DNA of 64,000 bases from Solirubrobacterales bacterium (lineage in GTDB: Bacteria > Actinomycetota > Thermoleophilia > Solirubrobacterales > 70-9), in assembly GCA_036257465.1 (NCBI GenBank), contig DATAFO010000036.1:13189-77188 (forward strand), written 5' to 3'. The position numbers and the translations under genes were made by a program. How positions within the stretch are numbered: the stretch's first letter is position 1; each line of letters opens with the position of its first letter. The notes under the pieces are model-generated. The model searched no databases. It saw only the letters and a list, made by a program, of their open reading frames with translations, and was not told the origin of the DNA. This document shows positions 1-64,000 of the stretch, one piece after another.

Positions 1-1
1 C

Positions 2-118
2 GGGACCGTGAGCCCCGTGCTCGACAGGACGTACCCGCTGGCCGAGGTCCCAGACGCCATCAGGTACCTGGAGGAAGGCCGCGCTCGGGGAAAGGTCGTC
101 GTCACGGTGGAGGGGTGA
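2..118 (+). CDS. 3' end of a medium-chain (zinc-type) dehydrogenase / quinone oxidoreductase gene, cut by the window edge
   Basis: Frame 2 reads GTVSPVLDRTYPLAEVPDAIRYLEEGRARGKVVVTVEG*. This tail (A..Y.E.G.A.GKVV) is the usual C-terminus of MDR-family oxidoreductases. Only 38 codons are visible. Confidence 0.45.
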   Translation, partial: GTVSPVLDRTYPLAEVPDAIRYLEEGRARGKVVVTVEG

Positions 119-203
119 GTCGCCGCCCGCCCGGGAACGCGGCCGCCCCTCGCGAAGCCGCACAACGCGGGCCGTCTTCTCCCCACGGATACTTGGGGAC
201 TGG

Positions 204-602
204 ATGCCGGAGGAGAGTTTGGAGATCGTGCGCGGGATCTACTGCCGCACCCTGCTGCTTGACCCCGACCTGCTAATCGCGCTTGCGGAGTTTGCCACGC
301 CCGAGACGGAGTTCGACTTCAGCGACGCCTACCCCGACGGCCCGACCGTGAGAGGTGTCGACGGAGTGCGTCGGGTTGCCGCGAAGTGGCCCTGGGAGGC
401 CCTGAAGTTCGAGCCCGAACGCTTCTTTGACGTCAACGGAGAACGGATCCTCGTGTTCGTTCATGCGACCGCCACCGGGGTTGGAAGCGGGATCCCGGTG
501 GAGCGTCGGACGGCCCACGAGTGCACGTTCAGCGGCGGCCGGCTAGTGCGCTTCAAGGTCTATTCCGACCGAAACGACGCTCTGAAGGCCGCCGGATTGT
601 GA
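204..602 (+). CDS. SnoaL-like / NTF2-fold domain protein
   Basis: 132-aa ORF. The segment FEPERFFDVNGERILVFVHATATGVGSGIPVERRTAHECTFSGGRLVRFKVYSD has the alternating beta-strand pattern of SnoaL/ketosteroid-isomerase-like proteins. Recognised by eye only. Confidence 0.55.
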   Translation: MPEESLEIVRGIYCRTLLLDPDLLIALAEFATPETEFDFSDAYPDGPTVRGVDGVRRVAAKWPWEALKFEPERFFDVNGERILVFVHATATGVGSGIPVERRTAHECTFSGGRLVRFKVYSDRNDALKAAGL

Positions 603-670
603 AAGGGTCGTGCGGACTAGCGCGACCCCGCACTTGAAACCGGCCACCGGAGCTCTGCTCATCGAAATCC

Positions 671-1009
671 ATGACCACCCATAGCTTCGGCGACCTGATC
701 GAGCCGGGGATTGCAGATCGCATCGAAGCCCTCGTCCAGGAGGAGCAGGGGCTCCTTGAACACGAGCCGGGGGAAGGCCTTCGACCTGAGCAGCGTGCCC
801 GCCTCCACGAGATCCGGATCGAGTTGGACGACTACTGGGATCTCCTGCGCCGGCAGAGGGCCGGCCACTTAGAGCGACTGAGCGATTCCGTCGTACCCGA
901 CCCCCCGAATGAGCTTGACGGTCCAGAGCCGGAGCCCCTTCATCTCGAGCACGGCGTGCGCGAGGACAAGCCGGCACCGGATCCCGGGATCAACCCGAAG
1001 ATCCCGTAG
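671..1009 (+). CDS. DUF2630 family protein
   Basis: IADRIEALVQEEQGLLEHE...LRPEQRARLHEIRIELDDYWDLLRRQRA matches the DUF2630 signature (helix, E-rich, L.QCWDLLRQRRA). The 3' tail overlaps the convergent gene by 20 nt, so the annotated end simply follows the ORF. Confidence 0.55.
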   Translation: MTTHSFGDLIEPGIADRIEALVQEEQGLLEHEPGEGLRPEQRARLHEIRIELDDYWDLLRRQRAGHLERLSDSVVPDPPNELDGPEPEPLHLEHGVREDKPAPDPGINPKIP

Positions 1010-1457
1010 CCTCGCGGGCTGGAGGCTTGGCTGCTGTGGCGCCGCCAGGCAAATCGCGCCGCGGAAGCTTTTCGAGCGATCGCCACGCCTCGTCCGCCGT
1101 GCGGCCATTGACCAGCTCGGTCGCGAGGCCCTCGCTGATCCTGGTCGCGGTGCCGAACCGCATGTCCACCTCGACCCCGCTGTCGACACCCGTGGCCCGG
1201 AACCTGATCGTCGCCACCGCGCAGTCACCCTGGTCCTCGATCCACTCGACCTCGATTCGAAAGCTTCGCCACGGGTCGTGCATCTGACGCCAGAACGTCC
1301 TCGCCCGGGCGTGGCCCCGGTACAGGGGGGAGAGGTCGGGAAACGCTCCGGAGGTGTGGATCTCGACGTCCGGATGCAGCAGCGCCAGCCACGCGTCGCA
1401 GTCGTCCCTGTTCCAGGCTTCGTAACCCGCGCGCAGCAGGTCCGAGTTCCGTGGCAT
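990..1457 (-). CDS. SnoaL-like / NTF2-fold domain protein
   Basis: The ORF is 990..1613. I place the start at the internal ATG (1455-1457), giving MPRNSDLLRAGYEAWNRDDCDAWLALLHPDVEIH...VEWIEDQGDCAVATIRFRATG, a typical SnoaL N-terminus. The upstream part of the ORF is Arg/Pro-rich junk. Confidence 0.65.
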   Translation of the reverse strand: MPRNSDLLRAGYEAWNRDDCDAWLALLHPDVEIHTSGAFPDLSPLYRGHARARTFWRQMHDPWRSFRIEVEWIEDQGDCAVATIRFRATGVDSGVEVDMRFGTATRISEGLATELVNGRTADEAWRSLEKLPRRDLPGGATAAKPPAREATGSSG

Positions 1458-1495
1458 CGCGATCCCAGGATTCCAGATGTAGATTTGCCGGGAGG

Positions 1496-2455
1496 ATGGG
1501 AACCCGGGGCGGCATCGATCTCGGCGGGACGAAGATCCAGGCCGCGGTGATAGACGCCGGCCACGAGGTCCTGGGCGAGGCCCGCGAGCCCACCCCAGCG
1601 GCCGGCGGGCCACCCGACGTGGCCGCCGCGATGGTGAAGGCGATGCGCGAAGCCGCCGAGCGGGCCGGCGTCGAGCCCTCCACGCTGGAGGGGATCGGAG
1701 TTGGCTCCCCCGGCGCGGTGGATGCCACCACGGGCGTGGTCTCCGACGCCATCAATCTGCCGGGGTGGGAGGGGTCGTTCCCGCTCGGCGAGACGCTCGC
1801 GCAGGAGCTCGGAACGCAGATCCGGATCGGCAACGACGTGCAGGTGGCGACCGACGCCGAGTTTCGCCTGGGCGCGGGCCGTCCCTACGATTCGATGTTC
1901 GGCGTCTTCTGGGGAACAGGCGTGGGCGGCGGCGTGGTGCTCGACGGCCGCGACTGGCTGGGCCGCGGCGCCGCGGGGGAGATCGGGCACATGGTCGTGG
2001 TGCGGGGTGGCGCGCGCTGTCCGTGCGGGCGGCGGGGTTGCATGGAGGCATACGCCGGCCGGCGGCCGATGGAGGAGGAGGCGCGCCGCAGGCACCAGGC
2101 GGGCGAACACACCGAGCTGTTCAAGATCATGGAGAGAAAGGGGCATGACCGGCTCAAGAGCAGCGTCTGGGAGGAGGCGCTCAAGGACAGCGACAGGATG
2201 GCGAAGCGGCTCCTGGACCGCGCCGTGAAGGCGCTTGGCGCGGGCATCGGCTCGGCCGTGAACCTCCTCGACGTCGAGGCGGTCATCATCGGCGGCGGCC
2301 TGGGGGTTCGCCTTGGCCAGCCGTTTCGTGACCGAATCGCCAGGCAGATGTCCAAGCACCTGTTCATGGACGAGCGGCCACCGGCCATTCACGTCGCCGC
2401 GCTCGGTGACCTCGGCGGTGCGATCGGCGCGACGCTGCTCTTCGACGAGAACTAG
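1496..2455 (+). CDS. glk: ROK-family glucokinase
   Basis: [14 protein letters not shown] (ATP-binding DxGGT), GNDVQVAT, and the ROK zinc motif [25 protein letters not shown]. Start is taken at the ATG before GIDLGGT. It sits beside zwf/gnd. Confidence 0.8.
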
Positions 2456-3840
2456 CCCGGTAGCCAGGGCTCGCGCCAGCCGGCGCGCCTGCCCGGGAGC
2501 TCCGCGGTGCGCTCGGGCCCCCAGGTTCCAGGCTCGTAGACGTCCACCTCGGACGGGTTCTCGATCAGCGGCTGAATGATCCGCCATGTCTGCTCGATCG
2601 CGTCCTGGTTGGGGAACAGGCGCGTGTCTCCGTCCAACGCATCGCGAAGCAGCCGCTCGTAGGGCTCGGGCTGGTCGCCGACCTGTTCTTCGAACAAGAG
2701 GTCGAGGTGAACCCGATGAAGCTCCTCGGCGCCACCTCGCTTCGCCAGCACGCACAGCTCCGCGCCGGGATCGGGCTTGAGCCGAAGCACCCACTCGTCC
2801 GGGTCGGGCACCATCCGTCCCCCGATTCCCAGCCGCGGCGGCCGCTGGAAGATGATTCGAACCTCCGTCGCGGTGACCCGCAGCTCCTTGCCCGCTCGAA
2901 GGTACAGTGGGACGCCCGACCAGCGCCAGTTGTCGATTCGCAGCTCGAGGGCGACGAAGGTCTCGGTGGTCGAGTCAGGGGCCACGCCCTCCGTTTCGCG
3001 GTAGCCGGCGTACTGCCCGCGGACGTAGCGATTGGGGCGTGCACTGGGCATCGCCCGGAAGAGGTCGGCCTTGCGGTCGTGAATGGAATCCGTGTCACTG
3101 GGCCCGGCCGAGGGCGGCTCCATCGTGACGAGCGCAAGCACCTGGAGCAGGTGGTTCTGGACCACGTCGCGCAGCGCCCCCACCCGGTCGTAGAACCTGC
3201 CGCGATCCTTGACCCCGAAGTCCTCGGCCATCGTGATCTGCACCGAGTCCACGAACTGGCGATTCCAGACCGGCTCGAGGATCGCGTTTGCGAACCTCAG
3301 ATAGAGGATGTCCATTACCGGCTCCTTGCCGAGGAAGTGGTCGACCCGCAGGATCTGCGACTCGTCGAGGACCTCGAGGAGCTGGCGATTGAGCTCGCGC
3401 GCCGAGGCCAGATCGTGGCCGAACGGCTTCTCGAGCGCCACCCTGGCCCCGTCTGTGAGCCCGGCGGCGTGAAGGCGCCGGACGATGTCGGCGAACAGCG
3501 AGGGAGGGATCGCGAGATAGAAGAGCGGCCGCCGCTTGCCGGAGAGCTTCTGGGCGAGCCGCTCATAGGTCGCGTCGTCGTCGAGCTCGCCCCGCAGGTA
3601 GTCGAGGCGCTTCTCAACCCGCCTGACCACCTCCGGATCGGGATCGTCAACGGTGGCCTGAATGGCCGAGCGCGCCAATTCGTCGAGCTCCTCTTCGGTC
3701 CAAGGCGGACGGGCCACGCCGACGACCTGGCACGTCAGCTCGCCACGACGCTCGAGCTCGTACAGGGCCTCGAAGGTCATCTCGCGAGCGAGGTTGCCGG
3801 TGATCCCGAAGATCACCAGGACGTCCGCCTTGGCCGCCAT
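2452..3840 (-). CDS. zwf: glucose-6-phosphate 1-dehydrogenase
   Basis: [10 protein letters not shown] (NADP site), [11 protein letters not shown] and RVDHFLGKE (G6PD signature). 462 aa. Its stop overlaps the glk stop (CTAG). Confidence 0.95.
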
Positions 3841-3886
3841 CAGCCCGGAATCTAGTGATGCAAGCTCAGGCGCTTACTATCCGCTC

Positions 3887-4903
3887 GTGCAGCTGGGCAT
3901 GGTCGGCCTCGGACGAATGGGCGCAAACATCGTGCGGCGCCTGATGCGCGACGGCCATGACTGCGTCGTCTACGACGTCGCCCCGGAGGCCATCGCCGCG
4001 CTCGCCGGCGAGGGCGCGACCGGGGCCGAGTCGCTCGACGACTTCATCGCCAAGCTCTCGCAGCCACGCGCGGTGTGGGTGATGGTTCCGGCTGGCGAGA
4101 TCACCGAGTCCACGGTCGCTGAGCTAGCCGACCGCCTCGAACCCGGCGACGCGATCGTCGACGGCGGCAACTCCTTCTACCGCGACGACATCCGTCGGGC
4201 GGCACAGCTGGCCGAACGCGGCATCGACTACGTCGACTGCGGTACCAGTGGCGGCGTCTTCGGCCTCGAGCGCGGCTACTGCCTGATGATCGGCGGGCCA
4301 GACGGGGCGGTGGAGAGACTGGAGCCGATATTCGCCTCGCTCGCGCCCGGTGTTGACGCGGCGGACCGGACGCCGGGTCGCACCGGCGAGCCCTCGCCGG
4401 CGGAACACGGCTATCTCCACTGCGGCCCCCCCGGCGCCGGCCACTTCGTGAAGATGGTTCACAACGGGATCGAGTACGGGCTCATGGCCGCGTACGCCGA
4501 GGGCCTCAACATCCTTCGCCACGCGGATGCCGGCGCCCATCCGCGCGAGGCCGACGCCGAGACTGCCCCGCTGGATCACCCCGAGTACTACCGCTACGAG
4601 ATCGACGTCGCCGAGGTCGCCGAGGTGTGGCGTCGCGGCAGCGTCGTCGGCTCGTGGCTGCTCGACCTGACCGCCGCCGCGCTTCATGAGTCGCCAACCC
4701 TTGAGGATTTCGGGGGCCGCGTCTCGGATTCAGGCGAGGGACGCTGGACGCTGATCGCCGCGGTCGAGGAGGGCGTGCCCGCGCCGGTGCTGAGCTCGGC
4801 GCTGACTTCGCGCTTCGCCTCCCGCGACCTCGACGAATTCGCCAACAAGGTGCTCTCGGCGCTGCGCAAGCAGTTCGGCGGACACGAGGAGAAGCCCAGC
4901 TGA
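3887..4903 (+). CDS. gnd: 6-phosphogluconate dehydrogenase, decarboxylating (short, about 340-aa form)
   Basis: GMVGLGRMGANIVRRL Rossmann motif, DGGNSFYRDD, GTSGGVFGLERGYCLMIGG, HFVKMVHNGIEYG. Start is GTG 3887, or ATG 3899. The upstream part of the 413-aa ORF is antisense to zwf. Confidence 0.9.
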   Translation: MQLGMVGLGRMGANIVRRLMRDGHDCVVYDVAPEAIAALAGEGATGAESLDDFIAKLSQPRAVWVMVPAGEITESTVAELADRLEPGDAIVDGGNSFYRDDIRRAAQLAERGIDYVDCGTSGGVFGLERGYCLMIGGPDGAVERLEPIFASLAPGVDAADRTPGRTGEPSPAEHGYLHCGPPGAGHFVKMVHNGIEYGLMAAYAEGLNILRHADAGAHPREADAETAPLDHPEYYRYEIDVAEVAEVWRRGSVVGSWLLDLTAAALHESPTLEDFGGRVSDSGEGRWTLIAAVEEGVPAPVLSSALTSRFASRDLDEFANKVLSALRKQFGGHEEKPS

Positions 4904-5580
4904 CCGCCGGCGGCTCCGGGCCGGCGGTCGAGGTCCTGCCGGACGCTGACTCGGCTTTCGCGCGGACGGCCGAACTGCTTGCGGAGGCGGCCGCGGCGTC
5001 GCTGGACGCCCGCGGCTCCTTCTCGCTCGCCCTCAGCGGCGGCGGCAGCATCAAGCCGATGCTGGAGCAACTCGACCCCGAAGCGCTGGTCGACGAAGGG
5101 GTGTCGATCTTCCAGGTCGATGAGCGCGTCGCTCCCGACGGTGACCCCGAGCGCAACCTGACGCAGATCCTCGCGGCGCTTCCGACCGCGGCGGTCGAGC
5201 GCCTGCGGCCGATGCCCGTGCTCGACCCCGATCCGGACGCGGCCGTCGCGCGGTATGAGGAGGAGCTCCCGGACGCACTGGACCTGGTTCACCTTGGCCT
5301 CGGCCCAGACGGCCACACGGCGTCCCTGGTTCCCGGCGATCCCGTGCTCGAGGTCCGCGACCGCCGCGTCGCGCTCACCGCCGGCTCATACCAGGGCCGC
5401 CGCCGGATGACCCTCACCTATGCCGCGCTCGAGGCGGCGCGGCGAATCGTGTGGCTCGTCACCGGGGCGGACAAGCGGGACGCGTTGGCGCGACTGCTGG
5501 ACGGGGATCCCTCGATTCCAGCGGGCAGGGTGACGGCTCGAGACGCTGCGGTGATCTGCGATCCCGCCGCGGCCGGCTAG
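4900..5580 (+). CDS. pgl: 6-phosphogluconolactonase
   Basis: GSFSLALSGGGS, IFQVDERV, LVHLGLGPDGHTASL and VTGADKRDAL are the PGL/NagB-family motifs. Homology starts near 4900, but that frame has no ATG/GTG/TTG before 5059 (see finding). The start is provisionally CTG 4900, which overlaps the gnd TGA. Confidence 0.75.
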   Translation: MTAGGSGPAVEVLPDADSAFARTAELLAEAAAASLDARGSFSLALSGGGSIKPMLEQLDPEALVDEGVSIFQVDERVAPDGDPERNLTQILAALPTAAVERLRPMPVLDPDPDAAVARYEEELPDALDLVHLGLGPDGHTASLVPGDPVLEVRDRRVALTAGSYQGRRRMTLTYAALEAARRIVWLVTGADKRDALARLLDGDPSIPAGRVTARDAAVICDPAAAG

Positions 5581-5586
5581 CTCCCG

Positions 5587-6237
5587 CTAGATCTCGATCC
5601 GCTCGACGCCGTCGCCGCGCCCGACGAGCACCTCGCTGACCATGCTCGGACGGAACAGCCCGTGCTCGATCACGCCGGGGACGGCGGCGAGCCAACTCGC
5701 CACTCGCGCGGGTTCGTTGACCTCGCCGATGTAGTCGGCCAGCACGCCGCCGTCCGGGCTCGGGAGTGCGTCGCGCACTCTCGCCGCGCCGAGCTCGCGC
5801 AGCGTCGAGGCGAGTCCAAAGCGCGAGAGCTCGAGCGGTATTGGCGGCTCGATCTCCTCAACCAGCTTCGACGAGTCGACGATGACGACGAAACGGTCGG
5901 CGGCCGCCGCCACGATCTTCTCGCGCGTGTGCGCCCCGCCGCCGCCCTTGACCAGCCACCCGTCGGCGGACACCTGATCGGCGCCGTCGATGGCGATATC
6001 GAGGCGATCGAGCTGATCGAACGGCTCGACGGGGAGGCCCAGCTCGCGGGCCGTGGCTTCGGTCTCAGGCGATGTCGCGACACATCGAAGCCGCAGCTCG
6101 CGTGCCGCGAGCGCCGGCAGCAGACCGGCCACGGTCGTGCCCGTCCCGAGCCCGACAGCCATGCCGTCGTCGACCAGCTCGGCGGCGCGCTCGGCGGCGA
6201 GCTTCTTCTCGGCGGCGGTGTCTGAGGAGGCGTCCAC
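5587..6237 (-). CDS. rpiA: ribose-5-phosphate isomerase A
   Basis: VGLGTGTTV, IDGADQV and KGGGGAHTREKIV are RpiA hallmarks. 216 aa. Confidence 0.9.
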   Translation of the reverse strand: MDASSDTAAEKKLAAERAAELVDDGMAVGLGTGTTVAGLLPALAARELRLRCVATSPETEATARELGLPVEPFDQLDRLDIAIDGADQVSADGWLVKGGGGAHTREKIVAAAADRFVVIVDSSKLVEEIEPPIPLELSRFGLASTLRELGAARVRDALPSPDGGVLADYIGEVNEPARVASWLAAVPGVIEHGLFRPSMVSEVLVGRGDGVERIEI

Positions 6238-6263
6238 GGAGTCTCGGGGCGAGGCGAGTCTTC

Positions 6264-7028
6264 CTACAGGGGGCGCCTCACACCAACCTCGTCGAGGTGG
6301 GCGAGCAGATCGCTCGGATCCTCGTAGACACGGTACGCCCCTGCGTACAGGAGCTCTTCCCGGCCGTAGCCCCCGGACAAGAGCCCGATTCCCAGCGCCC
6401 GCGCGCGTCGTCCCGCCATCAGGTCCCAGACGCTGTCGCCGACGACGTAACTGTCGCGGATGTCAACGCCGATGCGTTCCGCCGCCGCGAGGAAGAGATC
6501 CGGGTCCGGCTTCGCGTAGCGGACCAGGTCGCGGGTGACCACGGGTGTCTCGGGAGGCAGGCCCAGCAGCTCCAGGGCGGGGCGCGCCGAACGTTCCAGG
6601 CCGCTGGTGGCGATCGCCCACGGGATGCCGTGATCGGTGAGGGTCGCAAGCAACTCCGTCGCGCCGGGCAGCGGGCGCACCCCCGGCAGGTGGCGGGCGT
6701 ACACGTCGCCGTGCAGCGCCGGCAGCCGCTCGAGTGTTTCCCGATCGGGAATCGTCTCGAGCTCGCGCAGCAGCGCGGTGACGAAGAGGCCGCCGCTCAT
6801 GCCTATACGCCTGTGGATCTTCCACACCGCGAGCGATACACCGACCTGCTCGAGCGCCTCGCGCCACGCGACGACGTGCTGGTAGACGCTGTCGACGAGC
6901 GTCCCGTCGAGGTCGAACAAGAACGAAGGAGTGGGAAGGCCGTCGGCTCGGGGCATCGAGGGCGCAGTTTCGATCATTGCGCGGGCGAGCGACAGCCGGC
7001 CCTCTTGTCTGAACGGCGCCTCGGCCAC
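6264..7028 (-). CDS. HAD-IA family hydrolase (phosphatase)
   Basis: FLFDLDGTLVDS (motif I), ATSG (II) and VVGDSVWD (IV). The start could also be an internal ATG about 24 codons downstream. Confidence 0.75.
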   Translation of the reverse strand: MAEAPFRQEGRLSLARAMIETAPSMPRADGLPTPSFLFDLDGTLVDSVYQHVVAWREALEQVGVSLAVWKIHRRIGMSGGLFVTALLRELETIPDRETLERLPALHGDVYARHLPGVRPLPGATELLATLTDHGIPWAIATSGLERSARPALELLGLPPETPVVTRDLVRYAKPDPDLFLAAAERIGVDIRDSYVVGDSVWDLMAGRRARALGIGLLSGGYGREELLYAGAYRVYEDPSDLLAHLDEVGVRRPL

Positions 7029-7075
7029 GACCGTGACTAGCGCATCGGTTCAGTGGTATCTAGGATCGGTAGAGG

Positions 7076-9163
7076 ATGGAACAGGCCGTCGCCACTCAGA
7101 CGGACGTAGAGACGCTGAGCGTCAACACCATCCGCACGCTCAGCATCGACGCGATCCAGAAGGCGAACTCCGGCCATCCCGGAACGCCGATGGCCCTGGC
7201 GCCGGTGGCCTACGTCCTCTGGCAGCGCCACCTGCGCTTCGATCCGGCGGATCCGATCTGGCCGAACCGCGACCGCTTCGTGCTGTCCGCGGGACACGCC
7301 TCGATGCTGCTCTACTCGCTGCTGTACCTGACGGGGGTGCGGGCGGTTGACCCCGACTACGAGGTCCTCGGCCGCCAGTCGGTGACCCTCGAGGACATCA
7401 AGTCGTTTCGCCAGCTCGATTCGAAGGCCGCCGGCCATCCCGAGTATCGCTGGACCTCCGGGGTGGAGACCACGACGGGGCCCCTCGGCCAGGGTGTGGC
7501 CACATCGGTCGGGATGGCGCTGGCCGGCAAGTGGCAGGGGGCCCACTTCAACCGTCCCGGCTTCGAGCTCTTCGATTACGACGTGTACGTGATCTGCAGC
7601 GACGGCGACCTGATGGAGGGTGTCTCGCACGAGGCGGCGTCGCTCGCCGGCCACCAGCGTCTCGACAACCTGTGCTGGATCTACGACAACAACCACATCT
7701 CGATTGACGGCGACACGGGGCTGACCTACACCGACGACGTCGCCACCCGGTTCATGGGCTACGGCTGGCACGTGATGCGGGTCGGGGACGCCAACGACCT
7801 CGAGCTGATCGACCGCGCCTTCGCCCGCTTTCGAAGCCACGACGACCGGCCGACCCTGATCATCGTCGACAGCCACATCGGCTACGGCTCCCCGAAGCAG
7901 GACACCGCCGCTGTCCACGGTGAGCCCCTGGGAGAGGAGGAGGTGCGTGAGACCAAGCGAGCCTACGGGTGGCCCGAGGACGCGCAGTTTCTGGTCCCGG
8001 ACGAGGTCGTCGAGCACTTCGCCGAGGGCTTCGGCGCGCGTGGGAGGGCGCTTCACTCCGAGTGGGAGGCGCTGCTCGACGGCTATCACCGAGAGCACGA
8101 GAGTCTCGCCCACGAGATCGGGGCGATGCAGCGCCGCGAGCTGCCGGAGGGATGGGACAACGACATCCCGTCGTTCGACGCCGACCCGGACGGCATGGCA
8201 ACCCGCAAGGCCTCAAACACCGTCCTGAACGCCATCGCGCCGCGTGTGTCCTGGCTGGTCGTGGGCTCGGCCGATCTGACTGGCTCGACCTCCGTGGGGC
8301 TCGACTTCGACGGCGTCGAGCCGCTGGAGCCCGAGACTCCTGGGGGGCGCCAGATCCACTACGGCATCCGCGAGCACGAGTCCGCCGCGAGCTCGAACGG
8401 GCTCTCGCTGTCGAAGCTCCGGCCGGTGTGGTCGACGTACCTCGTCTTCTCCGACTACGCGCGCCCAGCGATCCGCCTGTCCGCTCTGATGGAGCTGCCC
8501 GTGATCCACATCTTCACTCACGACTCGATCGGCCTAGGCGAGGACGGGCCAACCCACCAGCCCGTCGAGCACCTCGCCTCGCTGCGGGCCATTCCCGGCT
8601 TGAACGTGATCCGCCCCTGCGACGCAAACGAGGTCGCGGAGGCCTGGCGGGTGGCGATGGACCGCCACCACGGCCCGGTCGCGCTGGTGCTCACGCGCCA
8701 GGACGTGCCGATTCTCGACCGCTCGCGTTACGCCTCCGCCGAAGGGCTGCGCCGCGGTGGCTACGTGCTCGCCGACCCGCCCGAGGGAGACCCGGAGGTG
8801 ATCCTGATCGCCACCGGCAGTGACGTTCAGATCGCGGTCGCTGCCTACGAGGTGCTGATCGGCGAGGGCGTGCGCGCACGAGTCGTCAGCCTGCCCTCGT
8901 TCCATCTCTTCGACCGTCAGTCCGAGGACTACCGGGAGAGCGTGCTGCCCTACTCGGTGCCGGCGCGGGTGGGGATCGAGGAGGCGTCGGAACTGGGGTG
9001 GGACCGTTACGTCGGCACTCAGGGGACGATGATCGCGATGCACGCGTTCGGCTCCTCGGCGCCGCTCAAGGACGTGCTCTCCGAGTTCGGCTTCACGCCC
9101 GAGCGCGTGGTCGAAACCGCGCGCGGCGTGCTCAGCCGCGCCAACGCGGGGGAGGGCCAGTGA
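7076..9163 (+). CDS. tkt: transketolase
   Basis: SGHPGTPMALAP, LSAGHASMLLYS, GPLGQG, CSDGDLMEG and THDSIGLGEDGPTHQP. 695 aa. Confidence 0.97.
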   Translation: MEQAVATQTDVETLSVNTIRTLSIDAIQKANSGHPGTPMALAPVAYVLWQRHLRFDPADPIWPNRDRFVLSAGHASMLLYSLLYLTGVRAVDPDYEVLGRQSVTLEDIKSFRQLDSKAAGHPEYRWTSGVETTTGPLGQGVATSVGMALAGKWQGAHFNRPGFELFDYDVYVICSDGDLMEGVSHEAASLAGHQRLDNLCWIYDNNHISIDGDTGLTYTDDVATRFMGYGWHVMRVGDANDLELIDRAFARFRSHDDRPTLIIVDSHIGYGSPKQDTAAVHGEPLGEEEVRETKRAYGWPEDAQFLVPDEVVEHFAEGFGARGRALHSEWEALLDGYHREHESLAHEIGAMQRRELPEGWDNDIPSFDADPDGMATRKASNTVLNAIAPRVSWLVVGSADLTGSTSVGLDFDGVEPLEPETPGGRQIHYGIREHESAASSNGLSLSKLRPVWSTYLVFSDYARPAIRLSALMELPVIHIFTHDSIGLGEDGPTHQPVEHLASLRAIPGLNVIRPCDANEVAEAWRVAMDRHHGPVALVLTRQDVPILDRSRYASAEGLRRGGYVLADPPEGDPEVILIATGSDVQIAVAAYEVLIGEGVRARVVSLPSFHLFDRQSEDYRESVLPYSVPARVGIEEASELGWDRYVGTQGTMIAMHAFGSSAPLKDVLSEFGFTPERVVETARGVLSRANAGEGQ

Positions 9164-10236
9164 ACCCGACACGCCGCTTGCACGAGCTCGGCCAGAGCCT
9201 CTGGATCGACAACATCAGCCGCACGATGCTCGACGACGGAACCCTGGTCCGCTACATCTCGGAGTTCTCGGTCACGGGGCTGACCTCCAATCCGACCATC
9301 TTCGCCAAGGCAATCGGAGCCGGCGGCGCGTACGACGAGCAGATCGCCGAGCTGCACGAGCGCGGATTGGAACGCGAGCAGCTCTTCTTCGAGCTCGCGC
9401 TCACCGATCTGCGCCGAGCGGCCGAGCTGTTCGCGCCGATCAACCGCCGCACCGACGACGTGGACGGCTGGGTGTCGCTCGAGGTCTCGCCGCTGCTCGC
9501 AGACGATGCCGAAGCCACCATCGCCCAGGCCCGGGACCTCCACGCCCGCGCCGACTGCAACGTCTTCATCAAGATTCCCGGGACCGAGGCGGGCCGCACG
9601 GCGATTGAGGAGTCGATCTTCGCCGGGGTCCCGATCAACGTCACGCTGCTGTTCTCAGCCGAGCACTACCTCGCTGCAGCGGAGGCGTTCATGCGCGGGG
9701 TGGACCGCCGGATCGAGGCGGGCCTTGACCCGTCGGTTCCGTCGGTCGCCTCGGTGTTCCTGAGCCGGTGGGACGTCGCGGTCGCCGACCAGGTGCCGGC
9801 CGAGCTTCGCAACCGGCTTGGCATCGCGGTCGGCAGGTGGGCGTACCGCGCCTACCGGGAGCTGCTCGACTCCGAGCGCTGGCAGCGGCTCGAAAACGAG
9901 GGGGTTCATCCGCAGCGCCTGCTCTTTGCGAGCACGGGCACCAAGGACCCGGAGGCATCGGACGTGCTCTACGTCGAAGCTCTCCAGGCGCCCCTGACGA
10001 TCAACACGATGCCGGAGAAGACGCTGCTCGCCGTCGCCGACCACGGCCCGGTGGGCGAGCCGATTCCGGCCGACGGCGGAGACGCCGAGCAGGTCCTGGC
10101 CGAGTTCGAGGCCGCCGGAGTCGACCTGGACGCGCTCGCCAAGCGCCTTCAGGTGGAGGGCGCCGAGGCCTTCGCCGCCTCGTGGGGCGAGTTGCTGGAT
10201 TCGGTGTCGGCCAAGCGCGAGCAGATCGCCGCCTAG
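9160..10236 (+). CDS. tal: transaldolase (long actinobacterial type)
   Basis: GQSLWIDNISR, VTGLTSNPTIF and NVFIKIPGT. The GTG start overlaps the tkt stop (GTGA). The upstream part of ORF 8998.. lies inside tkt. Confidence 0.92.
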   Translation: MNPTRRLHELGQSLWIDNISRTMLDDGTLVRYISEFSVTGLTSNPTIFAKAIGAGGAYDEQIAELHERGLEREQLFFELALTDLRRAAELFAPINRRTDDVDGWVSLEVSPLLADDAEATIAQARDLHARADCNVFIKIPGTEAGRTAIEESIFAGVPINVTLLFSAEHYLAAAEAFMRGVDRRIEAGLDPSVPSVASVFLSRWDVAVADQVPAELRNRLGIAVGRWAYRAYRELLDSERWQRLENEGVHPQRLLFASTGTKDPEASDVLYVEALQAPLTINTMPEKTLLAVADHGPVGEPIPADGGDAEQVLAEFEAAGVDLDALAKRLQVEGAEAFAASWGELLDSVSAKREQIAA

Positions 10237-10242
10237 CCTTCG

Positions 10243-11886
10243 GTGCCCCGCGGGGAGCTCCAACCGCTCAGGCAGCGCCCGGCGTGGAGCGCCCTGGAGC
10301 GCCACCAAGCCGCGATCGCGGGCACGCACCTTCGCGAGCTGTTCGCCTCAGACCCCTCGCGGGGTGAGCGCCTGACCGCCGAGGCCCAGGGACTGTACCT
10401 CGACTACTCCAAGAACCGGATCACCGAGGAGACGATCGCGCTGCTCGTCCGCCTTGCGGAGGAGTCGGGGCTCGCCGAGCGTCGCGAGGCCATGTTTCGC
10501 GGCGAGCGGATCAACGCCACGGAGGATCGCCCGGCGCTGCACGTCGCCCTGCGGATGCCCCGGGAGCGCTCGCTGATCGTCGACGGCGTCGACGTGGTCG
10601 CACAGGTGCACGGGGTGCTGGACCGGATGAGCGCCTTCGCCACCCGCGTGAGGGAGGGCGAGTGGCGAGGACACACCTCGAAGCCGATCTGCAACGTCGT
10701 CAACATCGGGATCGGCGGGTCCGATCTCGGGCCGGTGATGGCCTACGAGGCGCTCCGCCACTACTCGCGCCCCGACCTGACGTTTCGCTTCGTCTCCAAC
10801 GTCGACGGAACCGACTTCGCCGAGGCCACCCGCGACCTCGACCCGGCCGAGACGCTGTTCGTGGTCTGCTCGAAGACCTTCACCACCCTCGAGACGATGA
10901 CCAACGCCCACACCGCCCGCGAGTGGGCGCTGGCGGGCCTCGGGGGCGACCGGGACGCGATCGCCCGCCACTTCGTCGCCCTCTCGACCAACGCGGAGGG
11001 CGTGGCCGAGTTCGGCATCGACACCGAGAACATGTTCGAGTTCTGGGACTGGGTCGGCGGGCGCTACTCGATGGACTCCGCGATCGGGCTATCAACGATG
11101 ATCGCCGTGGGCCCCGAGCGCTTCGCGGAGATGCTCGCCGGGTTCCACGCGATCGACGAGCACTTCCGCGAGGCCCCAACCGCGACCAACCTGCCGGCGC
11201 TGATGGGCCTGCTGTGCGTTTGGTACGGCGACTTCCTCCGCGCGCAAACGGTCGCCGTGCTGCCGTACGATCAGTACCTGAAGCGGTTTCCGGCCTACCT
11301 CCAGCAGCTGACGATGGAGTCGAACGGAAAGGGCCTCACGCTGGAGGGGACCCCCGTTGACTACGAGACCGGGGCGATCTTCTGGGGCGAGCCCGGAACC
11401 AACGGCCAGCACTCCTTCTACCAGCTGATCCACCAGGGCACGAAGCTGATCCCTTGCGACCTGATCGGGTTCGTCGAGACGCTAAATCCGCTCGGCGATC
11501 ACCACGATCTGCTGATCTCGAACGTCCTCGCGCAGGCCGAGGCGCTGGCGTTCGGCAAGACCGCCGACGAGGTGCGCGCCGAGGGGACGCCCGACGAGCT
11601 CGTCCCGCACAAGACCTTCGAGGGCAACCGGCCATCGAACGTGATCCTCGCTCAGCGGCTGACGCCCTCAGTGCTCGGCAGTCTCGTCGCCCTCTACGAG
11701 CACAGCGTCTTCACGCAGGGGACCGTCTGGGGTATCAACTCGTTCGACCAGTGGGGGGTCGAGCTGGGCAAGGTGCTCGCCAAACGGATCATCGGAGAGC
11801 TGCAGGCGGCCGACGAGCCCGAACTCCACCACGACACCTCCACCAACGCCCTGATCCGGCGCTACCGCGCCCGCCGCGGTGGCTGA
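10243..11886 (+). CDS. pgi: glucose-6-phosphate isomerase
   Basis: [40 protein letters not shown] and [15 protein letters not shown]. 547 aa. Confidence 0.95.
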
Positions 11887-12574
11887 TCCCGGCGGAGTCG
11901 CCGCGGTCCTGTTCGACATCGACGGCACCCTGATTTCCACCGGAGGGGCCAGCGACCGCGCGTGGCGCCGCGCCTTTGCTGAGCTGTACGGGGTCGAGGT
12001 CAACGTGGGCGACTACACGGGCAAGGGCGTCACCGACCCCGTGGTGGGCGTAACGAGCTTTCGCGGAGCGATCGGTCGCGAGCCGACGGGGGAGGAGATG
12101 GCGCGGCTGATGGCGCTTCGGCTGCGCTACCTGCCCGAGGAGGTCGCGAGCTCCACCGGGTATCGAGTGCTCCCGGGCGCCGAGTCAACGCTGGCCGCGG
12201 TGAGCGACGAGGGCGTGCTGTGCGGCCTGATCACCGGCAACGTGGAGGCGGCGGCGCACATCAAGCTCGCCCGCGCGAACCTCAACCGCTTCTTCAGCTT
12301 CGGCGGCTACGGGTCGGACGCTCCCGAGCGCGTGGAAGTCGCCCGCTGCGCGCTCGAGCGGGCCGAGCGGGTCTGCGGCGGTCACCTCGACCGCGATCGG
12401 TGTGTCGCGGTGGGCGACACGCCGGTCGACGTGGAAGCCGCCCACGGTGCCGGGATTTCGATCATCAGCGTTGCGACCGGCGAGTACAGCGCGGACGAGT
12501 TGCGTGTCACGGGCGCGGACGCCGTCGTGGCCACGCTCGAGGAGCCGCTGCCGCTGGCCGGGCTTTCGGCATGA
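11879..12574 (+). CDS. HAD family hydrolase
   Basis: [11 protein letters not shown] (motif I), ITGN and AVGDTPVDV (motif IV). Overlaps the pgi stop by 8 nt. Confidence 0.75.
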
Positions 12575-12602
12575 TCCACACCCGGGTGAGCAAGCGATTT
12601 CC

Positions 12603-13820
12603 ATGACGCGGCGAGTGGTCATTGTGGGTGGCGGTGTGGCCGGCCTGGAGGCGTTGATGGCGCTGCACGATCTGGCCGGGGATCGCGCCGAGATCACGCT
12701 CGTGGCGCCCGATCCCGACTTCGTCTACAAGCCGCTGATGGTGGAGGAGCCGTTCGACCTCGGCCCTGCGGAGCACCACGCGCTGGCGCCCTTGGCGGAG
12801 GAGCTCGGTGCTCGCTTGGTCCTGACGGCCGCGCGAAGCGTGCAACCGGACGAGCACACGGTGGCGCTCGCCGACGGCTCGAGGCTGGACTACGACTTTC
12901 TGGTGGTCTGTGTGGGCGGGCGCTTTCGTCCCTCCCTCGAGGGCGTGAGAACTTTTCCGTCGGGCGGCGAGCCGCTGCGAATCAACGAGATCGTGAACGG
13001 CCCGGACGGGCCCCGGCGGATCGCGTTCGTGGTGCCATCCGGAGTCACCTGGGCACTGCCGATCTACGAAGTTGCGCTGATGACGCAGCGGCGCGCCCTC
13101 GAGCTGGGTCGCGATGAGGTGGGGCTGGTCATCGTGACGCCCGAGGAGGCACCGCTGGCCCCGTTCGGACCCACGGCGAGCGCCGCGGTTGGGGAGCTAC
13201 TCGCTGGGCGTGGCATCGAGATCGAGCTCGGCGCTCACGTCCAGCACTGGGATGGGAGCGAGCTCGTCGTGGCCCCGGGCGACCGGCGCATCCAGGCTGA
13301 TGAGGTGATCGCGTTGGCGACGATGGACGGGCCCGAAATCGAAGGCCTGCCTATGGATTCGGCGGGCTTCATCCCGATCGACGAACACGCGCGGGTGGCC
13401 GGCGTGGAGGACGTCTACGCGGCCGGCGATGGCACGAACTTCCCGATCAAGCAGGGCGGGCTCGGCACTCAGCAGGCAGACGCCGCGGCCGCGCAAATCG
13501 CAGGTCGGCTCGGCGCCGCGATCACCGTGGAGCCGTTTCACCCGGTGCTCCGCGGCAAGCTTCTCACCGGGGAGGAGTCGCTTCACCTTCGTGCCGACGT
13601 GGGGGGTGGCGGGGGCATTGAGGAAGCCTCGCTCGACTGCCTGTGGTGGCCACCGCACAAGATCAGCGGCCGCTACCTCGCGCCGTTTCTCTACCACGGG
13701 GAGGTTCACGCAGAGCCCGAGCCGCCGCGAAGGTCTCTCGACGTCGAGGTCGCGCTTCCGGCCGAGTGGCATTCCGAGCCGCTGGCGCTTGACCCGTACA
13801 GAGCCCCGAAGATCGACTGA
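12603..13820 (+). CDS. FAD-dependent oxidoreductase, SQR/NDH-2 superfamily, lacking the SQR redox cysteines (paralogue A)
   Basis: VVIVGGGVAGLEA dinucleotide motif, DVYAAGDGTNFPIKQGGLGTQQA, and WWPPHKISGRYLAPFL. At the SQR Cys160-equivalent position it has PSGVTWALPIYE, with no Cys. Start is ATG 12603 inside the longer ORF. Confidence 0.8.
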   Translation: MTRRVVIVGGGVAGLEALMALHDLAGDRAEITLVAPDPDFVYKPLMVEEPFDLGPAEHHALAPLAEELGARLVLTAARSVQPDEHTVALADGSRLDYDFLVVCVGGRFRPSLEGVRTFPSGGEPLRINEIVNGPDGPRRIAFVVPSGVTWALPIYEVALMTQRRALELGRDEVGLVIVTPEEAPLAPFGPTASAAVGELLAGRGIEIELGAHVQHWDGSELVVAPGDRRIQADEVIALATMDGPEIEGLPMDSAGFIPIDEHARVAGVEDVYAAGDGTNFPIKQGGLGTQQADAAAAQIAGRLGAAITVEPFHPVLRGKLLTGEESLHLRADVGGGGGIEEASLDCLWWPPHKISGRYLAPFLYHGEVHAEPEPPRRSLDVEVALPAEWHSEPLALDPYRAPKID

Positions 13821-13837
13821 CGCGCGGGTGCCTGGAG

Positions 13838-15169
13838 CTAGCCTGCCGCTGCTCTCCATCGGCGTCGGCGCTCGGCATATGCCGGCGGGATGACCAGGTT
13901 CATCTCTTCGACCAGATCGAGCCACTCCAGCGCGCCGGCGACGTTTCCAAGCCGCGCATCTGAGTCCGCTACCGCGAGCGCGAATTCGACCGCGTCGCGG
14001 TGCTCCGCCTCCGATTCCACAGCCTCCTTGATGTCCTCCGGCGCCTCCTCCCGCTCGATGGGTGTGCGCTCGCGTCGTTTCGCGGCCAGGTACGGCCCGA
14101 GATAGCGCCCGGCGGCCTTGGCGGGCGCCCACCAGGTCGCCCCGACGTCCACATCGGCCGTCTCGAGCAAGAGCGGAACCGCGCCCGTGACGAGCGCGGC
14201 GCGGAGGTGCGGACGGAACCCCGCTGCGGCAACGTGGGCGCCGGCCGCGGCGGCAATCGCCTTCGCCGCCACCTCCGCCTGCTGGGCGGCCAGGCCTCCC
14301 TGCTTAATGGGAAACCAGGTCACGTCACCGGCCGCCCAGACACGGTCGAGCCCGGCAACGTGCATCCGGGTGTCGGTCGGGACGAAGCCGCGCCAGCGCT
14401 GGGGAAGCCCGGTGATCGTTGGAACCTCCGCTGCCGGCAGGGCGACGGCGTGGTCGGTCCGGATCGACCCTCCATCGGCGAGCCGAACCCTTCCGCTTTC
14501 GAACGAGGTCACGACGGCGGAGGTCTCGACGCCGACCCGCGTATCTCTCAGCAGTGCCCGCAGCGCCCGCGCCGGACCCGCGCCCATCATCTCCAACGGC
14601 TCGGCCTCGTGAGTGACCACCGCGATCTTGGCACTCGCGGGCGACCGCGCCTTCAGGTGAGACGCCGTCAGCAATGCAAGCTCGTACGCGGCGAGCGACC
14701 ATTTCACCTCTGGTGGCACCAGGAATGTCAGCCGCTTACCGGGATCGCGTCCAAGCTGTTCGAGGAGCGCGGCGAAGAACCCTCGTTCGCTGGGATCGCC
14801 AAAGGTGAGCGCTCCCGGCACCGCCCGTACGGGCCGGGTGCCTGTAGCCACCAGCAGCGCGTCGAACCGGATCCGGTCCCCCTCAGCGGTGGTCACCGTC
14901 CTGCCGGCGGCGTCCACGGAGGCGAGCGCGCCCTTGCGGAGCGAGGCGCGGTGTTCAGCGGTGACATCGGCGAGTTCGACGCGCTGAGCCTGTCCGATCC
15001 CGAAGGGTTCCGCCACGAACAGCGGTCGATGGACGAACTCCGGTTCGGGCGCGAGCAGCTGAATTCGTACGGTCTCGGGCGCCCGTGCCCGCAGTGTGAG
15101 CAACGCTTCCAATGCGGCGACCCCGCCACCAGCGATGACCACGTTGAAGGGTTCTTCGCGGTCGTCCAT
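13838..15169 (-). CDS. FAD-dependent oxidoreductase, SQR/NDH-2 superfamily, cysteine-free, with a C-terminal helical extension (paralogue B)
   Basis: VVIAGGGVAALEA, RVWAAGDVTWFPIKQGGLAAQQA, and WWAPAKAAGRYLGPYL. I found no Cys in the 443-aa translation. The extra tail is EAEHRDAVEFALAVADSDARLGNVAGALEWLDLVEE. Confidence 0.8.
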   Translation of the reverse strand: MDDREEPFNVVIAGGGVAALEALLTLRARAPETVRIQLLAPEPEFVHRPLFVAEPFGIGQAQRVELADVTAEHRASLRKGALASVDAAGRTVTTAEGDRIRFDALLVATGTRPVRAVPGALTFGDPSERGFFAALLEQLGRDPGKRLTFLVPPEVKWSLAAYELALLTASHLKARSPASAKIAVVTHEAEPLEMMGAGPARALRALLRDTRVGVETSAVVTSFESGRVRLADGGSIRTDHAVALPAAEVPTITGLPQRWRGFVPTDTRMHVAGLDRVWAAGDVTWFPIKQGGLAAQQAEVAAKAIAAAAGAHVAAAGFRPHLRAALVTGAVPLLLETADVDVGATWWAPAKAAGRYLGPYLAAKRRERTPIEREEAPEDIKEAVESEAEHRDAVEFALAVADSDARLGNVAGALEWLDLVEEMNLVIPPAYAERRRRWRAAAG

Positions 15170-15175
15170 CGCTGC

Positions 15176-16171
15176 TCAGACCACGGCCACGACGATCACA
15201 AGGTAAACGGCGATCGAGAGCAGGTCCTGAATGACGGTTGCGAGCGGCCCAGAACCAAAGGCTGGATCCAGGCCGAGGCGCTGTAAGGCGGCCGGTAAGG
15301 CCATCGCCACGAGGGTCGCGATCGAACAGCTCGCGAACATCGCCAGGGCCACCGCCAGCGCGACGTCTGCATCGCCCCAGCCGATCAGCGCGAAGACCAG
15401 AAACGCGGCTCCGATCACGATGCCCACCACCAGGCCTGTGACAACCTCACGGCGCAGCACGGAACGCACCGTGATCCCGGCGGCGAGCGCTCGGATCAAC
15501 ACGGTCTCGGTCTGAGTGCCGACGGCATCGGCCATGTAGACCACCGCGGGAATGAAGAACGCAAGCAGCACGTTTGCCTTGAGCTGCTCTTCGAAGCCGC
15601 CGACGATCGCGGTTGCCCCCATCGCGCCGAGCAGGCCGACGAGCAGCCAGGGCAAGCGATGCCACAGCCGCTGCGTGACCTGCTCCTCCGCAGCGCCGCG
15701 AGCGCGAGCGCTACCGGCCAGGTAGCCGCCAAGGCGCGCGAGGTCCTCATCGTGCTCGTTGAGCAACACCTGCAGCATCCGGTACGGGGGGATCAATCCC
15801 ACGAATAGGCCGTTGGCATCCACCACCGCCAGGCTGCACTCGTGACGCTTCACGATCTGACGGGCAGCGCGCTCCTGATCCGTCTCGGGACCCACGATGG
15901 GGGGGTCGGCGTCCATCACGTCCTCGACGCCGGCCTTGGGGTCAGCGGCCAGCAGGTGCTCGATCGAGATCAAGCCTACGAGCCTCCCTGCGTCGAGTAC
16001 GACGACATCCTCGGCGCATCGGAACTTGCGCCCTGCCAGCCCGTGCCTGACGTCCCCCACCGACTGGTCGCGCCGGGCAAAGGGCACGCTTCGGGTCGCA
16101 TACTCCGCCGCCACCCCTAGCAAGGCGTCGGGCTCGGACCGTTCCGCTGGTATCTCCAAGGAACCGGTCAT
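15176..16171 (-). CDS. mgtE: MgtE-type divalent cation transporter (CBS pair plus MgtE membrane domain, no N-domain)
   Basis: CBS-like [19 protein letters not shown] and [20 protein letters not shown], then the MgtE TM signature [19 protein letters not shown] and [12 protein letters not shown]. It lies 6 nt upstream of paralogue B on the same strand. Confidence 0.8.
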
Positions 16172-16240
16172 GGCGTTCCGCCGGAGTTTCCCGCATCAAC
16201 TCCGATTTGGCTCAGGCCACAGTCGCCTAGGGTTCGCCAC

Positions 16241-16984
16241 GTGCTAGGCCTACCGACCGGCGTGCGAGCGTGCCTGTTTGACCTCGACGGGGTGCTGACC
16301 AAGACTGCGGTGGTACACGCGGCAGCCTGGAAGCAGATGTTCGACGAGTACCTTCGCCAGCGGGCGGAGCGCACGGGCGAGAAGTTCGCGCCCTTCGACG
16401 CAGGGGCCGATTACGGCAAGTACGTCGACGGCAAGCCACGGTATGACGGGGTGCGCTCGTTCCTGGCCTCGAGGGGCATCGAGTTGCCCAAAGGAAACGA
16501 CGACGACCCGCCCGGTGCCGAGACGGTCCGAGGGCTCGGAAACCGCAAGAACGAGCTGGTGCTGCAACTGATCCGCGAACGGGGGGTGGAGCCCTATGAG
16601 GGATCTGTCCGCTATCTCGAGGCGGCGCGCGACGCGGGGCTTCGCCGGGCGGTGGTCTCCTCCAGCACCAACTGCCACGATGTCCTGCTCGCTGCCGGAA
16701 TAGAGGAGTTCTTCGAGGTGAGGATCGATGGGGTCGTGGCCGAGCGCGAAGGGCTGAAGGGCAAGCCCGCCCCCGACACGTTTCTCGCCGGCGCGCGCGA
16801 GCTGGGGGTCACGCCCGAGGAGGCCGCCGTGTTCGAGGACGCCCTCGCCGGAGTGGAGGCGGGACGGGCCGGCGGCTTTGCCTGCGTCGTCGGCGTCGAC
16901 CGCGTCGCACACGGGGAGGCGCTGCGCGAACACGGTGCGACCGTGGTCGTTAAGGATCTTTCCGAGTTGTTGAAAGAGCGATGA
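16241..16984 (+). CDS. pgmB: beta-phosphoglucomutase-family HAD hydrolase
   Basis: [42 protein letters not shown] and [11 protein letters not shown]. Coupled to the GH65 gene by an ATGA overlap, the classical pgmB-phosphorylase pair. Confidence 0.85.
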
Positions 16985-19341
16985 TCAGCCACCCCTGCTT
17001 CAGCTGCGAGCCGTGGGAGGTCAGGGAAACCCACCTCGACCTCTCGGTCCTCGCCCACTCGGAGTCGATCCTGGCGCTCTCGAACGGCCACATCGGCATG
17101 CGTGGAAACCTCGAGGAAGGCGAGCCCCACGGCCTTCCAGGCACCTACCTGAACAGCCTTTATGAGACCCGGCCGCTGCCCTATCCGGAGGGCGGCTATG
17201 GGTACCCCGAGGCGGGACAGGCGGTTGTCAACGTCACCAACGGCAAGATCATTCGACTGCTGGTCGACGACGAGCCGTTCGACGTCCGCTATGGAGAGCT
17301 GCGAAAGCACGAGCGGGTCCTCGACTTCCGCGCCGGCGTCCTGCGGCGCGACGCCGAATGGGTGTCGCCCGTGGGACAGGCGGTCCGGGTTTCGTCCACG
17401 CGACTCGTGTCGTTTGCCCAGCGGGGGGTGGCCGCGATCATTTACGAGGTCGAGCCGCTCGAGGCGGCCGCCCGTTTCGTGATCCAGTCCGAGCTGGTTG
17501 CCAACGAGCCGCTTCCCGAGGCGGCAAAGGGCGACCCGCGGGTGGGAACCGGCGCCAGCGAAGCGCTGCACTCCGAGGACTTTGCCCACAACGAGCTGCG
17601 GGCGGTGCTCGCACATCGCACTGCCGCGAGCCAGCTGTTGATGGCCGCGGGGATGGACCACGTGATCGAGGACGCCCCGGACGCCACGACGACGGCGGCC
17701 GAGGCGACGCCCCATCTCGCCCGAGTGACGGTTGCCACCGAGCTCGAGCCGGGACAGACCCTTCGCCTGGTTAAGCTGCTTGCCTACGGCTGGTCGGGCC
17801 GGCGCTCGCTCCCATCCGTACGCGATCAGGTCGAGGCGGCGCTCGCCAGCGCGCGGCGCAGTGGATGGGAGGGCCTCGCCGAGGGGCAGCGCCAGTATCT
17901 GGACGAGTTCTGGGATCGCGCCGATGTCGACCTCGAGGGTGACTCCGACATCCAGCAAGCGGTTCGCTTCGCGCTCTTTCACACCCTGCAGGCCGGGGCC
18001 CGCGCCGAGCAGCGCGCGATCCCGGCCAAGGGCCTGACCGGGTCGGGCTATGACGGGCACACCTTCTGGGACACCGAGGCGTACGTGCTGCCCGTCCTCA
18101 CCTACACAGCGCCGCACGCGGCGCGCGACGCGCTTCGCTGGCGCCACTCCACCCTCGACCTCGCGCGCGCGCGGGCGGAGGTGCTCGGGCTCGATGGCGC
18201 CACGTTCCCGTGGCGCACCATCCGGGGCCGGGAGTGCTCGGGCTACTGGCCCGCCGGCACCGCGGCGTTTCACATCAACGCCGCGATCGCCGACTCCGTG
18301 ATCCGCTACACGCAGGCGACGGACGACGAGGACTTCGAGCGCGAATTCGGCGTCGAGTTGCTCGTGGAGACCGCGCGGATGTGGCGCTCGCTCGGCCACC
18401 ACGATGTGCACGGGAACTTCCGCATCGACGGGGTCACCGGGCCGGACGAGTACAGCGCGATCGCCGACAACAACGTCTACACGAACCTGATGGCGCAGCG
18501 GAACCTCCGCGGGGCCGCCGATGCGCTCGAGCGCCAACCCGAGCGAGCGCGCGAGCTGGGCGTGGACGCGGAGGAGGCGGCGAGCTGGCGCGACGCGGCG
18601 GAGGCGATGCTCGTCCCCTACGACGAGACGCTCGAGGTGCACCCGCAGGCCGAGGAGTTCACCGAGCACGCGGTCTGGGATTTCGAGGGCACGTCACCTG
18701 AGCAGTACCCCCTGATGCTGCACTTCCCCTACTTCGACCTGTACCGCAAGCAGGTCTGCAAGCAGGCAGATCTGGTGATGGCGCTGTTCACTCGGGGCGA
18801 CGCGTTCTCGGCCGAGGAGAAGGCGCGCGACTTCTCCTACTACGAGCCGCTGACAGTGCGCGACTCCTCGCTTTCGGCGTGCATCCAGGCAGTGGTCGCA
18901 GCCGAGGTCGGACACCTGGAGCTTGCCTACGACTACTTCGGCGAGGCGGCGCTCCTCGACCTCGGTGACCTTCACCACAACACCCGCGACGGGGTTCACC
19001 TTGCGGCCCTGGCGGGCGCCTGGATCGCCGCGGTGGCGGGCTTCGGCGGAATGCGCGACCACGGCGGCGAGTTGAGCTTCGCTCCACGGCTCCCCGCGGA
19101 GCTCGCCCGGCTCGCCTTCCGTGTCTGCTTCCGGGGGCGGCGGATCAAGGTCGAGTTCGATCACCGTCGGGCGCGGTACATGCTGCGGGAAGGAGCCGCT
19201 CTTGAGATCACGCACCATGGTGCGGCGGTGACGATTCCGGCCGACGCGCCGGTGACGCGCGAAATTCCAGCCGTCCCGGCGAAGGAGGCCCCGAAGCAGC
19301 CGCCGGGGCGCGCACCGGCCCGGCGCCGCGCCGCGAGCTGA
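16981..19341 (+). CDS. glycoside hydrolase family 65 disaccharide phosphorylase (trehalose/maltose/kojibiose type)
   Basis: [27 protein letters not shown] (catalytic loop), and [19 protein letters not shown]. 786 aa. Confidence 0.9.
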
Positions 19342-19384
19342 GCGCGGGAAGGCGCCAAATGGACTCCCAGGCGCGACTAGTAGC

Positions 19385-20158
19385 GTGGCGGTGGTGAGCG
19401 CCAACCGCGGGCTCTTCGTCGCTCCATTCGACGAGCTAGTCGATCCGAACACCCTTGCCGAGCTTGCGGCGAGCGCCGAGGCCCATGGCTGGGACGGGCT
19501 CTTCGTGTGGGATCACGTGCGCTACCGGCCGCCGGTGCGGGCCGTCGCCGATCCGTGGGTTGCCCTCGCCGCCGTGGCTTGCGCCACCGAGCGGCTTCGC
19601 TTCGGCCCATTGGTCACCCCGCTCTCGCGCCGGCGCGTCCACAAGTTGGCGCGCGAGACGGTCACACTCGATCTCCTTGGCAGTGGGCGCCTCACGCTCG
19701 GCGTCGGGCTCGGCTCGGATCGCAACGACGAGTTGGAGCCCTTTGGTGAGGTCGTCGATCCTCGCGAACGCGCCCGCCTGCTCGACACGGGGCTCGAGCA
19801 GCTGAGCGCCTACTGGGGCGGCGAGTTCGAGCCACGGCCGGTTCAGTCTCCGCGGATCCCGGTGTGGGTGGCCGCCCGCTGGCCGAACCGGCGGCCGCTG
19901 CGGCGCGCCGCCCGCTGGGATGGGCTTTTTCCGATCGAGCTCCCCGACCCCGACGCGCTTGCGGAACTAAGCCGGGAGGTTCTTGAGCTTCGGGTCGCGG
20001 CGGGACAGGACGGGCCATTCGACCTGGTGGTCGACCTTCCGCCCGACTCCGAGCCCGGTCCGTGGGAGGCGGCCGGGGCGACCTGGATCCTCGCCGACTT
20101 CGGTTTCGAGCCCAAGCTCCGCGAGGTGCGCGACGTGATCGAGGCGGGCCCGTGGTGA
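19385..20158 (+). CDS. LLM-class (luciferase-like) flavin/F420-dependent oxidoreductase
   Basis: GWDGLFVWDH, LRFGPLVTPLSRRRVHKLARETVTLDLLGSGRLTLGVGLG and PIWVAARWP are typical of the short LLM F420-dependent group. Confidence 0.75.
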   Translation: MAVVSANRGLFVAPFDELVDPNTLAELAASAEAHGWDGLFVWDHVRYRPPVRAVADPWVALAAVACATERLRFGPLVTPLSRRRVHKLARETVTLDLLGSGRLTLGVGLGSDRNDELEPFGEVVDPRERARLLDTGLEQLSAYWGGEFEPRPVQSPRIPVWVAARWPNRRPLRRAARWDGLFPIELPDPDALAELSREVLELRVAAGQDGPFDLVVDLPPDSEPGPWEAAGATWILADFGFEPKLREVRDVIEAGPW

Positions 20159-20256
20159 AGGCCGGCGCCTCCGGCGGTGCCCGGTCGCCCTCGACAGCTC
20201 CGACCGAGAGGGGGTGCGCGTACCGGGCCCGCGGCCGGGAGCTGCCGCTGAGCTGC

Positions 20257-20478
20257 TTACTCGATCGGACGCTTCAGCAATACCACGGGCCACGCGACGA
20301 GGTCGCCCTGCTTCAGGGACACTCCGACGGCCTCCCAGCCGTCGGATCCGAGCTGGTTCAGGCGCTCAGGGCTCAGCCCATCCGAGTTCTTCTTCAGTCC
20401 GGCAGCGTCCTTGAGGGGAGCGACGAGGTATTCCCATCGCTTGAGGTCCGTGGCATGGGTGGCGTGGTCTTCGGACAT
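20257..20478 (-). CDS. DUF4177 domain protein
   Basis: The internal ATG (20476-20478) gives a 73-aa protein. WEYLVAPLKD...ERLNQLGSDGWEAVGVSL...VLLKRPIE fits the DUF4177 pattern. The upstream part of the ORF is non-protein-like. Confidence 0.6.
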   Translation of the reverse strand: MSEDHATHATDLKRWEYLVAPLKDAAGLKKNSDGLSPERLNQLGSDGWEAVGVSLKQGDLVAWPVVLLKRPIE

Positions 20479-20616
20479 CGGTACCTCAGTGCTCTCGTGG
20501 GGCCATGGACGGGAAGGAGCGTCGCCGCTCCAGCAGCCGGGGCCAATCGTGGTCGGTGCGGGACGTGCTCCGTGGAAAGCACGGACCCGGGCTGCGATGC
20601 GCCACACTGCTGAGGG

Positions 20617-21207
20617 GTGAACCTCGGCCAGGATCGCGACGTGCGACTGAGCTTCACACGCAAGCTGCCCCTGACCCAAGCGGCGCTCGAGTTCGCCGAG
20701 GCCCGCCACGCGCGACAGCGCCGTCTGGTCGACGATGCCGCGTTCCTGATGCATCCAGTCGAGGTCGCGTCTCTGCTCGAGCGCGGGGCAGACCCGGATC
20801 ACGTGGTCGCGGCCGCGGTCTGCACGACGTGCTGGAAGCCACCGACGCCGAGCGCTCCGACCTCGAGCAGCGATTCGGCCCTGCGGTCAGCGATCTCGTT
20901 GTGGCGGTCAGCGACGACCCGGCAATTCCCAATGAGGAGGCGCGCAAGGACGGGCTTCGCGGCCGCGTGCAGCGCGAGAGCGGATACGCCCTCGCGGTCT
21001 ACGCCGCCGACAAGATCTCGAAAGGTGCGCGAGCTCCGCGATCTGATGGCGAGCGAGGCTCAGCCCGCCGAGGCCGAGAGCAAGCTCGCGCGCCATCGTA
21101 GGTCGCTGGCAATGCTCGACCGGGAGCTTCCCGGCAGCCGGCTGGTAGAGCTGCTGCGGTTCGAGCTCGAGGCGCTCGACGTGTTGCCGCCTCACGGCGA
21201 GCGCTGA
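20617..21207 (+). pseudogene. HD-domain phosphohydrolase (RelA/SpoT-type (p)ppGpp-hydrolase-like) with two compensating frameshifts
   Basis: Homology runs across three frames. First frame: LPLTQAALEFAEARHARQRR..FLMHPVEVASLL..VVAAAV. Second frame: LHDVLEATDAERSDLEQRFGPAVSDLVVAVSDD...YAADKISK. Back in the first frame: VRELRDL...LELLRFELEAL. The shifts are at 20820/20821 (one base missing before CTG CAC GAC) and in the aaa run at 21021-21023 (one extra base). Confidence 0.65.
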
Positions 21208-21234
21208 CCTCGCGCCCGGTCTCAGGTCGCCAGG

Positions 21235-21702
21235 CTATGCCGCCGCCCCGGCCTCACTCGGCTTCGAATCGCTCAGAAGCCGCGCGTCCGGTGGGATCAC
21301 CAGCACCGGATGGTGGGCGAGATGGAGCAGGCGTTGAGCGACGCTGCCCAGAACGACACCGAGGACGGATGAGTGGCCCCGCGTGCCGACGACGATCAGG
21401 TCGGCGTCCACCCGGTCGGCAATGTCCGCGATCCCGGACCCGGGGCCACCGGCGAAGATGGTCGCCTTCTCGACCCGGGTCTCGATCCCCTCCGACGAGA
21501 CCTCGGAAGCCTGGCGGTCGATCTCCGCCTGGATCTCGGGCTCATCCGGGTGGATCGGGCCGCCGCCCTTGCCGGCGATGTCCTGCTCGACGTGAGCGAT
21601 CACCAGCCTTGCGTCGTCCCGCCGGGCCAGCTCGACCGCGAAGTGCAACGCGCGCTTGGCGCCGTCCGATCCGTCCAGGCCGACGACGATCGTCTTGAAC
21701 AT
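21235..21702 (-). CDS. universal stress protein (UspA family)
   Basis: MFKTIVVGLDGSDGAKRAL and DADLIVVGTRGHSSVLGVVLGSVAQRLLHLAHHPVLVI (the G-2x-G-9x-G(S/T) ATP motif). It lies 14 nt downstream of paralogue C. Confidence 0.9.
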   Translation of the reverse strand: MFKTIVVGLDGSDGAKRALHFAVELARRDDARLVIAHVEQDIAGKGGGPIHPDEPEIQAEIDRQASEVSSEGIETRVEKATIFAGGPGSGIADIADRVDADLIVVGTRGHSSVLGVVLGSVAQRLLHLAHHPVLVIPPDARLLSDSKPSEAGAAA

Positions 21703-21716
21703 CTGGGACCTCCTCG

Positions 21717-23105
21717 CTAGTACTTTGTGTCAGCCTCCCTGACAAGGCCCTGCCAGGAGATGCGCTTGAGCTCGTAGTCCGACGGGAGGTACAGCTCGAG
21801 GTCCTCGGCAACCTCCAGCCACCGAAGCGCCGCTCTGTGATCGCCCCAGCGCGCGTTCGCGTCGGCCGATGCAAGCGACATCTCGACCACATCCGCGTGG
21901 TCGGAGCCAATCGCCGCGGCGTCGTCTCCCACGGGGGGTTCGAGGTCGGTCAGGGGGCGGTCGGCCGGGATCGCATAGCCGGCCTTGGCGGCGAGGTAAG
22001 GAGCCAGGAGGCGGCCCGCGATCTTGGCCGGGGGCCACCACAAGACGCTCCGCGCGCCGACCGATGTGGCGTTGGGGCCCTCGACTTGGGCGCGGAAATA
22101 GCGTGGGCCCCATTCGGTCAGCAACGCACCGCGCAGGACGGGGCGAAACGGCTCAGGATCCACGGCCGCTCCCGCGAGTGCCGCGATCGCGCGGGCGGCG
22201 CAGTCGGCCTGCTGGGCCGCCAGGCCACCCTGCTTGATCGGAAACCAGGTCACGTCGCCCGCCGCGTACACGTCCTCGAGGTTGAGCACGCCGCAGTAAC
22301 GGTCGACCGGGATGAAGCCGTTCACCCTAGGGATTCCAGGGATCTCCGGCGCCTCGGGACGCGGCAACGCGACGACGCGGTCGCACTCGACCGCGCCGCC
22401 CGCGCTGAGCTCCAGCCGCCCGTCTTCAAATCGCCGCGGCGTGCGGCCCGCCAGAACCTCGATCCCGGCTTGGCGCAGCAGCTCCTCCACCGCCGCGCTG
22501 GCCCGGCTGCCGAAGATCGCGAGCGGGGACTTCTCGGGGGTGACGACCTTGATCTCGACATCCCCCGCCTCAGCGTTGGCGCGGGCGCTGGTCAACAGCG
22601 CCAGCTCGTAGAGCCCTAGGGGCCAGGACGAGTGATCGGGGACGGCGAAGGCGACGCTGCGGATCGCCCCTCGCTCGAGCTCGCCCAGCACCGCGCGGAA
22701 GCCGCCCTGGTCGCGCGAGTCCCTGAAGGTGAGCGCCCCTGGAATCGCCACCAGGGATCGCGCGCCGGTGGCGATCAAGAGTGCGTCGTAGTCGAACTCC
22801 CGCGCGCCGGCCGTGCGGACGAGCCGTCGATCGGGCTCCACCGCCTCAAGAGCATCCTCGAGGAACGTCGCGTGGTGCTCGAGCGCGATCTCGCGTAGAT
22901 CGACCTCCCGCGGGGTCGAAAGCTCGAACGGCTCAGTGACTGACAGCGGCCGGTGGTGGAACGCGGGATCGGGCGCGAACAGGACCGTCGCCACACGATC
23001 GGGGCCGAACTCGCGCAGCGCCAAGAGCGCTTCGAGTGCGGCCACGCCGCCGCCTGCGATCAGGACCCTGAAGCGATCGCGATCGGCTCCCTCCGTGAGC
23101 GCCAT
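21717..23105 (-). CDS. FAD-dependent oxidoreductase, SQR/NDH-2 superfamily, lacking the SQR redox cysteines, with a C-terminal helical extension (paralogue C)
   Basis: VLIAGGGVAALEA, DVYAAGDVTWFPIKQGGLAAQQA, and WWPPAKIAGRLLAPYL. PDHSSWPLGLYE replaces the Cys motif. The tail SDHADVVEMSLASADANARWGDHRAALRWLEVAED aligns with paralogue B. Confidence 0.85.
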   Translation of the reverse strand: MALTEGADRDRFRVLIAGGGVAALEALLALREFGPDRVATVLFAPDPAFHHRPLSVTEPFELSTPREVDLREIALEHHATFLEDALEAVEPDRRLVRTAGAREFDYDALLIATGARSLVAIPGALTFRDSRDQGGFRAVLGELERGAIRSVAFAVPDHSSWPLGLYELALLTSARANAEAGDVEIKVVTPEKSPLAIFGSRASAAVEELLRQAGIEVLAGRTPRRFEDGRLELSAGGAVECDRVVALPRPEAPEIPGIPRVNGFIPVDRYCGVLNLEDVYAAGDVTWFPIKQGGLAAQQADCAARAIAALAGAAVDPEPFRPVLRGALLTEWGPRYFRAQVEGPNATSVGARSVLWWPPAKIAGRLLAPYLAAKAGYAIPADRPLTDLEPPVGDDAAAIGSDHADVVEMSLASADANARWGDHRAALRWLEVAEDLELYLPSDYELKRISWQGLVREADTKY

Positions 23106-23128
23106 CTCGACTCCGGCTCCCGGCGCGC

Positions 23129-23377
23129 TCAGAAGCCTCGGGTTTCGCGCAGGCGCTGCGCCTCGCGGAGGGACTCGTCATCCCCGCGGTCCCTCGCGGC
23201 GCGTCGGCTGCGAATCGCGTGCACGACGTAAGCGCAGGCGAGGACCGCGGCCGGGATCGTGAAGTAGAGCACCTCGCCGGGCGAGTAGACCCCCATGATC
23301 AGGCCGAAGACATAGAAGCCCAGATAGGCGAGAACGGCGAGCCACAGGATGGTCTCGAGTCGATCGTGCAGGTTCAT
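23129..23377 (-). CDS. small two-TM membrane protein, family copy 1
   Basis: MNLHDRLETILWLAVLAYLGFYVFGLIMG...IPAAVLACAYVVHAI...ESLREAQRLRETRGF. There is a purine-rich SD (gggagagggg) before ATG 23377. Homologous copies are at 42677-42798 and 54981-55166. It lies directly upstream of paralogue C. Confidence 0.6.
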   Translation of the reverse strand: MNLHDRLETILWLAVLAYLGFYVFGLIMGVYSPGEVLYFTIPAAVLACAYVVHAIRSRRAARDRGDDESLREAQRLRETRGF

Positions 23378-23556
23378 CAGCTTCCCCTCTCCCACATCTC
23401 ACCCCTCACGGTACGGTGGCAAGCAAGACCCGCCATCGGGAGAAAGTGCGAGACCAGCCTCCGTAGCCGCCACCGAGAAAGTGCGCCCAGTGGCCTCAGG
23501 CAGGCGGTCAGACATAGTTTCGAGACGGACAACGACCTCAATCGAGGGGAGCGCTC

Positions 23557-23718
23557 GTGACATTCCTCTGGTTCGTCATCTGGCTGATCGCCAACAACGT
23601 CGGTGGCAACGCGCCGCTGGAGTTCGATCCGGTCAACTTCTGGGCGGGGGCCCTGATCCTCGCGATCGCCATCGACCTCAACCGGCCCCGGCCGGAGCTG
23701 GCGCGAGAAAAGGTCTGA
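23557..23718 (+). CDS. hypothetical small membrane protein (53 aa)
   Basis: GTG start preceded by gagggga. VTFLWFVIWLIANNVGGNAPLEFDPVNFWAGALILAIAIDLNRPRPELAREKV has two hydrophobic helices. No family was recognised. Confidence 0.3.
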   Translation: MTFLWFVIWLIANNVGGNAPLEFDPVNFWAGALILAIAIDLNRPRPELAREKV

Positions 23719-23977
23719 GGGTTGAATCACCCACTCAGCTGCCGCGTCGGATCTTGGCGCGGGGACGTTCGGTGCCAACGCCTACCCGTCAGGGCTCTGC
23801 TCAGCCGACCGTCGCGCCGATTCCAGCAGGTCGCCAGAACTTGCCAACCAGGCCCAGGGCAATCTCCTCGCCAGGTCGTTCGCCGAGCAGAATCCAGCCG
23901 CCCTCGTACATCGGGAGCTGGAAATCCGACATCTCGAGCAGCCTACGCTCCCGCCTCGGCGGTTAGCCTGGGTCGCG

Positions 23978-24412
23978 ATGAAGCGTGAGGCCGCGCTCAC
24001 CGACCTCTCCCGCGACCATCATCAGGCGCTCTACCAGGCGATGCGAATGAAGCGGGCGGACGAAGCCGGCCTCAGCGAGGTCCGAGACGACGTGCTCTCG
24101 TTCTGGCGCGAGCACGGCGCGGTGCACTTCCGGATCGAGGAGGAGATCCTGCTCCCGGCCTACGCGACGGTCGGGGACCCCGCCGACGAGGCCGTCGTCC
24201 GGGTACTGGTTGATCACGTCTGGATCCGGGAGCGGATGGAGCGTCTCGAGTCGGGCGAGCTCGGCGTCCTCGAAGTGCACGAGCTCGGCGATCGGCTCGA
24301 GCGACACGTGCGCCACGAGGAGCGGGTGCTGTTTCCGCTGGTGGAGGACGCGCTCGACCCCGTGGCGCTCGCGGCTCTGGGCGAGCGAATCGCCGCCGCC
24401 GAAGCCCGCTAG
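23978..24412 (+). CDS. hemerythrin (HHE cation-binding) domain protein
   Basis: LSRDHHQAL..., HFRIEEEILLP and HVRHEERVLFPLVE give the His/Glu ligand pattern of hemerythrin-like di-iron domains. It lies 36 nt upstream of qNOR. Confidence 0.85.
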   Translation: MKREAALTDLSRDHHQALYQAMRMKRADEAGLSEVRDDVLSFWREHGAVHFRIEEEILLPAYATVGDPADEAVVRVLVDHVWIRERMERLESGELGVLEVHELGDRLERHVRHEERVLFPLVEDALDPVALAALGERIAAAEAR

Positions 24413-24448
24413 CAACCGGGCGGCTCATTTCATAGGATCGGCTCCGGG

Positions 24449-26761
24449 ATGCCGGAGGCGACCGAGCGTAGGGGACTCCTGGTTTCGAAGGCCTGGCTTC
24501 AGGTCTCGATCGTCGTCTTTCTGATCGGCTTCTTCGTCCTCGGGCTGCTCGCGTACCGCACCTACAGCGCCGACCCGCCGATCCCGGAGCGGGTGGTCGA
24601 TCCGGACGGGCAGACGCTGTTCACCGGCGACGACATCCGCGAGGGACAGCAAACGTTCCTCGACAACGGGCTCATGGAGTACGGCTCGATCTTCGGCCAC
24701 GGCGCCTATCTCGGCCCCGACTACACGTCCGACTACCTGCATCGCGCCGCGCAGTCGGTCGAGGGCCAGTACGGGGGAGCGGGCTCGGACCGGGCGCGCG
24801 AACAGACGATCGCCGACTTCCAGACGAACCGGTACGACTCCGACACCGAGACGCTCGAGTTCACCGCCGCTCAGGCGCGGGCGCATGGCGAGCTCGTCGA
24901 GCACTACAGCGAGTTCTTCGACCACCCAACGACCGAGTTCGGGCTGCGTCCCGACGCGATCTCCAACCCGGAGAAGGCCCGTGAGCTGACCGCGTTCTTC
25001 GGCTGGTCGGCCTGGGCGGCCTCAGCGCGCAGGCCGGGTCACAACTACTCCTACACCAACAACTGGCCGCCCGAGCCACTGGTCGACAACGGCCCGACCG
25101 CGAACGTGCTGCTGTGGAGCGTCGTCTCGCTCGTGGCGTTGCTGGGCGGGATCGGCCTGCTGTTCGCCGCCTTCGGGCGCTGGAACTTCCTCGGGTGGCA
25201 CGGACGCGAGCAGGCGACGCTCACCTTCCGGCGTCCGGGAGACGTCGCGCTCACCCCCGCCCAACGTGCGTGCGCCTGGTTCTTCCTCGTGATGGCCGCG
25301 CTGTTCTTGATCCAGACGATGGTGGGTGCCGCCTCGCAGCACTACCGAGCGGAGCTGGGCGACTTCTTCGGGATTGACCTCGCCGAGCTGCTCCCCTTCA
25401 ACCTCGCCCGCACGTTCCACGTCCAGCTGGCGATCTTCTTCGTCTCCACGTCCTTTCTCGCCGCTGGGATCTTCCTGGCGCCGATGATCGCTGGACGCGA
25501 GCCGCGCCGGCAGCACTGGCTTGCCTACGGCCTGCTCGCCGCGCTCGCGATCGTTGTCTTCGGCAGCCTGATCGGTGAGTTCGGCGGCATCCACGGCTGG
25601 TTCGGCGACGACGGCTCGATCTTCGGCCTCCAGGGCTTCGAATACCTGGACCTGGGCCGTTTCTGGCAGGTGCTGCTGGCCCTCGGGCTGTTCTTCTGGG
25701 CGGCGCTGATCTTCCGGGGTGTCCGCGGCCGTCTGGCCCGCGAGCACAAGGGCAACCTTCCGTGGCTGTTCTTCTTCGCCGCCCTGGCGATCCCGGCCTT
25801 TTACGCGGTCGGGCTGCTGGCGCGGTCGGGCGACAGCTTCACCGTCACCGACTTCTGGCGCTTCTGGGTCGTCCACCTCTGGGTCGAGGACTTCCTGGAG
25901 CTGTTCACGACCGTGATGGTCGCCTACATCTTCGTTCTGCTCGGAGTCGTGCGGGAGCGGGTGGCGCTCACCGTCGTCTTCCTGGACATCCTCCTGTACT
26001 CGGTTGGGGGAGTGATCGGGACCATGCATCACCTCTACTTCTCCGGAGAGCCCGCCGAGCACATGGCGCTCGGAGCGGTCTTCTCCGCCGCGGAGGTGAT
26101 CCCGCTGACGTTCCTCACGGTCGAGGCGTGGAGCTTCCTGCAGCTCGGCTCGCGGCAGGAGTCGCGCTCGGCGACTCCGTTCCCGCATCGCTGGGCAGTG
26201 ATGTTCCTGGTGGCGGTCGGGTTCTGGAACTTCCTCGGAGCCGGGATCTTCGGATTCTTGATCAACCTGCCGATCGTCTCCTACTACGAGATCGGAACGG
26301 CGCTGACCGCCAACCACGGACACGCCGCGATGATGGGGGTGTACGGAATGCTCGCGGTCGGGCTGGCGCTATTTTGCCTCCGATATCTGATCCCCGCCGA
26401 GCGCTGGCCGGACCGCGCGGCGAAGTGGAGCTTCTGGTCGCTCAACATCGGGCTCGCCTGGATGACCTTCGCGACCCTGTTCCCGCTGGGGCTGATCCAG
26501 CTGTACGAGTCAGTCGACGCAGGCTACTTCGAGGCGCGATCGCTCGAGTTCCTGACCAACGACACGAACTCGCTGATCGAGTGGATGCGATTCCCGGGCG
26601 ACATCGTGTTCATCGTCGGCGGCGTGGTGCCACTGCTCTACATCTGCTGGCTCGGCGTGCGCCATCGGGTGCGCCGCGAGACGCTCGAGGTGCCCGAGGA
26701 CATCCTGTTCACCGAGATTACGGCGCCGGCGCCCGAGGCGACCGCGGCGGTCGAGCGATGA
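24449..26761 (+). CDS. norZ: quinol-dependent nitric oxide reductase (qNOR, heme-copper oxidase superfamily)
   Basis: 770 aa. It has an N-terminal TM helix plus a periplasmic extension (GQQTFLDNGLMEYGSIFGHGAYLGPDYT). The 12-TM NorB core follows, with FWRFWVVHLWVEDFLELF, GTMHHLYF and NHGHAAMMGVYG histidine ligands. Confidence 0.93.
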   Translation: MPEATERRGLLVSKAWLQVSIVVFLIGFFVLGLLAYRTYSADPPIPERVVDPDGQTLFTGDDIREGQQTFLDNGLMEYGSIFGHGAYLGPDYTSDYLHRAAQSVEGQYGGAGSDRAREQTIADFQTNRYDSDTETLEFTAAQARAHGELVEHYSEFFDHPTTEFGLRPDAISNPEKARELTAFFGWSAWAASARRPGHNYSYTNNWPPEPLVDNGPTANVLLWSVVSLVALLGGIGLLFAAFGRWNFLGWHGREQATLTFRRPGDVALTPAQRACAWFFLVMAALFLIQTMVGAASQHYRAELGDFFGIDLAELLPFNLARTFHVQLAIFFVSTSFLAAGIFLAPMIAGREPRRQHWLAYGLLAALAIVVFGSLIGEFGGIHGWFGDDGSIFGLQGFEYLDLGRFWQVLLALGLFFWAALIFRGVRGRLAREHKGNLPWLFFFAALAIPAFYAVGLLARSGDSFTVTDFWRFWVVHLWVEDFLELFTTVMVAYIFVLLGVVRERVALTVVFLDILLYSVGGVIGTMHHLYFSGEPAEHMALGAVFSAAEVIPLTFLTVEAWSFLQLGSRQESRSATPFPHRWAVMFLVAVGFWNFLGAGIFGFLINLPIVSYYEIGTALTANHGHAAMMGVYGMLAVGLALFCLRYLIPAERWPDRAAKWSFWSLNIGLAWMTFATLFPLGLIQLYESVDAGYFEARSLEFLTNDTNSLIEWMRFPGDIVFIVGGVVPLLYICWLGVRHRVRRETLEVPEDILFTEITAPAPEATAAVER

Positions 26762-27339
26762 GCGGCGAGGCGTTGCTGATCTGCGCGTACGCGCTGTTCC
26801 TGCTCGCCGCCGCGCTGGGACTGGACCGCCTCGCGCGGCACTCACACCGCCGCAGCGAGCGCTACCGCACGGCCGGCTTTGAGTTCCGAGCGGACCTCGA
26901 CGTCTGGGAATGTCCGGAGGGTGAGTTCCTGCGCCGCATCGACACGGATCACGTCCGGCGCCTCGTGCGCTACCGCGCACGTGCCGCCGTCTGCAACGCG
27001 TGTCCCGCGAAGGCCGAGTGCACCGACTCCGACCACGGTCGCGAACTCGTGCACTCTCTTGATCCCTGGCCACATTCCGAGGCGGGCCGCTTTCACCGCG
27101 GCATCTGCGTCGTCCTGGCGGTGCTCGCCGCTCTGCTCGCGGCCGTTGGGCTTGCCCGCAGCTCCGGAGCCGCCGAGGTGCTAGCGCTTGCAACCACCCT
27201 CGCCATGTCGATCGCCTTGGCAAGCCGCCTGCTCGCCTCGTTCCGCCGCACGCCGAGCGGGTTCGCGGGTGCAGCCGTGCCCGATGCGATCGCGGCGATC
27301 CCCGAGGAGCGCTCGCCCGCGGCGCAGCTACGCCGGTAG
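26758..27339 (+). CDS. uncharacterised membrane protein with a Cys4 motif, translationally coupled to qNOR
   Basis: The ATG overlaps the qNOR stop (ATGA). The N-terminal TM is ALLICAYALFLLAAALGL. The soluble part is WECPEGEF...AAVCNACPAKAEC. Two C-terminal TMs follow. No family assigned. Confidence 0.6.
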   Translation: MSGEALLICAYALFLLAAALGLDRLARHSHRRSERYRTAGFEFRADLDVWECPEGEFLRRIDTDHVRRLVRYRARAAVCNACPAKAECTDSDHGRELVHSLDPWPHSEAGRFHRGICVVLAVLAALLAAVGLARSSGAAEVLALATTLAMSIALASRLLASFRRTPSGFAGAAVPDAIAAIPEERSPAAQLRR

Positions 27340-27440
27340 GGATAGCCCCAGCCAGACGATCACGGCCGTGGACCCAAAGACGAGGCGCCAGACCTCGTTC
27401 TCGCTCATCCGCTGGCAGCCTACGCCTCGCGCTCCAGGAC

Positions 27441-27482
27441 CATAGGATCGGCTGCGGGATGCCGGACGACACCGCGCCGTGA
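27441..27482 (+). promoter_or_regulatory. copy of the qNOR start region (26 nt, one mismatch) plus a 7-codon uORF ending in a GTGA overlap with the K+ channel start
   Basis: cataggatcggctGcgggatgccgga (27441-27466) versus cataggatcggctCcgggatgccgga (24431-24456). The uORF is atg ccg gac gac acc gcg ccg tga (27459-27482). Confidence 0.6.
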
Positions 27483-28369
27483 GCCCCGCTGGGACAGCCC
27501 TCAGCACGGCCGCCGGGGCGGCGCTCATTGCCCTCGCTCTGCTCGACGTCTTCAGGACCCTGTTCTCCGGCGCCGAGCGGCGGGCGCTCAGCCACGGGCT
27601 GATCCGCGCGACCTGGCTGGTGCTGCACCGGCTCCAGCGACCGGGGGCCTTGGCACTCGCAGGCCCACTTTCGTTCCTCGTCGTAGTCGCGAGCTGGGCG
27701 GTGATGCTCGTCGCCGGCTGGGCGCTCGTCTACTGGCCGCATATGCCCGAGGGCTTCAGCTTCGCCGAGCAGGCCGCCGAGGGCGGTTCAGATCTTCTGG
27801 ACTCGGTCTACGTGTCGCTCGTTACCCTGGCCACGCTGGGCTATGGAGACATCTCGCCTGCCGAGGGATGGCTGCGGGTGGCAGCGCCGTTGGAGTCGCT
27901 GCTCGGCCTCGGGCTGCTGACCGCGAGCGTTTCCTGGCTGCTGTCGATCTTCCCGGTGCTGTCGCGCCGTCGGGCGCTGGCGTATGAGATCTCCCTCCTG
28001 GAGGAGGTCAGGCGTGATCCGGACGACCCGGGCCCTCCGTCGCCCCTGCCCGCCAGCGTCTACGCCGACCTCACTTCGAGGCTCGTCGCCGTGGAGCGCG
28101 ATCTCGTCACGTTCCCGGTCACCTACTACTTCCACGAGACCGATACCCGGTTTGCGCTCCCAGCGGCGGTGGGGCACCTGCTGGAGCTCGCCGGCGATGC
28201 GCGACGACAGAGCGCGTCCGAAGAGGCCCACTTTCACGGCGGACTGCTGCTGCGCGCGATCGACGACTTCGCGGACAGCATTGCGGGGCGCTTTCGCCTG
28301 CCGCACACCGGTTCGACCCCGGAGGTCCTCAGGGCGTACGCCCGCGACCACGCGGCCCCCGTCGACTGA
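27479..28369 (+). CDS. two-TM potassium channel family protein with a C-terminal cytoplasmic domain
   Basis: The selectivity filter VSLVTLATLGYGDISP is flanked by TM helices. 296 aa. Confidence 0.8.
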   Translation: MSPAGTALSTAAGAALIALALLDVFRTLFSGAERRALSHGLIRATWLVLHRLQRPGALALAGPLSFLVVVASWAVMLVAGWALVYWPHMPEGFSFAEQAAEGGSDLLDSVYVSLVTLATLGYGDISPAEGWLRVAAPLESLLGLGLLTASVSWLLSIFPVLSRRRALAYEISLLEEVRRDPDDPGPPSPLPASVYADLTSRLVAVERDLVTFPVTYYFHETDTRFALPAAVGHLLELAGDARRQSASEEAHFHGGLLLRAIDDFADSIAGRFRLPHTGSTPEVLRAYARDHAAPVD

Positions 28370-28536
28370 GAGGCGCTCGAGCCTAGGCCGGACTAGCGCC
28401 CAGGGCAGGGTGGGGAAGCGCCATCACTGGGGACTGGACGACTTACCAGTCCCTGGACTGGAGGAACGTCCACTCGCGGCGATGCGGCGCGCTAAGCGGG
28501 ATTTGGTCGAGGTCGGTATGCGTGGAGAACCCAAAA

Positions 28537-29118
28537 TCAGCCCTCGAGCCCTCGCAACACTAGCGAGAGCACGTTCTCGAAGGCGGCGTCGATGTCCGGG
28601 TCCGACCACTCCCCGGCGTGCGCGGGGTTGTGAAAGCGGCCGGTGGCGTCGAAGGCTGCGCGTGCCGCGGCTCTTGGATCATCGACCCTGAAGGTGCCCT
28701 GCTCGACGCCGTCGGAGATGATCCGGGCGAGCTGGGAGACGAGCTCCTCGACGTGTGCGGTGATCACCGCGCGTGACTCTCCCGCGAGCTGCACGTAGGT
28801 CGCGAACAGCTCCGGGTCGTCGAGCGCCCGGTCGCGCTTTGACGCAACCAGCAGCTCGAACCACCGGCGCAGCCGCTCCGGCGCTGGCCTCGACTCGCCG
28901 GCGACCGCCGCCAGCGGCTCGGAGATGCCGTGGAGCCAGCGCTCCGCCACGCGGTCGCGAAGCGCCGCCTTGCTGGGGAAGTGGCGGTAGACGCTTCCGT
29001 GGCTGACGCCAAGCTCTCGGGAGATGTCGACGACTGTTGCCTTGGCCGGGCCGTACCGGCGCAGGACGTCCTCGGACGCCTCGAGGATGCGCTCGGGGGT
29101 CAGCGGGGCGTCGCCCAT
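28537..29118 (-). CDS. TetR/AcrR family transcriptional regulator
   Basis: The internal ATG (29116-29118) gives MGDAPLTPERILEASEDVLRRYGPAKATVVDISRELGVSHGSVYRHFPSKAAL, the TetR HTH signature. Confidence 0.85.
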   Translation of the reverse strand: MGDAPLTPERILEASEDVLRRYGPAKATVVDISRELGVSHGSVYRHFPSKAALRDRVAERWLHGISEPLAAVAGESRPAPERLRRWFELLVASKRDRALDDPELFATYVQLAGESRAVITAHVEELVSQLARIISDGVEQGTFRVDDPRAAARAAFDATGRFHNPAHAGEWSDPDIDAAFENVLSLVLRGLEG

Positions 29119-29128
29119 GTCTCTTCGC

Positions 29129-30124
29129 TCAGCGCTCGCTGTCCAGGATCGCCATCTGCTGATCGTCGTAGCGCTCCCCGGCGGCGGCGCCGGGCGGGAC
29201 GGCACCCTCGATCGCCGCGAGGTCCTCGTCGGAAAGCTCGACCTCGACCGCCCCGAGCGACTCGGCGAGCCGCTCACGGGTGCGCGCCCCGACCAGGGGC
29301 ACGACGTCCTCGCCTCGCGACAGCACCCAAGCGATCGCGAGTTGCGCCACGGTCGCGCCCTTTGCCTCCGCGACCGCGCGGATCACCTCGACAAGCTCGA
29401 GGTTGCGGTCGATGTTCTCTTCGCTGAACCGCGGGGCGTGGCTGCGGAAATCCCCCGGGGCGGTCTCACGGTCTCTCGACCAATGACCGCTCAGCAGACC
29501 ACGCGAAAGCACGCCGTAGGCGGTGACCCCGATTCCGAGCTCGCGGCAGGTGGGCAGGATCTCGGCCTCGATCCCGCGCGAGAGCAGGGAGTACTCGATC
29601 TGAAGATCGGAAATCGGATGCGTCTCCCGCGCCCGGCGGATCGTCTCGGCGCCCACCTCGGAGAGCCCGACGTGGCGAACGTAGCCCGCCCGGACCAGCT
29701 CGCCCATCGCCCCCACGGTCTCGGAGATCGGAACCTCCGGGTTGAAACGGCCGAGCCGGTAGATGTCCACGTAGTCGGTGCCGAGCCGGCGAAGCGAGTA
29801 GGCGAGGAAGTTCTTCACCGCCGCGGGGCGCCCGTCGACGCCCGCCCAGCCTCCCGCGGGATCGCGCAGGACGCCGAACTTGACGCTGATCACGGCCTGA
29901 TCGCGGTCGCGCTCCGAAAGCGCATCGCGAATCAGCATCTCGTTGTCGCCCATCGCGTAGTAGTCGCCCGTGTCGAGCAACGTGATCCCCGCGTCGAGCG
30001 CCGCCTGGATGGTGGCGATGCTCTCCGCCCGGTCGGCCGGGCCGTAGAGGTCGGACATCCCCATGCAGCCGAGGCCGAGGCCGGAGACGGTGAGGCCGCT
30101 CGAGCCGAGCGAGCGAGTGATCAT
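29129..30124 (-). CDS. aldo/keto reductase
   Basis: MITRSLGSSGLTVSGLGLGCMGMS, LLDTGDYY, YVDIYRLGRF, GLSEV and LVGARTRERLAESL. 331 aa. The long 659-aa ORF upstream of the ATG is antisense junk over gap. Confidence 0.9.
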   Translation of the reverse strand: MITRSLGSSGLTVSGLGLGCMGMSDLYGPADRAESIATIQAALDAGITLLDTGDYYAMGDNEMLIRDALSERDRDQAVISVKFGVLRDPAGGWAGVDGRPAAVKNFLAYSLRRLGTDYVDIYRLGRFNPEVPISETVGAMGELVRAGYVRHVGLSEVGAETIRRARETHPISDLQIEYSLLSRGIEAEILPTCRELGIGVTAYGVLSRGLLSGHWSRDRETAPGDFRSHAPRFSEENIDRNLELVEVIRAVAEAKGATVAQLAIAWVLSRGEDVVPLVGARTRERLAESLGAVEVELSDEDLAAIEGAVPPGAAAGERYDDQQMAILDSER

Positions 30125-30161
30125 GTGGTCCTCTCCCGGTAGGTAGAATCCAAGTGACGGC

Positions 30162-30183
30162 TGACAGATTACCAAATCTGTCA
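30162..30183. promoter_or_regulatory. candidate TetR operator: perfect 9-bp inverted repeat
   Basis: tgacagatt-acca-aatctgtca in the AKR/gap divergent intergenic region, about 40 nt upstream of the AKR-TetR operon start. It is AT-rich relative to its surroundings. Confidence 0.4.
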
Positions 30184-30199
30184 CGCCCGTGAGGAGTAA

Positions 30200-31327
<1,128 letters not shown>

Positions 31328-31469
31328 GCGGACCTGCGCCGCATACGCGCGGCGGCGGCCTCACAGGAATTCCGCACCTACCGCGCTCCGAACTCCGGAC
31401 TTTCTACCGATGGAGTCAGGGGGCTTCGGTGGTTCCCTTGGACACTGACTGGCGACGAAGGGACTTGCG

Positions 31470-33008
31470 ATGGCCACCGTCGAGAAGACCACCTACGAGG
31501 CACCCGGACAGCCCGGGAGTCCCGTTGAGCTGAAGGAGCGCTACGACAACTTCATCGGCGGCCACTGGGTCGTCCCCTCGAGCGGCGAGTACCGCGACAA
31601 CCTCGCGCCCGCCACCGGAGAGGCGTTCTGCGAGGTGGCGAACTCGACCCCGGAGGACATCGAGCTCGCACTCGACGCCGCCCACGCCGCCAAGGACGGC
31701 TGGGGCGAGGCTTCGGTCACCGAGCGCTCGGCCGTGCTGAACCGCATGGCCGACGCGATCGAGGAGAACCTGGAGATGCTCGCTGTGGCGGAGAGCTGGG
31801 AGAACGGCAAGCCGGTGCGCGAGACGCTCGCCGCCGACCTGCCGCTGGCGATCGACCACTTGCGTTACTTCGCCGGCGTCATCCGCGGCGAGGAGGGGGC
31901 GATCTCCGAGCTCGACAAGGACACCGTGGCCTACCACTTCCGCGAGCCGCTCGGGGTCGTGGGGCAGATCATCCCGTTCAACTTCCCGCTCTTGATGGCG
32001 GCCTGGAAGATCGCCCCAGCCCTCGCGGCTGGCAACTGCACCGTCGTCAAGCCGGCCAGCCCGACGCCGTGGTCCATCCTCAAGCTCGCCGAGGTGGTCG
32101 AGGACGTCGTCCCGCCGGGAGTGCTGAACGTCGTCAACGGCCCTGGGGCGGAGATCGGCAAGGCGCTGGCCTCCAACAAGCGGATCGCCAAGATCGCCTT
32201 CACCGGCGAGACCGTGACCGGGCGGCTGATCATGTCCTACGCCGCCCAGAACATCATCCCTTCGACCACGGAGCTCGGAGGCAAGTCTCCGAACATCTTC
32301 TTCGAGGACGTGACGGCGACCGACGACGAGTTCCTCGACAAGGCGGTCGAGGGGCTGGTCCTATACGCCTTTAACAAAGGCGAGGTGTGCACCTGTCCCT
32401 CGCGGGCCCTGATCCAGGAGTCGATCTACGACGAGTTCATCGGTCGCGTGCTCGACCACATCAAGGCGATCAAGCAGGGCCACCCGCTCGATCGCGAAAC
32501 GATGATCGGCCCGCAGGTCTCACAGGCCCAGCTGGAGAAGATCGAGGGCTACGTCCAGATCGGCGTCGACGAGGGCGCGGAGGTGCTGATCGGCGGTCAG
32601 CGTCCTGATCTCAACGGAGAACTGGCCGGCGGCTACTACTTCGAGCCGACGGCGCTCAAGGGCTCGAACGACATGAGGGTCTTCCAGGAGGAGATCTTCG
32701 GCCCGGTCGTAGCGGTGACGACGTTCGCCGACGAGCGCGAGGCGCTCGAGATCGCGAACGACACCCTTTATGGTCTCGGCGCCGGTGTGTGGACCCGAGA
32801 CGGTTCTCGCGCCTACAGGATGGGCCGGGGGATCAAGGCCGGGCGAGTGTGGACCAACTGCTAACACCAGTATCCGGCCCACGCCGCGTTCGGCGGCTAC
32901 AAGGTCTCGGGAGTCGGCCGCGAGACGCACAAGATGATGCTCGACCACTACTCGCAGACCAAGTGCCTGCTGGTCAGCTACGACCCGAAGCCACTCGGCT
33001 TCTTCTGA
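31470..33008 (+). pseudogene. NAD-dependent aldehyde dehydrogenase interrupted by an in-frame TAA 48 codons before the normal end
   Basis: [20 protein letters not shown] and [11 protein letters not shown] (catalytic Cys) are present. Reading continues in the same frame across TAA 32862-32864: [53 protein letters not shown]. This is the conserved ALDH C-terminus, where Tyr (TAC) is expected at the stop. Confidence 0.85.
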
Positions 33009-33012
33009 GCCG

Positions 33013-33348
33013 ATGAGCGCCAATGTCACAGCCACCCCGGAGGCGCTCGAGGTGATGAGGCGCCTCCGGGCCAAGCACGGGCCGCTTGCCTTCTTCCAGT
33101 CGGGCGGCTGCTGCAACGGGAGCGCGGCGATGTGCCTGACCCGCGGTGAGCTGCTCGAGACGGACAACGACCTCAAGCTGGGCGAGATCGGCGGCGCTCC
33201 CTTCTATGTCGACCGCGAGCAGTGGGAGCGTTGGGGCAGGCCCTCGTTCGTAATCGATGTCGCGTCGGGCGGGGGCGGGGGGTTCTCCCTCGAGGCCGTC
33301 GAGGGTGTTCATTTCGTCAGTCGAGCGCCCGCGGACACGCCGGCGTGA
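33013..33348 (+). CDS. DUF779 domain protein (usual partner of this ALDH type)
   Basis: ATPEALEVMRRLRAKHGPLAFFQSGGCCNGSAAMC...FYVDREQWERW...VIDV is the DUF779 signature. Confidence 0.85.
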   Translation: MSANVTATPEALEVMRRLRAKHGPLAFFQSGGCCNGSAAMCLTRGELLETDNDLKLGEIGGAPFYVDREQWERWGRPSFVIDVASGGGGGFSLEAVEGVHFVSRAPADTPA

Positions 33349-33758
33349 GAGCCGGAGACGAATTCGACTACGAGCAGGCGACCGCCGGCGACGCGATGCG
33401 GCAGGAGGTCATCTACTGCCCTCCAGAGGCGCCGCTGAGAACGGTGGCGCAGATCATGGCCCGTGACCGGATCCACTGCGTCGTGGTCGGCACCGAGCAA
33501 GGTTGGGGCGTCGTCACCGATCATGACTTGCTCCGGGCTGCGGAGTCCGGCATAGACGGGGTCTGCGCGGGCGACGTCATGGCCGCCGATCTGCCGACCG
33601 TCGGCGTCGACCAGTCGCTCGATCGTGCCCGCAAGCTCATGGTCGAGCACGAGGTCAGCCACGCGCTAGTCGTTGACGCGCGATCGGGGCGTCCCGTGGG
33701 CGTCCTGTCGAGCCTCGACGTCGCCGGCCTGTTGGCGATCGGTCGAAGCAGCTCGTAG
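33345..33758 (+). CDS. CBS-pair domain protein
   Basis: The GTG overlaps the DUF779 stop (GTGA). There are two CBS repeats: DAMRQEVIYCP...IHCVVVGTEQGWGVVTDHDLL and DVMAADLPTV...VSHALVVDARSGRPVGVLSSLDV. Confidence 0.8.
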   Translation: MRAGDEFDYEQATAGDAMRQEVIYCPPEAPLRTVAQIMARDRIHCVVVGTEQGWGVVTDHDLLRAAESGIDGVCAGDVMAADLPTVGVDQSLDRARKLMVEHEVSHALVVDARSGRPVGVLSSLDVAGLLAIGRSSS

Positions 33759-33783
33759 GCCGCCGCCTCGTAACCTGACGACG

Positions 33784-36483
33784 TTGCCTGCGAGCTATCC
33801 AGCCCATCGCGAGGCCGACGTCGTGCTCCGCGACGGTTCGACTGCCCACGTGCGCCCGATCCGGGCTTCCGACCGCGAGGCGCTGCATGCCTTCTACGAG
33901 GCCCTGTCGCCGGATTCCCGCGCCTTCCGCTTCTTCAGCGGAGCGGTCGATCTCGACGAGATCGCCGCCACCGCCGTCGACGTGGACTACAACGACCGCT
34001 ACGGGCTTGTGGCGACGAGTGGCGGACAAACCGTCGTCGCCCACGCGCTCTACTTCAAGCTGGACGCCGAGCACGCCGAGGTCGCGTTCGCGATCGCCGA
34101 CCGCCTCCAGGGTCGCGGTCTCGGAACCATCCTTCTCGCCCACCTCGCCGAGCTCGCCGAGGACCACGGCGTGCGGAGCTTCGAGGCCAGCGTCCTGCCG
34201 CAGAACCACCGCATGATCGAGGTCTTCCGGGAAAGCGGGTTCCCGATCGAAGTTCGCGCCCAGCCGGGCGAGATCGCCGTCGAGCTTCCCACCTCGTTCT
34301 CTGCCGAGGCGATCGAGCGCTTCGAGCAGCGGGACCGGATCGCCGCAGTGGCGGCGGTGAGTGCGTTCTTGCAGCCGGCGTCGGTGGCGGTGATCGGCGC
34401 CTCTCGGCGGCGTGGCAGTGTCGGTGGTGAGGTCTTTCACAACCTGCTCTCCAGCGGATTCGAGGGGCCCGTCTACCCAGTGAACGCCTCAGCCGATGTG
34501 GTTCAGTCGGTCGCCGCCTATCGTTCGATCCTCTCGGTTCCGGGCCCGGTTGAGCTCGCTGTGATCGCCGTGCCAGCGGATTCTGTGCCCGACGCAGCCC
34601 GCGAGTGCGCAGAGAAGGGAGTGCGCGCCTTGATCGTGCTTTCGGCGGGCTTTGGTGAAACCGGACCTGAGGGAGCTCGGCGCCAGGGAGCGCTGCTCGA
34701 CGTGTGCCGCGACGCGGGGATGCGCCTGGTCGGCCCCAACTGTCTCGGGGCGCTCAACACCTCGGCTGGCGCCAGCCTGAACGCGACGTTCGCGCCCGGC
34801 TTTCCGCCCGCGGGCCCAGTCGGGTTCCTCTCCCAGAGCGGCGCCCTCGGCCTGGCGATGATCGAGCACGCTCTCGAGGCGCAGATCGGTCTCTCCTCCT
34901 TTGCCTCGATCGGAAACCGGGCGGACATCTCGGGGAACGACCTGATCGAGTACTGGGAGCAGGACAGCGAGACGCGGGTCGTGCTGCTCTACCTCGAGTC
35001 ATTCGGTAACCCGCGACGGTTCGCCCGCATCGCCAGGCGCGTCGGCCGCCACAAGCCGATCGTCGCGGTGAAGAGCGGGCGCTCGGCGGCCGGCGCCCGC
35101 GCAACCACTTCCCACACCGGCGCCATGATCGCCGCCTCCGACGTCACCGTGGACGCGCTGTTTCACCAGGCCGGGGTCGTACGCACGGACAACCTCGCTG
35201 AGCTCTTCGACGTCGCCTCGGTGCTCTCGAACCAGCCGGTACCAGGGGGGCACCGAGTCGGCGTGGTCACCAACGCCGGCGGGCCGGGGATCATGTGCGC
35301 CGACGCCTGTGAGGCGGCTGGCTTGGAGCTGCCGGAGCCAAGCGATGGAGTGCGCGAGCGCCTGGCCAAGTTCCTTCCGCCCGAGGCGTCGCTCGCGAAC
35401 CCGATCGACATGATCGCCACCGCGTCGGCTGACGACTACGAACGGACGATCGAGGCGATCGCCGAATCCGGCGAGGTCGACGCGATCATCGCCGTCTTCG
35501 TCCGCCCGCTGCTGGTGACGGCAACCGACGTTGCGGAGGCGATCGGACGGGCCTCGGAGGGCCGCGCCGCCGGGCTCACATTGCTCGGGGCGTTTATGTC
35601 CGCCGAGCACGGCCCGGCCGAGCTTCGGCGCGCTGCCCGCGGCGTACCGGCATTTCAATTCCCAGAGGAGGCGGCCCAAGCCCTCGCTCGCGTTACCGCC
35701 TATAGCGAATGGTTGAGGAAACCTGAGCAGACGGTCCCGCGCTTCCCGGAGGCCCGGGGGGAGGAGGCGGCGGGGCTGTTGGCGAACGCGCTCGAGCGCG
35801 GCGAGGGCTGGCTAGAGCCGGCCGAGGCGTCTGCGCTGCTCGACTGCTACGGGATCCGGGTGGCCAGTTGGCTGGAGGCTGAGGACCCCACGGCCGCCGG
35901 CCGAGCGGCGGCCCAATTCGAAGGCTCCGTGGCGCTGAAGGCCGTGGTTCCTGGGCTGCACAAGACCGAAGCCGGGGCGGTCCGCCTGGGGCTTTCAGGG
36001 GAGGACGCGGTCTCCACGGCGGCGGAGGAGATGAGGGAGAGGTTGAGGCGCGCCGACGACGAGCCGCAGGCATTCATCGTCCAGGAGATGATCACCGAGG
36101 GGGTCGAGATGCTCGTCGGCCTCGTCCACGATCCGCTGTTCGGGCCGCTGCTTGCCTGCGGGGCGGGGGGTGTTCAGGCGGAACTGCTCAAAGACCTCTC
36201 GGTGCGAATCACCCCCCTGCGCGAGGGGGACGCAAGCGAGATGGTCCGCTCGCTTCAGACCTTTCCGCTACTGGAGGGGTTCCGCGGCGCACCCCCTGCC
36301 GACGTCGGGGCGCTCGAGGACGTGCTGCTGCGGATGAGCGCGCTGGTCGAGGCACACGCGGAGGTCGCCGAGGTCGATCTCAACCCCCTGATCGTCGGAT
36401 CGAACGGGGCAACCGTGGTCGATGTCCGGATTCGCGCGCAAGCCGCCCAGCCCAGGCCTCCCTGGCCGGGATACCGCCATTGA
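33784..36483 (+). CDS. GNAT acetyltransferase fused to an ADP-forming acyl-CoA synthetase-like module (Pat-like, domain order GNAT-CoA binding-ATP grasp)
   Basis: The N-terminus is GNAT (RPIRASDREALHAFYEALS...QGRGLGTILLAHL). It is followed by VAVIGASRR..GS.G, AVIAVPADSV, the CoA-ligase-like LVGPNCLGALN, and a C-terminal ATP-grasp (LKAVVPGLHKTEAGAVRLGL). The start is uncertain: TTG 33784 or GTG 33823. Confidence 0.8.
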   Translation: MPASYPAHREADVVLRDGSTAHVRPIRASDREALHAFYEALSPDSRAFRFFSGAVDLDEIAATAVDVDYNDRYGLVATSGGQTVVAHALYFKLDAEHAEVAFAIADRLQGRGLGTILLAHLAELAEDHGVRSFEASVLPQNHRMIEVFRESGFPIEVRAQPGEIAVELPTSFSAEAIERFEQRDRIAAVAAVSAFLQPASVAVIGASRRRGSVGGEVFHNLLSSGFEGPVYPVNASADVVQSVAAYRSILSVPGPVELAVIAVPADSVPDAARECAEKGVRALIVLSAGFGETGPEGARRQGALLDVCRDAGMRLVGPNCLGALNTSAGASLNATFAPGFPPAGPVGFLSQSGALGLAMIEHALEAQIGLSSFASIGNRADISGNDLIEYWEQDSETRVVLLYLESFGNPRRFARIARRVGRHKPIVAVKSGRSAAGARATTSHTGAMIAASDVTVDALFHQAGVVRTDNLAELFDVASVLSNQPVPGGHRVGVVTNAGGPGIMCADACEAAGLELPEPSDGVRERLAKFLPPEASLANPIDMIATASADDYERTIEAIAESGEVDAIIAVFVRPLLVTATDVAEAIGRASEGRAAGLTLLGAFMSAEHGPAELRRAARGVPAFQFPEEAAQALARVTAYSEWLRKPEQTVPRFPEARGEEAAGLLANALERGEGWLEPAEASALLDCYGIRVASWLEAEDPTAAGRAAAQFEGSVALKAVVPGLHKTEAGAVRLGLSGEDAVSTAAEEMRERLRRADDEPQAFIVQEMITEGVEMLVGLVHDPLFGPLLACGAGGVQAELLKDLSVRITPLREGDASEMVRSLQTFPLLEGFRGAPPADVGALEDVLLRMSALVEAHAEVAEVDLNPLIVGSNGATVVDVRIRAQAAQPRPPWPGYRH

Positions 36484-36568
36484 GCACGCGGGCATCCGTG
36501 CCGACACCGGTTCCAGTTCAGTAGCAGCCACCGATGTCCGCAGATGAGGCCGGTCGTAGGGTGCGGTC

Positions 36569-37033
36569 ATGGCTGAGGTTGAACCGAGCACGCGACGGTC
36601 CGCCGAGCGGACCTACCTCGGCCCCCCGCTCTACGCCGCCAAGGTCGCCGACGCGATGCGCGTCGGCGTCATCACCTGCCGCCGCGAGACGACGCTGGCC
36701 GACATCGCGAAGATGATGGTCGGCTACGACGTGCACTCGGTTGTCGTCTCCGAGGTGGGAGGCGATCGCGGTCTGTGGGGGATCGTCACCAGCCTCGACC
36801 TGGCGCGCGCTGCGGACGAACTGGGCTCGCTGACGGCGGGAGACGTGGCCAGTACGGAGCTGATCACGATTGCGTCGAACCAACCGCTGGACGCGGCCGC
36901 CGAGCTCATGGCCAAGCACGGCGTCACGCACCTGGTCGTAGTGCAGCCCGAGACAACCCAGCCGGTCGGGGTGATCTCGGCGCGTGGGGTTGCCGCCGCG
37001 GTTGCGTACGGGCGATCCGGAGCCGGCAGATGA
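36569..37033 (+). CDS. CBS-pair domain protein
   Basis: VADAMRVGVITC...VHSVVVSEVGGDRGLWGIVTSLDL and DVASTELITI...VTHLVVVQPETTQPVGVISARGV. Confidence 0.8.
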   Translation: MAEVEPSTRRSAERTYLGPPLYAAKVADAMRVGVITCRRETTLADIAKMMVGYDVHSVVVSEVGGDRGLWGIVTSLDLARAADELGSLTAGDVASTELITIASNQPLDAAAELMAKHGVTHLVVVQPETTQPVGVISARGVAAAVAYGRSGAGR

Positions 37034-37431
37034 GCCCAGCTTCACTCTCCGACAGCCGCGTCTCCGAGGTGATGCGCCACGGGGTGCTCACGTGCCAGCC
37101 GGAGACCCCGCTCGAGGTGGTCGCCAGGATGATGTCCGAGCACCGGGTCCACTCAGTCGTCGTGTCGAACCTCGACGGTGTCAGCGAGAGCGCGTGGGGG
37201 ATCGTCAGCGACGTGGACGTGCTGCGCGCTGCGCCGGAGGGCGGGCGGGATCGCGCCGCGGGCGAGATCGCGGGAACCGAGCTGCTGACGGTGGCGCCCG
37301 ACGAGACCTTGGAGCATGCGGCTCAGCTGATGGCCGAGCACGAGATCACACACCTGGTGGTCGTCTCGGGTGATAAGCCAGTCGGAGTGATCTCGTCGCT
37401 CGACGTGGCGGCGTGGATGGCCTACGCCTGA
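37030..37431 (+). CDS. CBS-pair domain protein
   Basis: ATGA overlap with the previous CBS gene. VSEVMRHGVLTC...VHSVVVSNLDG...WGIVSDVDVL and ITHLVVVSGDKPVGVISSLDV. Confidence 0.8.
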   Translation: MSPASLSDSRVSEVMRHGVLTCQPETPLEVVARMMSEHRVHSVVVSNLDGVSESAWGIVSDVDVLRAAPEGGRDRAAGEIAGTELLTVAPDETLEHAAQLMAEHEITHLVVVSGDKPVGVISSLDVAAWMAYA

Positions 37432-37462
37432 CCACCTAGCCGACGAGAGACCGAGGCCAAGG

Positions 37463-37741
37463 ATGGACGCGCGCGAAGGATTTACCACAGACGACGCACG
37501 CGAGGTCGGTGAACGGATCGGGATCGACTGGGGATCGGCGCCCTTCGACGTCGAGCAGTTCCGGCGCGGAATGGAGGTCGAGCTGGAGCACGGGTTGCGC
37601 GACCCGGCGACCAACGTCACTGACGACGACCCGACGACAACGGGCAAGATCGCCCTAGCGCACCTGAACGAGTTCTCCGACTACTACGTTCGCCTGGAGC
37701 GAATGGAGGCTGAGGCGGAGCGAGAGCATCGAGCGGAATAG
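37463..37741 (+). CDS. DUF5661-like small protein
   Basis: GMEVELEHG...TNVTDDDPTTTGKIALAHLNEFSDYYVRLERME matches my memory of the DUF5661 motif (E.EHG..T...D...KIA.AHL.E.PDYY). Confidence 0.5.
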   Translation: MDAREGFTTDDAREVGERIGIDWGSAPFDVEQFRRGMEVELEHGLRDPATNVTDDDPTTTGKIALAHLNEFSDYYVRLERMEAEAEREHRAE

Positions 37742-37752
37742 TTTTCCGCTCA

Positions 37753-38987
37753 TCAGATCGGCGCGATGCCCCGCTTGCGGGTCGCGAGGAAGTAGCGCTC
37801 GAACGCGACCTTCGCCCAGTGCGCCTGGGGGCCCCACATCACCCGCGGGTGCTGCGAGTCGCCCAACACGTGGTCGGCCTTGAAGATCACACCGCTGCTG
37901 CCCGCGTCGAGGATGCAGATCGCGGGGAGGTCGGAGAGCGGCTGCCGGCGGCGCTCGCCTCCCTGAAGGTCGGCGGCGACGTTTTGCGCCGCGACCTCCG
38001 CCATGAGCTCGCTCATCTGGCCGGTCTTGGGTGCACCGGCGGGAACCGGCGTCGCCTCGGGCGGCGCGGTGGCGACGTCGACGCCCGCGGCGTAGACGTC
38101 GGGGATCTCGGGATGGCTGAACTCGTCAGTGACGGGGATGAAGCCAAGCTCGTTCGCGAGCCCCTCGGCCCCCCGCACTACGTCGAGCCCAGTGAACGGG
38201 GGCACGATCATCGAGAAAGCAAACGGCAGCACCCGCCCGCCCTCGAGCTCGATCTCCGCCTCGCGGACCTCGCGGATGCCGCTGTTCGGGATCCCGTCGA
38301 TCCCCCAGCAGTCGAAGCACCGCCGGACCGCCCCGCTCGAGTCCCCTACGCCGCCAAGGCCGAAGTGCCCGAGGTACGGCTCCGCGGTGATGAAGGTCAC
38401 CGGTGCGACGTCCTCGAGCCCCGCCTTGCGAATCCGGTGGCGAACGTTGATCAGGAACTCGTACGAGGCGCCGAAGCAGGAGCCGCCCTCTGCAGTGCCG
38501 ATCACCACTGGCCCGGGGTCAGTGAGGAACCGCTGCCATTCGTCCCGCGCCGCGAGCGCGTGCTCGAGGTTGCACACCGACGCCGTGTGGCCGCCGTCCG
38601 GCCCCAGACCGCGGATCCGGTCGAACGCCAGGCGCGGCCGGTGGCGAGCAGTAGCCGGTCGTAGCCGATCTCCTCGGCGCGCGCGGTGAACACGGTGCGC
38701 GAGTCGAGGTCGAGCCGGATGGCGGCCTGGTTCAGGAAGCGGATTCCCTTGCGCTGGTACACCGGCGCCAGCGCGAACGTGATCTCCCCGGGCTCGCGCA
38801 GTCGGAGCGGGAGCCAGATCAGCGAGGGGATGAAGGTGAAGTTCGCGTGCGGATCAAGCACCACGACCTCGTGGTGCGGATCGAGCCGCCGGCGGAGCTC
38901 GAGGGCGGCCGTCAGCCCGGCGAAGCTCGAACCCACGACAACCGCTCGCTTGGCGCGGCTGGACGAACCGTCGAGCAGAGCCATCAT
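37753..38987 (-). pseudogene. sqr: sulfide:quinone oxidoreductase with a single 1-nt frameshift
   Basis: The N-terminal frame reads RAVVVGSSFAGLTAALEL...FIPSLIWLP...YDRLLLATG. It then switches frame to PRLAFDRIRGLGPDGGHTASVCNLEHA...GGSCFGASYEF...DVYAAGD...PKTGQM...AICILDAG. All three SQR-type Cys contexts are present. One C is missing at about 38636-38641, and the length of 1235 nt is not divisible by 3. Confidence 0.8.
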
Positions 38988-41092
38988 GCGTGCCCGAAGC
39001 GCACGTCGGGCAGGAACCGGTCAAGCCAGGCGGGCAGCCACCAGGCCCATCGTCCCGCGACCCGCAGCAGCACCGGGACCAGGATGAGCCGGACCAGGAG
39101 CGCGTCGAGGAGCACGGCGACGCCGAGGATCACGCCCATCTCCTTCGGCGGCAGCGGCCCGGAGAGAGCGAAGGTGAAGAAGACGGCGACCATGACTGCC
39201 GCAGCCGCGAGGATCACGCGACCAGAGTGGGCCAGGCCGCCGACCACCGCCTCGCGCTGATCGCCCGAGCGGTCCCAGTGCTCCTTGGCCGAACTGAGCA
39301 GGAAGACCGTGTAGTCCATCGTGATCGCGAAGATCAGCGCGAAGAAGAACACCGGCGCCCAAGCGTCGACGAACCCCTGCGAGGTAAAGCCGAGCAGCCC
39401 CTCGAAGTTGCCGTCCTGGAAGATCAGCTTGCCGGCGCCGAACGCCGCGCCCGTGGCCAGCAGGCTGGTGAGGACCCCAAACGCGGCGACAATCGGAGCC
39501 TGCAGCGCGACCAGGAGGAGGAGGAAGCCGAGTGCGATGACGACTCCGATCACCAGCGGCGTCTTGCTGGCGAGCTCCTGCTCGAGATCGTGGTTCTCGG
39601 CCACAGCGCCGCCGACCAGCGCCCCGGCGGGGAGCACCGATCGCAGCCGCTCGATCGTCGAGCCCACGGCTGGGTTTGAAGGGTCCTGCGTCGGGATCGC
39701 CTGGATCAGCGCCGTCTGAGTTACGCCCTGCTGCGGCGGCACGACCTGGGCGATTCCGGGGTCGGCCGCCACGGTCGCCGCGACCGAGTGGGCCTCGTTG
39801 CTGCCGGCGACGACCTGCAGCGCGCCCGGTGCGCCGGGCCCGAACGCGTCCTGGACGGCGACATAACCCTGACGAGAGGAATCATCAGCGGGCACGACCT
39901 TGATCGAGGGCATTCCCGTGTCGAGCGCGAGCACGGGGAATGCCAGAGCCACGAGGACCGCGAGCGTAGGGCCCCCGTAGCGAACGGGGTGACGCCAAAG
40001 GCGCTCTCCCCAGGCGGCGAACCGCGGCGAGCGGTGCTCGCCCGAGTGCACCCAGGGCAGCGCGAGCCGGTCGAGACGCGGCCCGAGCTTGGCGAGAACG
40101 GCCGGAAGCAGTGTGAGGGTTGCGGCCATCACGAAGACGACCGAGAGCATGATTCCGAGCGCCACCGAGCGGAAGGCAGGGCTCGGCACCAGCATCACCG
40201 CGCTCAGCGAGATCAGCACGGTGAGTCCCGAGAACAGCACCGCCTTGCCGGCGGTGTCCATCGTCACCGCGACGGCCTCGGCGGCTGGCCGGCGATCGCC
40301 GAAGAACGCGCCGCGGAAGCGATAGACGACGAACAGCGCGTAGTCGATGCCGAGCGCGAGCGCGAACATGAGCGCGAAGTTCATCGCCCAGATCGAGATG
40401 TCGGTGATCTGAGCGCCCACGTAAAGCATCCCCGCGGCACACACGAGCCCGAGGATCGTGAGCAGGAGCGGGAGCCCGGCAGCGACCAGTGAGCCGAACG
40501 CCAGCACCAGGATCGCCAGGGTCACGGGCCAGGAGATCAGCTCCGACTTCAGCATCGCGCTCTTGTTCGCTTCGTTGAAGTCCGACCACATGCCGGAGGC
40601 GCCGGTCAGGTTCACCTGCACGTCAGCCGTGCCCGCCGCCGCGAGGTCGGACTTGATCTCGTCGGCAACCCGCACCATCTGGTTCGGGTCGGCACCGGCA
40701 CCCGCCTGGATCACGGCGGTGCGACCGTCACGCGAGATCGAGACGCCCTCGCGCGGGTGAGCGATCGAGGCCACGTCCTGCTCGACGAGCAGCCGGTGCT
40801 CGACGTCGCGCACCACGCCGGTGAAGCCGGGATCGTCGAAGGCGAGCTCGTCGGAGCTGACGACGATCAAGAGGCTGCTGGAGGAGAGCCCCTCGAACTC
40901 CGCCTCCACGCGATCACGGGCCTCAACCGACTCGGATCCGGTGGCGTGCCAGCCGGCTCCGGAAAGCGCGTGCTCGACGCGGGGTGCGAGGAACCCCAGC
41001 ACCACGGCGGTCGCCAGCCACGCCAACGCAACCGCCTGGACGTGGGTCGCGGACCAGTGGCCGAGCCGCCCGATGGGACCCAGCGCGCTCAC
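38984..41092 (-). CDS. MMPL-family (RND superfamily) membrane transporter
   Basis: About 700 aa with two 6-TM bundles, each after a soluble loop. Motifs include AMLKSELISWPVTLAILVLAFGSLVAAGLPL, IDYALFVVYRFR, and a second repeat ITMDYTVFLLSSAKE. The start is taken at GTG 41092, which overlaps the upstream stop (GTGA). Confidence 0.85.
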   Translation of the reverse strand: MSALGPIGRLGHWSATHVQAVALAWLATAVVLGFLAPRVEHALSGAGWHATGSESVEARDRVEAEFEGLSSSSLLIVVSSDELAFDDPGFTGVVRDVEHRLLVEQDVASIAHPREGVSISRDGRTAVIQAGAGADPNQMVRVADEIKSDLAAAGTADVQVNLTGASGMWSDFNEANKSAMLKSELISWPVTLAILVLAFGSLVAAGLPLLLTILGLVCAAGMLYVGAQITDISIWAMNFALMFALALGIDYALFVVYRFRGAFFGDRRPAAEAVAVTMDTAGKAVLFSGLTVLISLSAVMLVPSPAFRSVALGIMLSVVFVMAATLTLLPAVLAKLGPRLDRLALPWVHSGEHRSPRFAAWGERLWRHPVRYGGPTLAVLVALAFPVLALDTGMPSIKVVPADDSSRQGYVAVQDAFGPGAPGALQVVAGSNEAHSVAATVAADPGIAQVVPPQQGVTQTALIQAIPTQDPSNPAVGSTIERLRSVLPAGALVGGAVAENHDLEQELASKTPLVIGVVIALGFLLLLVALQAPIVAAFGVLTSLLATGAAFGAGKLIFQDGNFEGLLGFTSQGFVDAWAPVFFFALIFAITMDYTVFLLSSAKEHWDRSGDQREAVVGGLAHSGRVILAAAAVMVAVFFTFALSGPLPPKEMGVILGVAVLLDALLVRLILVPVLLRVAGRWAWWLPAWLDRFLPDVRFGHA

Positions 41093-41334
41093 GTGGAGGT
41101 CCCGTATGCGGAGCGCCGGCCGAAGGCGCGCTCGAGGATCAGCGAGGCGGGGCAGGCCCCGGTCAGCACATAAAGCCACTGGTTGACGCCCACGAACGCC
41201 GTCAGCGCCAGGAACCAGGGCGAGACGACCAACGCCAGGGCGACGCTCAGCAGCGTCATCGTGCCGGCCAGGGCGAACAGCACCCGCTCGAGCGGCCAGC
41301 GGCCGCGCCATGTGCACGAGGGCTCAACTGTCAT
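41089..41334 (-). CDS. DUF2892 (YgaP-like) small membrane protein
   Basis: WPLERVLFALAGTMTLLSVAL...FVGVNQWLYVLTGACPASLIL fits the DUF2892 two-helix pattern with the conserved G.CP. 81 aa. Confidence 0.7.
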   Translation of the reverse strand: MTVEPSCTWRGRWPLERVLFALAGTMTLLSVALALVVSPWFLALTAFVGVNQWLYVLTGACPASLILERAFGRRSAYGTST

Positions 41335-41696
41335 CGCGCGGTCCCCTCCGCGATCACCGCATCCAGTTCCGCAAGCTGTCTGCGGAGACCACCGCAGACC
41401 TCCTCGCAGAGGCGAAAGACGCTCTCGTCCGCGACGGAGTAGTGGGCGAAGTTCCCCTCCTGACGGCGGCCGACGAAGCCCGCGTCTAGCAGCACCCGCA
41501 GGTGCTTGGACACGTTCTGCTGCGAGCTCGACGTTGCCGCGACGAGCTCGCCGACCGTGGCGTCCCCCTCTCGCAGGCGATCGAGGAGCTTGATCCGCAT
41601 CGGCTCGGCGAGAACCCGAAAGCGCTCCGCGATCAGCTCGACCAGGGGTTCGGGAAGCGGATGACTGAGCGTCGTGACGGCGGTCATGGAGCGCAC
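41331..41696 (-). CDS. ArsR/SmtB-family transcriptional regulator
   Basis: ERFRVLAEPMRIKLLDRLREGDATVGELVAATSSSQQNVSKHLRVLLDAGFVGRRQEGNFAHYSV is the winged-HTH ArsR signature. C-terminal cysteines occur in RLCEEVCGG. Confidence 0.9.
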   Translation of the reverse strand: MRSMTAVTTLSHPLPEPLVELIAERFRVLAEPMRIKLLDRLREGDATVGELVAATSSSQQNVSKHLRVLLDAGFVGRRQEGNFAHYSVADESVFRLCEEVCGGLRRQLAELDAVIAEGTAR

Positions 41697-41701
41697 TATA
41701 G

Positions 41702-41727
41702 CACAACTACACTACTGTGTGGTTGTG
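41702..41727. promoter_or_regulatory. candidate ArsR operator: AT-rich imperfect palindrome
   Basis: cacaactacac-tact-gtgtggttgtg (10 of 11 complementary positions), located 6 nt upstream of the arsR start codon in a locally AT-rich patch. Confidence 0.45.
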
Positions 41728-41758
41728 TACTGCGCGCGACGGAGACGGGCATGAGGAG

Positions 41759-42670
41759 TCACCTCGCGAGTACCTTGGCCAACCCCTTCAGCCCGACCTC
41801 CATTCCGTTCCAGAAGAGCCCGGCATGGAACGGTCGACCACTGCTGAACCGCCACGGCACAGACATCCCGAGCATCCTCTTGCCCGCCCGCCACGCCTTC
41901 GAAGACCCGACCCGGTAGTCATCGCCAGCGTCGGGTCGAACCTCGACGGGTCGCGCCCGATCCCCGGTGATGCGCAACCCTGGGAAGGGAGTCGACGCGA
42001 TGTAGGGAGGGAAGGCGACGAGCAGGTCGGCGCAGATCGGCGCCGAGCTCCTCGGTACGCGGTCCGCGGCTGCCTTCGATCCCGTCAGCATGTGCATGCG
42101 CACGATCTCGTACAGCGGCCCCGCGCACTTGTTGTTCGGTGGCACCAGGAACAGCACGCGCCGCCGCTTGCCCAGCCCAGCCGCAGTCACGAGCTCGGCG
42201 AAAGCGCTTCGATCGAGCATGTCCTCGGGCGTCCAGGTGCTGATCGCGTACTGGTCGAGGCCGGAACGTCCTCGGCCTGCATGCCAGCGCCGGTCGCAAC
42301 CACAAGGAAGTCGTAATGCAGCGCACGGCCGTCGGCGACAACCCGGCGGGCATCTGGATCGATCTCGTGTGCGCGAGCGCCCACGAGCGCGATGCCTCTA
42401 CGTCCGACGATTTCGCGGGCGGCACCCGGAGCCGTTCAGGGTCGAGACCGAACGGCACGTAGATCGAGTTCGGCTTGAAGAGAAAGTGGTCTTGGTCGGA
42501 GACCAGCGTGATCTGCGCACCCTCGCCGGCAAGTCTGCGCAGGTTGAAGGCGGCCTCGAGTCCGCCGAAGCCCCCGCCAGGGACGACGACGCGGGCCGCG
42601 GCGCGACCACGCGAACAGGCGCCTCGCCGCTCACGCGACAGCCGACATGCGGAGCGCGCCTACCGGCCAT
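41759..42670 (-). pseudogene. decayed SQR-like flavoprotein gene (at least 3 frameshifts plus an internal deletion)
   Basis: Homology hops between frames. The segments are RVVVPGGGFGGLEAAFNL...FLFKPNSIYVPFGLDPERL, then REIVGRRGIALVGARAHEID...HYDFLVVATGAG, then GLDQYAISTWTPEDML...RRVLFLVPPNNKCAGPLYEIV. Shifts are near 42590-42610, 42420 and 42258-42264. About 70-80 residues are missing between the KCAGP motif and DLLVAFPP. Confidence 0.7.
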
Positions 42671-42676
42671 GACGTT

Positions 42677-42798
42677 TTAGAACCCCCGGGTCTCGCGTAG
42701 GCGCTGGGACTCCGCATGATCAGGCCGTATACGTAGAAGCCGAGGTACGCAAGGATCGCGAGCCAGAACGCGGTCATGAGCCGCTCTCTGCGCCTCAT
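42677..42798 (-). pseudogene. remnant of the small two-TM protein family (copy 2)
   Basis: MRRRERLMTAFWLAILAYLGFYVYGLIM aligns with copy 1. The conserved C-terminus ESQRLRETRGF* is present but in another frame, so the second helix has been deleted. The ATG overlaps the WS/DGAT stop (ATGA). Confidence 0.5.
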
Positions 42799-44309
42799 CT
42801 CGTCACCTCCTCGATCCCGTTCGAGCGGGCGAAATCCGCCAACTCGACGATGGAGTCCTCGATCCCGCCCATCACCTCGGCGGCGTCCGGAACGGTCGCG
42901 TGGTCGGCGTTGAGGCAGAAGAACATCCGCCCGTCGTAGCTCAACACTGCCAGGCCCACCGCGTGCTCGGCGGCGAGCGGAACCAGGGGCCAGATCTCCT
43001 CCAACCTTGACCCGAACGCGTACAGCGGGACCTGCGGGCCCGGGACGTTCGTGATCGTGATGTTGAAGAGCCGCGTCGCGAACAGCGACCGCGCCAGGAA
43101 CGTGTGCAGGGCAGGCGGGGCGTGCGCCGCCAGATTGATGATCGCGCTCGAACCCTCGGCCTGGTGCCCTGACTTGAGAATCTCCGCCTCATGCACCGTC
43201 GCGCGATAGCGCTCGAGCGGATCCGAGATCGAGACCGGCAGGTTGACGAACAGCGAGCTGATCCGGTTCCCGCGCGCGGTGTGCTCGTCGGCGGCGCGGA
43301 CGTTCATCGGCACCATCGCCCGCACCCCGGACTCGGGAGGTTCCTCGCCCCGCTCGAGCAACAGCCGCCGGAGGCCGCCCGTCGCGGCGGCAAGCACCAC
43401 GTCGTTGACCGTTCCTCCGAGCTCACGCTTGATCTCCTTCACTCGCTCGAGCGGAACCTCGAGGAGCTCGAGCCGACGCTTGCCGCCGATCGCCTCGTTC
43501 AGGCTGGTGTGCGGCGCGGGAACGAGCTCGTCGCGCAGCAACACCTCGCCCATTGCCAGCGAGCGGCGCGCGACGTCGCGCACCTGTCCCGGATGGCGGA
43601 CCAGACCGAGTCCTCGGCGGACCCCGCCGACCGCACCTTGGCCAAGCCGGAACGGAAGCGCCGCGATCCGCATCGGGACGGCGATCAGCCCGGCCCGCGT
43701 GCGCCCCGCTGCCTGATCGGCACCGGCGCCCCGATCCGGGCTGTGCGCGGCACCGTTCGTCGCTGGTAAAGGCTCGGTGTCGAGCATCAGATGCCCGATG
43801 TCGACCGAGCCGACGCCGTCGACCATGCAGTGGTGGGTTTTCGTGGCCAGGGCCCAGCGCCCGTCCTCCAGTCCCTCGAGGACGACCATCTCCCACAGCG
43901 GGCGCGTGCGGTCCAGGCGCTCGGAGTAGAATTCGCCGGCCCACTCGAGCAGCTCGCGTCGGCCTCCGGGGGCCGGCAGGCGCTCGCGCCGGACGTGCGA
44001 GGCGATGTCAAAGCGCTTGTCGCGCTCCCAGCTCGGCCAGTGCAGGCCGCCGGTCCTGGGCGTTGAGAGGCGCTGGGTGAAGCGGGGGAGACGGTCCAGG
44101 CGCGATTCGAGATGGCTGCAGACCTCGGACACGGGGGGCGCCGGCAGCATCGGCACGCGCTCGAACACCATCACGCCGCCGATGTGCATGTGGGCGCTCT
44201 CGTCAGCCTCCTCGAGCTCGAGGAACGTCGCGTCGAGCGCAGTGAGACGATCCGCAGCGGTCACTGCGATCAACGCTAGGTCGCGGGCGCCCCTCGGGCA
44301 TCCGTACAC
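42795..44309 (-). CDS. wax ester synthase / diacylglycerol acyltransferase (WS/DGAT)
   Basis: LTALDATFLELE...HMHIGGV, the catalytic HHCMVDGVGS, NVPGPQVPLY, and LAVLSYDGRMFFCLNAD. The start may lie a few codons inside the ORF. Confidence 0.9.
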   Translation of the reverse strand: MYGCPRGARDLALIAVTAADRLTALDATFLELEEADESAHMHIGGVMVFERVPMLPAPPVSEVCSHLESRLDRLPRFTQRLSTPRTGGLHWPSWERDKRFDIASHVRRERLPAPGGRRELLEWAGEFYSERLDRTRPLWEMVVLEGLEDGRWALATKTHHCMVDGVGSVDIGHLMLDTEPLPATNGAAHSPDRGAGADQAAGRTRAGLIAVPMRIAALPFRLGQGAVGGVRRGLGLVRHPGQVRDVARRSLAMGEVLLRDELVPAPHTSLNEAIGGKRRLELLEVPLERVKEIKRELGGTVNDVVLAAATGGLRRLLLERGEEPPESGVRAMVPMNVRAADEHTARGNRISSLFVNLPVSISDPLERYRATVHEAEILKSGHQAEGSSAIINLAAHAPPALHTFLARSLFATRLFNITITNVPGPQVPLYAFGSRLEEIWPLVPLAAEHAVGLAVLSYDGRMFFCLNADHATVPDAAEVMGGIEDSIVELADFARSNGIEEVTR

Positions 44310-44345
44310 AAGCGGTAACCCGCTCAGGGGTGAGTACGGAGACCA

Positions 44346-45004
44346 TTAGGCCGCTTCGCGTCCGGCGCCCGCCACGCCCGAGGGTCGGCCTTCCGGACCC
44401 ACATCCGCCAGATGCAGCGCGACCAGGCTCGAGGCAGTGAGGGCGATGACGCCGTCGAGTCGGGGCTGGTTGAGCGCGAGGACGAAGGCGACCAGCAGGA
44501 TGCCAAGCAGGTTCACGAGCAGCTCACCGCGTTGTCTGTCGCGATACGAGCGGCGGGCACAGCCGGCGAGCGCACCGAGAATGCCCGAAACACCGACACC
44601 GCGTAAGAGTGGACGAGCTCCTGATCGAGGCCGCCGGCGAGCACGATCAGCGCGGCACCGGCGCCGAGGAAGGCCACAACGGCCCGGTAGGGGACGAATA
44701 AGCGGTCAGCGACCTGGTGGCCTGGAACCCGGCGAACTGCACGCCGTCACCGAGGCTCGCCCCGTCCCACCCCAGCCAGAAGGGTGGAGTCATCCGGGGG
44801 CAGTCCGATCCCCAGCTCGACTGCTAGCGCGGCACTTGCGCGGCACGGGAAGCGACACACGAGCTGGTGATGGGTGGCGGCGACGACGGCGATCGTGTCG
44901 ATCACCAGCGCCATCGTCGGGAAGAGGTCGGAGAGGCCGCCGTCCAGGCCGTTTAGCGCCGACTCGACGGCGTAGGCGACCGACGAGACCGGATCCGCCA
45001 TCAC
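44346..45004 (-). pseudogene. collapsed remnant of an APC-superfamily permease
   Basis: The N-terminal piece MADPVSSVAYAVESALNGL...FPTMALVIDTIAVVAATHHQLV resembles the start of actinobacterial APC permeases. Later TM-like pieces (FVPYRAVVAFLGAGAALIVLAGG, then in another frame GILGALAGC...LLVNLLGILLVAFVLAL) follow. About 220 codons remain of an expected 600 or more. Weakest pseudogene call. Confidence 0.4.
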
Positions 45005-45151
45005 CCTGAAGGCGAAGGCGACGAAGAGGTGAAAGCGCGCTGCCCCCGTCGCGGGGAAGTACTGAGAGATAACGGTAGTGCAAGCGGATTTCGAGCCGTC
45101 AACCCCCGCCTACGTTATTGGCGACAGCTGACGCCGCCCGAAGGAGCCAGA

Positions 45152-47470
45152 ATGCCGAGCACGACCCGCGAAGCCGCTTCCGCCGTGAGGCTATTCTCCG
45201 AGCTTGGCCGCCGAGATGTGGCCTATGCCGGCGGCAAGGGCGCCAACCTCGGCGAGTTGACCGCGGCCGGCCTCCCGGTGCCGCCGGGGTTCGTGGTCGG
45301 CGCTCCCGCGTACGCGGCGTTCTGCGAGGGAGGAGGCCTGCGCGCGCGGATCGAGCAACGGCTCACCGACCTCGACGTTGACGACACGTCGGCGCTGGAG
45401 CAGGCAGCCGCCGAAGTGCGTGCGATGGTCGAGGCCGAGCCGATCCCGGCCTGGCTCGAAGATGAGATCCGGGCCGCCTACCGAGAGCTCACCCACAACG
45501 ACGCCGACGCGCCCGTCGCCGTTCGCTCCTCCGCGACCGCCGAGGACACAGAGGCCGCCTCGTTTGCGGGCATGAACGAGACCCTCCTCAACATCCAGGG
45601 CGAGGACGAGGTGGTCGAGGCAGTGCGCCGCTGCTGGTCCTCGCTGTTTGGTGCCCGGACCGTCTTCTACCGGGCCAAGCGCGGCTTCGGCCAGGCGGAT
45701 ATGGACATCGCGGTGGTGGTCCAGCGCCAGATCCTCGCCACGAGGGCGGGCGTGATGTTTACGATCGACCCCGCCTCCGGCGACGAGGGCCGGCTGGTGA
45801 TTGAGGGCTCCTTTGGGCTGGGCGAGGCGGTGGTCTCAGGGAGCGTGTCCCCCGACCGCTACCTGGTCGAGAAGCGGACGCTGGCGATCACCGCTCGCGA
45901 GGTGCGGCGCAAGGAGCTGGTGATCGAGCCCAAGCCCGGCGGGGGAACGGCGACCCGCCAGCTCTCCGACGAGGAGGCCTTGCGGCCGGTCCTTTCCGAC
46001 GACGAGGTGACCGAACTGGCCAGCATGGGGCGGACGATCGAGGAGCACTACGGCGCGGCCCAGGACACCGAGTGGTGCTTCGACGCCGACGGGGTGGCTT
46101 GGATGCTGCAGTCGCGGCCGGTCACCTCGGCCGGCGGCGAGGCCGCAGCGGCTTCGGCCGAAGCGGTCGCCGCCCAGGGCGAGATCCTGCTACGGGGGCT
46201 GGGAGCGGCTCCAGGGATCGGCGGGGGCCGGGCGCGCATCGTGCGCGAGCTGAGCGACGCGGACGGGCTCGGCGATGGCGACGTTCTCGTTACCCACATG
46301 ACGGCGCCCGATTGGGTGCCGCTGATGCGGCGCTCGGCCGCGATCGTCACCGACTCCGGAGGCATGACCTGCCACGCCGCGATCGTCTCGCGCGAGCTGG
46401 GCATCCCCTGTGTTGTCGGAACGGCCGATGCCACGACCAAGCTCCGCGACGGCGAGCTGATCACCGTCGACGCAGCCGAGGGCGCGGTGCGCGAGGGCGC
46501 GGTTGCGGTCCCACGCGAGCCTGCCGCCCCACCCGCCCGCCCGGCGGCAGCCGCTGCGGCGGCGACTGCGACGAAGCTGCTGGTCAACCTCTCCGAGCCC
46601 TCGCAGGTCGAGCGGGCTGCGGCCCTCGAGGTCGAGGGGGTCGGCCTGCTCCGCGCCGAGCTGATGGTGATCGAGGCACTCAACGGAAAGCATCCCCGGC
46701 TACTGCTCGAGGAGGGGCGCGGGGAGGAGTTCGTGGAGCGGATGGGCGCCGCCCTGACTACGTTCGCCGCAGGGTTCGCGCCCCGGCCGATCACCTACCG
46801 GACGATCGACTTCCGCACCAACGAGTTCCGTGGCCTCGAGGGCGGAGATCGCTTCGAGCCTGAGGAGGCGAACCCGATGATCGGCTACCGCGGTGCCCTG
46901 CGCTACATGCGCGAGCCCGACTTGATCGGGCTCGAGCTGGACGCGATCCGCCGTGTCTGGGACACCGGCCACACCAACTTCCACGTGATGATCCCGTTCG
47001 TCCGTACCCCTCGGGAGCTGGCGGCCGCCCGGGAGGCGGCGGAGCGTGCCGGGCTGATGAAGCAACCGCACTTCGAGCTCTGGGTGATGGCCGAGGTCCC
47101 ATCGGTGCTGTTCCACCTCGAGCGGTACGCCGATCTGGGCGTAGCCGGGATCTCGATCGGGTCGAACGACCTCACCCAGCTGATGCTGGGCGCCGATCGC
47201 GACTCCGAGGTCGTCGCGGAGATCTTCGACGAACGTGACGAGGCGGTGGCGGAGTACCTGCGGCGGCTGATCCCCCGCGCGCGCGAGCTCGGCCTTCAGA
47301 CATCGATCTGCGGCCAGGCTCCCTCTGTGCACCCAGAGTACGCGGAGCTGCTGGTCCGGGCCGGGATCGACGCGATCTCCGTCAACATCGACGCGGTCGA
47401 CAGAGCCCGCCGGCTGATCGGCGCGGCCGAGCGGCGTGTGTTGCTCGAGGCGGCCCGCGACTCGGATTGA
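45152..47470 (+). CDS. ppsA: phosphoenolpyruvate synthase (pyruvate, water dikinase)
   Basis: The SD aaggag precedes the ATG. GGKGANLGEL, VAVRSSATAEDT, the phosphohistidine loop GGMTCHAAIVSRELGIP, and the PEP-utilising TIM barrel GISIGSNDLTQL are present. 772 aa. Confidence 0.92.
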   Translation: MPSTTREAASAVRLFSELGRRDVAYAGGKGANLGELTAAGLPVPPGFVVGAPAYAAFCEGGGLRARIEQRLTDLDVDDTSALEQAAAEVRAMVEAEPIPAWLEDEIRAAYRELTHNDADAPVAVRSSATAEDTEAASFAGMNETLLNIQGEDEVVEAVRRCWSSLFGARTVFYRAKRGFGQADMDIAVVVQRQILATRAGVMFTIDPASGDEGRLVIEGSFGLGEAVVSGSVSPDRYLVEKRTLAITAREVRRKELVIEPKPGGGTATRQLSDEEALRPVLSDDEVTELASMGRTIEEHYGAAQDTEWCFDADGVAWMLQSRPVTSAGGEAAAASAEAVAAQGEILLRGLGAAPGIGGGRARIVRELSDADGLGDGDVLVTHMTAPDWVPLMRRSAAIVTDSGGMTCHAAIVSRELGIPCVVGTADATTKLRDGELITVDAAEGAVREGAVAVPREPAAPPARPAAAAAAATATKLLVNLSEPSQVERAAALEVEGVGLLRAELMVIEALNGKHPRLLLEEGRGEEFVERMGAALTTFAAGFAPRPITYRTIDFRTNEFRGLEGGDRFEPEEANPMIGYRGALRYMREPDLIGLELDAIRRVWDTGHTNFHVMIPFVRTPRELAAAREAAERAGLMKQPHFELWVMAEVPSVLFHLERYADLGVAGISIGSNDLTQLMLGADRDSEVVAEIFDERDEAVAEYLRRLIPRARELGLQTSICGQAPSVHPEYAELLVRAGIDAISVNIDAVDRARRLIGAAERRVLLEAARDSD

Positions 47471-47593
47471 TCGGCGGCAGTGCCCGGCGACAGATAGGCT
47501 CGGGCCCCTAAGGTCCAATCGGTCCGAGGAGGCGGCATTCCGGGCAGCACGGTCACCGAACTCGAGCGGCGCTACGGGCGCCCGGCTACGCAG

Positions 47594-49252
47594 GTGCTGG
47601 ACCGGCTGCGGGCTCTGAAGCGCGAGCACGGCCGGATCGAGGCGGCCGATATCGATCGCCTGGCTGCCGAGCTCGGCCTTCCGCGGGCCCATGTCAACGC
47701 GGCGGCGTCGTTCTACGCGGACTTGGGCTTCCAGCCTCGGGGCTCGCGCCACGTCCAAGTCTGCGCCGGGACCGCCTGCTTCGCGGCCAGCGCTGGCTCG
47801 CACATCAACGACCTATCGCGCCGGATCGGCGTCGAGGCTGGCGGCATCAGCGAGGACGGCCGGACGTCGCTGCAACCCGTGTATTGCCTCGGCTACTGCT
47901 ACGGAGGCCCGGCGGCGCTCGACGGCGAGCAGCCCCGTGCGGGCCACGACCTCGTCGAGCAGCTCTGCGAAGGAGCCGCGCCGGGCGATCCCGAGATCCC
48001 CGTGCATACCACGCTCGAGGATCCGGTCGTGCTCGCCGGAGTCCTTGATCCTGACGCGGATCCCTGGGAGCCGGTACGCGACGTCCTTGCAGCTCGGGAC
48101 CTCGCCCGCGTTCAGCGCGAGGTGGTGGCGTCGGGGCTGCGCGGGCGTGGCGGCGCCGGATTTCCGGCGGCGGTGAAGTGGAAGGCGGCCTCGGAGGCGC
48201 CCTCGCGCGGACCCCGGTACCTGATCTGCAACGGCGACGAGGGCGATCCCGGGTCGTTCGTCGACCGCCTGCTGATGGAGCGCGATCCACAGCGTTTGCT
48301 CGCCGGGATGACGCTCGCGGCATACGCCAGTGGAGCGACGCGGGGCTTCGTGTACGTGCGCTCGGAATACCCGCGCGCCCGCGATGCGGTGCGCGCCGCG
48401 ATTGTCGCGGCCCGTGCCGACGGGCACCTGGGATCTAGACCCGACGACTCGGGCTTCGACTTCGACGTCGACGTGTTCGAGGGCGCGGGCTCGTACGTCG
48501 CCGGTGAGGAGACGTCGCTGATGCACTCGATGGAGGGCCTGCGGGGCGAGGTCGCTGCGCGTCCGCCTTACCCCACCGAGCGCGGCTTCCTTCATGCCCC
48601 CACCGTGGTCAACAACGTCGAGACGCTCTGCGCCGTGCCCTGGATCGTCGATCGCGGCGGCGAGGCCTACGCCGCCCGCGGGGCCGACGGCTCGCGGGGA
48701 ACCAAGGTCGTCTGCCTGAACGAGCGCTTCCGGAACCCGGGCGCCTACGAGGTCGAGCTCGGCACCAGCGTGCGCTGGATCGTCGACGAGCTGGGAGGGG
48801 GCATCGAGGATGGCCGAGACCTGCGGGTGCTCCAGGTCGGCGGGCCGCTGGGCGGTTTCCTGGGGTCTGATCAGCTTGATGTGCCGCTGACGTTCGAGGC
48901 GCTGCGCGACGCCGGCGCCGACCTCGGCCACGGCAGCCTGATCGCGCTCGACGACCGCATCGACCGCGAGGCGCTCGAGCGCCATTTCTGGCGCTTTGCG
49001 GCGAGTGAGAGCTGCGGCACCTGCGGGCCGTGCCGGCTGGGGACGCGCCAGGGCCTCGAGCTGGCGGAGGGTCGGGGTGGCCCGGACTCGGAGGAGGCCC
49101 GGTCCGAGATGTACTCGGCGATGGAGCGCGGCAGCCTCTGCGCCTTCGGCCGCAGCATCCCCAACGTCGCCCGGAGTCTGGACCGGGCCTGGAGTGGCGG
49201 GGCGCCCGCACCGCGCCGCGGCGCCTCCACGCCGCACGCAGAGCACGCATGA
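47594..49252 (+). CDS. NuoE-like/NuoF-like fusion: diaphorase (gamma-beta) subunit of an NAD-dependent formate dehydrogenase
   Basis: The N-terminal 2Fe-2S thioredoxin-like part is VQVCAGTACFA...CLGYC. The NuoF core has GLRGRGGAGFPAAVKW, YLICNGDEGDPGSFVDR and ESCGTCGPCRLG. GTG 47594 lacks an SD, and conserved-looking residues (TELERRYG) extend upstream with no canonical start. Confidence 0.8.
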   Translation: MLDRLRALKREHGRIEAADIDRLAAELGLPRAHVNAAASFYADLGFQPRGSRHVQVCAGTACFAASAGSHINDLSRRIGVEAGGISEDGRTSLQPVYCLGYCYGGPAALDGEQPRAGHDLVEQLCEGAAPGDPEIPVHTTLEDPVVLAGVLDPDADPWEPVRDVLAARDLARVQREVVASGLRGRGGAGFPAAVKWKAASEAPSRGPRYLICNGDEGDPGSFVDRLLMERDPQRLLAGMTLAAYASGATRGFVYVRSEYPRARDAVRAAIVAARADGHLGSRPDDSGFDFDVDVFEGAGSYVAGEETSLMHSMEGLRGEVAARPPYPTERGFLHAPTVVNNVETLCAVPWIVDRGGEAYAARGADGSRGTKVVCLNERFRNPGAYEVELGTSVRWIVDELGGGIEDGRDLRVLQVGGPLGGFLGSDQLDVPLTFEALRDAGADLGHGSLIALDDRIDREALERHFWRFAASESCGTCGPCRLGTRQGLELAEGRGGPDSEEARSEMYSAMERGSLCAFGRSIPNVARSLDRAWSGGAPAPRRGASTPHAEHA

Positions 49253-51930
49253 GGGTCTCCGTCGACGGCACGGGCGTCGAGGTCGCCCCAGGGTCTCGGC
49301 TCCTGGATGCTGCGCGGGCAGCGGGCGTCGAGGTCCCGTCGCTGTGCGCAGATCCCAGGCTCGCGCCCTACGGCTCCTGCCGCACCTGCATGGTCGGGCT
49401 CGAGGGCGCGGATGACCCCGTCCCCGCGTGCACGAGCCCCGCGGCTGATGGCGCCGTGGTCCGCACCGACGATCCCACGGCCCAGGCGACGGCCCGTGTA
49501 GCGCTCGAGCTGATCGTCGGCAGCCTGCCAGCGAGCGCGCTCGAGCTGCCGGAGGAACGCAGCGAGTTCGTTCGGGCCTGCCGGAAGCTGGGAGTCTCCA
49601 GCTCCCGCTTCGGAGGCCCTCTCCGCGATGAGGGACGTGACGACTCGCACCCCTACGTCAAGTACGACCCGTCCCTGTGCATCGCCTGCGCCCGCTGCGT
49701 GCGCATGTGCGACGAGGTCCAGGGCACCTTCGCGCTGGCGATGGTCGGGCGCGGAGTCGAGACCGTGATGGCGCCCGGCTCGGGCGGCAGCTGGGACGAG
49801 TCCGATTGCGTCGCCTGCGGCGCGTGCGTGGACAGCTGCCCGACCGGGTCGCTTTCGGAGCCGGGCCTGCTCGACCTGCGGCCGGTCGAGCGCACGACGA
49901 CGACGACATGCGGCTATTGCGGGGTCGGGTGCTCGCTCGATGTCCACACCCGTGACGGAGAGGTGGCAGCGATCACTCCGACCCGCGAGGGGGCGGTGAA
50001 CCGCGGTCATGCGTGCGTCAAGGGACGGTTCGCACACGGCTTCATCCGCTCGCCGGATCGGCTCACGCGGCCGCTGATCCGGCGCGACGGGGAGCTGGTC
50101 GAGTCAACTTGGGAGGAGGCGATCGCGCTCGCCGGGTCCGAGCTCGAACGGATCAGATCCGAGCATGGCCCGGATGCGATCGCAGCGATCTCCTCAGCCC
50201 GCGCCACCAACGAGGAGAACTACCTGATGCAGAAGCTGATGCGGGTGGCGATCGGAACCAACAACGTCGACAATTGCGCTCGCATCTGCCACGCGCCGTC
50301 GGCCGCCGGGCTCTCCCTGGCGTTCGGGCTCGCCGGCGGCACCAACCCGTTCGAGGACTTCGACCGCGCGGACGTCTTCCTGCTCTGCGGCGCGAACCCG
50401 ACCGAGGCTCACCCGGTCGTCGGCGCCCGGATCAAGCAGCGTGTGATCCGGGGCGCGGGACTGGTCGTCGTCGACCCACGGCGGACCGAGCTTGCGGCTT
50501 ACGCCGACATCCACCTCCGGCCGCGCCCCGGGACAAACGTCGCCGTCTTCAACGGCCTCGCGGGCGTCCTGATGACCGAGGGCCTGGTCGACGGTGAGTT
50601 CCTCGGCGAGCGGGCCGAAGGCCTCGAGGCCCTTCGCGAGCTCCTCGACGACTACGCGCCCGAACGCGTCGAGGAGATCTCCGATGTCCCCGCGGACGAC
50701 CTGCGGCGAGCGGCCACGCTGTACGGACAAGGGCCGGCGCGGGCGCTGATCTGGGGGCTCGGCGTCACCGAGCACGCGCACGGGACCGACGGGGTGCGAA
50801 CCCTGTGCAACCTGGCGATCCTCACCGGCAGCGTCGGCAGCCCGGACGGCTGCGGGGCCAATCCGCTGCGCGGCCAGAACAACGTCCAGGGAGCGGCCGA
50901 CATGGGAGCCCTGCCCGACATGCTCCCCGGCTACCAGCGGGTGGCCGACGAGGCGGTTGCGGAGCGCTTCGAGACTGCGTGGGGGGTGCCGATCGGGCGC
51001 GAGCGCGGACTGCGGATCCCGGAGATGTTCGACGCGGCCGTCGGGGGCCGACTCAAGGGGCTGATCGTCTTCGGCGAGGACATCGCCCAAACGGACCCGG
51101 ACTCAGGGCACGTGCGCGCCGCGCTCGACGCGTGCGAGCTCGTCATTTCGCAGGAGATCTTCCTCTCGGAGACGGCCGCGCTTGCCGACGTCGTGCTTCC
51201 GGCGGCCGCGTTCCTGGAGAAGGAGGGCACGTTCACGAACTTCGACCGTCGCGTGCAGCGTGTTCGTCCGGCCCTCGATCCGCCCGGTGAGGCGCGGCCG
51301 GACTTCGAGATCATCGGCGCCCTCGCCACTGCCCTTGGGGCCGACCTCGGTTGCCGGACCCCGGCGGACGCCTACGGCGAGATGGCGTCGGTGACTCCGA
51401 CCTTCGCCGGGATCTCGCACAAGCGCCTGGATCGCGACGGCCCGATCGCCTGGCCGTGCCGGTCCGCGGACGACCCCGGTGAGCGCAGGCTGTATCGCGA
51501 GCGCTTCGAGACGCCGAGCGGCAAGGCCCAGCTGGCCGCGATCCCGTACGCGTCGCCCGGCGAGGAGCCTGACTCGGAGTTCCCCCTGCTGCTCGTCACC
51601 GGTCGGAGGCTCGAGCACTACAACGCCGGCACGATGACCAGGCGCACCGGGAATCTGGAACTCGTCGCCGAGGAGCTGCTCGAGCTCAATCCCGACGATG
51701 CCGCCAACATCGGGGTGGCCGACCGTGAGCGCGTGATCGTGGCCAGCCGGCGAGGCGAGGTTGAGCTCACCGCCGAGGTGACGGACAGGGTCTCGCCCGG
51801 GCAGGCCTTCATGGGCTTTCACTTCCCCGAGGCGCTTGCCAACCGCCTCACCTCCCAGCACGGCGACGAGGCCACCAGCTGTCCGGAGTACAAGGTCACC
51901 GCGGTTCGGGTGGGAAAGGCGGCGGCGTGA
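49249..51930 (+). CDS. fdhA: formate dehydrogenase catalytic (alpha) subunit, molybdopterin type, Cys (not Sec) active site
   Basis: ATGA overlap with the upstream gene. It has an N-terminal 2Fe-2S (CRTCMV), 4Fe-4S clusters (CIACARCVRMC, CVACGACVDSC), a Mo-bisPGD domain starting TTCGYCGVGC, and NVDNCARICHAPSAAGL, where E. coli FdhF carries Sec. Confidence 0.9.
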   Translation: MRVSVDGTGVEVAPGSRLLDAARAAGVEVPSLCADPRLAPYGSCRTCMVGLEGADDPVPACTSPAADGAVVRTDDPTAQATARVALELIVGSLPASALELPEERSEFVRACRKLGVSSSRFGGPLRDEGRDDSHPYVKYDPSLCIACARCVRMCDEVQGTFALAMVGRGVETVMAPGSGGSWDESDCVACGACVDSCPTGSLSEPGLLDLRPVERTTTTTCGYCGVGCSLDVHTRDGEVAAITPTREGAVNRGHACVKGRFAHGFIRSPDRLTRPLIRRDGELVESTWEEAIALAGSELERIRSEHGPDAIAAISSARATNEENYLMQKLMRVAIGTNNVDNCARICHAPSAAGLSLAFGLAGGTNPFEDFDRADVFLLCGANPTEAHPVVGARIKQRVIRGAGLVVVDPRRTELAAYADIHLRPRPGTNVAVFNGLAGVLMTEGLVDGEFLGERAEGLEALRELLDDYAPERVEEISDVPADDLRRAATLYGQGPARALIWGLGVTEHAHGTDGVRTLCNLAILTGSVGSPDGCGANPLRGQNNVQGAADMGALPDMLPGYQRVADEAVAERFETAWGVPIGRERGLRIPEMFDAAVGGRLKGLIVFGEDIAQTDPDSGHVRAALDACELVISQEIFLSETAALADVVLPAAAFLEKEGTFTNFDRRVQRVRPALDPPGEARPDFEIIGALATALGADLGCRTPADAYGEMASVTPTFAGISHKRLDRDGPIAWPCRSADDPGERRLYRERFETPSGKAQLAAIPYASPGEEPDSEFPLLLVTGRRLEHYNAGTMTRRTGNLELVAEELLELNPDDAANIGVADRERVIVASRRGEVELTAEVTDRVSPGQAFMGFHFPEALANRLTSQHGDEATSCPEYKVTAVRVGKAAA

Positions 51931-51964
51931 GCCTCGCGTCGCGGCGACGGGCCCGCTTGACCGA

Positions 51965-52381
51965 ATGGACTCAGGAGAGCTCGCATGGCTGATCGCGCCG
52001 GGGCTTGCGACTGGCGTCGGCGGGCTCGCGCTGTTGTTGTTGCGCCGCCCGACCGAGCGCGGCCTCGGCACTGACGATCCACGGGGCTTCGCGGCTGCGG
52101 CTCCGTTGGTCGAGGCCCGCGCGAGCCGGCGCAGCGCCGCCTGGGTTGCCGCGCTGCCGCGGGCCGTTGAGCCGCCCGCAGCGCTGCTGGCTTTCGCCTC
52201 CTTCGAGCTCGCGGAGTCGCTGCTACCGGTCGGCCTCGCGTTCGCGGCGGGCGCGATGCTCTACGTGATCGTCGACGAGCCTGCCCCCGAGAGCCACGGG
52301 CACGGCCACGAGCGCGACGCCTGGCTGGCGCTGGTCGGTGGCTTCGCCCTGATGATGGCGCTGGACAACGCCTTCGGCTAG
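51965..52381 (+). pseudogene. ZIP-family metal transporter remnant (central part deleted)
   Basis: The N-terminal helix LIAPGLATGVGGLALLLLRR and the C-terminal GLAFAAGAMLYVIVDE.APESHGHGHER...LVGGFALMMALD match ZupT-like proteins. Only 138 aa remain of about 250, and the HNxPEG region is absent. Confidence 0.5.
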
Positions 52382-52412
52382 GCGCCGATCCGGGCAGTAC
52401 AACTCCGAGACG

Positions 52413-53327
52413 ATGAGCGAGCCAGGGCTGCGCTCGGAGCTCGACCCGGTGGCCGGTGACGATCGGGTAATCGCCCCTTCGCCGACGGGGTTCGACGCGC
52501 TGATGCCGCCGCAGATAGCGAAGAAGGCGTCGGACGTCGGCCTCGGCAAGGCTCAGATGTCCACGCTCCGGGTCTTCGTGCTCGCCATTCTCGCCGGCGC
52601 GTTCATCGGACTCGGCGCGATGTTCGCGACCGTTGCCGTCGCGGGCGCCTCTGACGTGGTTCCGTTCGGGGTCACGCGGGTCCTCGCCGGGCTGGTCTTC
52701 TGTCTCGGGCTGGTCCTAGTGGTGGTCGCTGGCGCCGAGCTGTTCACCGGCAACAACCTGATCTCGATCGCCTGGGCCGAGCGCAAGGTCAGGACCGGGG
52801 CCGTCCTTCGCAACTGGGCGATCGTCTACGCGGGCAACCTGCTCGGCGCCCTGGCCACAGTGCTGCTCGTCTTCGCGGGCGGGCAGTACGAGTTCGGCGA
52901 CGGCGCCGTGGGGTCGAGCGCCCTCGCGATCGCGGAGACGAAATCCACTCTCGGCTTCGGCCAGGCCGTGGCGCTGGGGGTGATGTGCAATGCACTTGTC
53001 TGTATGGCGATCTGGCTCACTTACAGCGCCCGCTCTGTTACCGACAAGATCCTCGCGATCATCTTCCCGATCAGCGCGTTTGTGGCCGCCGGCTTCGAGC
53101 ACAGCGTGGCGAACATGTTCTTCCTGCCGATGGGGGTGCTGATCCGCGAGCAGGGCTCGGACGAGTTCTTTGCCTCGAGCGGCACCGCCCCCTCGGACTA
53201 CCCGGACGTCAGCTGGGCGAATGCGATCGTCGACAACCTGCTGCCCGTGACGATCGGAAACGTGATCGGGGGCGCCGTGATGGTCGGCTTGGTCTACTGG
53301 CTGGTCTACGTCCGCGCGGAGCGCTGA
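52413..53327 (+). CDS. focA: formate/nitrite transporter (FNT) family channel
   Basis: AILAGAFIGLGA, VVVAGAELFTGN, GVMCNALVCMAIW, and AAGFEHSVANMFF (the FNT signature with the central His). Formate specificity is inferred only from the adjacent FDH. Confidence 0.85.
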   Translation: MSEPGLRSELDPVAGDDRVIAPSPTGFDALMPPQIAKKASDVGLGKAQMSTLRVFVLAILAGAFIGLGAMFATVAVAGASDVVPFGVTRVLAGLVFCLGLVLVVVAGAELFTGNNLISIAWAERKVRTGAVLRNWAIVYAGNLLGALATVLLVFAGGQYEFGDGAVGSSALAIAETKSTLGFGQAVALGVMCNALVCMAIWLTYSARSVTDKILAIIFPISAFVAAGFEHSVANMFFLPMGVLIREQGSDEFFASSGTAPSDYPDVSWANAIVDNLLPVTIGNVIGGAVMVGLVYWLVYVRAER

Positions 53328-53348
53328 CTGCGGGGCGCCCCGTCATCC

Positions 53349-54764
53349 TCAGCCGCGGATCGAGGGCATGCCCTCGATCAGCCGCAGGTACTGGACGAGA
53401 TGCCGGCTGCCGAGAAACCGCTCGGTGATCCGCTGGCGGGCGGCGGCACCGATCCTCGCGGCGCGATCCGGATCGCCCAGCAGCTCGGTGCACGCCCTGC
53501 CAAATGCCTCGAGGTCCTCCGGGTCGTCGAGGAGCACGCCGGTCTGACCGTCGGTGATCATGTCCTGAATCGCGCCGCGCCGGCTCGCGATCACGGGCCG
53601 CGCCTTCCACATCGCCTCGGCAACGGTGAGGCCAAAGCCCTCCGCAAGACTCTTCTGGACGACCACCTGCGCCCGTCGCTGGATCGCGTTCACCATCGCG
53701 GCGTTCTCGGAGATGTCGTCCATCGGCAGGCAGGCGAGGTGCACTCGCTCGCGGGCGGGCGCCGGCAGCGCCGCCCATCGCTTGCGGACCTCGGTGAGGA
53801 CCGCCGCCCCCTCGGGATCGTCCGATACCGCCTCCACGGCGGGCCCCGCGAGGACCAGGTGCGCCGAGTCGGGGCCGTGGCCGACGAACCCCCTCAGAAC
53901 CCCGATCGGGTCCTTGAGCGCGTCCCAGCGCGACACCTGGACAACGGCGTTCACGTCGCCCGGTAGCGGGGCTTGCTGGTCGATTACGGCACGCCGGTCG
54001 ACCCGTCCTGGGCTCCCGTCGACACGCCTGTAGGCGGGCGTCGCGTCATCCGGCGACGAGAGCCCGATTACCCCGAGGATCGCTGTCACCGCCTCCGGTG
54101 TGAGGTCCTGGTTCTTGGGCGAGAAGGCGTCGATCGAGGGCGGGACGATCCACACGTGCTCCGGGTCGAGGCCCGCCCAGACGAACTCGCGCCGCGAGAA
54201 GACGTAGGCGTCGGCGGGCTGTACGTAGGGGCGGAGGAAGTCCCACGCGCCCCGAGCGATGTCGTTGGGGAGATCCATCCCGACGTGACAGCGCCACAGC
54301 ACCGTCGCGCCGACGCCGAGCATGGGTGAGACGAGGCCGGCCGTCTGCGGGTCGTGGCAGAAGACGAGGTCGCCGGCGCGCACCGTGGGCGCGAGCTCGC
54401 GCGCGTTTGCCTCCAGCGTTTCCTCGTAGTGGGCTCGCTCCGCGTCACCGAGCTCGCCGCCATCCCCCGGCCACCCGTGCAGGCGGTTGTGGATCCGCTT
54501 CGTGATCGCGAAGAAGTCGGCGTCGCCGTTGATCACCGACCACCGTGCGTCCACGCCGGCGCCGCGTGCGTAGGCCAGCAGCGACTGCAGCAGTTCCGCC
54601 ACGCCCCCGCCGTGGGCGGTCGAGTTCAGGTGCCAGACCGCGCGGCCGCCGAGCACCTCGCCGGCTCGGTCGACCGCAGCCGCGACCTCCTCGTAGCGCT
54701 CTCCGAGGAGGTCGCGAAACCGCTCCGGCGGCAGCGGCGAGATCGGGACGTGAGTGATGGCCAA
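53349..54764 (-). CDS. treT: GT4 glycosyltransferase, TreT-like trehalose synthase
   Basis: HLNSTAHGGGVAELLQSLLAYARGAGVDARW and FFAITKRIHNRLHG match the TreT N-domain as I remember it. The C-terminal GT-B motif SLAEGFGLTVAEAMW is present. Confidence 0.7.
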   Translation of the reverse strand: MAITHVPISPLPPERFRDLLGERYEEVAAAVDRAGEVLGGRAVWHLNSTAHGGGVAELLQSLLAYARGAGVDARWSVINGDADFFAITKRIHNRLHGWPGDGGELGDAERAHYEETLEANARELAPTVRAGDLVFCHDPQTAGLVSPMLGVGATVLWRCHVGMDLPNDIARGAWDFLRPYVQPADAYVFSRREFVWAGLDPEHVWIVPPSIDAFSPKNQDLTPEAVTAILGVIGLSSPDDATPAYRRVDGSPGRVDRRAVIDQQAPLPGDVNAVVQVSRWDALKDPIGVLRGFVGHGPDSAHLVLAGPAVEAVSDDPEGAAVLTEVRKRWAALPAPARERVHLACLPMDDISENAAMVNAIQRRAQVVVQKSLAEGFGLTVAEAMWKARPVIASRRGAIQDMITDGQTGVLLDDPEDLEAFGRACTELLGDPDRAARIGAAARQRITERFLGSRHLVQYLRLIEGMPSIRG

Positions 54765-54808
54765 AGAAGGGTTCTACCGGGATCCCCGGCGTGACGAACT
54801 CCCCGCGC

Positions 54809-54842
54809 GCGTCTGTGCGCCCCCGTGGGCGTCAGTGCGCCC
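54809..54842. repeat. direct repeat gcgtcTgtgcgccc / gcgtcAgtgcgccc separated by 6 nt
   Basis: Read directly at 54809-54822 and 54829-54842, in the 216-nt divergent intergenic region between treT and the small TM gene. Confidence 0.6.
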
Positions 54843-54859
54843 GGCCGCCCGAGCCGTGG

Positions 54860-54883
54860 TAGGGGGTCACTAGGGGGTCACTA
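54860..54883. repeat. perfect tandem repeat (tagggggtcac)x2 followed by ta
   Basis: Copies at 54860-54870 and 54871-54881 are identical. Same intergenic region. Confidence 0.7.
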
Positions 54884-54980
54884 CGGAGTGTCCTGCGTGG
54901 GATCCGCCGATGCCGTCGCGTTCGCCGCGACCTAGCGTCTGCGGCCCGATGTTCCGCCGTCGCCCGAGGGAGCAATCAAG

Positions 54981-55166
54981 ATGGGCCTCACCGATCGCCT
55001 CATGACCGGCGTCTGGCTGGCGGGCTTCGTCTATCTCGGCTTCTACGTCTACGAGCTAGTCGTCGGTGCCGGGACGGCGGGCGAGATGGCGGGCCTCACG
55101 GTGGTGGCGGGCATCGTCGTGGTGATGTACGCCGTTCACCTCGCTCGGGGTGCCGGCGCGACCTGA
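54981..55166 (+). CDS. small two-TM membrane protein, family copy 3
   Basis: MGLTDRLMTGVWLAGFVYLGFYVYELVVG...LTVVAGIVVVMYAVHLA aligns with copies 1 and 2 (DRL..T..WLA..YLGFYV). It lacks the charged RLRETRGF tail. Confidence 0.55.
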   Translation: MGLTDRLMTGVWLAGFVYLGFYVYELVVGAGTAGEMAGLTVVAGIVVVMYAVHLARGAGAT

Positions 55167-55192
55167 TTCGGCCCGGTTGACGAACATGGCGC

Positions 55193-55510
55193 TTGATCAC
55201 GATCGCCGTCGGCTACGACAGGCGGCCGGCTGCTCGGGACGCGCTGATCCTCGGAGAGCTCCGTGCCCGAACCACGAACCGCGGTCTCGTGGTTCGGGTG
55301 GAGCCGGGACTGAGCCAGGAGGAAGTCGACCTCTTGGTGATGGGGTCGCGCGGTCATGGGCCGCTCGGATCGGTGCTTCTGGGCAGCACCGCGACCGATG
55401 TCATCGCCGCGGCGCCGTGTCCGGTGGTCGTCGTTCCGCGGCCAGCCGCCGCCGGGGGCGGGCGGCCTAGCGCGCCGCAAGTCGATCCACGCCCTATCCT
55501 GCGCTGCGAC
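55193..55510 (+). pseudogene. USP-like domain with an internal deletion, reading in frame into the next gene
   Basis: ITIAVGYDRRPAARDAL (beta1-alpha1) jumps to VDLLVMGSRGHGPLGSVLLGSTATDVIAAAPCPVVVVPR. About 50 residues of a normal USP are missing. There is no stop before the DUF2090 ATG, and the start is TTG. Confidence 0.45.
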
Positions 55511-56425
55511 ATGGGCCTCGGCTACGACGGACAGCTCTACATCCTCGCCTTCGACCACCGCGGGTCGTTCATCAAGCGGTTTGGGATCGAGGGCGAGCCG
55601 AAGCCGGAAGACGTCAAACGCATCGCCGACGGCAAGCACCTGATCTTCGAGGGACTCGAGGTGGCGCTCGGGCGTGGCGCCGACCCGTCCGTGACGGGTG
55701 CCCTGGTGGACGAGCAGTTCGGCGGCCCGACGCAGGTTCCCGAGCAGGCCAAGGCGAGGGGGATCCGGCTTGCGATGCCGGTCGAAAAGAGCGGCCAGGA
55801 CGAATTCGACTTCGAGTACGGCGACGAGTTCGGCGACCACATCGAGCGCTACGACCCGGATTTCTCCAAGGTCCTCGTCCGTTACAACCCCGACGGCGAC
55901 GCGGACATGAACCGGCGGCAGGCGCAGCGACTGCGGCGCCTGTCCGACTGGCTGCACGAGCGCGATCGCAAGTTCCTCTTCGAGCTGCTGGTTCCGGCCG
56001 AGGAGTCGCAGCTGGAACAGGTCGACGGGGATTCCGACCGCTACGACGCCGAGCTGCGCCCGGAGCTGATGCGTCGGGCGATCGCCGAGCTTCAGGACGC
56101 CGGCGTGGAGCCTGACATCTGGAAGATCGAGGGCGTGGACACCCGCGCCGACTGCGAGCTGATCGCAGCCCAGTGCCGGGCCGGCGGTCGCGACGGAGTC
56201 GTCTGCGTCGTTCTCGGCCGCGGGGCGGACAACGACAAGGTCGATCACTGGCTGCGTCAAGGGGCGCCAACAGAGGGCTACGTCGGCTTTGCAATCGGCC
56301 GTTCGATCTGGGGCGACCCGCTCGCGGGGTTCATCGCCGGCGATCTGAGCCGTGAGGACGCCGCGGGTCAGGCTGCCGACAACTACCTGCGTTTCGTCGA
56401 GGTCTACGAGTCCGCTCGCTCCTAG
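55511..56425 (+). CDS. DUF2090 (IolC C-terminal-like / 2-deoxy-5-keto-gluconate-6-P aldolase-like) protein
   Basis: LYILAFDHRGSF, ALVDEQFG, VLVRYNPDGD, FLFELLVP, PDIWKIEG, and VGFAIGRSIW match the DUF2090 pattern seen fused to IolC kinases. Confidence 0.7.
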   Translation: MGLGYDGQLYILAFDHRGSFIKRFGIEGEPKPEDVKRIADGKHLIFEGLEVALGRGADPSVTGALVDEQFGGPTQVPEQAKARGIRLAMPVEKSGQDEFDFEYGDEFGDHIERYDPDFSKVLVRYNPDGDADMNRRQAQRLRRLSDWLHERDRKFLFELLVPAEESQLEQVDGDSDRYDAELRPELMRRAIAELQDAGVEPDIWKIEGVDTRADCELIAAQCRAGGRDGVVCVVLGRGADNDKVDHWLRQGAPTEGYVGFAIGRSIWGDPLAGFIAGDLSREDAAGQAADNYLRFVEVYESARS

Positions 56426-56602
56426 CGGGACGACCAGCGCGAGGACGCCGGTGAGCCGCTGGACTCCGTAGTGCCCGCGGACGAACTCCGGGGGGCGATG
56501 CGGATGGCCGAACAGGCGACCGGTGGGAGGGTGGGTGATGAGGCCGCGGTTCGACCGTCATGGTCGAACTCAGCGGGTGAACCGACCCAAAGGAGTGGAG
56601 CT

Positions 56603-56802
56603 ATGTCCGTGGCAAAGGTGATCGAGATCACGTCGTCCTCGAGCGAGAGCTTCGAGGACGCGATCGTCAAGGGCATCGAGAAGGCGTCCGAGACCGTGCG
56701 AGACATCCGGGGCGCCTGGGTGAAGGAGCAGATGGTCCGGTCGAGGGCGGCGAGATCGCCTAATACCGCACCGATCTGAAGGTCACCTTCGTGCTCGAGT
56801 GA
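56603..56802 (+). pseudogene. dodecin with a 1-nt deletion and an in-frame TAA
   Basis: The SD aaaggag precedes the ATG. MSVAKVIEITSSSSESFEDAIVKGIEKASETVRDIRGAWVKEQMVR is followed by a frame change (one g lost at 56738-56740). The shifted frame reads VEGGEIA*YRTDLKVTFVLE*, with TAA at 56761-56763 where Glu is expected. Confidence 0.7.
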
Positions 56803-57542
56803 CAAGCCCGGAGTTGGGCTGGCGAAGAGGGGCGGGTCGTCTACGAGAACATCCGCAAGTTCGTCACCTGCATCTTCGCCCACGCAACCCCCGAGGTGGT
56901 GCCGTTTCTGATCTTTGCCCTCTCCGGAGGTGCGGTGCCGCTGCCGCTGACGGCGCTGCAGATCCTGGCCATCGACCTCGGCACCGAGACACTGCCGGCC
57001 CTCGCGCTCGGCCGCGAGCCGGCTGAACCCGGAATCCTCGATCGCCCCCGCGCCCGCGCAAGTCCGGAATCATCGACCGCCCGATGCTGACCCGGGCGTG
57101 GCTCTGGCTCGGCTTGCTGGAGGCGGCCCTCGTAACGGGCGGCTTCTTCTTCGTGCTTGCCAACGCCGGCTGGTCGCCCGGAGACGAAACCGGTGCCGGG
57201 GCGCTTCTTCACGCCGATTACCTGGCGGCGACGACCATGACGTTCGCGGGGATCACTGCCTGTCAGGTCGGGACGGCCTTCGCGGCCCGGACATCACGGG
57301 CTTCCCTGCGCGAGATCGGCGTCTTCTCAAATCCCCTCCTGCTCTGGGGCATCCTCTTCGAGCTGGTGTTCGCCGCCGCGATCGTCTACGTCCCGCCGCT
57401 GCAGGACTTGTTCGCGACCGCTTCGCTCGGTGCCCCTGAGCTTGCGCTCCTGGCGACCTTCCCGTTCATCGTCTGGGGTTCCGATGAGCTACGGCGCTGG
57501 TGGCTTCGCCGCCGAGAGGAATCCGAGACGGGCCGCGGATAG
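56803..57542 (+). pseudogene. C-terminal third of a P-type (P2, Ca/Mg-type) ATPase; 5' two-thirds absent, plus a frameshift
   Basis: It begins immediately after the dodecin stop with [35 protein letters not shown]...[25 protein letters not shown] (TM5-6). It then reads [17 protein letters not shown] only if one C is added to the C5 run at 57045-57049. TM7-10 follow to the stop. There is no N-terminal, phosphorylation or nucleotide-binding domain. Confidence 0.75.
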
Positions 57543-57568
57543 CTCCGTAGTGGCCCCGGAGGAAGTTG

Positions 57569-57817
57569 GTGGGCCGCCGCGGATGGCATAGCACGGCCTC
57601 CGTGCCAGGCTCCGGGGCGATGCCTGTAAGCCGTTGCCCCCACTGCGGAGCCCGCAACCTCGCCATTACGAGCTGGGCGAACGTGGACGTCTGCGCCGAT
57701 TGCGGCCGGCCCCTGGCGACGCGTGATCTTCGAGAGATCGAAGCGGAGGTTCGTCAGCAGCTCTATGGGCGCGCCGATCGCTCCCCGCCCACGCGCACGA
57801 AGCCCGACAGTGAGTAG
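57569..57817 (+). CDS. small zinc-ribbon protein (hypothetical)
   Basis: CPHCGARN-x14-CADCGRP. ggagg sits 6 nt before GTG 57569, and ATG 57620 is an alternative start. It overlaps the next gene by 8 nt. Confidence 0.4.
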   Translation: MGRRGWHSTASVPGSGAMPVSRCPHCGARNLAITSWANVDVCADCGRPLATRDLREIEAEVRQQLYGRADRSPPTRTKPDSE

Positions 57818-59216
57818 TCGCCTCCAGTCCAGGCAGCGCGCAAGGGGATCTCGATTCAGCGATCGCCGGGACGCGGGCCGGGCGCTTGCTCGCGAGCTTG
57901 AGAGCTTCGCCGAGCGCGATCCCGTGGTCGTCGCCCTACCGCGCGGCGGGGTGCCGGTGGGCTACGAGGTGGCGAAGGCACTCGACGCGCCGCTCGACAT
58001 CGGCCTGGTGCGCAAGCTGGGAGCGCCGATGCAACCCGAGCTCGGGATTGGAGCGCTGGGCGAGGGCGGGCGGGCGGTGCTCGACACGGCCGCTGTGAAC
58101 AAGCTCCGGATCTCTCGCGAGGAGCTCGCCGAGATCGTCGAGCGCGAACAACGCGAGCTCGAGCGCCGCCGACGTCGCTACCGTCCCACGCACCCGCCGA
58201 TCGACGTCAACCGGCGGACGGTCATCCTCGTCGACGACGGGCTCGCGACCGGCGTCACCGCCGTCGCCGCCGCCCGCGTGCTGCGGGCACAGGGCGCTCG
58301 CGAGGTGATCCTCGCCGTTCCGACCTGCCCTCGGCACGTCGGTGTCGAGCTGCGAGCGGAGTTCGACGGCTTCGTGTGCCTGACCTCGCCCGACCCGTTC
58401 TACGGCGTCGGAGGCGCATACGTGGACTTCACCCAGACGACGGACCGCGAGGTGCTGGAGTTGCTCGCAGCAGCAAACGGGCGAGCCGGCGAGGCCGCGG
58501 GCTCGGTGCGGAGCGGCGATGACGCCGCCGCCATCACCGAGACGGACCTTGCGATTCCCGCCCGCGACGGCCTCGAGCTCAAGGGAACGCTGCGGGTGCC
58601 CGCGGACCCGGTCGGGCTCGTCATCTTCGTCCACGGCAGTGGCTCGAGTCGGCTGAGCCCGCGCAACCGCGCCGTCGCCGAGCGCCTCAACGTGGAGGGT
58701 CTGGCGACTCTCCTCTTCGACCTTCTCACCGAAGACGAGGCTCGGACCCGCGCCAACGTCTTCGACGTCGACCTGCTCGCCGACCGTCTCGTTGGCGCGC
58801 ACCGCTGGGTGGAGGGAGCCCCGGAGGTCGGGGGCCTGCCGGTCGGCCTCTTCGGCGCGTCGACCGGCGCCGCGGCTGCTCTTCGTGCGGCGGCGGAGCC
58901 AGGGGAGCGTGTTGCCGCGGTCGCCTCCCGGGGCGGTCGTCCCGATCTCGCCGCGTCGGCGCTTCCACACGTCACCGCGCCGACACTGCTCATCGTCGGC
59001 GGCGAGGATCGCACGGTGCTGGAGCTCAACCGGCAGGCCGCGCGCATGCTCGGCGGACAGCACGAGGTTGCCGTCGTCCCGGGGGCCGGGCACCTGTTCG
59101 AGGAGCCCGGGGCGCTCGAGCACGTGTCGCGCCTGGCGGCCACATGGTTCACGGAGCACTTCGCGAGCGCGTCGACGAAGCACCGACAGACGACTGCCGC
59201 CGGCGAAGGGCGATGA
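57810..59216 (+). CDS. phosphoribosyltransferase-domain / dienelactone-hydrolase-type alpha/beta hydrolase fusion
   Basis: The PRTase-like part has [12 protein letters not shown]...[12 protein letters not shown] and [13 protein letters not shown]. The hydrolase part has [30 protein letters not shown] and LIVGGEDR...GAGHLFEE. The start is provisional (GTG 57810). Confidence 0.8.
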
Positions 59217-60558
59217 CCGTTCGGGCGTTGCGCGGACGCCGCGAGTTGTTGCTCGCCGCCATCCGCGACGAGGCCATGCCGTTGACAGGGGCGCCGGGAG
59301 ACCATGACGGCCTCCTCGAGCTGATCGGCGACGCGCGCCTCGTGCTGATCGGAGAGGCGTCGCACGGAACGCACGAGTTCTACCGCCAGCGGGCGGTGAT
59401 CACCAAGCGGTTGATCGAGGAGCACGGCTTCGACGCCGTTGCCGTGGAGGCCGACTGGCCCGATGCCCACAGGGTCACCCGCTTCATACACGGGGCCGAC
59501 GACGACCCGGACGCAGAGGCCGCTCTGCGCGGCTTTCAGCGCTTCCCGACCTGGATGTGGCGCAACGCGGACGTGCTCGACTTCGTCGGATGGCTGCGCG
59601 CTCGAGCGGAGGAGGGGAGCCGGCCCGTCGGCTTCTTCGGCCTCGACCTCTACAGCCTCTACCGCTCGATCGAGTCGGTGATCGACTACCTGGAGCGAAT
59701 CGATCCCGACGCGGCGCGGCGAGCCCGGCTGCGCTATGCGTGCTTCGACCCCTTCGAGGAGAGCAGCGCTACGGACAGGCGGTGGCGATGGGGCTGTCCG
59801 ACTCGTGTCGGCGGGAGGTCCTGCAGCAGCTGATCGACCTCCAGCGGGCCGGCGACACCTATCTGCGCCGCGACGGGATCGCCGCCGAGGACGAGCTGTT
59901 CTATGCCGAGCAGAACGCTCGCCTGGTGGTCGAAGCCGAGTGTTACTACCGCTCGATGTTCGAAGGGGCTGCGGCGTCGTGGAACCTGCGCGACCGCCAC
60001 ATGGCGGAGACGCTCGATCAGCTGCTCGCCCACCTCGACCGGCACGGCGGCGACTCGCGGATCGTCGTCTGGGCTCACAACTCTCACATCGGGGACGCGC
60101 GGCGCACCGAGATGTCGCGACGTGGCGAGCTCAACCTGGGCCAATTCGTCCGCGAGCGCCACGGCGCAGACGCATTCCTGATCGGGTTCACAACGTACGC
60201 CGGAACGGTCAGCGCGGCCTCGGATTGGGACGGTCCGGTCGAGCGCAAGCGCGTGCGCCCGGCGCTTCCGCACAGCTACGAGGAGCTCTTCCACGCGGTT
60301 GCGCTTGGAGACTTCATGCTCAACCTCCGCTCGGTGGGCCCGGCGCCAGCTGCGCTTCACGGGCCCCTGCTCGAACGCGCGATCGGGGTCATCTACCGCC
60401 CGGAGACGGAGCGGCAGAGCCACTACCTGCACGCCAACCTCGCGGAGCAGTTCGATGCGGTCCTGCACTTCGACCACACGCGCGCGGTCGAACCGCTCGA
60501 GCCCACCGCAGGCTGGGTGCGCGGCGAGCCCCCCGAGACTTACCCGACAGCGCTGTGA
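59213..60558 (+). pseudogene. erythromycin-esterase-family protein with a 1-nt frameshift
   Basis: ATGA overlap with the previous gene. [31 protein letters not shown] and FGLDLYSL...ACFDPFEE are followed by a frame switch at about 59759-59763. The second frame reads [11 protein letters not shown]...VVWAHNSHIGD...GVIYRPE. The length of 1346 nt is not divisible by 3. Confidence 0.8.
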
Positions 60559-60583
60559 ACGCGGGTCGCCGGAGATCGCGGCC

Positions 60584-61781
60584 ATGACGTCGAGCTTCCG
60601 GCTCGGTCGGCTGGCCGGGGTCGAGATCGGCATCCACTGGAGCTGGGCGATGATCTTCGCCCTCATCGTCTGGTCGCTTGCCGACGCCGTGTTCCCGGAG
60701 ACGAATCCGGGCCTGGGCGACGGCACGTACGTCGGGATGGCCCTGGTCGCCGTGCTTGCGTTCTTCGCGTCGCTGCTCCTACATGAGCTTGGTCACGCGA
60801 CCCGCGCCACCAAGGAGGGAATGGAGATCGAGGGAATCACCCTGTGGTTGTTCGGCGGCGTCGCCCGCTTTCGTGGCTTGTTTCCCTCCGCCGGAGCGGA
60901 GTTTCGGATCGCGATCGCCGGGCCGATCGTCTCCCTGCTGATCGGGGCTGTCACCCTCGCGGTCGCGCTGCTGCTGCCACTGCCCAACGCCGTCGACGGC
61001 GTCCTCTTCTGGCTCGGCTACATCAATCTCGCCGTCTTGGTCTTCAACTTGATGCCCGCGCTTCCTCTTGGACGGCGGCCGGATGTTGCGGTCGGTCCTC
61101 TGGGCGCGCAAAGGCGACTTCCTCGAGGCGACTCGCACGGCCGCGCTCATCGCGCGCGGCTTCGCGCAGTTCCTGATCGCCTTCGGTGCCCTCACCGTGG
61201 TGCTCGGCGGGGCCATCGGGGGCCTGTGGCTGATCTTCATCGGCTGGTTCCTGCTGGCGGCGGCAGAGGCCGAGCGCGTGGGTGCGGAGACGCACGAGGC
61301 CCTGAGCGGTATCCACGTCGAAGACGTGATGGTCAAAAGCCCCGTTTGCGTCGATCCGGAGCTGGCGCTCGATCAGTTCATGGAGCAGTTCTTCTTTCCC
61401 CACCGACACGTCGCCTATCCGGTTCTGGACGACGGCCGACCCGTGGGCCTGATCTCGTTTCGCTCGGTGCTCGCCCTGCCGCCCGAGTCGTGGTCGGGCC
61501 GGCGAGTCAGAGACGTCATGGTCCCCCTGGAGCGGCTCCCGGTCCTCAGCCCCAGCACCCCCTTGGAGCCTGCGGTGGCGCAGCTCAGTCGCACGGAGTC
61601 GAACCGGGCGCTGGTCCTCGATGGCGACGAGATGGCCGGCCTGCTTTCGATCACCGATGCCACGCGCGTGATCGAGGCCCGAAGGGCGAGCCGGATCGAA
61701 GCGGCAAACGGACAGCCGGCAGCCGGCCCTGAGGACGGGCCCGCTCCCGCTCCCCACCGCGAGCCGGTGACGTCTCGATGA
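60584..61781 (+). pseudogene. M50 (site-2 protease family) membrane metalloprotease with a C-terminal CBS pair, 1-nt frameshift
   Basis: LLHELGHA (HExxH) and FNLMPALPL are followed by one extra base at about 61067-61071. The second frame reads DGGRMLRSVLW (the LDG motif), then CBS repeats VEDVMVKSP...PVLDDGRPVGLISFRSV and VRDVMVP...LVLDGDEMAGLLSITD. The length is 1198 nt. Confidence 0.8.
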
Positions 61782-62080
61782 CCACCATTCGCCAGGTGAT
61801 CGGCCGGCACGGCTACTTCGCCCACGGGGGCAACCCCGATGACGCGAGTCAGACCTGGGCCGAATCGGGGTTCGGTGCGGATGAGGTGGAGGAGTGGCTG
61901 AGGGCGCGGTGCTTTCACCCGAGTACCGCGAGGGACCTCGCCGACGCCGGCGTGACCCCGGAGCTGGCGTCGGTGAAGACGACAGGGGGGCGCGGCGACT
62001 ACGTGGACACCGTCGGCTTCAAGGTGGCCGACAGCGACCTCGAGGTCGAGGAGGCGCGCCACTTGTTGGGCGTGACCTGA
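61778..62080 (+). CDS. hypothetical protein (100 aa)
   Basis: ATGA overlap with the M50 gene and protein-like composition. No family recognised. Confidence 0.4.
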   Translation: MTTIRQVIGRHGYFAHGGNPDDASQTWAESGFGADEVEEWLRARCFHPSTARDLADAGVTPELASVKTTGGRGDYVDTVGFKVADSDLEVEEARHLLGVT

Positions 62081-62103
62081 CAGCAAGAGACAAGGAGCAG
62101 ACG

Positions 62104-62526
62104 ATGACCCAGGTAGACGTGATCGATCGCAGCGTCGAGAAGGCACACATCTGGCTGAACGAGCTGGCCTCAGAGCTTGGCGTCGAGGACCGCAGGGCGG
62201 CTTACCGCGTCCTGCGGGCGTTCCTGCACGCCGTGCGCGATCGGCTGACCGTCAACGAGGCGGCGCAGCTCGCCGCCCAGCTTCCGGAGCTGATCCGAGG
62301 CATCTACTACGAGAACTGGGTTCCCGCGCGGACTCCGATGCGATACCGCAACGTCGATGAGTTCCTGCGCCGGATCGCCGACGAGGCTCTGCTGGAGGGG
62401 GAGACCGAGGCGTCGTACGCATGCACGGCCGCGGCGCGGGTCCTGCGCCGGCACGTCTCCGAGGGCGAGCTGGAGGATGTCCTGGCGGTGCTGCCCGAGG
62501 ACTTGCGCGCGCTGGTCGCCGCTTGA
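62104..62526 (+). CDS. DUF2267 domain protein
   Basis: VEKAHIWLNELASELGVEDRRAAYRVLRAFLHAVRDRLTVNEAAQLAAQLPELIRGIYYENW fits DUF2267. Start is ATG 62104 inside a longer ORF. Confidence 0.7.
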   Translation: MTQVDVIDRSVEKAHIWLNELASELGVEDRRAAYRVLRAFLHAVRDRLTVNEAAQLAAQLPELIRGIYYENWVPARTPMRYRNVDEFLRRIADEALLEGETEASYACTAAARVLRRHVSEGELEDVLAVLPEDLRALVAA

Positions 62527-62545
62527 GCACCCGCGGCGGCGCTCG

Positions 62546-63076
62546 CTACACCCGCGGCAGGTCGGAGAAGTCCGTGTCGTGAGTCGAGTCTCGGTGCTGG
62601 CAGATGTCGGCGACCCGGGGCTCGACGACACGAAGCAGATCCCTGGGATCCACCGCCAGGGCGTGACGATGGTCGCCAGCCGCGCACAGCAGACGGTCGA
62701 CGTAGAGAAGGTGGACGTCGACCACCTCGGGTGCCGGAAGCATCGGACCGAGGGGCGGCAGAGCCCCGACCTCGAAGCTCGAGAAGTCACGCGCCATCTC
62801 CGCCTCGGTCGCAAGCCGCAGGTGGCTGCTGGCGCCCAGTGCTTCGCGCGCTCGGGCGAGGTCGAGTTGCCGAGAGGCCGGGATCACCGCGAGACGGTAG
62901 CCGGGGCGATCGTGGAGTGCGAGGGTCTTCGCCATCGCGTTGGGATCCACTCCGGTCGCGCGGGCCTCGTCGACGGCGGCGAACGTCTCGGGGTGCTCGA
63001 CGACGTCGTACGAGACCTGCCGAGAGTCGAGCCACTCCACGACAGCTTCGAGGGCCGGCGTGCGATCAGCTTCCAT
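62546..63076 (-). CDS. YbaK/EbsC-type aminoacyl-tRNA editing (deacylase) domain protein
   Basis: YDVVEHPETFAAVDEARATGVDPNAMAKTLAL...YRLAVIPASRQLDL...FEVGALPPLGP. The start is ATG 63076, or 63109. Confidence 0.7.
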   Translation of the reverse strand: MEADRTPALEAVVEWLDSRQVSYDVVEHPETFAAVDEARATGVDPNAMAKTLALHDRPGYRLAVIPASRQLDLARAREALGASSHLRLATEAEMARDFSSFEVGALPPLGPMLPAPEVVDVHLLYVDRLLCAAGDHRHALAVDPRDLLRVVEPRVADICQHRDSTHDTDFSDLPRV

Positions 63077-63198
63077 CTTGCTAGGCGTCCTATCTCTGAT
63101 CAGCGACATGATCTCGGATTCTCCGACACATTGCCCTCGTCGTTGCGCGATGCGGCGTCGAATGGGCGGCGGCAGCGCCGTCTGGTTACGTTGGCCAG

Positions 63199-63978
63199 AT
63201 GCGCGTGCTCCATCTCGCCCCGCATCCGGACGACGAGATCCTCGGCGCTGGAGCGACGCTCCTGGCGCTGCTGCAAGCTGGCCATGAGGTGACCAACCTC
63301 GCCATCTCGCTGGGCCGGCGCGGCGATCGTGAGCGTCGGCGGCGCGAGCTCGAGCGTGCATGCGGGCAACTCGGACTTCCACTCGAGATCCTGGAGCCTC
63401 CGCTCGACATGTCGAGCGCAGAGGGAGATGATCTGGACGCGGCCAGGCAGCGAATGGATGCCGCCCTGCACGAGCGCATTCAGGCGTGCGACCTCGTGAT
63501 CGCGCCATCCCCGCACGACCAGCACCCGGGCCACGAGCTGGTCGGCCGCGCCGCTACGAGCGCCGTAGCGCAGCCGTCGGCCGACCCCCCACGGCTATGG
63601 CTTTGGAGCATATGGTCTCCGCTCGCCCTCCCGACCACCATCACCGGCTTCGACGAGCCGGTGATGCTCCGGCTCGATGGTGCCTTACGCGCGCACCGCA
63701 GCCAACTTGAGCGCAACGGCTACGACAGGCTGCTCCGCGCGAAGGCAACCACGGACGCCGTCCTGGGTCCGGAGCTGGTGCTCGGATTCGCCGGGTCCCG
63801 TCTCGAGCACCCGTATGCCGAGCTGACGTGCGAGCTCGTCAGAGCGGGGGAGAAGTGGCTGCTCGGCGCGTCGCGCGAGCTGGACCCGGCCCAGCCGTTC
63901 CCGTCGCCGACGAGCGTCGACCCGAGCAACTGGATCGCCGCGCCCTCGGGTAGGGCGTTACTGGGGGCCTCGCGCTGA
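63199..63978 (+). CDS. PIG-L/LmbE-family N-acetylglucosaminyl deacetylase
   Basis: MRVLHLAPHPDDEILGAGATL (PIG-L zinc motif), HDQHPGH, and AHRSQ. Confidence 0.85.
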   Translation: MRVLHLAPHPDDEILGAGATLLALLQAGHEVTNLAISLGRRGDRERRRRELERACGQLGLPLEILEPPLDMSSAEGDDLDAARQRMDAALHERIQACDLVIAPSPHDQHPGHELVGRAATSAVAQPSADPPRLWLWSIWSPLALPTTITGFDEPVMLRLDGALRAHRSQLERNGYDRLLRAKATTDAVLGPELVLGFAGSRLEHPYAELTCELVRAGEKWLLGASRELDPAQPFPSPTSVDPSNWIAAPSGRALLGASR

Positions 63979-64000
63979 GTCCTGTCCCGCTGGTGCTCGC

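Follow-up and report, generated by a model that had tools for sequence, protein, structure and literature searches.

In M. tuberculosis, Rv2625c is an M50-CBS protease, Rv0571c a PRTase-hydrolase and Rv2030c an Ere (erythromycin-esterase)-like protein, tgs1 encodes a WS/DGAT and ctpF a P2-type ATPase. The DosR regulon includes Rv0571c, ctpF, otsB, tgs1 and the Rv2626c-Rv2625c and hspX-Rv2030c-pfkB operons (PMC3177182). In Streptomyces coelicolor, the OsdR/OsdK region SCO0167-SCO0219 has already been read as a dormancy-like regulon (PMC5069765). The lxa locus of Burkholderia cenocepacia comprises about 50 genes and is associated with anoxic persistence; according to its authors it overlaps with the DosR regulon but is controlled by a different type of regulator, acting via an inverted repeat that recurs upstream of its genes (PMC3721108).

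We compared these systems with a window of 64,000 nucleotides (the whole stretch of DNA analysed) from a Solirubrobacterales bacterium. The DNA is ordinary chromosome of an uncultured soil-type high-GC actinobacterium. Going by the names of homologues rather than by marker genes, the organism is probably Thermoleophilia-like: the closest named matches are MAG proteins from Thermoleophilia (Thermoleophilaceae and Solirubrobacterales names, 59-68% identity). Overlapping metagenome contigs from several assemblies, four of them spanning the region, are 99.6-100% identical to the window. Taken together, and to judge from gene content, about 50 kb of the window probably form a low-oxygen and energy-stress gene cluster that is probably co-regulated by a factor other than DosR and has partly decayed. 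The original prediction had listed counterparts of DosR-regulon families and, in addition, hemerythrin, qNOR, formate dehydrogenase with an FNT channel, and PEP synthase; Pfam places all named families in the window where they had been predicted. Low-oxygen, NO and storage functions are abundant, and low-oxygen functions continue beyond the right edge with PfkB, AdhE and pyruvate:ferredoxin oxidoreductase (PFOR); to the left there is a second pentose-phosphate set. The proposed conserved hypoxia/NO island stands as a concentration of functions whose modules are kept together in relatives, but the cluster is not a mobile island, because the window contains no tRNA, integrase or GC shift.

The left part of the cluster starts with two SQR-like Pyr_redox_2 flavoproteins (12603-13820, plus strand; 13838-15169, minus strand; Pfam), an MgtE-type Mg transporter with a CBS pair (15176-16171, minus; Pfam), and a plus-strand operon of a beta-phosphoglucomutase-like HAD protein (16241-16984) and a GH65 phosphorylase/hydrolase (16981-19341; Pfam, NCBIfam GH65 domain). 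A HD_4 (RelA/SpoT-type HD) gene (20617-21207, plus) is probably frameshifted, with profile positions 1-49 alone matching. On the minus strand, a small TM protein (23129-23377), a third flavoprotein (21717-23105) and a single-domain USP (21235-21702) form an operon (Pfam, paralogue search). The flavoprotein paralogues are 38-45% identical and match SQR weakly only, and the USP shares 67-71% identity with the one that relatives encode upstream of TreT. NO handling may involve the hemerythrin (23726-24412) and qNOR (24449-26761), encoded on the plus strand between a small TM ORF (23557-23718) and a Cys-rich membrane ORF (26758-27339; Pfam, translations). An aldo-keto reductase (29129-30142) and TetR (28537-29277) occupy the minus strand at 28537-30142 and are followed by GAPDH (30215-31327, plus; Pfam). 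At 31470-36483 (plus; Pfam, NCBIfam) lie ALDH, DUF779, CBS pair 1 (33345-33758) and a PatA-type fusion of GNAT and ADP-forming acetyl-CoA synthetase (ACD; 33673-36483), and at 36569-37741 (plus; Pfam) CBS pair 2 (36569-37033), CBS pair 3 (37030-37431) and DUF5661. ALDH and the GNAT-ACD fusion, located between three CBS proteins, could serve to turn over aldehydes and acetyl-CoA and to acetylate proteins.

Further to the right, ArsR (41331-41696) and MMPL (38984-41317) form a minus-strand operon with its own palindrome (41702-41727; Pfam). The WS/DGAT, a triacylglycerol/wax synthase, lies at 42795-44309 (minus; Pfam) and is called in metagenomes as a 492-aa protein (42795-44273). PEP synthase (45029-47470, plus; Pfam), which together with GAPDH would support gluconeogenesis and glycolysis, precedes a NuoE/F-like subunit and an FdhA-like formate dehydrogenase (~49246-51930; both within 47594-51930, plus; Pfam), a ZIP fragment (51836-52381) and the FNT channel (52413-53327; both plus; Pfam). 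The NAD-type formate dehydrogenase and the FNT channel may be used for formate oxidation and export. The string from PEP synthase to FNT (45029-53327) is the same in three of the relatives compared (L171, L172, L175); in L171-L173 USP-TreT adjoins FNT-FDH, and in L175 PpsA-NuoEF-FDH-FNT is divergent from WS/DGAT-AdhE-PFOR. A TreT-type trehalose synthase (53349-54764, minus; Pfam, NCBIfam) would, like the WS/DGAT and the GH65 enzyme with its beta-phosphoglucomutase, provide storage compounds or compatible solutes. The plus strand then encodes small TM protein 3 (54981-55166), an intact DUF2090 aldolase-like protein (55511-56425), a Zn-ribbon ORF (57620-57817), an intact PRTase-alpha/beta-hydrolase fusion (57810-59216) and, at 61778-62526, a 100-aa ORF of no assigned family and DUF2267 (62104-62526), both kept in L169. 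The PRTase-hydrolase, the USP, the SQR-like flavoproteins and the P-type ATPase, Ere-like and M50-CBS proteins would constitute a stress module.

Several genes of the cluster are damaged, in agreement with the original prediction that many members are decaying. When undamaged orthologues of relatives (84-90% identity) were used as tblastn queries, four genes showed frameshifts or truncation, all on the plus strand: dodecin (56603-56799, frameshift ~56740; the intact query was from L172), the P-type (P2) ATPase (56824-57542), Ere (59213-60558, frameshift ~59740-59820) and the M50 protease-CBS gene (60584-61781, frameshift ~61055-61069). Ere and M50-CBS are each divided over two frames, and dodecin is split too. 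The ATPase, intact in L169 and L170, is reduced to its last ~220 residues (634-855, Cation_ATPase_C) with one frameshift at ~57050. The split Ere genes were called identically in three separate metagenome assemblies. Further remnants are a frameshifted flavoprotein pseudogene (37753-38987, minus), with ORF 38502-38987 containing the N-terminal Pyr_redox_2 part and a different frame the remainder, pieces of a second flavoprotein gene (42289-42593) and a small TM gene (42700-42807; both minus, tblastn with window paralogues), and a USP C-terminal tail (~55316-55438, plus). At least eight members are pseudogenes, and for several of them intact copies in close relatives show that the damage is true pseudogenization. 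Selection on the stress module is relaxed in this population.

The overlap with M. tuberculosis's DosR regulon is genuine as regards families and domain architectures: both contain USP, CBS-pair, M50-CBS, PRTase-hydrolase, Ere-like, WS/DGAT and P2-type ATPase proteins, and the likeness extends outside the window to PfkB just beyond its edge and RtcB in a close relative. However, only two of eight core DosR gene groups are present; DosR, DosS/T, Acg-type nitroreductases, Hsp20/HspX, FdxA and Rv2004c-like proteins are missing from the window, as are NarK2/NarX and NrdZ. The specific matches amount to one module (P-type ATPase, PRTase-hydrolase, Ere-like and M50-CBS), whose genes stay together in L169 and L170, whereas their M. 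tuberculosis counterparts are spread over several loci. Nor is the likeness peculiar to mycobacteria, because in many phyla the PRTase-hydrolase gene has the same families as neighbours. The USP and CBS pairs resemble the DosR proteins as families, with neither Rv2623 nor Hrp1 specifically their closest match: the single-domain USP is no nearer to Rv2623 than to a Thermus USP, and Hrp1 ranks 10th for CBS pair 3 and is absent for CBS pair 2. The flavoproteins had been equated with Rv1812c, a gene that lacks a Dev box and is not itself induced by DevR (PMC3177182). ArsR and the HAD-GH65 pair match at the domain level but resemble ordinary local operons.

As predicted, DosR/DevS-like two-component genes are absent from the window: among all GC3-supported ORFs, Pfam detected neither a response regulator of the NarL/DosR type nor a HisKA_3 kinase, and tblastn found no such regulator or kinase in the window and ~10 kb flanks. 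A search for a shared promoter motif, suggested along with the original prediction, did yield a common upstream motif, but no Dev-box or OsdR-box signal. Near-matches to the Dev box (GGGWC-N4-GWCCC) number 11 versus 23 expected and those to the OsdR box (GGGMC-N4-GKCCC) 22 versus 32 expected, with no exact site for either in the window; their intergenic density equals that of the whole window, and relatives also lack a signal. These cis-element results argue against control by DosR or OsdR.

The common motif appears to be a newly described element, the dyad TCCGTR-N5-YACGGA, which lies upstream of most cluster operons, 30-140 nt before the start codons, and is kept in relatives. A -10-like GAAGTT often comes after it, as does a third half-site, CGGATG, which lies 37 nt downstream of the first. 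A perfect copy (TCCGTG-GAAAG-CACGGA, 20569-20585) is located 32 nt upstream of ORF 20617, and one with a single mismatch (CTCCGTAGCCGCCACCGAG, 23459-23477, plus) in a divergent promoter region. Weak dyads with two mismatches precede ALDH (TCCGGA-CTTTC-TACCGA, 31394-31410) and CBS pair 2 (TCAGTA-GCAGC-CACCGA, 36518-36534), and a palindrome (30162-30183) with a left-arm copy (30207, minus) is found upstream of the aldo-keto reductase/TetR genes. Bipartite forms occur upstream of WS/DGAT (CTCCGTAC...GTACGGATG, 44299-44341, minus; kept in L174, L175 and L176) and on the plus strand at 56464-56506 (CTCCGTAGTGCCCGCGGAC...CGGATG; L172 has conserved the orthologous block) and 57543-57585 (CTCCGTAGTGGCCCCGGAG...CGGATG). 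In the gap that separates TreT from the small TM gene, a left arm CTCCGTAGTGACCC is accompanied by the direct repeat GGGGGTCACTA, present twice (54862-54888, minus; repeat in plus-strand reading). In the window, CTCCGTASTSNCCC has six matches versus 0.54 expected and the left box with CGGATG at fixed spacing three versus 0.27, counts reached in none of 100 shuffles; the dyad at up to two mismatches has 18 versus 8.8 expected (reached in 1 of 100). Intergenic DNA makes up 3.5% of the window, yet holds all four dyad matches with at most one mismatch and 7 of the 18 overall, an enrichment that is partly circular because the motif was discovered by inspecting intergenic DNA; only three of the 14 non-training matches are intergenic (binomial estimate P ~0.01). 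Unrelated loci totalling 2.2 Mb contain CTCCGTA[GC]T just nine times. L172, L174 and L175 retain the motif at orthologous positions, and it is found at new places upstream of USP-TreT (L171, L173) and of an extra gene (L169). Right arms are weak at several sites, and the left box before the PRTase-hydrolase gene of L169, TTACGTA, departs from the motif. Most cluster operons are probably co-regulated through this element. As its half-site coincides with the MerR operator's, a transcription factor that binds as a dimer within or beside the promoter spacer, possibly a MerR-family member, would be the likeliest mechanism.

A true DosR/OsdR-type dormancy regulon, with its two-component regulator elsewhere in the genome and sites too degenerate or diverged for the box patterns, would account for the family overlap (PMC3177182), and other actinobacteria do have DosR-like regulons such as that of OsdR (PMC5069765). 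Secondary Dev boxes may be very poorly conserved, but each M. tuberculosis regulon promoter carries at least one well-conserved primary box (PMC3177182), whereas near-matches here are below chance in window and relatives alike. With no NarL-type regulator within ~10 kb, six of eight core groups missing, and 160 other PRTase-hydrolase loci without an adjoining DosR orthologue (best match 40% identical), this scenario is very unlikely. An RNA element appears equally improbable. In such a 5' leader, CUCCGUA would pair with nearby CGGAG/C or the distal CGGAUG to form alternative, attenuator- or riboswitch-like structures, and the arms are indeed complementary, with one compensatory pair (TCCGTAC/GTACGGA in the window, TCCGTGC/GCACGGA in L169), every copy is oriented with its downstream gene, and the dodecin leader 3' of the element is conserved too. 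The RNAalifold consensus is weak, however (-10.3 kcal/mol, unfavourable covariation term of +0.69, several broken pairs), the L175 left arm TCGGTAC cannot pair with GCACGGA, no Rfam family matches, and the perfect palindromes at 20569 and in L171 resemble protein-binding dyads.

In a further, also unlikely scenario, common stress and central-metabolism genes would lie together by chance and without common regulation, and the repeat would be a lineage-specific repeat or a trace left by past segmental duplications of promoter-proximal DNA. Very common domains (USP, CBS, Pyr_redox_2, ArsR, HAD) account for half of the claimed matches, and close relatives differ in gene order. The small-TM/flavoprotein/USP cassette is present three times, so some motif copies could have been co-copied, and the sites at 56464 and 57543 are similar across ~46 nt. 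Against this, the motif precedes non-paralogous genes (WS/DGAT, TreT, dodecin, PRTase-hydrolase, ALDH, CBS, HD), boxes and spacing alone are kept while the intervening sequence varies, and in an intergenic region 82% identical overall the motif block is the best-conserved part. The recurrence of the same families near the PRTase-hydrolase gene across phyla also argues against chance.

The proposed co-regulated low-oxygen and energy-stress cluster has parallels in the known systems. Like the window, SCO0167-SCO0219 is a stretch of actinobacterial chromosome with USPs, a hemerythrin-domain protein, a pyruvate/PEP dikinase-type enzyme and anaerobic-respiration genes, but the window lacks the OsdK/OsdR pair, nitrate reductase and the Streptomyces OsdR box AGGGCCGATCGGCCCT. 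At Streptomyces/Kitasatospora PRTase-hydrolase loci, the window families are missing save for single weak AKR-like and TetR matches. The MerR operator consensus is TCCGTAC-(4)-GTACGGA (PMC1526738, PMC11049809). The half-site of Tn501/Tn21 merO is identical to that of the window dyad, the base preceding the left arm is C in both (merO TTGAC-TCCGTAC), and a -10-like hexamer follows the right arm as in MerR-type promoters. In contrast to the 7-4-7 MerR dyad in a 19-20 bp spacer (7-4-7 in 19 bp), the window dyad is 7-3-7, its centre 1 bp shorter, with an implied spacer of 17-18 bp; its right arms are often weak, it has the extra CGGATG box, and, unlike mer systems, the window has neither mer genes nor a MerR-family gene. 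The lxa locus belongs to a different phylum, and its function was shown experimentally. It includes six USPs and regulators, whereas in the window a single USP is intact and a matching regulator is not in view, and its motif is FNR/Anr-like (TGA-N6-TCA), while the window has no FNR box in promoter positions. In its logic, lxa is the nearest counterpart, and its USPs, cation ATPase, phosphofructokinase-type kinase, storage-polymer genes and alcohol metabolism resemble the gene content of the window.

On the evidence of its sequence, the region brings together genes for low oxygen, NO, storage and stress in modules that are conserved in its lineage, and it is partly decaying in this population. 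ORFs were selected by third-position GC (GC3) and then scanned with Pfam, and the families named in the original prediction were all present where it had placed them. These are a single-domain USP (21235-21702, minus strand), three stand-alone CBS pairs (33345, 36569, and 37030), an M50 protease with a CBS pair (from 60584), a PRTase-alpha/beta hydrolase fusion (57810-59216), an erythromycin-esterase-like (Ere-like) gene (from 59213), a WS/DGAT (42795-44309, minus strand), the C-terminal end of a P2-type ATPase (56824-57542), three Pyr_redox_2 flavoproteins, an ArsR regulator, a HAD and GH65 pair, a hemerythrin adjoining qNOR, a NuoEF/FdhA formate dehydrogenase with an FNT channel, and PEP synthase. 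Additional genes encode MgtE, a K channel, TetR with an aldo-keto reductase (AKR), MMPL, GAPDH, ALDH with DUF779, TreT, a DUF2090 aldolase-like protein, dodecin, DUF2267, DUF5661, and a GNAT domain fused to a complete ADP-forming acetyl-CoA synthetase (PatA type). Directly adjoining the stress cluster lies a complete second set of sugar-phosphate enzymes (1-12574), comprising ROK kinase, G6PD, 6PGD, 6-phosphogluconolactonase, RpiA, transketolase, transaldolase, PGI, and two HAD phosphatases. The theme goes on in the right flank with PfkB, AdhE, and a three-subunit pyruvate:ferredoxin oxidoreductase (PFOR); the left flank holds SnoaL proteins, a Zn-ADH, and an MFS transporter, and beyond them a sigma factor, a MerR-HTH/receiver fusion, and a KaiC-like ATPase.

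Several local arrangements deserve mention. Three paralogous CBS-pair proteins flank the PatA-type fusion (33345-37431) and also match AcuB in a PDB search, which hints at a CBS-controlled protein-acetylation unit. A Cys-rich membrane ORF of 193 aa (26758-27339) is probably translationally coupled to qNOR, given its ATGA overlap with the stop codon of that gene; its sole family match, to a transposase DDE domain, is weak. A cassette of a small TM protein, an SQR-like flavoprotein, and a USP occurs three times: intact at 21235-23377, as remnants 3' of the WS/DGAT gene (42289-42807), and as the small TM gene and a USP tail only (54981-55440). A likely TetR operator, the perfect palindrome TGACAGAT-N6-ATCTGTCA (30162-30183), separates the AKR-TetR operon from GAPDH.

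The same DNA was found by exact-protein look-ups, at 99.6-100% identity, in contigs of several JGI metagenomes and one SRA run. Organism-named homologues are Thermoleophilaceae or Solirubrobacterales MAG proteins (59-68% identity); judging by these names, the source is probably Thermoleophilia-like. Neither the representative genomes nor the metagenome contig collection contained a close relative of the PRTase-hydrolase, the best matches reaching 55-66% identity. Contigs of closer relatives were obtained via protein searches followed by contig look-ups. One of them (L175, 7491-17537) carries a WS/DGAT-AdhE-PFOR string directly opposite PpsA-NuoEF-FDH-FNT, parts that lie about 20 kb apart in the window. 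On another (L172, 949-2409), RtcB, of the family of the DosR-regulon gene Rv2631, adjoins dodecin.

The claim that the region mirrors the DosR regulon holds at the level of gene families but not at that of the regulon, that is, its boxes, regulator, and core groups. In Mycobacterium tuberculosis, at least two Dev boxes, including a well-conserved primary box, precede each member operon; the box is an 18-20 bp palindrome with the core GGGAC-N4-GTCCC, in which G5 and C7 are essential (PMC3177182). We searched for Dev and OsdR boxes with 0-2 mismatches in the whole window and in intergenic DNA only. Neither the Dev core GGGWC-N4-GWCCC (11 near-matches vs 23 expected in the window) nor the OsdR form GGGMC-N4-GKCCC (22 vs 32) had an exact site in the window, near-matches were as dense in intergenic DNA as in the window as a whole, and the picture was the same in the relatives. 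The Streptomyces arrangement, with the OsdR box AGGGCCGATCGGCCCT 5' of the members and osdK-osdR inside the region, was not found here. A hairpin between the convergent K-channel and TetR genes (GGGACTGG-N8-CCAGTCCC, 28430-28453) was considered as a Dev-like site and rejected because of its wrong spacing and its position between convergent genes; it is terminator-like. The DosR regulon is under the control of the NarL-family response regulator DosR and the GAF-haem kinases DosS and DosT, and hypoxia, NO or CO induces it. The absence of DosR/DevS-like genes from the window, already remarked on in the original prediction, was confirmed by Pfam on all GC3-supported ORFs and by tblastn, which detected no NarL-type regulator or HisKA_3 kinase in the window or in about 10 kb on either side. 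A DosR orthologue beside the PRTase-hydrolase gene was also sought at 160 loci, and none exceeded 40% identity.

According to Gerasimova and colleagues in 2011, the conserved core of actinobacterial DosR regulons reportedly consists of eight gene groups: regulator, kinase, USP, DGAT, Acg-type nitroreductase, ferredoxin, Hsp20, and Rv2004c-like proteins. Only two of these eight groups, USP and WS/DGAT, are present in the window, where Pfam found no nitroreductase, no HSP20, and no small standalone FdxA-type ferredoxin; Fer4-type matches are confined to the FdhA-like gene. Among the accessory DosR members, homologues of Rv0571c, Rv2030c, Rv2625c, CtpF, Tgs1, and PfkB are present with matching domain architectures. 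That each family should have a counterpart in the window is true in a specific sense for one module of four genes, while the USP, CBS, flavoprotein, ArsR, and HAD plus GH65 matches are generic. The USP shows no specificity for Rv2623, a Thermus USP being equally close, and the CBS-pair protein Hrp1 (Rv2626c) is missing among the matches to one CBS protein and comes tenth among those to another. On the flavoprotein side, Rv1812c itself is not DevR-induced and has no Dev box (PMC3177182). The ArsR gene precedes MMPL and has its own palindrome immediately upstream (CACAACTACACTACTGTGTGGTTGTG, 41702-41727), likely the operator of ArsR; this speaks for a local regulatory role of the protein. The HAD and GH65 genes look like an ordinary pair of disaccharide phosphorylase and beta-phosphoglucomutase.

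The specific DosR-type matches are four neighbours, the P-type ATPase, PRTase-hydrolase, Ere-like, and M50-CBS genes, and relatives at 84% and 69% identity carry this string as well. The M. tuberculosis counterparts of the four genes are found at separate loci under DosR control (PMC3177182). Around 80 PRTase-hydrolase loci from many phyla, the neighbours included USP (7 loci), DUF2267 (6), Ere-like (4), and PEP synthase (3) genes, and more rarely M50-CBS (2), WS/DGAT (2), and Pat (1). As the same families sit beside the PRTase-hydrolase across phyla, the association is broad and not mycobacterial. To our knowledge, CtpF, Rv0571c, Rv2030c, and Rv2625c are still poorly characterised, and the conserved string offers a shared function of these four proteins as a lead. 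Together with the candidate operator described below, this module is the main point of interest of the region.

The proposal that members of the cluster are decaying was borne out by tblastn of the relatives' intact proteins against the window, which revealed four damaged genes. Contigs at 84-90% protein identity hold the intact versions: one (L169) encodes, in this order, a full P-type ATPase, the PRTase-hydrolase, Ere-like (448 aa), and M50-CBS (397 aa), and another (L172) an intact dodecin of 66 aa. In the window, the Ere-like and M50-CBS genes are each split over two frames, dodecin is split, and only residues 634-855 of the ATPase are left, in a remnant that is itself frameshifted. Independent gene calls in three assemblies show the split Ere genes, so the damage does not reflect errors of one assembly. 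A search with paralogues from the window added remnants of two flavoproteins, one small TM protein, and one USP tail fused 5' of DUF2090. ORF 20617-21207, which matches only positions 1-49 of the HD_4 (RelA/SpoT-type hydrolase) profile and then continues into out-of-frame-like sequence, is probably another pseudogene. The central-metabolism genes in the window look intact. A wild population that is losing exactly this stress module would be a natural experiment on when such genes stop being useful.

De novo motif discovery on the intergenic DNA, which the original prediction had proposed as a check, did yield a shared motif, and it is not of the Dev type. Dyad counting over some 2.5 kb of intergenic sequence pointed to CTCCGTAG. 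When up to one mismatch is allowed, CTCCGTASTSNCCC occurs six times vs 0.54 expected, a number reached in none of 100 shuffles. When aligned with a 19-nt flank, its core CTCCGTA has six promoter-region copies, each oriented to a downstream gene: four precede WS/DGAT, TreT, dodecin, and the Zn-ribbon/PRTase-hydrolase operon, and two lie in divergent regions, on the hemerythrin-qNOR side of one and the AKR side of the other. The 9-mer CTCCGTA[GC]T was found only nine times in 2.2 Mb of unrelated loci. In three copies (0.27 expected, 0/100 shuffles), CGGATG follows exactly 37 nt 3' of the start of this left box. The generalised dyad TCCGTR-N5-YACGGA, with at most two mismatches, has 18 matches vs 8.8 expected (reached by 1/100 shuffles). 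Seven of the 18, and all four with at most one mismatch, are intergenic, although intergenic DNA makes up 3.5% of the window; this enrichment is partly circular because the motif was derived from intergenic DNA. Among the 14 non-training matches, three are intergenic (P ~0.01 by our own binomial estimate). The generalised pattern added sites 5' of ORF 20617 (perfect, 32 nt), ALDH, and the second CBS pair, so that the dyad or its left arm is found at nine promoter regions of the window. The reading of an 'RGHYG' peptide, shared by the minus strands of the sites at 56464 and 57543, as a gene remnant was discarded, since a stop precedes the third copy and GC3 support is missing.

The element is retained in relatives. 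At the orthologous place on L172, no other block of the intergenic region, whose overall identity is 82%, is as well conserved; the element precedes WS/DGAT on three contigs (L174, L175, and L176) and USP-TreT on two (L171 and L173), one of which has a perfect palindrome, GTCCGTAC-CGG-CTACGGAC (L171, 8046). On L169, the left box at one site has drifted to TTACGTA, and DUF2267 and YbaK are separated by an additional gene of the Thiamine_BP family, which has a motif copy of its own (7622-8082); the window lacks this segment at 62540-62546. In other taxa, the motif was absent 5' of PRTase-hydrolase genes. The dodecin leader (56507-56603), also kept in L172, contains a further hairpin, GTTCGACC-N5-GGTCGAAC (56549-56569), for which Rfam has no match.

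Such a dyad might act at the DNA level or as RNA. Our preferred explanation is a transcription factor that acts as a dimer, possibly a member of the MerR family, and would bind in or beside the promoter; this is suggested by the MerR-type half-site, by the -10-like GAAGTT after the right arm, and by the TGGACT upstream at 56460. Several right arms of the dyad are weak, and a scan for E. coli-type promoters found none. A function as RNA is the weaker explanation: RNAalifold gave -10.3 kcal/mol, but with an unfavourable covariation term, the outer stem cannot form in one relative, and Rfam returned nothing relevant, either for the whole window at the gathering threshold or for 54.7-57.9 kb at E<=1. 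Boxes of FNR/Anr, CRP, GlxR, Rex, and NsrR were also tried and dismissed, all matches lying in coding DNA or occurring at chance level and none in promoter positions.

If a dimeric transcription factor binds the dyad, the MerR-HTH/receiver fusion to the left of the window is a candidate by proximity only. It lies about 8 kb from the window, its helix is CarH-like and not Hg-MerR-like, and the motif is absent 5' of its gene. The set of regulators there is unusual (9581-12454 on L007, the contig reaching left of the window, about 7-10 kb from the window start): a sigma-70-family gene (regions 2, 3, and 4; 336 aa) is divergent from the MerR_1-HTH/receiver fusion (225 aa), whose acceptor position is Glu and not Asp (IVELMISG), and which is followed by the KaiC-like ATPase.

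Thus, of the proposed "conserved hypoxia/NO dormancy island", the gene cluster and the conservation of its modules in the lineage stand, but DosR wiring finds no support. A mobile genomic island was rejected as a reading because the window has no tRNA genes and no integrase and its GC content is flat (68-72% throughout). The cluster is probably co-regulated by a factor other than DosR. A bolder scenario, which we regard as improbable, is that a dormancy-type gene set was rewired in a Thermoleophilia-like lineage from DosRS to another sensor-regulator acting via the MerR-like dyad, with the alternative sigma factor, MerR-HTH/receiver fusion, and KaiC-like ATPase on L007 as one candidate. If this were true, bacterial persistence would have a master switch of a new kind, and the content of a regulon would be seen to outlive its regulator across Actinomycetota.

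Known systems offer parallels on both the operator and the regulon side. The classical MerR operator TCCGTAC-(4)-GTACGGA sits within the promoter spacer (PMC1526738, PMC11049809). Its half-sites are identical to the TCCGTR/YACGGA of the window, where a perfect palindrome occurs at 20569 as it does on L171, but the centre of the dyad in the window is 1 bp shorter, the implied spacer is 17-18 bp (with best-guess hexamers) instead of 19-20, and the window contains no MerR-family gene. As for the regulon, the OsdR region of Streptomyces is an existing precedent (PMC5069765), and the 50-gene low-oxygen-activated (lxa) locus of Burkholderia cenocepacia, which has an FNR-like motif, was described by its authors as overlapping with the DosR regulon (PMC3721108). 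As in the lxa locus, a single inverted-repeat motif recurs in many intergenic regions of a large set of stress and metabolism genes in the window, but here the motif is not of the lxa/FNR type. If the motif does tie these operons together, the DosR-type survival set would be an old portable module whose wiring has been swapped between lineages, with DosR in mycobacteria, OsdR in Streptomyces, an FNR-like factor in Burkholderia, and a MerR-like one here as the wirings known or proposed.

Follow-up and report, generated by a model that had tools for sequence, protein, structure and literature searches.

Cysteine-free relatives of sulfide:quinone oxidoreductases in Thermoleophilia: candidate dormancy flavoenzymes found alongside two SQR pseudogenes

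Three intact genes in the window (the whole 64-kb stretch of Solirubrobacterales DNA analysed here) encode FAD proteins that resemble sulfide:quinone oxidoreductases (SQRs) but are devoid of their redox cysteines, and two further SQR genes of the cysteine-bearing kind are broken. We propose, with moderate confidence, that the first three, paralogues A, B and C, are thiol-independent flavoenzymes which arose from 2-Cys SQRs and would serve in hypoxia/NO dormancy rather than oxidise sulfide, and that the other two, D and E, are true pseudogenes.

Paralogue A (12603–13820, + strand) is a short form of 405 residues and the final gene of a PGI-HAD-A string. Paralogues B (13838–15169, − strand, 443 residues) and C (21717–23105, − strand, 462 residues) are long forms; B carries a helical domain at its C-terminus and follows a CBS-MgtE gene (15176–16171) at a distance of 6 bp, and C sits in a smallTM-C-USP string. 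The first member of that string, directly upstream of C, encodes a small membrane protein of 82 residues (23129–23377, − strand) that has no Pfam match; its dN/dS is 0.36, and an orthologue precedes the C orthologue on the sister contig L084. The last, 14 bp downstream of C, is a universal stress protein (USP) gene (21235–21702, − strand) with the Pfam Usp domain in the JGI gene call. All three paralogues are unbroken in the ORF list of the window, match Pfam Pyr_redox_2 (A at 5.8e-22) and have lengths identical to those in JGI gene calls on an independent contig, in agreement with the preliminary description, which had reported them as intact and had quoted motifs that are indeed present. A is 77% identical to its orthologue in L084 with a dN/dS of 0.18, the corresponding ratio for B is 0.27, and the three together span 0.18–0.37 against their orthologues. 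This purifying selection means that A, B and C are being maintained, and the cysteine-free branch has been kept in multiple copies as originally suggested. A count of residues bears out the claim that B contains no cysteine at all; the cysteines of A (Cys103 and Cys346) and of C (Cys241, Cys271 and Cys302) all lie away from the SQR redox positions.

The three belong to a distinct, large and uncharacterised family centred on Thermoleophilia. A profile search at E ≤ 1e-30 recovered 1,867 clusters at 50% identity, an upper bound because sister clades may be included. Genomes carry several copies of it. Some members are fused to a CBS pair or to a USP, others are tandem doubles within one protein (P0070 and P0109), and tandem pairs of genes are present in 16 of 79 genome loci of relatives, which we sampled over a range of 10 kb.

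Redox site, fold and tail

The closest PDB match of A is the Aquifex aeolicus SQR (3HYV), on which 'GVTWALPIYE' of A aligns with 'GVSCFGPAYE', replacing Cys156 by Trp. Profile–profile alignment (hhalign) of the family against the 2-Cys E-type SQRs, uncharacterised proteins of Solirubrobacterales (probability 100, E = 2e-41, 361 columns, 28% identity) places W161 on the first cysteine and G326 on the second. The position of the former Cys2 is Gly or Ala, preceded by an invariant Arg in A, B and C; the cysteine had rightly been described as lost at this third-Cys position, but the residue replacing it is most likely the Gly/Ala directly after the Arg and not the next one. The substitution of the redox pair by Trp and Gly/Ala extends to all 119 close and 152 diverse members. 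W161 is found in every aligned member of both sets (with one gap) and R325 in 119/119 and 144/152, respectively; cysteine is absent altogether from 27 of the 152 diverse members, and no cysteine is conserved in the family. The redox pairs of the type I SQRs (Cys156/Cys347 in Aquifex; Cys160/Cys356 in A. ferrooxidans, 3T2Z/3SZ0) are thus both missing from A, B and C, and the accessory residues known from A. ferrooxidans (Cys128, His132 and His198) are likewise absent. It follows that the three cannot use the known SQR mechanism, as the preliminary description had concluded. Their scores against the NCBIfam models SQR_III_seleno (NF049943) and TIGR03169 are 40–64 bits, below the cut-offs of 525 and 310.

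What is retained is the scaffold. The motifs 'GGGVAALE' and 'AAGD' are invariant, as found in the two-dinucleotide-binding-domain FAD fold, and W161, Y166, E167, R325, W356, W357 and K361 are conserved family-wide, the Tyr-Glu pair being the YE motif that follows the former Cys1. K361 corresponds to the quinone-site Lys of the type I SQRs (Lys391 in A. ferrooxidans, Lys382 in Aquifex), and the WW which precedes it is new. The quinone-stacking Phe (Phe394/Phe385) has become an invariant or near-invariant Gly/Ala and the membrane tail has gone, which together make the use of quinone doubtful. The tail has a net charge of 0 or −5 compared with +6 in the E-type and is less amphipathic; that of the short form is neutral, and the long forms carry an acidic three-helix domain instead.

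An AlphaFold2 model of C (pLDDT 83) retains the SQR fold, with SQRs ranking first in Foldseek (E = 1.5e-21, TM 0.62–0.69). This overall fold is common to the type I SQRs at an identity of about 16–20%, and the best PDB profile match of the family is the type V SQR of Acidianus ambivalens (3H8L, 8e-18). With type V and the E-type the family shares the FAD motifs, 'YE', 'FP(I/V)KQ' and W..(K)K before the tail; it differs from them in the loss of both redox cysteines and of the cationic amphipathic tail, and in the gain of the invariant Arg beside the former Cys2. Judged from these alignments, the family is sister to the E-type 2-Cys SQRs, minus their cationic membrane tail. The flavin subunit of FCSD has the same fold and is likewise soluble and not membrane-bound, but its redox disulfide is retained and its partner is a cytochrome c subunit, and no cytochrome gene was found as a conserved neighbour of the family in the 79 loci.

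The same superfamily contains the NDH-2 enzymes, whose structures are also matched and whose chemistry is likewise independent of cysteine. A, B and C might therefore be NDH-2-like NAD(P)H:quinone oxidoreductases, analogues or homologues of Rv1812c, re-oxidising NAD(P)H in hypoxia. Rv1812c is a DosR-regulon member of M. tuberculosis named NADH dehydrogenase-like in the literature, a hypoxia-regulon setting paralleled by the dormancy-type gene context of the family, and such an enzyme would require no partner protein. We consider this unlikely. In place of the Gly-rich NAD(P)H-binding GxGxxG of NDH-2, the second loop of the family reads 'F(A/V)VPxxxxW(P/A/S)LxxYE' (for example, 'AVPxxxxWPLGLYE'), with an invariant Trp at the NADH pyrophosphate site, and SQRs are favoured over NDH-2 both in the PDB profile search (1e-17 versus 1e-9) and by Foldseek (1e-21 versus 1e-18). 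A membrane-anchoring tail is also absent. Placement within NDH-2, an objection foreseen in the preliminary description, is accordingly rejected.

Genomic context

The 79 loci link the family to DosS/DosT-type sensor kinase loci and to stress and dormancy genes. Of these, 38 contain a NarL-type response regulator, 23 a GAF-GAF-HisKA_3 kinase and 26 USPs; other neighbours are Pat/ACS, P-type ATPase, acetate kinase, NirK, PPDK and WS/DGAT genes, with CBS genes nearby. The E-type, by comparison, is accompanied by ArsR, YgaP-like, MMPL and OsmC genes. On L084 the orthologues of all three paralogues border a two-component system, that of A being divergent to the response regulator and that of B to the kinase. 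The GAF-A domain of this kinase matches DosT of M. tuberculosis (2.5e-46) and DevS, and for the regulator the match is DevR (1e-28). Across the 79 loci the family has no one partner gene as a constant neighbour, the two-component system is missing within 10 kb in half of them, and no DosRS-like system was found in the 64-kb window. As the family genes are mostly convergent or divergent to the system and not in an operon with it, their adjacency is evidence of neighbourhood and not of regulation. The function of the cysteine-free branch had been given as unknown; these statistics narrow it.

Upstream of the family genes, a box of the form AACTACG/CGTAGTT occurs in 23 of 90 regions (~2 expected), at about −90, and is likewise seen ahead of USP, Pat/ACS, P-type ATPase and PPK2 genes. 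It is found for only about a quarter of the family genes, and the match in the window is degenerate. The Dev box of M. tuberculosis and Streptomyces (core GGGNC-N4-GNCCC) was seen in 1 of the 90 regions, equal to the control rate, and once in the window against 5.3 expected. A perfect palindrome, CGGAGTT-N9-AACTCCG, at 16182–16204 in the divergent promoter between MgtE-B and bPGM-GH65, is a candidate operator akin to the box upstream of family genes elsewhere, which we offer purely as a lead.

With a response regulator as the commonest neighbour and a sensor kinase also common, the proteins could be flavin redox sensors or accessory proteins that pass the state of the quinone pool or O2 to the DosS/T-like kinase and its regulator. 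The fusions to CBS and USP, both regulatory modules, fit such a role; contacts with other proteins could be made through the acidic helical domain at the C-terminus, and the active site could be shut by the invariant Trp of its substrate face. The absence of a two-component system from half of the loci and from the window speaks against it, as do the several paralogues per genome in unrelated operons (PGI-HAD-A, MgtE-B and smallTM-C-USP) and the invariant, catalytic-looking polar residues Glu167, Lys291, Arg325 and Lys361, and we regard it as improbable.

The two broken SQR genes

D (37753–38987, − strand) is the last gene of a string that comprises, upstream of it, an ArsR-family regulator (41331–41696, − strand), a YgaP-like TM protein (41089–41334, − strand) and an MMPL transporter (38984–41092, − strand). 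Its sequence is split between two ORFs that overlap in different frames and meet at 'LLLATG|PRLAFD', and the junction fits a single 1-nt deletion in GGCC at about 38636–38639. Once repaired, it aligns end to end with the A. ferrooxidans SQR (4e-86, ~50% identity), matching Cys128, Cys160 and Cys356, and is thus a true type I SQR orthologue in frameshifted form.

E (41759–42670, − strand) is the decayed relic of a 2-Cys, Acidianus-like SQR. Its coding remnants (42420–42593, 42262–42399, 42101–42262, 41972–42028 and 41762–41968) lie in three frames, with two frameshifts and two large internal deletions. It was correctly recognised as a broken SQR gene, but the coding remnant starts near 42593 and not at 42670. 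Relative to intact relatives, which keep the redox pair, E is short of ~40 and ~85 codons, the missing stretches covering the second Cys and the GD motif for FAD; comparison with an intact relative still gives an overall dN/dS of 0.21, which indicates that the decay is recent. Upstream of E is a decayed copy of the small membrane protein gene (42631–42798, − strand), whose N-terminus ('FWLAILAYLGFYVYGLIM') and C-terminus ('...QRLRETRGF*') are encoded in different frames.

Two other metagenome assemblies, L003 and L004, which are 99.4–99.8% identical with 22–47 differences, carry the same lesions in D and E, so that these are not assembly noise. Thus D is a true pseudogene, inactivated by one recent frameshift, and E is a true pseudogene with multiple lesions, as the preliminary description had held. 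That the breakage of D, or of both, is a sequencing or assembly artefact with canonical SQR activity intact is very improbable: D has a single lesion in a short GGCC run, but its frameshift recurs in three assemblies from different samples with SNP differences, 7 of the 8 SNPs downstream of it are nonsynonymous, no intact near-identical protein was found among 5.8 billion clusters (the best intact homologue is 76% identical), and E lacks more than 120 codons.

An HD-domain gene in the window, unrelated to the SQRs, is also broken by two frameshifts, and gene decay here is therefore not specific to SQRs. The suggestion that the lineage is losing sulfide oxidation finds partial support but is unproven, with only 64 kb of the genome visible and the HD-domain gene broken as well. 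In the sister genome the A, B and C orthologues occur alongside an intact E-type gene, which on L084 follows an ArsR / YgaP-like / MMPL string and OsmC, and D- and E-type genes are absent from the 10 kb around the family in all 79 related loci; in relatives, then, the cysteine-free family is no replacement for SQR. D and E have probably decayed for reasons unconnected with the survival of A, B and C, and that intact cysteine-free genes occur together with broken cysteine-bearing ones in this population is probably coincidental and not a trade-off.

The proximity of this sulfur-related ArsR / YgaP-like / MMPL string, the SQRs as nearest relatives and the conserved YE motif might suggest that A, B and C still act on reduced sulfur, through an external thiol (a low-molecular-weight thiol or persulfide, or a partner Cys such as that of OsmC) or by direct sulfide–flavin chemistry. 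We think this more unlikely than either the NDH-2 or the sensor role, since the catalytic site retains none of the five Cys and His residues of the A. ferrooxidans SQR, no conserved thiol-protein partner lies nearby, sulfur-metabolism or D-/E-type genes occur in 0/79 loci, and the context is one of hypoxia and stress, not sulfur.

Proposed role and significance

In the scheme that we favour, of thiol-independent dormancy flavoenzymes, the family would descend from 2-Cys, Acidianus-type SQRs whose sulfide-oxidising site was dismantled (Cys1 to Trp, Cys2 to Gly/Ala beside Arg, accessory Cys/His absent) and whose cationic amphipathic membrane tail gave way to a neutral tail (A) or an acidic three-helix domain (B and C), the FAD motifs, YE motif and quinone-site Lys being retained. 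Reaction of the substrate would take place at the flavin itself, within a pocket of Trp, Arg, Glu and Tyr, and electrons may be exchanged with menaquinone or another common carrier. Homo- or hetero-dimers are probable, given that tandem pairs and fused doubles exist. The proteins would be produced within a DosS/DosT-DosR-type hypoxia/NO/CO stress regulon, and their role would be redox balancing in dormancy rather than sulfide detoxification.

A bolder version, which we put forward tentatively and rate as less probable than this scheme, is that the cysteine-free clade is a new class of flavoenzyme derived from SQR, with a Trp/Arg/Glu pocket in place of thiol chemistry and catalysing an undescribed reaction of hypoxic/NO persistence, under DosRS-type control through a new ACTACGGAG-type operator. 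If so, it could be a soluble electron sink, carry out an N-oxide- or O2-related reaction or act as a flavin co-sensor of DosS/T, and the reaction would be central to the persistence of abundant soil Thermoleophilia.

Automatic pipelines call thousands of these cysteine-free proteins 'sulfide:quinone oxidoreductase', and because they cannot run the SQR reaction, the sulfur cycling that is inferred for Thermoleophilia from soil metagenomes is overstated. The family is a natural experiment in the rebuilding of a thiol-based flavoenzyme site, and a testable entry point to how abundant, poorly cultured soil Actinobacteria survive oxygen limitation.

A cysteine-free branch of the SQR fold

The three intact SQR-like flavoprotein genes, A (12603–13820, + strand, 405 residues), B (13838–15169, − strand, 443 residues) and C (21717–23105, − strand, 462 residues), are unbroken reading frames with a Pfam Pyr_redox_2 domain, lying in high-GC, actinobacterial DNA. 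They are 36–46% identical to one another, and their top NCBIfam matches, the type III SQR selenoprotein model and TIGR03169, are both far under the cut-off. B is free of cysteine, the cysteines of A are Cys103 and Cys346, and those of C are Cys241, Cys271 and Cys302. In the alignment, 'GVTWALPIYE' of A pairs with 'GVSCFGPAYE' of the Aquifex SQR, and the first redox cysteine is thus a tryptophan in A. Selenocysteine at this position is ruled out, the codon being TGG in intact frames and the tryptophan invariant. The dN/dS values against orthologues are 0.18 (A), 0.27 (B) and 0.37 (C), and all three genes are under purifying selection. The preliminary description had them intact and without the SQR redox cysteines, and this agrees with the unbroken frames and with the Trp and Gly aligned at the two positions.

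Relatives of C number more than 7,800 at E ≤ 1e-5, chiefly from soil metagenomes, and carry the automatic JGI name 'sulfide:quinone oxidoreductase'. Searched with a profile, 1.84 billion cluster representatives yielded 1,867 matches at E ≤ 1e-30, a figure in which sister clades may be included; matches in genomes are nearly all from Thermoleophilia (Solirubrobacterales and Gaiellales). A tblastn search for C among 72,556 plasmids gave no match. Conservation was counted in 119 close and 152 diverse family members. All aligned members of both sets have Trp161, with one gap in the diverse set, and Tyr166 and Glu167 are essentially invariant in both; Arg325 is found in 119/119 close and 144/152 diverse members and Lys361 in 119/119 and 145/152. 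Cysteine occupies any given alignment column in at most 14% of the diverse set, 27 members of which are altogether cysteine-free.

The family profile matches SQR structures best (3H8L, 8e-18; 3HYV, 3e-17; A. ferrooxidans, ~1e-15). An AlphaFold model of C (pLDDT 83) likewise finds the Aquifex and A. ferrooxidans SQRs first (E ~1e-21, TM 0.62–0.69), with AIF, Ndi1, NDH-2 and FCSD ranked below them. Profile–profile comparison with the intact relatives of pseudogene E (E-type) gives a probability of 100, E = 2e-41 and 28% identity, and places Trp161 on Cys1, Gly326 on Cys2 and Arg325 on a Met. The E-type tails have a net charge of +6 and are more amphipathic than those of the family, where the charge is 0 in short forms and −5 in long forms. 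About a third of members, B and C included, have a C-terminal three-helix domain; no Pfam domain was found in this helical extension. The evidence shows that A, B and C belong to a distinct cysteine-free branch derived from two-cysteine SQRs, which has kept FAD binding and lost the membrane tail, and whose former sulfide site has been rebuilt around Trp, Arg, Glu and Tyr.

The SQR quinone-site Lys is retained; the stacking Phe three residues on is Gly or Ala. From the alignments and the published structures, we take these positions to be Lys391/Phe394 and Lys382/Phe385. That these proteins are NAD(P)H:quinone reductases is an unlikely reading. Specific evidence stands against such a reductase: the profile reaches only ~1e-9 with NDH-2 structures, and the GxGxxG motif is absent from the second dinucleotide loop of the family.

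The two broken cysteine-bearing genes

Region D (37753–38987) consists of two ORFs in different frames meeting at 'LLLATG|PRLAFD', which indicates that one base has been lost from a GGCC run at ~38636–38639. When repaired, D aligns over its full length with A. ferrooxidans SQR (4e-86) with Cys128, Cys160 and Cys356 all paired, which identifies it as a type I SQR. The start of D overlaps the stop of a gene for an MMPL transporter; upstream of the latter lie the genes of a YgaP-like small membrane protein and a regulator of the ArsR family (the string at 38984–41696, − strand). Contigs of two other JGI samples carry an identical gene call for the 161-residue N-terminal fragment of D; these contigs are 99.4–99.8% identical to the window (22 and 47 differences) and show no indel relative to it at the junction. 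Seven of the eight SNPs in the 3' fragment are nonsynonymous, and a search of 5.8 billion protein clusters gave a best intact homologue of only 76% identity.

E survives as remnants in three frames (42420–42593, 42262–42399, 42101–42262, 41972–42028 and 41762–41968). Its intact relatives, of 413–440 residues, are found in Solirubrobacterales, carry 'PPNNKCAGPLYE' and 'DPVSMCVMEQ', and have the Acidianus ambivalens SQR as their closest match (7e-29). The window copy lacks ~40 codons after 'PLYEIV', and a second deletion of ~85 codons takes out the GD FAD motif and the second cysteine; these lesions are far too large for sequencing errors. The dN/dS of the remnants against an intact relative is 0.21, from which it follows that the inactivations of D and E are both recent relative to the divergence of E from that relative. 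SNP and indel density is raised across the remnant (41731–42061), and assembly L004 differs from the window by a 15-bp indel at 44396–44410, just upstream of the WS/DGAT gene (42795–44309).

Both cysteine-bearing genes are thus broken, as had been proposed, given the absence of an indel difference at the D junction in two other assemblies and the size of the E deletions. The further proposal that the lineage is losing sulfide oxidation is supported only in part, on the 64 kb of this genome that the window covers: this population has lost both D and E, but a third gene with no relation to SQR is frameshifted too, and in a sister genome A, B and C occur alongside an E-type gene that is intact. 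The third pseudogene locus (20617–21207, + strand; frameshifts at ~20820 and ~21020) has a weak Pfam HD_4 match and resembles RelA/SpoT-type hydrolases; the independent JGI contig L001 has this locus without any indel relative to the window. D- or E-type genes occur near family genes in none of 79 related genome loci, and an obligatory partnership of a dead and an active subunit was rejected on this ground.

Genomic neighbourhood and a candidate operator

In the window each paralogue has its own gene string: PGI-HAD-A, (CBS-)MgtE-B and smallTM-C-USP. Around them lie genes for beta-phosphoglucomutase, a GH65 phosphorylase, hemerythrin, qNOR, GAPDH, an aldehyde dehydrogenase with DUF779, CBS proteins, a Pat-like ADP-forming acyl-CoA synthetase/acetyltransferase, DUF5661 and WS/DGAT. 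The 82-residue small membrane protein smallTM (23129–23377, − strand; motif 'WLAVLAYLGFYVFGLIMG...RLRETRGF'), encoded upstream of C, is without family assignment and gave no Pfam domain; a broken paralogue lies upstream of E (42631–42798, − strand). On the sister contig L084 an orthologue of smallTM likewise comes before the C orthologue (71% identical to C). As a conserved partner of the family smallTM was rejected, being found in 1/79 loci besides L084.

Divergent from smallTM-C-USP, a hemerythrin-domain gene immediately precedes the gene for a quinol-type NO reductase (23978–26761, + strand), in an arrangement like norA-norB; this NorB has an N-terminal cytochrome-c-like domain. A 193-residue ORF overlapping the qNOR end (26758–27339, + strand; sub-threshold DDE_Tnp_1_6 match, 6e-5) may be what is left of a mobile element at a point of rearrangement. 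The aldehyde dehydrogenase stop codon (32862–32864) is polymorphic between assemblies: with A>C at 32864 in L001 the protein has 512 rather than 464 residues, extending towards the DUF779 gene.

Neighbour clustering over the 79 loci, with counts that are approximate because the ORF calls are crude, gave a NarL/LuxR-type response regulator as the commonest neighbour (38 loci; within 300 bp in 25), with USPs in 26 and a GAF-GAF-HisKA_3-HATPase kinase in 23. Next come Pat/ACS, P-type ATPase, acetate kinase, NirK, PPDK, Zn-ADH, PPK2 and WS/DGAT. Two or more family genes occur in 16 loci, several directly in tandem. Fusions of family members add a CBS pair at the C-terminus, a USP at the N-terminus, DUF5335, or the N-terminal domain of PPDK, and P0070 and P0109 are natural head-to-tail doubles with Trp in both halves; some of these proteins (P0309, P0328, P0289, P0365 and the two doubles) may be gene-call mergers.

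L084 has ArsR, YgaP-like and MMPL genes (6738–11296), OsmC and an intact E-type gene, followed by the A orthologue (−), a regulator (+), a kinase (−), the B orthologue (+), and then smallTM with the C orthologue. An MMPL transporter, here as in the D string, is unusual in an apparently sulfide/persulfide-responsive operon. The first GAF domain of the kinase matches M. tuberculosis DosT (2VZW, 2.5e-46) and also DevS/DosS, and the regulator matches DevR (1e-28), with NarL and VraR about equally good. The evidence shows a neighbourhood link between the family and both DosS/DosT-type sensing and a stress/dormancy gene set. It is improbable that the proteins are themselves flavin sensors attached to this two-component system, against which there is again specific evidence; no DosR-like regulator, GAF kinase or tandem USP was found in the 64-kb window.

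In a k-mer scan, AACTACG/CGTAGTT was present in 23 of 90 regions upstream of family genes against ~2 expected, mostly near −90. Some boxes form the inverted repeat ACTACG-N10-11-CGTAGT, and the extended form is CGTAGTT-NN-CCGC (box ACTACGGAG / CGTAGTT-NN-CCGC; loci L005–L083 and L084, with examples at L032:9898, L048:9898, L075:9904, L064:8507, L084:19640–19680 and L084:20500–20540). In 1.44 Mb there are 34 copies of the 13-mer CGTAGTTNNC[CT][GA]C, which also lies ahead of Pat/ACS, P-type ATPase, USP and PPK2 genes. The box is a candidate binding site of a Thermoleophilia DosR-like regulator. It differs from the mycobacterial Dev box, and the M. tuberculosis/Streptomyces Dev box was not enriched in the window and the 90 upstream regions. 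Three related window sequences may represent a shared operator and are leads, not proof: a perfect palindrome, CGGAGTT-N9-AACTCCG, in the divergent MgtE-B/bPGM-GH65 promoter (16182–16204), a 'CTACGGAG'-like site or half-site ~85 bp upstream of smallTM-C (~23455–23470), and a similar repeat upstream of the aldehyde dehydrogenase gene (~31385–31420).

A proposed function

From the cysteine-free descent from SQRs, the rebuilt site and the DosS/DosT neighbourhood, we infer a thiol-independent flavoenzyme, probably dimeric, that would serve redox balancing under hypoxia or NO; its coupling to quinone is possible but doubtful. That the proteins still carry out sulfur chemistry by means of an external thiol is very unlikely, and here too there is specific counter-evidence: the alignment gives no family counterparts of A. 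ferrooxidans Cys128, His132 and His198.

Searches of the literature and NCBIfam found no paper and no curated family for cysteine-less SQR homologues, and literature searches for an OsdR-regulon oxidoreductase gave nothing relevant; for Rv1812c the literature gives only the name 'NADH dehydrogenase-like'. A, B and C are a moderately surprising variant of the SQR-fold flavoproteins, with a physiological setting that is testable.

Follow-up and report, generated by a model that had tools for sequence, protein, structure and literature searches.

Disrupted genes in the interval

The stretch of DNA analysed here (the window, 64,000 nucleotides of a Solirubrobacterales contig) carries within 41 kb many reading frames that appear to be interrupted, and the question it raises is whether these represent genes being lost by a natural population or errors of sequencing and assembly. 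The initial annotation, made from the sequence alone, listed twelve such lesions and ascribed them to real decay under relaxed selection. All twelve were located, at the positions it gave or a few bases away, and a thirteenth remnant was added at 23801-23962:

20617-21207, forward strand: HD_4 or (p)ppGpp-hydrolase-like pseudogene, one base lost at 20820/20821 and one gained at 21021-21023
23801-23962, reverse strand: remnant of about 40 codons, absent from the earlier list, derived from a conserved protein (about 200 aa) that belongs to no Pfam family
31470-33008, forward strand: aldehyde dehydrogenase (ALDH), polymorphic nonsense change TAC>TAA at 32862-32864
37753-38987, reverse strand: SQR-type Pyr_redox_2 pseudogene, one base lost at about 38637
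41759-42670, reverse strand: heavily decayed SQR-like (Pyr_redox_2) remnant, at least two frameshifts and most of the C-terminal half lost
42677-42798, reverse strand: small-TM protein remnant, internal deletion and frame change
44373-45040, reverse strand: APC-superfamily permease remnant, about 180 codons deleted, an in-frame stop, smaller deletions and a frameshift near 44588
51965-52381, forward strand: ZIP transporter, about 108 central codons deleted, leaving an in-frame ORF of 138 aa
55193-55510, forward strand: USP remnant that has lost the central part of its domain and continues in frame into the intact DUF2090 gene (55511-56425)
56603-56802, forward strand: dodecin, one base lost at 56738 and GAA>TAA at 56761-56763, three alleles
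56803-57542, forward strand: C-terminal quarter of a P-type cation ATPase, one base lost in the C run at 57045-57049
59213-60558, forward strand: erythromycin-esterase-like pseudogene, one base lost near 59760
60584-61781, forward strand: M50 protease with a CBS pair, one base gained at 61068/61069

The frame changes can be recognised in a scan of codon usage, which makes no use of homology and in which the switches fall at the claimed coordinates. Pfam domains and orthologue alignments continue across the repaired junctions, and the missing parts are defined by orthologues. Lesioned genes make up 13 of 42 between 20.6 and 61.8 kb, against none of 19 between 1 and 20.6 kb (Fisher p = 0.006). 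Approximately one third of the genes in this 41-kb stress-gene neighbourhood are truly broken, and gene loss is under way; the interval very probably contains thirteen pseudogenes, at mixed stages of decay and scattered among about 29 intact genes. The phenomenon is already known, and the present case is a well-documented example of it.

The comparison was made with the adjacent block of housekeeping genes:

1451-20158: intact block of glk (ROK), zwf, gnd, pgl, rpiA, HAD, tkt, tal, pgi and HAD genes, two Pyr_redox_2 genes, MgtE, a beta-PGM-like HAD, GH65 and an LLM oxidoreductase

This block had been described as reading through cleanly, as is indeed the case: full-length Pfam domains are present in ten ORFs from 204 to 16171 (eight of them inside the block), and the codon scan finds no frame switch in the remainder. 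Population contigs L009-L011 and the eight further ones, L109-L116, are likewise free of indels over this pentose-phosphate and glycolysis block, the exception being the divergent L111, in which they lie outside the block genes and DUF2630 is disrupted. Similarly, no lesions were found among approximately 11 genes to the right of the window, up to 8 kb out. Decay is dense in the interval, as originally claimed, but it is not restricted to it: a frameshift, again polymorphic, is present in a Zn-alcohol dehydrogenase gene immediately to the left of the window.

Recurrence of the lesions in independent assemblies

The nearest genomes found are soil- or environment-type Solirubrobacterales MAGs (Thermoleophilia), and the best genomes of the GTDB species set are just 57-68% identical for the query protein. 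These relatives being too distant, dating of the lesions relied on contigs from within the population. The window is matched by 36 contigs, at 99.3-100% identity apart from one lineage at 97.5%, drawn from three Logan-assembled SRA runs and no fewer than nine JGI metagenomes. With identity of approximately 99.9% over at least nine samples, the population is close to clonal. A search of papers for the sample and run accessions gave no match for habitat metadata.

Every lesion that is covered elsewhere recurs across samples and across two assembly pipelines, with the exception of the base G57066, in the ATPase remnant, which is found only in the window. The location of the single-base indels in short runs of identical bases, together with this unique base, might be taken to indicate that the lesions are artefacts of the window's own sequencing or assembly. 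However, the same indels and stops are present in JGI and Logan contigs that are set apart from the window by SNPs at other positions, and G57066 is colinear with the orthologue and thus represents the ancestral state. The short homopolymers remarked upon in the initial annotation are mostly runs of just one to three bases, with only the ATPase site, where C6 has become C5, fitting that description, while the intact genes are essentially free of indels (about one frame-breaking event in approximately 50 kb). Recurrence across independent assemblies implies that the lesions are real, and an origin in assembly error is scarcely credible. Dense frameshifts in high-GC metagenomic sequence can hence be biological, the appropriate test being independent assemblies of one population.

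Stages of decay of individual genes

The population still segregates for several lesions: some samples have intact ALDH and dodecin genes, the 97.5% lineage has an intact M50 gene, and both SQR and dodecin have two different inactivating alleles. The stop in ALDH lies inside the Aldedh domain, the Pfam match continuing past it to profile position 459 of 461, and across this point the window sequence and an orthologue share 82.7% identity. The ancestral codon is TAC, as in L014; L014 and L009 encode the intact protein of 512 aa, whereas in the window, L001 and L002 it ends after 464 aa. The absence of a single base from SQR at about 38637 is evident from the codon scan, Pfam and population contigs, L016 and L017 having retained it, and L017 carries an independent frameshift, a 1-nt deletion at 38429. 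The 12 SNPs in this gene are evenly distributed over codon positions. The Dodecin domain (1-64/64) spans the repairs of both the lost base and the stop codon; L005 has an intact allele, L006 and L021 have a different one-base insertion at 56780, and L019 and L022 are identical in state to the window. In the M50 gene, the extra base is apparent from Pfam, orthologue alignment and contigs. It is present in seven contigs and lacking from L028, which represents the 97.5% lineage and whose intact allele has nine synonymous and two nonsynonymous differences.

Other lesions are found in all the contigs that cover them. Both frameshifts in the HD gene, which coincide with switches in codon statistics at 20820 and 21020 and of which the second is an extra A, occur in every covering contig (L009-L011, with L012 spanning the second only). 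More than 1000 PF13328 proteins, each about 196 aa long, align colinearly with 93-99% of the repaired protein, with identities reaching 79%, while the actual ORF loses similarity solely across its middle 67 residues; the frame is open, yet along these 67 codons, in which the HD motif lies, it is the wrong one. The frameshift in the esterase gene, where the Pfam domain (1-358/358) crosses the junction and the pieces correspond, in two frames, to residues 4-182 and 187-449 of the L050 orthologue, is present in four of four covering contigs, L024 and L022 having additional deletions. The ZIP transporter retains residues of approximately 17-36 and 145-251 of the 251-aa orthologue in L038, in agreement with the reported loss of its centre; the Pfam Zip match covers just positions 218-322 of 323 and is below the cut-off, and six contigs also have the 138-aa form. 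In the USP gene, profile positions 101-141 of 141 are left, along with a short stretch that by eye, rather than by alignment, resembles the USP N-terminus, and the 410-aa fusion with DUF2090 is found in every complete copy (L005, L006, L019, L021 and L022), while in L008 it runs off the contig end.

The remaining loci are no more than fragments. Of the P-type ATPase, for which Cation_ATPase_C is the sole Pfam detection, residues 652-873 of the 888-aa protein of L106 remain, in two frames, and other strains have one or two more 1-nt deletions, at 57066 (L019-L022) and 56941 (L020-L022). The SQR-like remnant, searched by tblastn with the orthologues L037 and L059, has residues 15-81, 90-131 and 134-173 of a protein of about 420 aa in three different frames. 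The small-TM remnant keeps 28 N-terminal residues in one frame and the ancestral C-terminus 'ESQRLRETRGF*' in another, has paralogues at 23129-23377 and 54981-55166, and has gained an additional T at 42773 in L015. The APC permease is more decayed than had been described, with its in-frame stop and the frameshift near 44588; Pfam alone did not detect the fragments, and a search for homologues, which are about 410 aa long and annotated as amino acid permeases or carry PF13520, resolved their identity. Piecewise tblastn indicates that residues 3-67 are kept, the next approximately 180 are deleted and the last 73 are kept, and further deletions of 15 nt and 1 nt occur in other strains. Finally, the newly added remnant at 23.8 kb, with which a Pfam search gave no match, matches residues 101-139 of a 221-aa ORF of L054 at 79% identity (39 aa aligned), and residues 138-187 of a 269-aa ORF of L041 at 65% over 52 aa, rising to 93% in a 31-aa core. 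Ancient remnants, recently fixed frameshifts and segregating knock-outs within one 41-kb interval thus constitute a small natural experiment, in which read-level allele frequencies from existing samples could reveal how fast and in what order the genes decay and whether this affects fitness.

Selection on intact and disrupted genes

Indel polymorphisms number 12 in approximately 9.5 kb of pseudogene, as opposed to essentially one frame-breaking event in approximately 50 kb of intact genes (binomial p ~8 × 10-7). The ratio of nonsynonymous to synonymous SNPs is 15:3 in the pseudogenes and 48:91 in the intact genes (Fisher p = 1.4 × 10-4). SNP density, by comparison, is uninformative for relaxed selection, being 3.6 kb-1 in pseudogenes and 3.2 kb-1 in intact genes; owing to this near equality, the neutral signal rests on the type of change, at 18 SNPs, and on the indels. 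These data show that the pseudogenes evolve neutrally, and the ATPase and esterase remnants gain further frameshifts in other strains. Three features that mark pseudogenes are found at these loci, namely homology across the breaks, disruption in the DNA of at least nine metagenomes put together by two assemblers, and the loss of purifying selection.

The comparison between assemblies and the patterns of indels and SNPs are in agreement with the original proposal of real decay rather than assembly error, and there can be little doubt that accessory stress genes are undergoing ongoing decay under relaxed selection. The cause is likely to be a relaxation of selection on stress, transport and redox functions. 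Ordinary mutation, for the most part 1-nt deletions of G or C but also larger deletions and two nonsense changes of the G:C>T:A type, would strike accessory genes that selection in this population does not maintain. Once broken, a gene would drift, acquiring more frameshifts and amino-acid-changing SNPs and being progressively deleted, while its neighbours would remain under purifying selection.

Alternative explanations of the decay

The length polymorphism at the SQR, dodecin and M50 lesion sites resembles on/off switching, and could be read as phase variation, or as frameshifts decoded through programmed ribosomal frameshifting or other recoding. Neither is at all probable: no slippery motif or long repeat tract is common to the sites, the frames of orthologues and sister strains are unbroken, the broken genes pile up more frameshifts and nonsynonymous changes, and large deletions could not be decoded. 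As a phase-variable contingency locus the interval was rejected, as the runs are of one to three bases and C5/C6 is confined to the already truncated ATPase remnant. A different case can be made for positive selection of the knock-outs, which would explain recurrent independent hits, such as the two frameshifts in SQR among sequences of approximately 99.9% identity and the two inactivating haplotypes of dodecin (the lost base plus nonsense codon, and a separate inserted base). However, about one neutral event is expected in the 198 bp of dodecin and the three observed are not a significant excess (Poisson p ~0.07), intact alleles persist, and the extra hits in the already dead ATPase, esterase and APC genes show that neutral accumulation suffices for such a pattern. 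Adaptive loss is consequently unlikely, and the same low probability attaches to the more specific proposal that a nearly clonal wild Thermoleophilia population is selectively dismantling a hypoxia- or dormancy-type stress set whose loss became advantageous after a recent habitat shift. If true, this would be adaptive gene loss seen in progress in an uncultured soil-type actinobacterium.

A less doubtful alternative, though still a tentative one, is reductive evolution or drift throughout the genome after a bottleneck or niche shift, with the cluster marking where dispensable genes sit and no function being singled out. As approximately 78 kb of the genome was covered, decay could be genome-wide rather than function-specific. 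The population is almost clonal, at approximately 99.9% identity, the lesioned functions are unrelated (transporters, protease, dehydrogenases, esterase), and disruptions extend to the Zn-alcohol dehydrogenase outside the window and to DUF2630 in L111. Against this, the intact genes are clearly under purifying selection (a nonsynonymous to synonymous ratio of 48:91), and both the 19 genes of the left block and the approximately 11 genes up to 8 kb to the right are lesion-free. This alternative overlaps with the relaxed-selection account given above, and both may hold.

Comparison with islands, regulons and known cases of gene decay

A horizontally acquired island is not indicated, GC content being even at 0.67-0.72 (69% over the window). 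Scans of the window found no tRNA and no Rfam match, and hence no island boundary or riboswitch; the sole trace of a mobile element is a weak partial DDE_Tnp_1_6 match in the ORF at 26758-27339.

The DosR/DevR regulon of Mycobacterium tuberculosis includes universal stress proteins, ctpF, Rv2625c, Rv0571c and otsB1 (PMC7753917), and the window likewise contains USPs, a P-type cation ATPase (as ctpF), a zinc metalloprotease (as Rv2625c), a phosphoribosyltransferase-domain protein (as Rv0571c) and a GH65 glycosyl hydrolase (as otsB1). The likeness is limited to gene families. The DosR box GGGACNNNNGTCCC, allowing up to one mismatch, has two matches against 6.8 expected, none of them intergenic, and neither Pfam scans nor precomputed gene annotations reveal a DosR/DosS-type regulator in the window; with boxes not enriched and the regulator pair absent from the window, a DosR-type dormancy regulon was rejected. 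The initial label of 'accessory stress genes' is a fair one for the families, but their co-regulation finds no support here. The CBS proteins and WS/DGAT acyltransferase of the window presumably parallel hrp1 and tgs1. Identification of the CBS protein with M. tuberculosis hrp1 itself was rejected, as its top PDB matches are generic CBS-domain proteins of other organisms. A de novo search for intergenic k-mers found CACTACGGAG three times inside 3 kb, but this 10-mer is not enriched across 1.4 Mb of related loci and was not taken to mark a regulon.

Pseudogenes have accumulated in the reductive evolution of Mycobacterium leprae and M. ulcerans, in which the decay is fixed and ancient. The interval shares with these species a high local fraction of dead genes (13/42), a mixture of ages among frameshifts, nonsense changes and internal deletions, and the sparing of core metabolism; it differs in the soil- or environment-type affinity of its nearest genomes, in its 69% GC, and in that several lesions are polymorphic in a wild population, as seen in the 78 kb examined. 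Segregating loss-of-function alleles are also characteristic of host-adapted Salmonella and Shigella lineages, with which the present case has in common the coexistence of intact and broken alleles at more than 99% identity and repeated independent hits per gene. It differs in concerning an uncultured lineage known from metagenome contigs, with nothing pointing to adaptive loss.

The pseudogenes probably no longer give rise to functional products, and in annotation these loci should be flagged as such, since automatic calls in related contigs give two to three short hypothetical proteins for each. The ORFs of ZIP (138 aa), HD (196 aa) and the USP-DUF2090 fusion (410 aa) are still open and may have a residual or new function. 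Some of the lost functions have intact paralogues close by.

Lesions and the integrity of reading frames

When each lesion was mended by one base, or the stop codon read through, and the product scanned against Pfam, domains were found to continue across the mended junctions, as follows.

Disrupted genes, their lesions and the Pfam domains recovered on repair
20617-21207, (p)ppGpp-hydrolase-like (HD) gene: C lost at 20820, GTC(C)TG, and AA to AAA at 21021-23; HD_4
31470-33008, aldehyde dehydrogenase (ALDH): in-frame TAA; Aldedh to 459/461, across the TAA
37753-38987 (-), Pyr_redox_2-type flavoprotein (SQR): CCC to CC at 38637; Pyr_redox_2, residues 14-310
56603-56802, dodecin: -1 and GAA to TAA; Dodecin 1-64/64, across both lesions
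56803-57542, P-type ATPase remnant: C6 to C5 at 57045-49; Cation_ATPase_C 1-175/175, no other P-type ATPase domain
59213-60558, erythromycin-esterase-like gene: base lost in GAGGAG at 59760; Erythro_esteras 1-358/358
60584-61781, M50/CBS protease: base gained in CTTGGAC at 61068; Peptidase_M50 and CBS

Once repaired, the HD protein aligns colinearly, over 93-99% of its length and at up to 79% identity, with more than 1000 proteins of ~196 aa; the product of the actual ORF resembles these everywhere except in its middle 67 residues. A blastx comparison of the window with the ORFs of 80 related loci aligns the ATPase remnant with residues 652-726 and 726-873 of an 888-aa protein, and the esterase pieces with residues 4-182 and 187-449, in two frames in each case. 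The M50 match is likewise split over two frames, and the aldehyde dehydrogenase alignment, at 82.7% identity, continues across its stop codon.

The frameshift coordinates of the initial annotation can also be reached without homology. A codon log-likelihood model trained on eleven long ORFs of the window, with the best-scoring segment taken for each stop-to-stop ORF, places matching gapless same-strand frame switches at 20820, 21020, 38631, 44525, 57042-57069, 59761 and 61048-61062, and none in the first 20 kb. The accompanying description of the single-nucleotide indels as lying in short homopolymers does not hold, as most sites are runs of one to three bases and not true homopolymers.

Several genes have been reduced by larger deletions. 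The ZIP transporter (51965-52381) keeps residues ~17-36 and ~145-251 in the numbering of a 251-aa orthologue. Alignments of the universal stress protein (USP) remnant (55193-55510), which is joined in frame to DUF2090, reach just the last ~43 residues of the domain; a short upstream stretch resembles the USP N-terminus, as judged by eye only. Little is left of the SQR-like remnant beyond residues 15-81, 90-131 and 134-173, in three frames, and in the remnant of a small transmembrane (small-TM) protein gene the N-terminus and the ancestral C-terminus, 'ESQRLRETRGF*', lie in different frames. The APC-superfamily permease (APC) remnant has no match in the Pfam scan, and is recognised through ~410-aa proteins, of which one is named amino acid permease and another carries PF13520. 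Residues 3-67 and the last 73 residues survive; between them lie a deletion of ~180 residues, an in-frame stop and a frameshift near 44588. A further remnant, absent from the initial annotation, lies at 23801-23962 and preserves ~40 codons of a conserved protein of ~200 aa (79% over 39 aa to an ORF of related locus L054, and 93% over a 31-aa core to one of L041). Some open remnant ORFs may retain function. Separately, the ORF at 26758-27339 (193 aa), downstream of the NO reductase gene, has a weak partial match to DDE_Tnp_1_6 (transposase C-terminal) and, at 13.7 SNPs per kb, the highest SNP density among the 'intact' genes; it may encode a rapidly evolving membrane protein, or be one more remnant.

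Recurrence in independent assemblies

Exact-protein look-ups yielded 36 contigs spanning window positions 1-64000, from JGI metagenomes 3300037444, 3300037456, 3300037523, 3300037536, 3300037630, 3300037632, 3300086399 and 3300086401 and Logan assemblies of SRR12681507, SRR12681509 and SRR12681510. Identity to the window is 99.3-100% in all but L028, which represents a 97.5% lineage found in samples 3300086399 and 3300086401, and the scattered SNPs of the contigs relative to the window imply that they derive from different strains, read sets and assemblers. Both HD frameshifts are present in all contigs covering each site, the esterase and ATPase deletions in 4/4 each, the M50 insertion in seven, the 138-aa ZIP product in each of the six contigs that cover it, and the USP-DUF2090 fusion of 410 aa wherever the ORF is complete. 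The sole base unique to the window is G57066, which is colinear with the orthologue and hence represents the ancestral state. As the lesions recur in contigs from other samples and assemblers, a sequencing or assembly artefact is effectively excluded, bearing out the original interpretation of real decay.

The window has a GC content of 69% throughout, and neither the tRNA scan nor the Rfam scan of it returned a match. The nearest genomes in a species-level collection are Solirubrobacterales and Thermoleophilia MAGs, at 57-68% identity with a glycosyltransferase query and up to ~82% for PEP synthase and aldehyde dehydrogenase. This low identity implies that the source is an uncultured actinobacterium to which no sequenced member of the collection is close. 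Some of the related MAG loci themselves contain split ORFs, for example at the PRT-hydrolase gene of L036 (14687-16080) and the hemerythrin and NO-reductase starts of L041 (7955-8378), which may be pseudogenes or uncorrected assembly errors; these relatives are consequently imperfect references for frame integrity.

Clustering of lesions and segregating alleles

Between 20.6 and 61.8 kb lesions affect 13 of the 42 genes, but none of the 19 between 1 and 20.6 kb (p = 0.006); including the ~11 intact genes up to 8 kb past the right end extends the comparison set to 0/30 (p = 4e-4). The adjacent pentose-phosphate and glycolysis block is spared. The block of 1.5-20 kb is as clean as had been proposed: full-length domains are found in ten ORFs of 0.2-16.2 kb, eight of them inside the block, and the remaining block genes have no frame switch in the codon scan. 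Within pgl (4895-5060), no ATG, GTG or TTG occurs before 5059, the Glucosamine_iso domain begins at ~4942, and the sole plausible start is a CTG at 4900 overlapping the gnd stop (CTGA). This region is identical in 8/8 population contigs, and automatic calls shorten the product to 173 aa. The gene may use a non-canonical coupled start, or may be a housekeeping gene that has lost its start codon.

The decay is still under way, and some of the lesions segregate. The aldehyde dehydrogenase is intact (TAC, 512 aa) in contigs L014 and L009 and carries TAA in the window, L001 and L002. Dodecin has three alleles: intact in L005, -1 with GAA to TAA in the window, L019 and L022, and +1 at 56780 in L006 and L021. 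The base that SQR lacks in the window is retained in L016 and L017, but L017 has a different 1-nt deletion, at 38429; M50 is uninterrupted in L028. At least two genes have received independent hits. Already broken genes continue to decay: in other strains the ATPase remnant has lost two additional single nucleotides, and population contigs have additional 1-nt and 3-nt deletions in the esterase, 15-nt and 1-nt deletions in the APC remnant, and an additional T in the small-TM remnant. Outside the window, left of position 1, a Zn-dependent alcohol dehydrogenase (L109 13723-14784, L110 13723-14785, L111 5346-6408) is a further segregating pseudogene, intact (353 aa) in L109 and with a common +1 at codon 147 in L110 and L111. 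L111, a divergent lineage from sample 3300086401, also has three 1-nt insertions, at window positions 620, 655 and 887, one of which disrupts a DUF2630 gene (671-1009) that is intact in the window.

Selection on disrupted and intact genes

Pseudogenes account for 16% of the coding length when weighted by coverage, and over all contigs 12 distinct indel events fall in them, compared with 5 in intact genes (binomial p = 8e-7); four of the latter consist of compensating pairs in L028, and the fifth breaks DUF2630 in L111. Non-lesion SNPs occur in three pseudogenes whose frame can be reconstructed, 15 of them nonsynonymous and 3 synonymous (8, 5 and 5 by codon position), against 48 and 91 in intact genes (25, 22 and 92). 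Fisher's test gives p = 1.4e-4 on synonymy and p = 0.003 on codon position. These two biases support the relaxed selection originally proposed. SNP density does not differ between pseudogenes and intact genes. Between the intact M50 allele of L028 and the window there are 9 synonymous and 2 nonsynonymous differences, which implies that M50 was constrained until shortly before its frameshift. The SQR pseudogene has 9.7 SNPs per kb, ~3 times that of its neighbours, many of them G<->C transversions, clustered at CDS positions 487-837. The pattern may stem from an earlier inactivation, or from diverged haplotypes having recombined.

The locus represents a well-evidenced case of a known phenomenon, and no new kind of system. 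On the 78 kb seen, the cause may be relaxed selection on particular functions, a bottleneck acting across the whole genome, or adaptive loss.

Gene content and paralogues

Functional groups in the interval, lesioned and intact genes together
Stress and sensing: universal stress proteins, CBS proteins, hemerythrin
Redox and respiration: quinol NO reductase, SQR-type flavoproteins, dodecin
Acyl and carbon metabolism: acetyltransferase/ADP-forming acyl-CoA synthetase, WS/DGAT acyltransferase, PEP synthase, formate dehydrogenase, TreT-like glycosyltransferase
Transport: formate channel, P-type ATPase, ZIP transporter
Other: M50/CBS protease, PRT-hydrolase, erythromycin-esterase-like protein

Several of these families are included in the DosR regulon of M. 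tuberculosis (PMC7753917). The likeness is one of gene families only: the window shows no enrichment of the DosR box and no DosR-type regulator pair, and a CBS protein in it is not specifically hrp1-like.

The small-TM gene, for which there is no Pfam model, occurs three times (23129-23377, the remnant at 42677-42798, and 54981-55166), each copy immediately 5' of a Pyr_redox_2 or USP gene. Some decayed genes hence have intact paralogues nearby, and the arrangement suggests a duplicated small-TM/flavoprotein/USP module. The 10-mer CACTACGGAG, which shows no enrichment across 1.4 Mb of related loci, is found exactly at 54879-54888 (+), 56464-56473 (-) and 57543-57552 (-), and with one mismatch at 57641-57650 (+). 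The three exact copies all fall between genes, inside a 3-kb stretch, near the small-TM/USP, dodecin and ATPase-remnant/PRT-hydrolase genes, and two copies have GCCATCCGC ~25-30 nt away.
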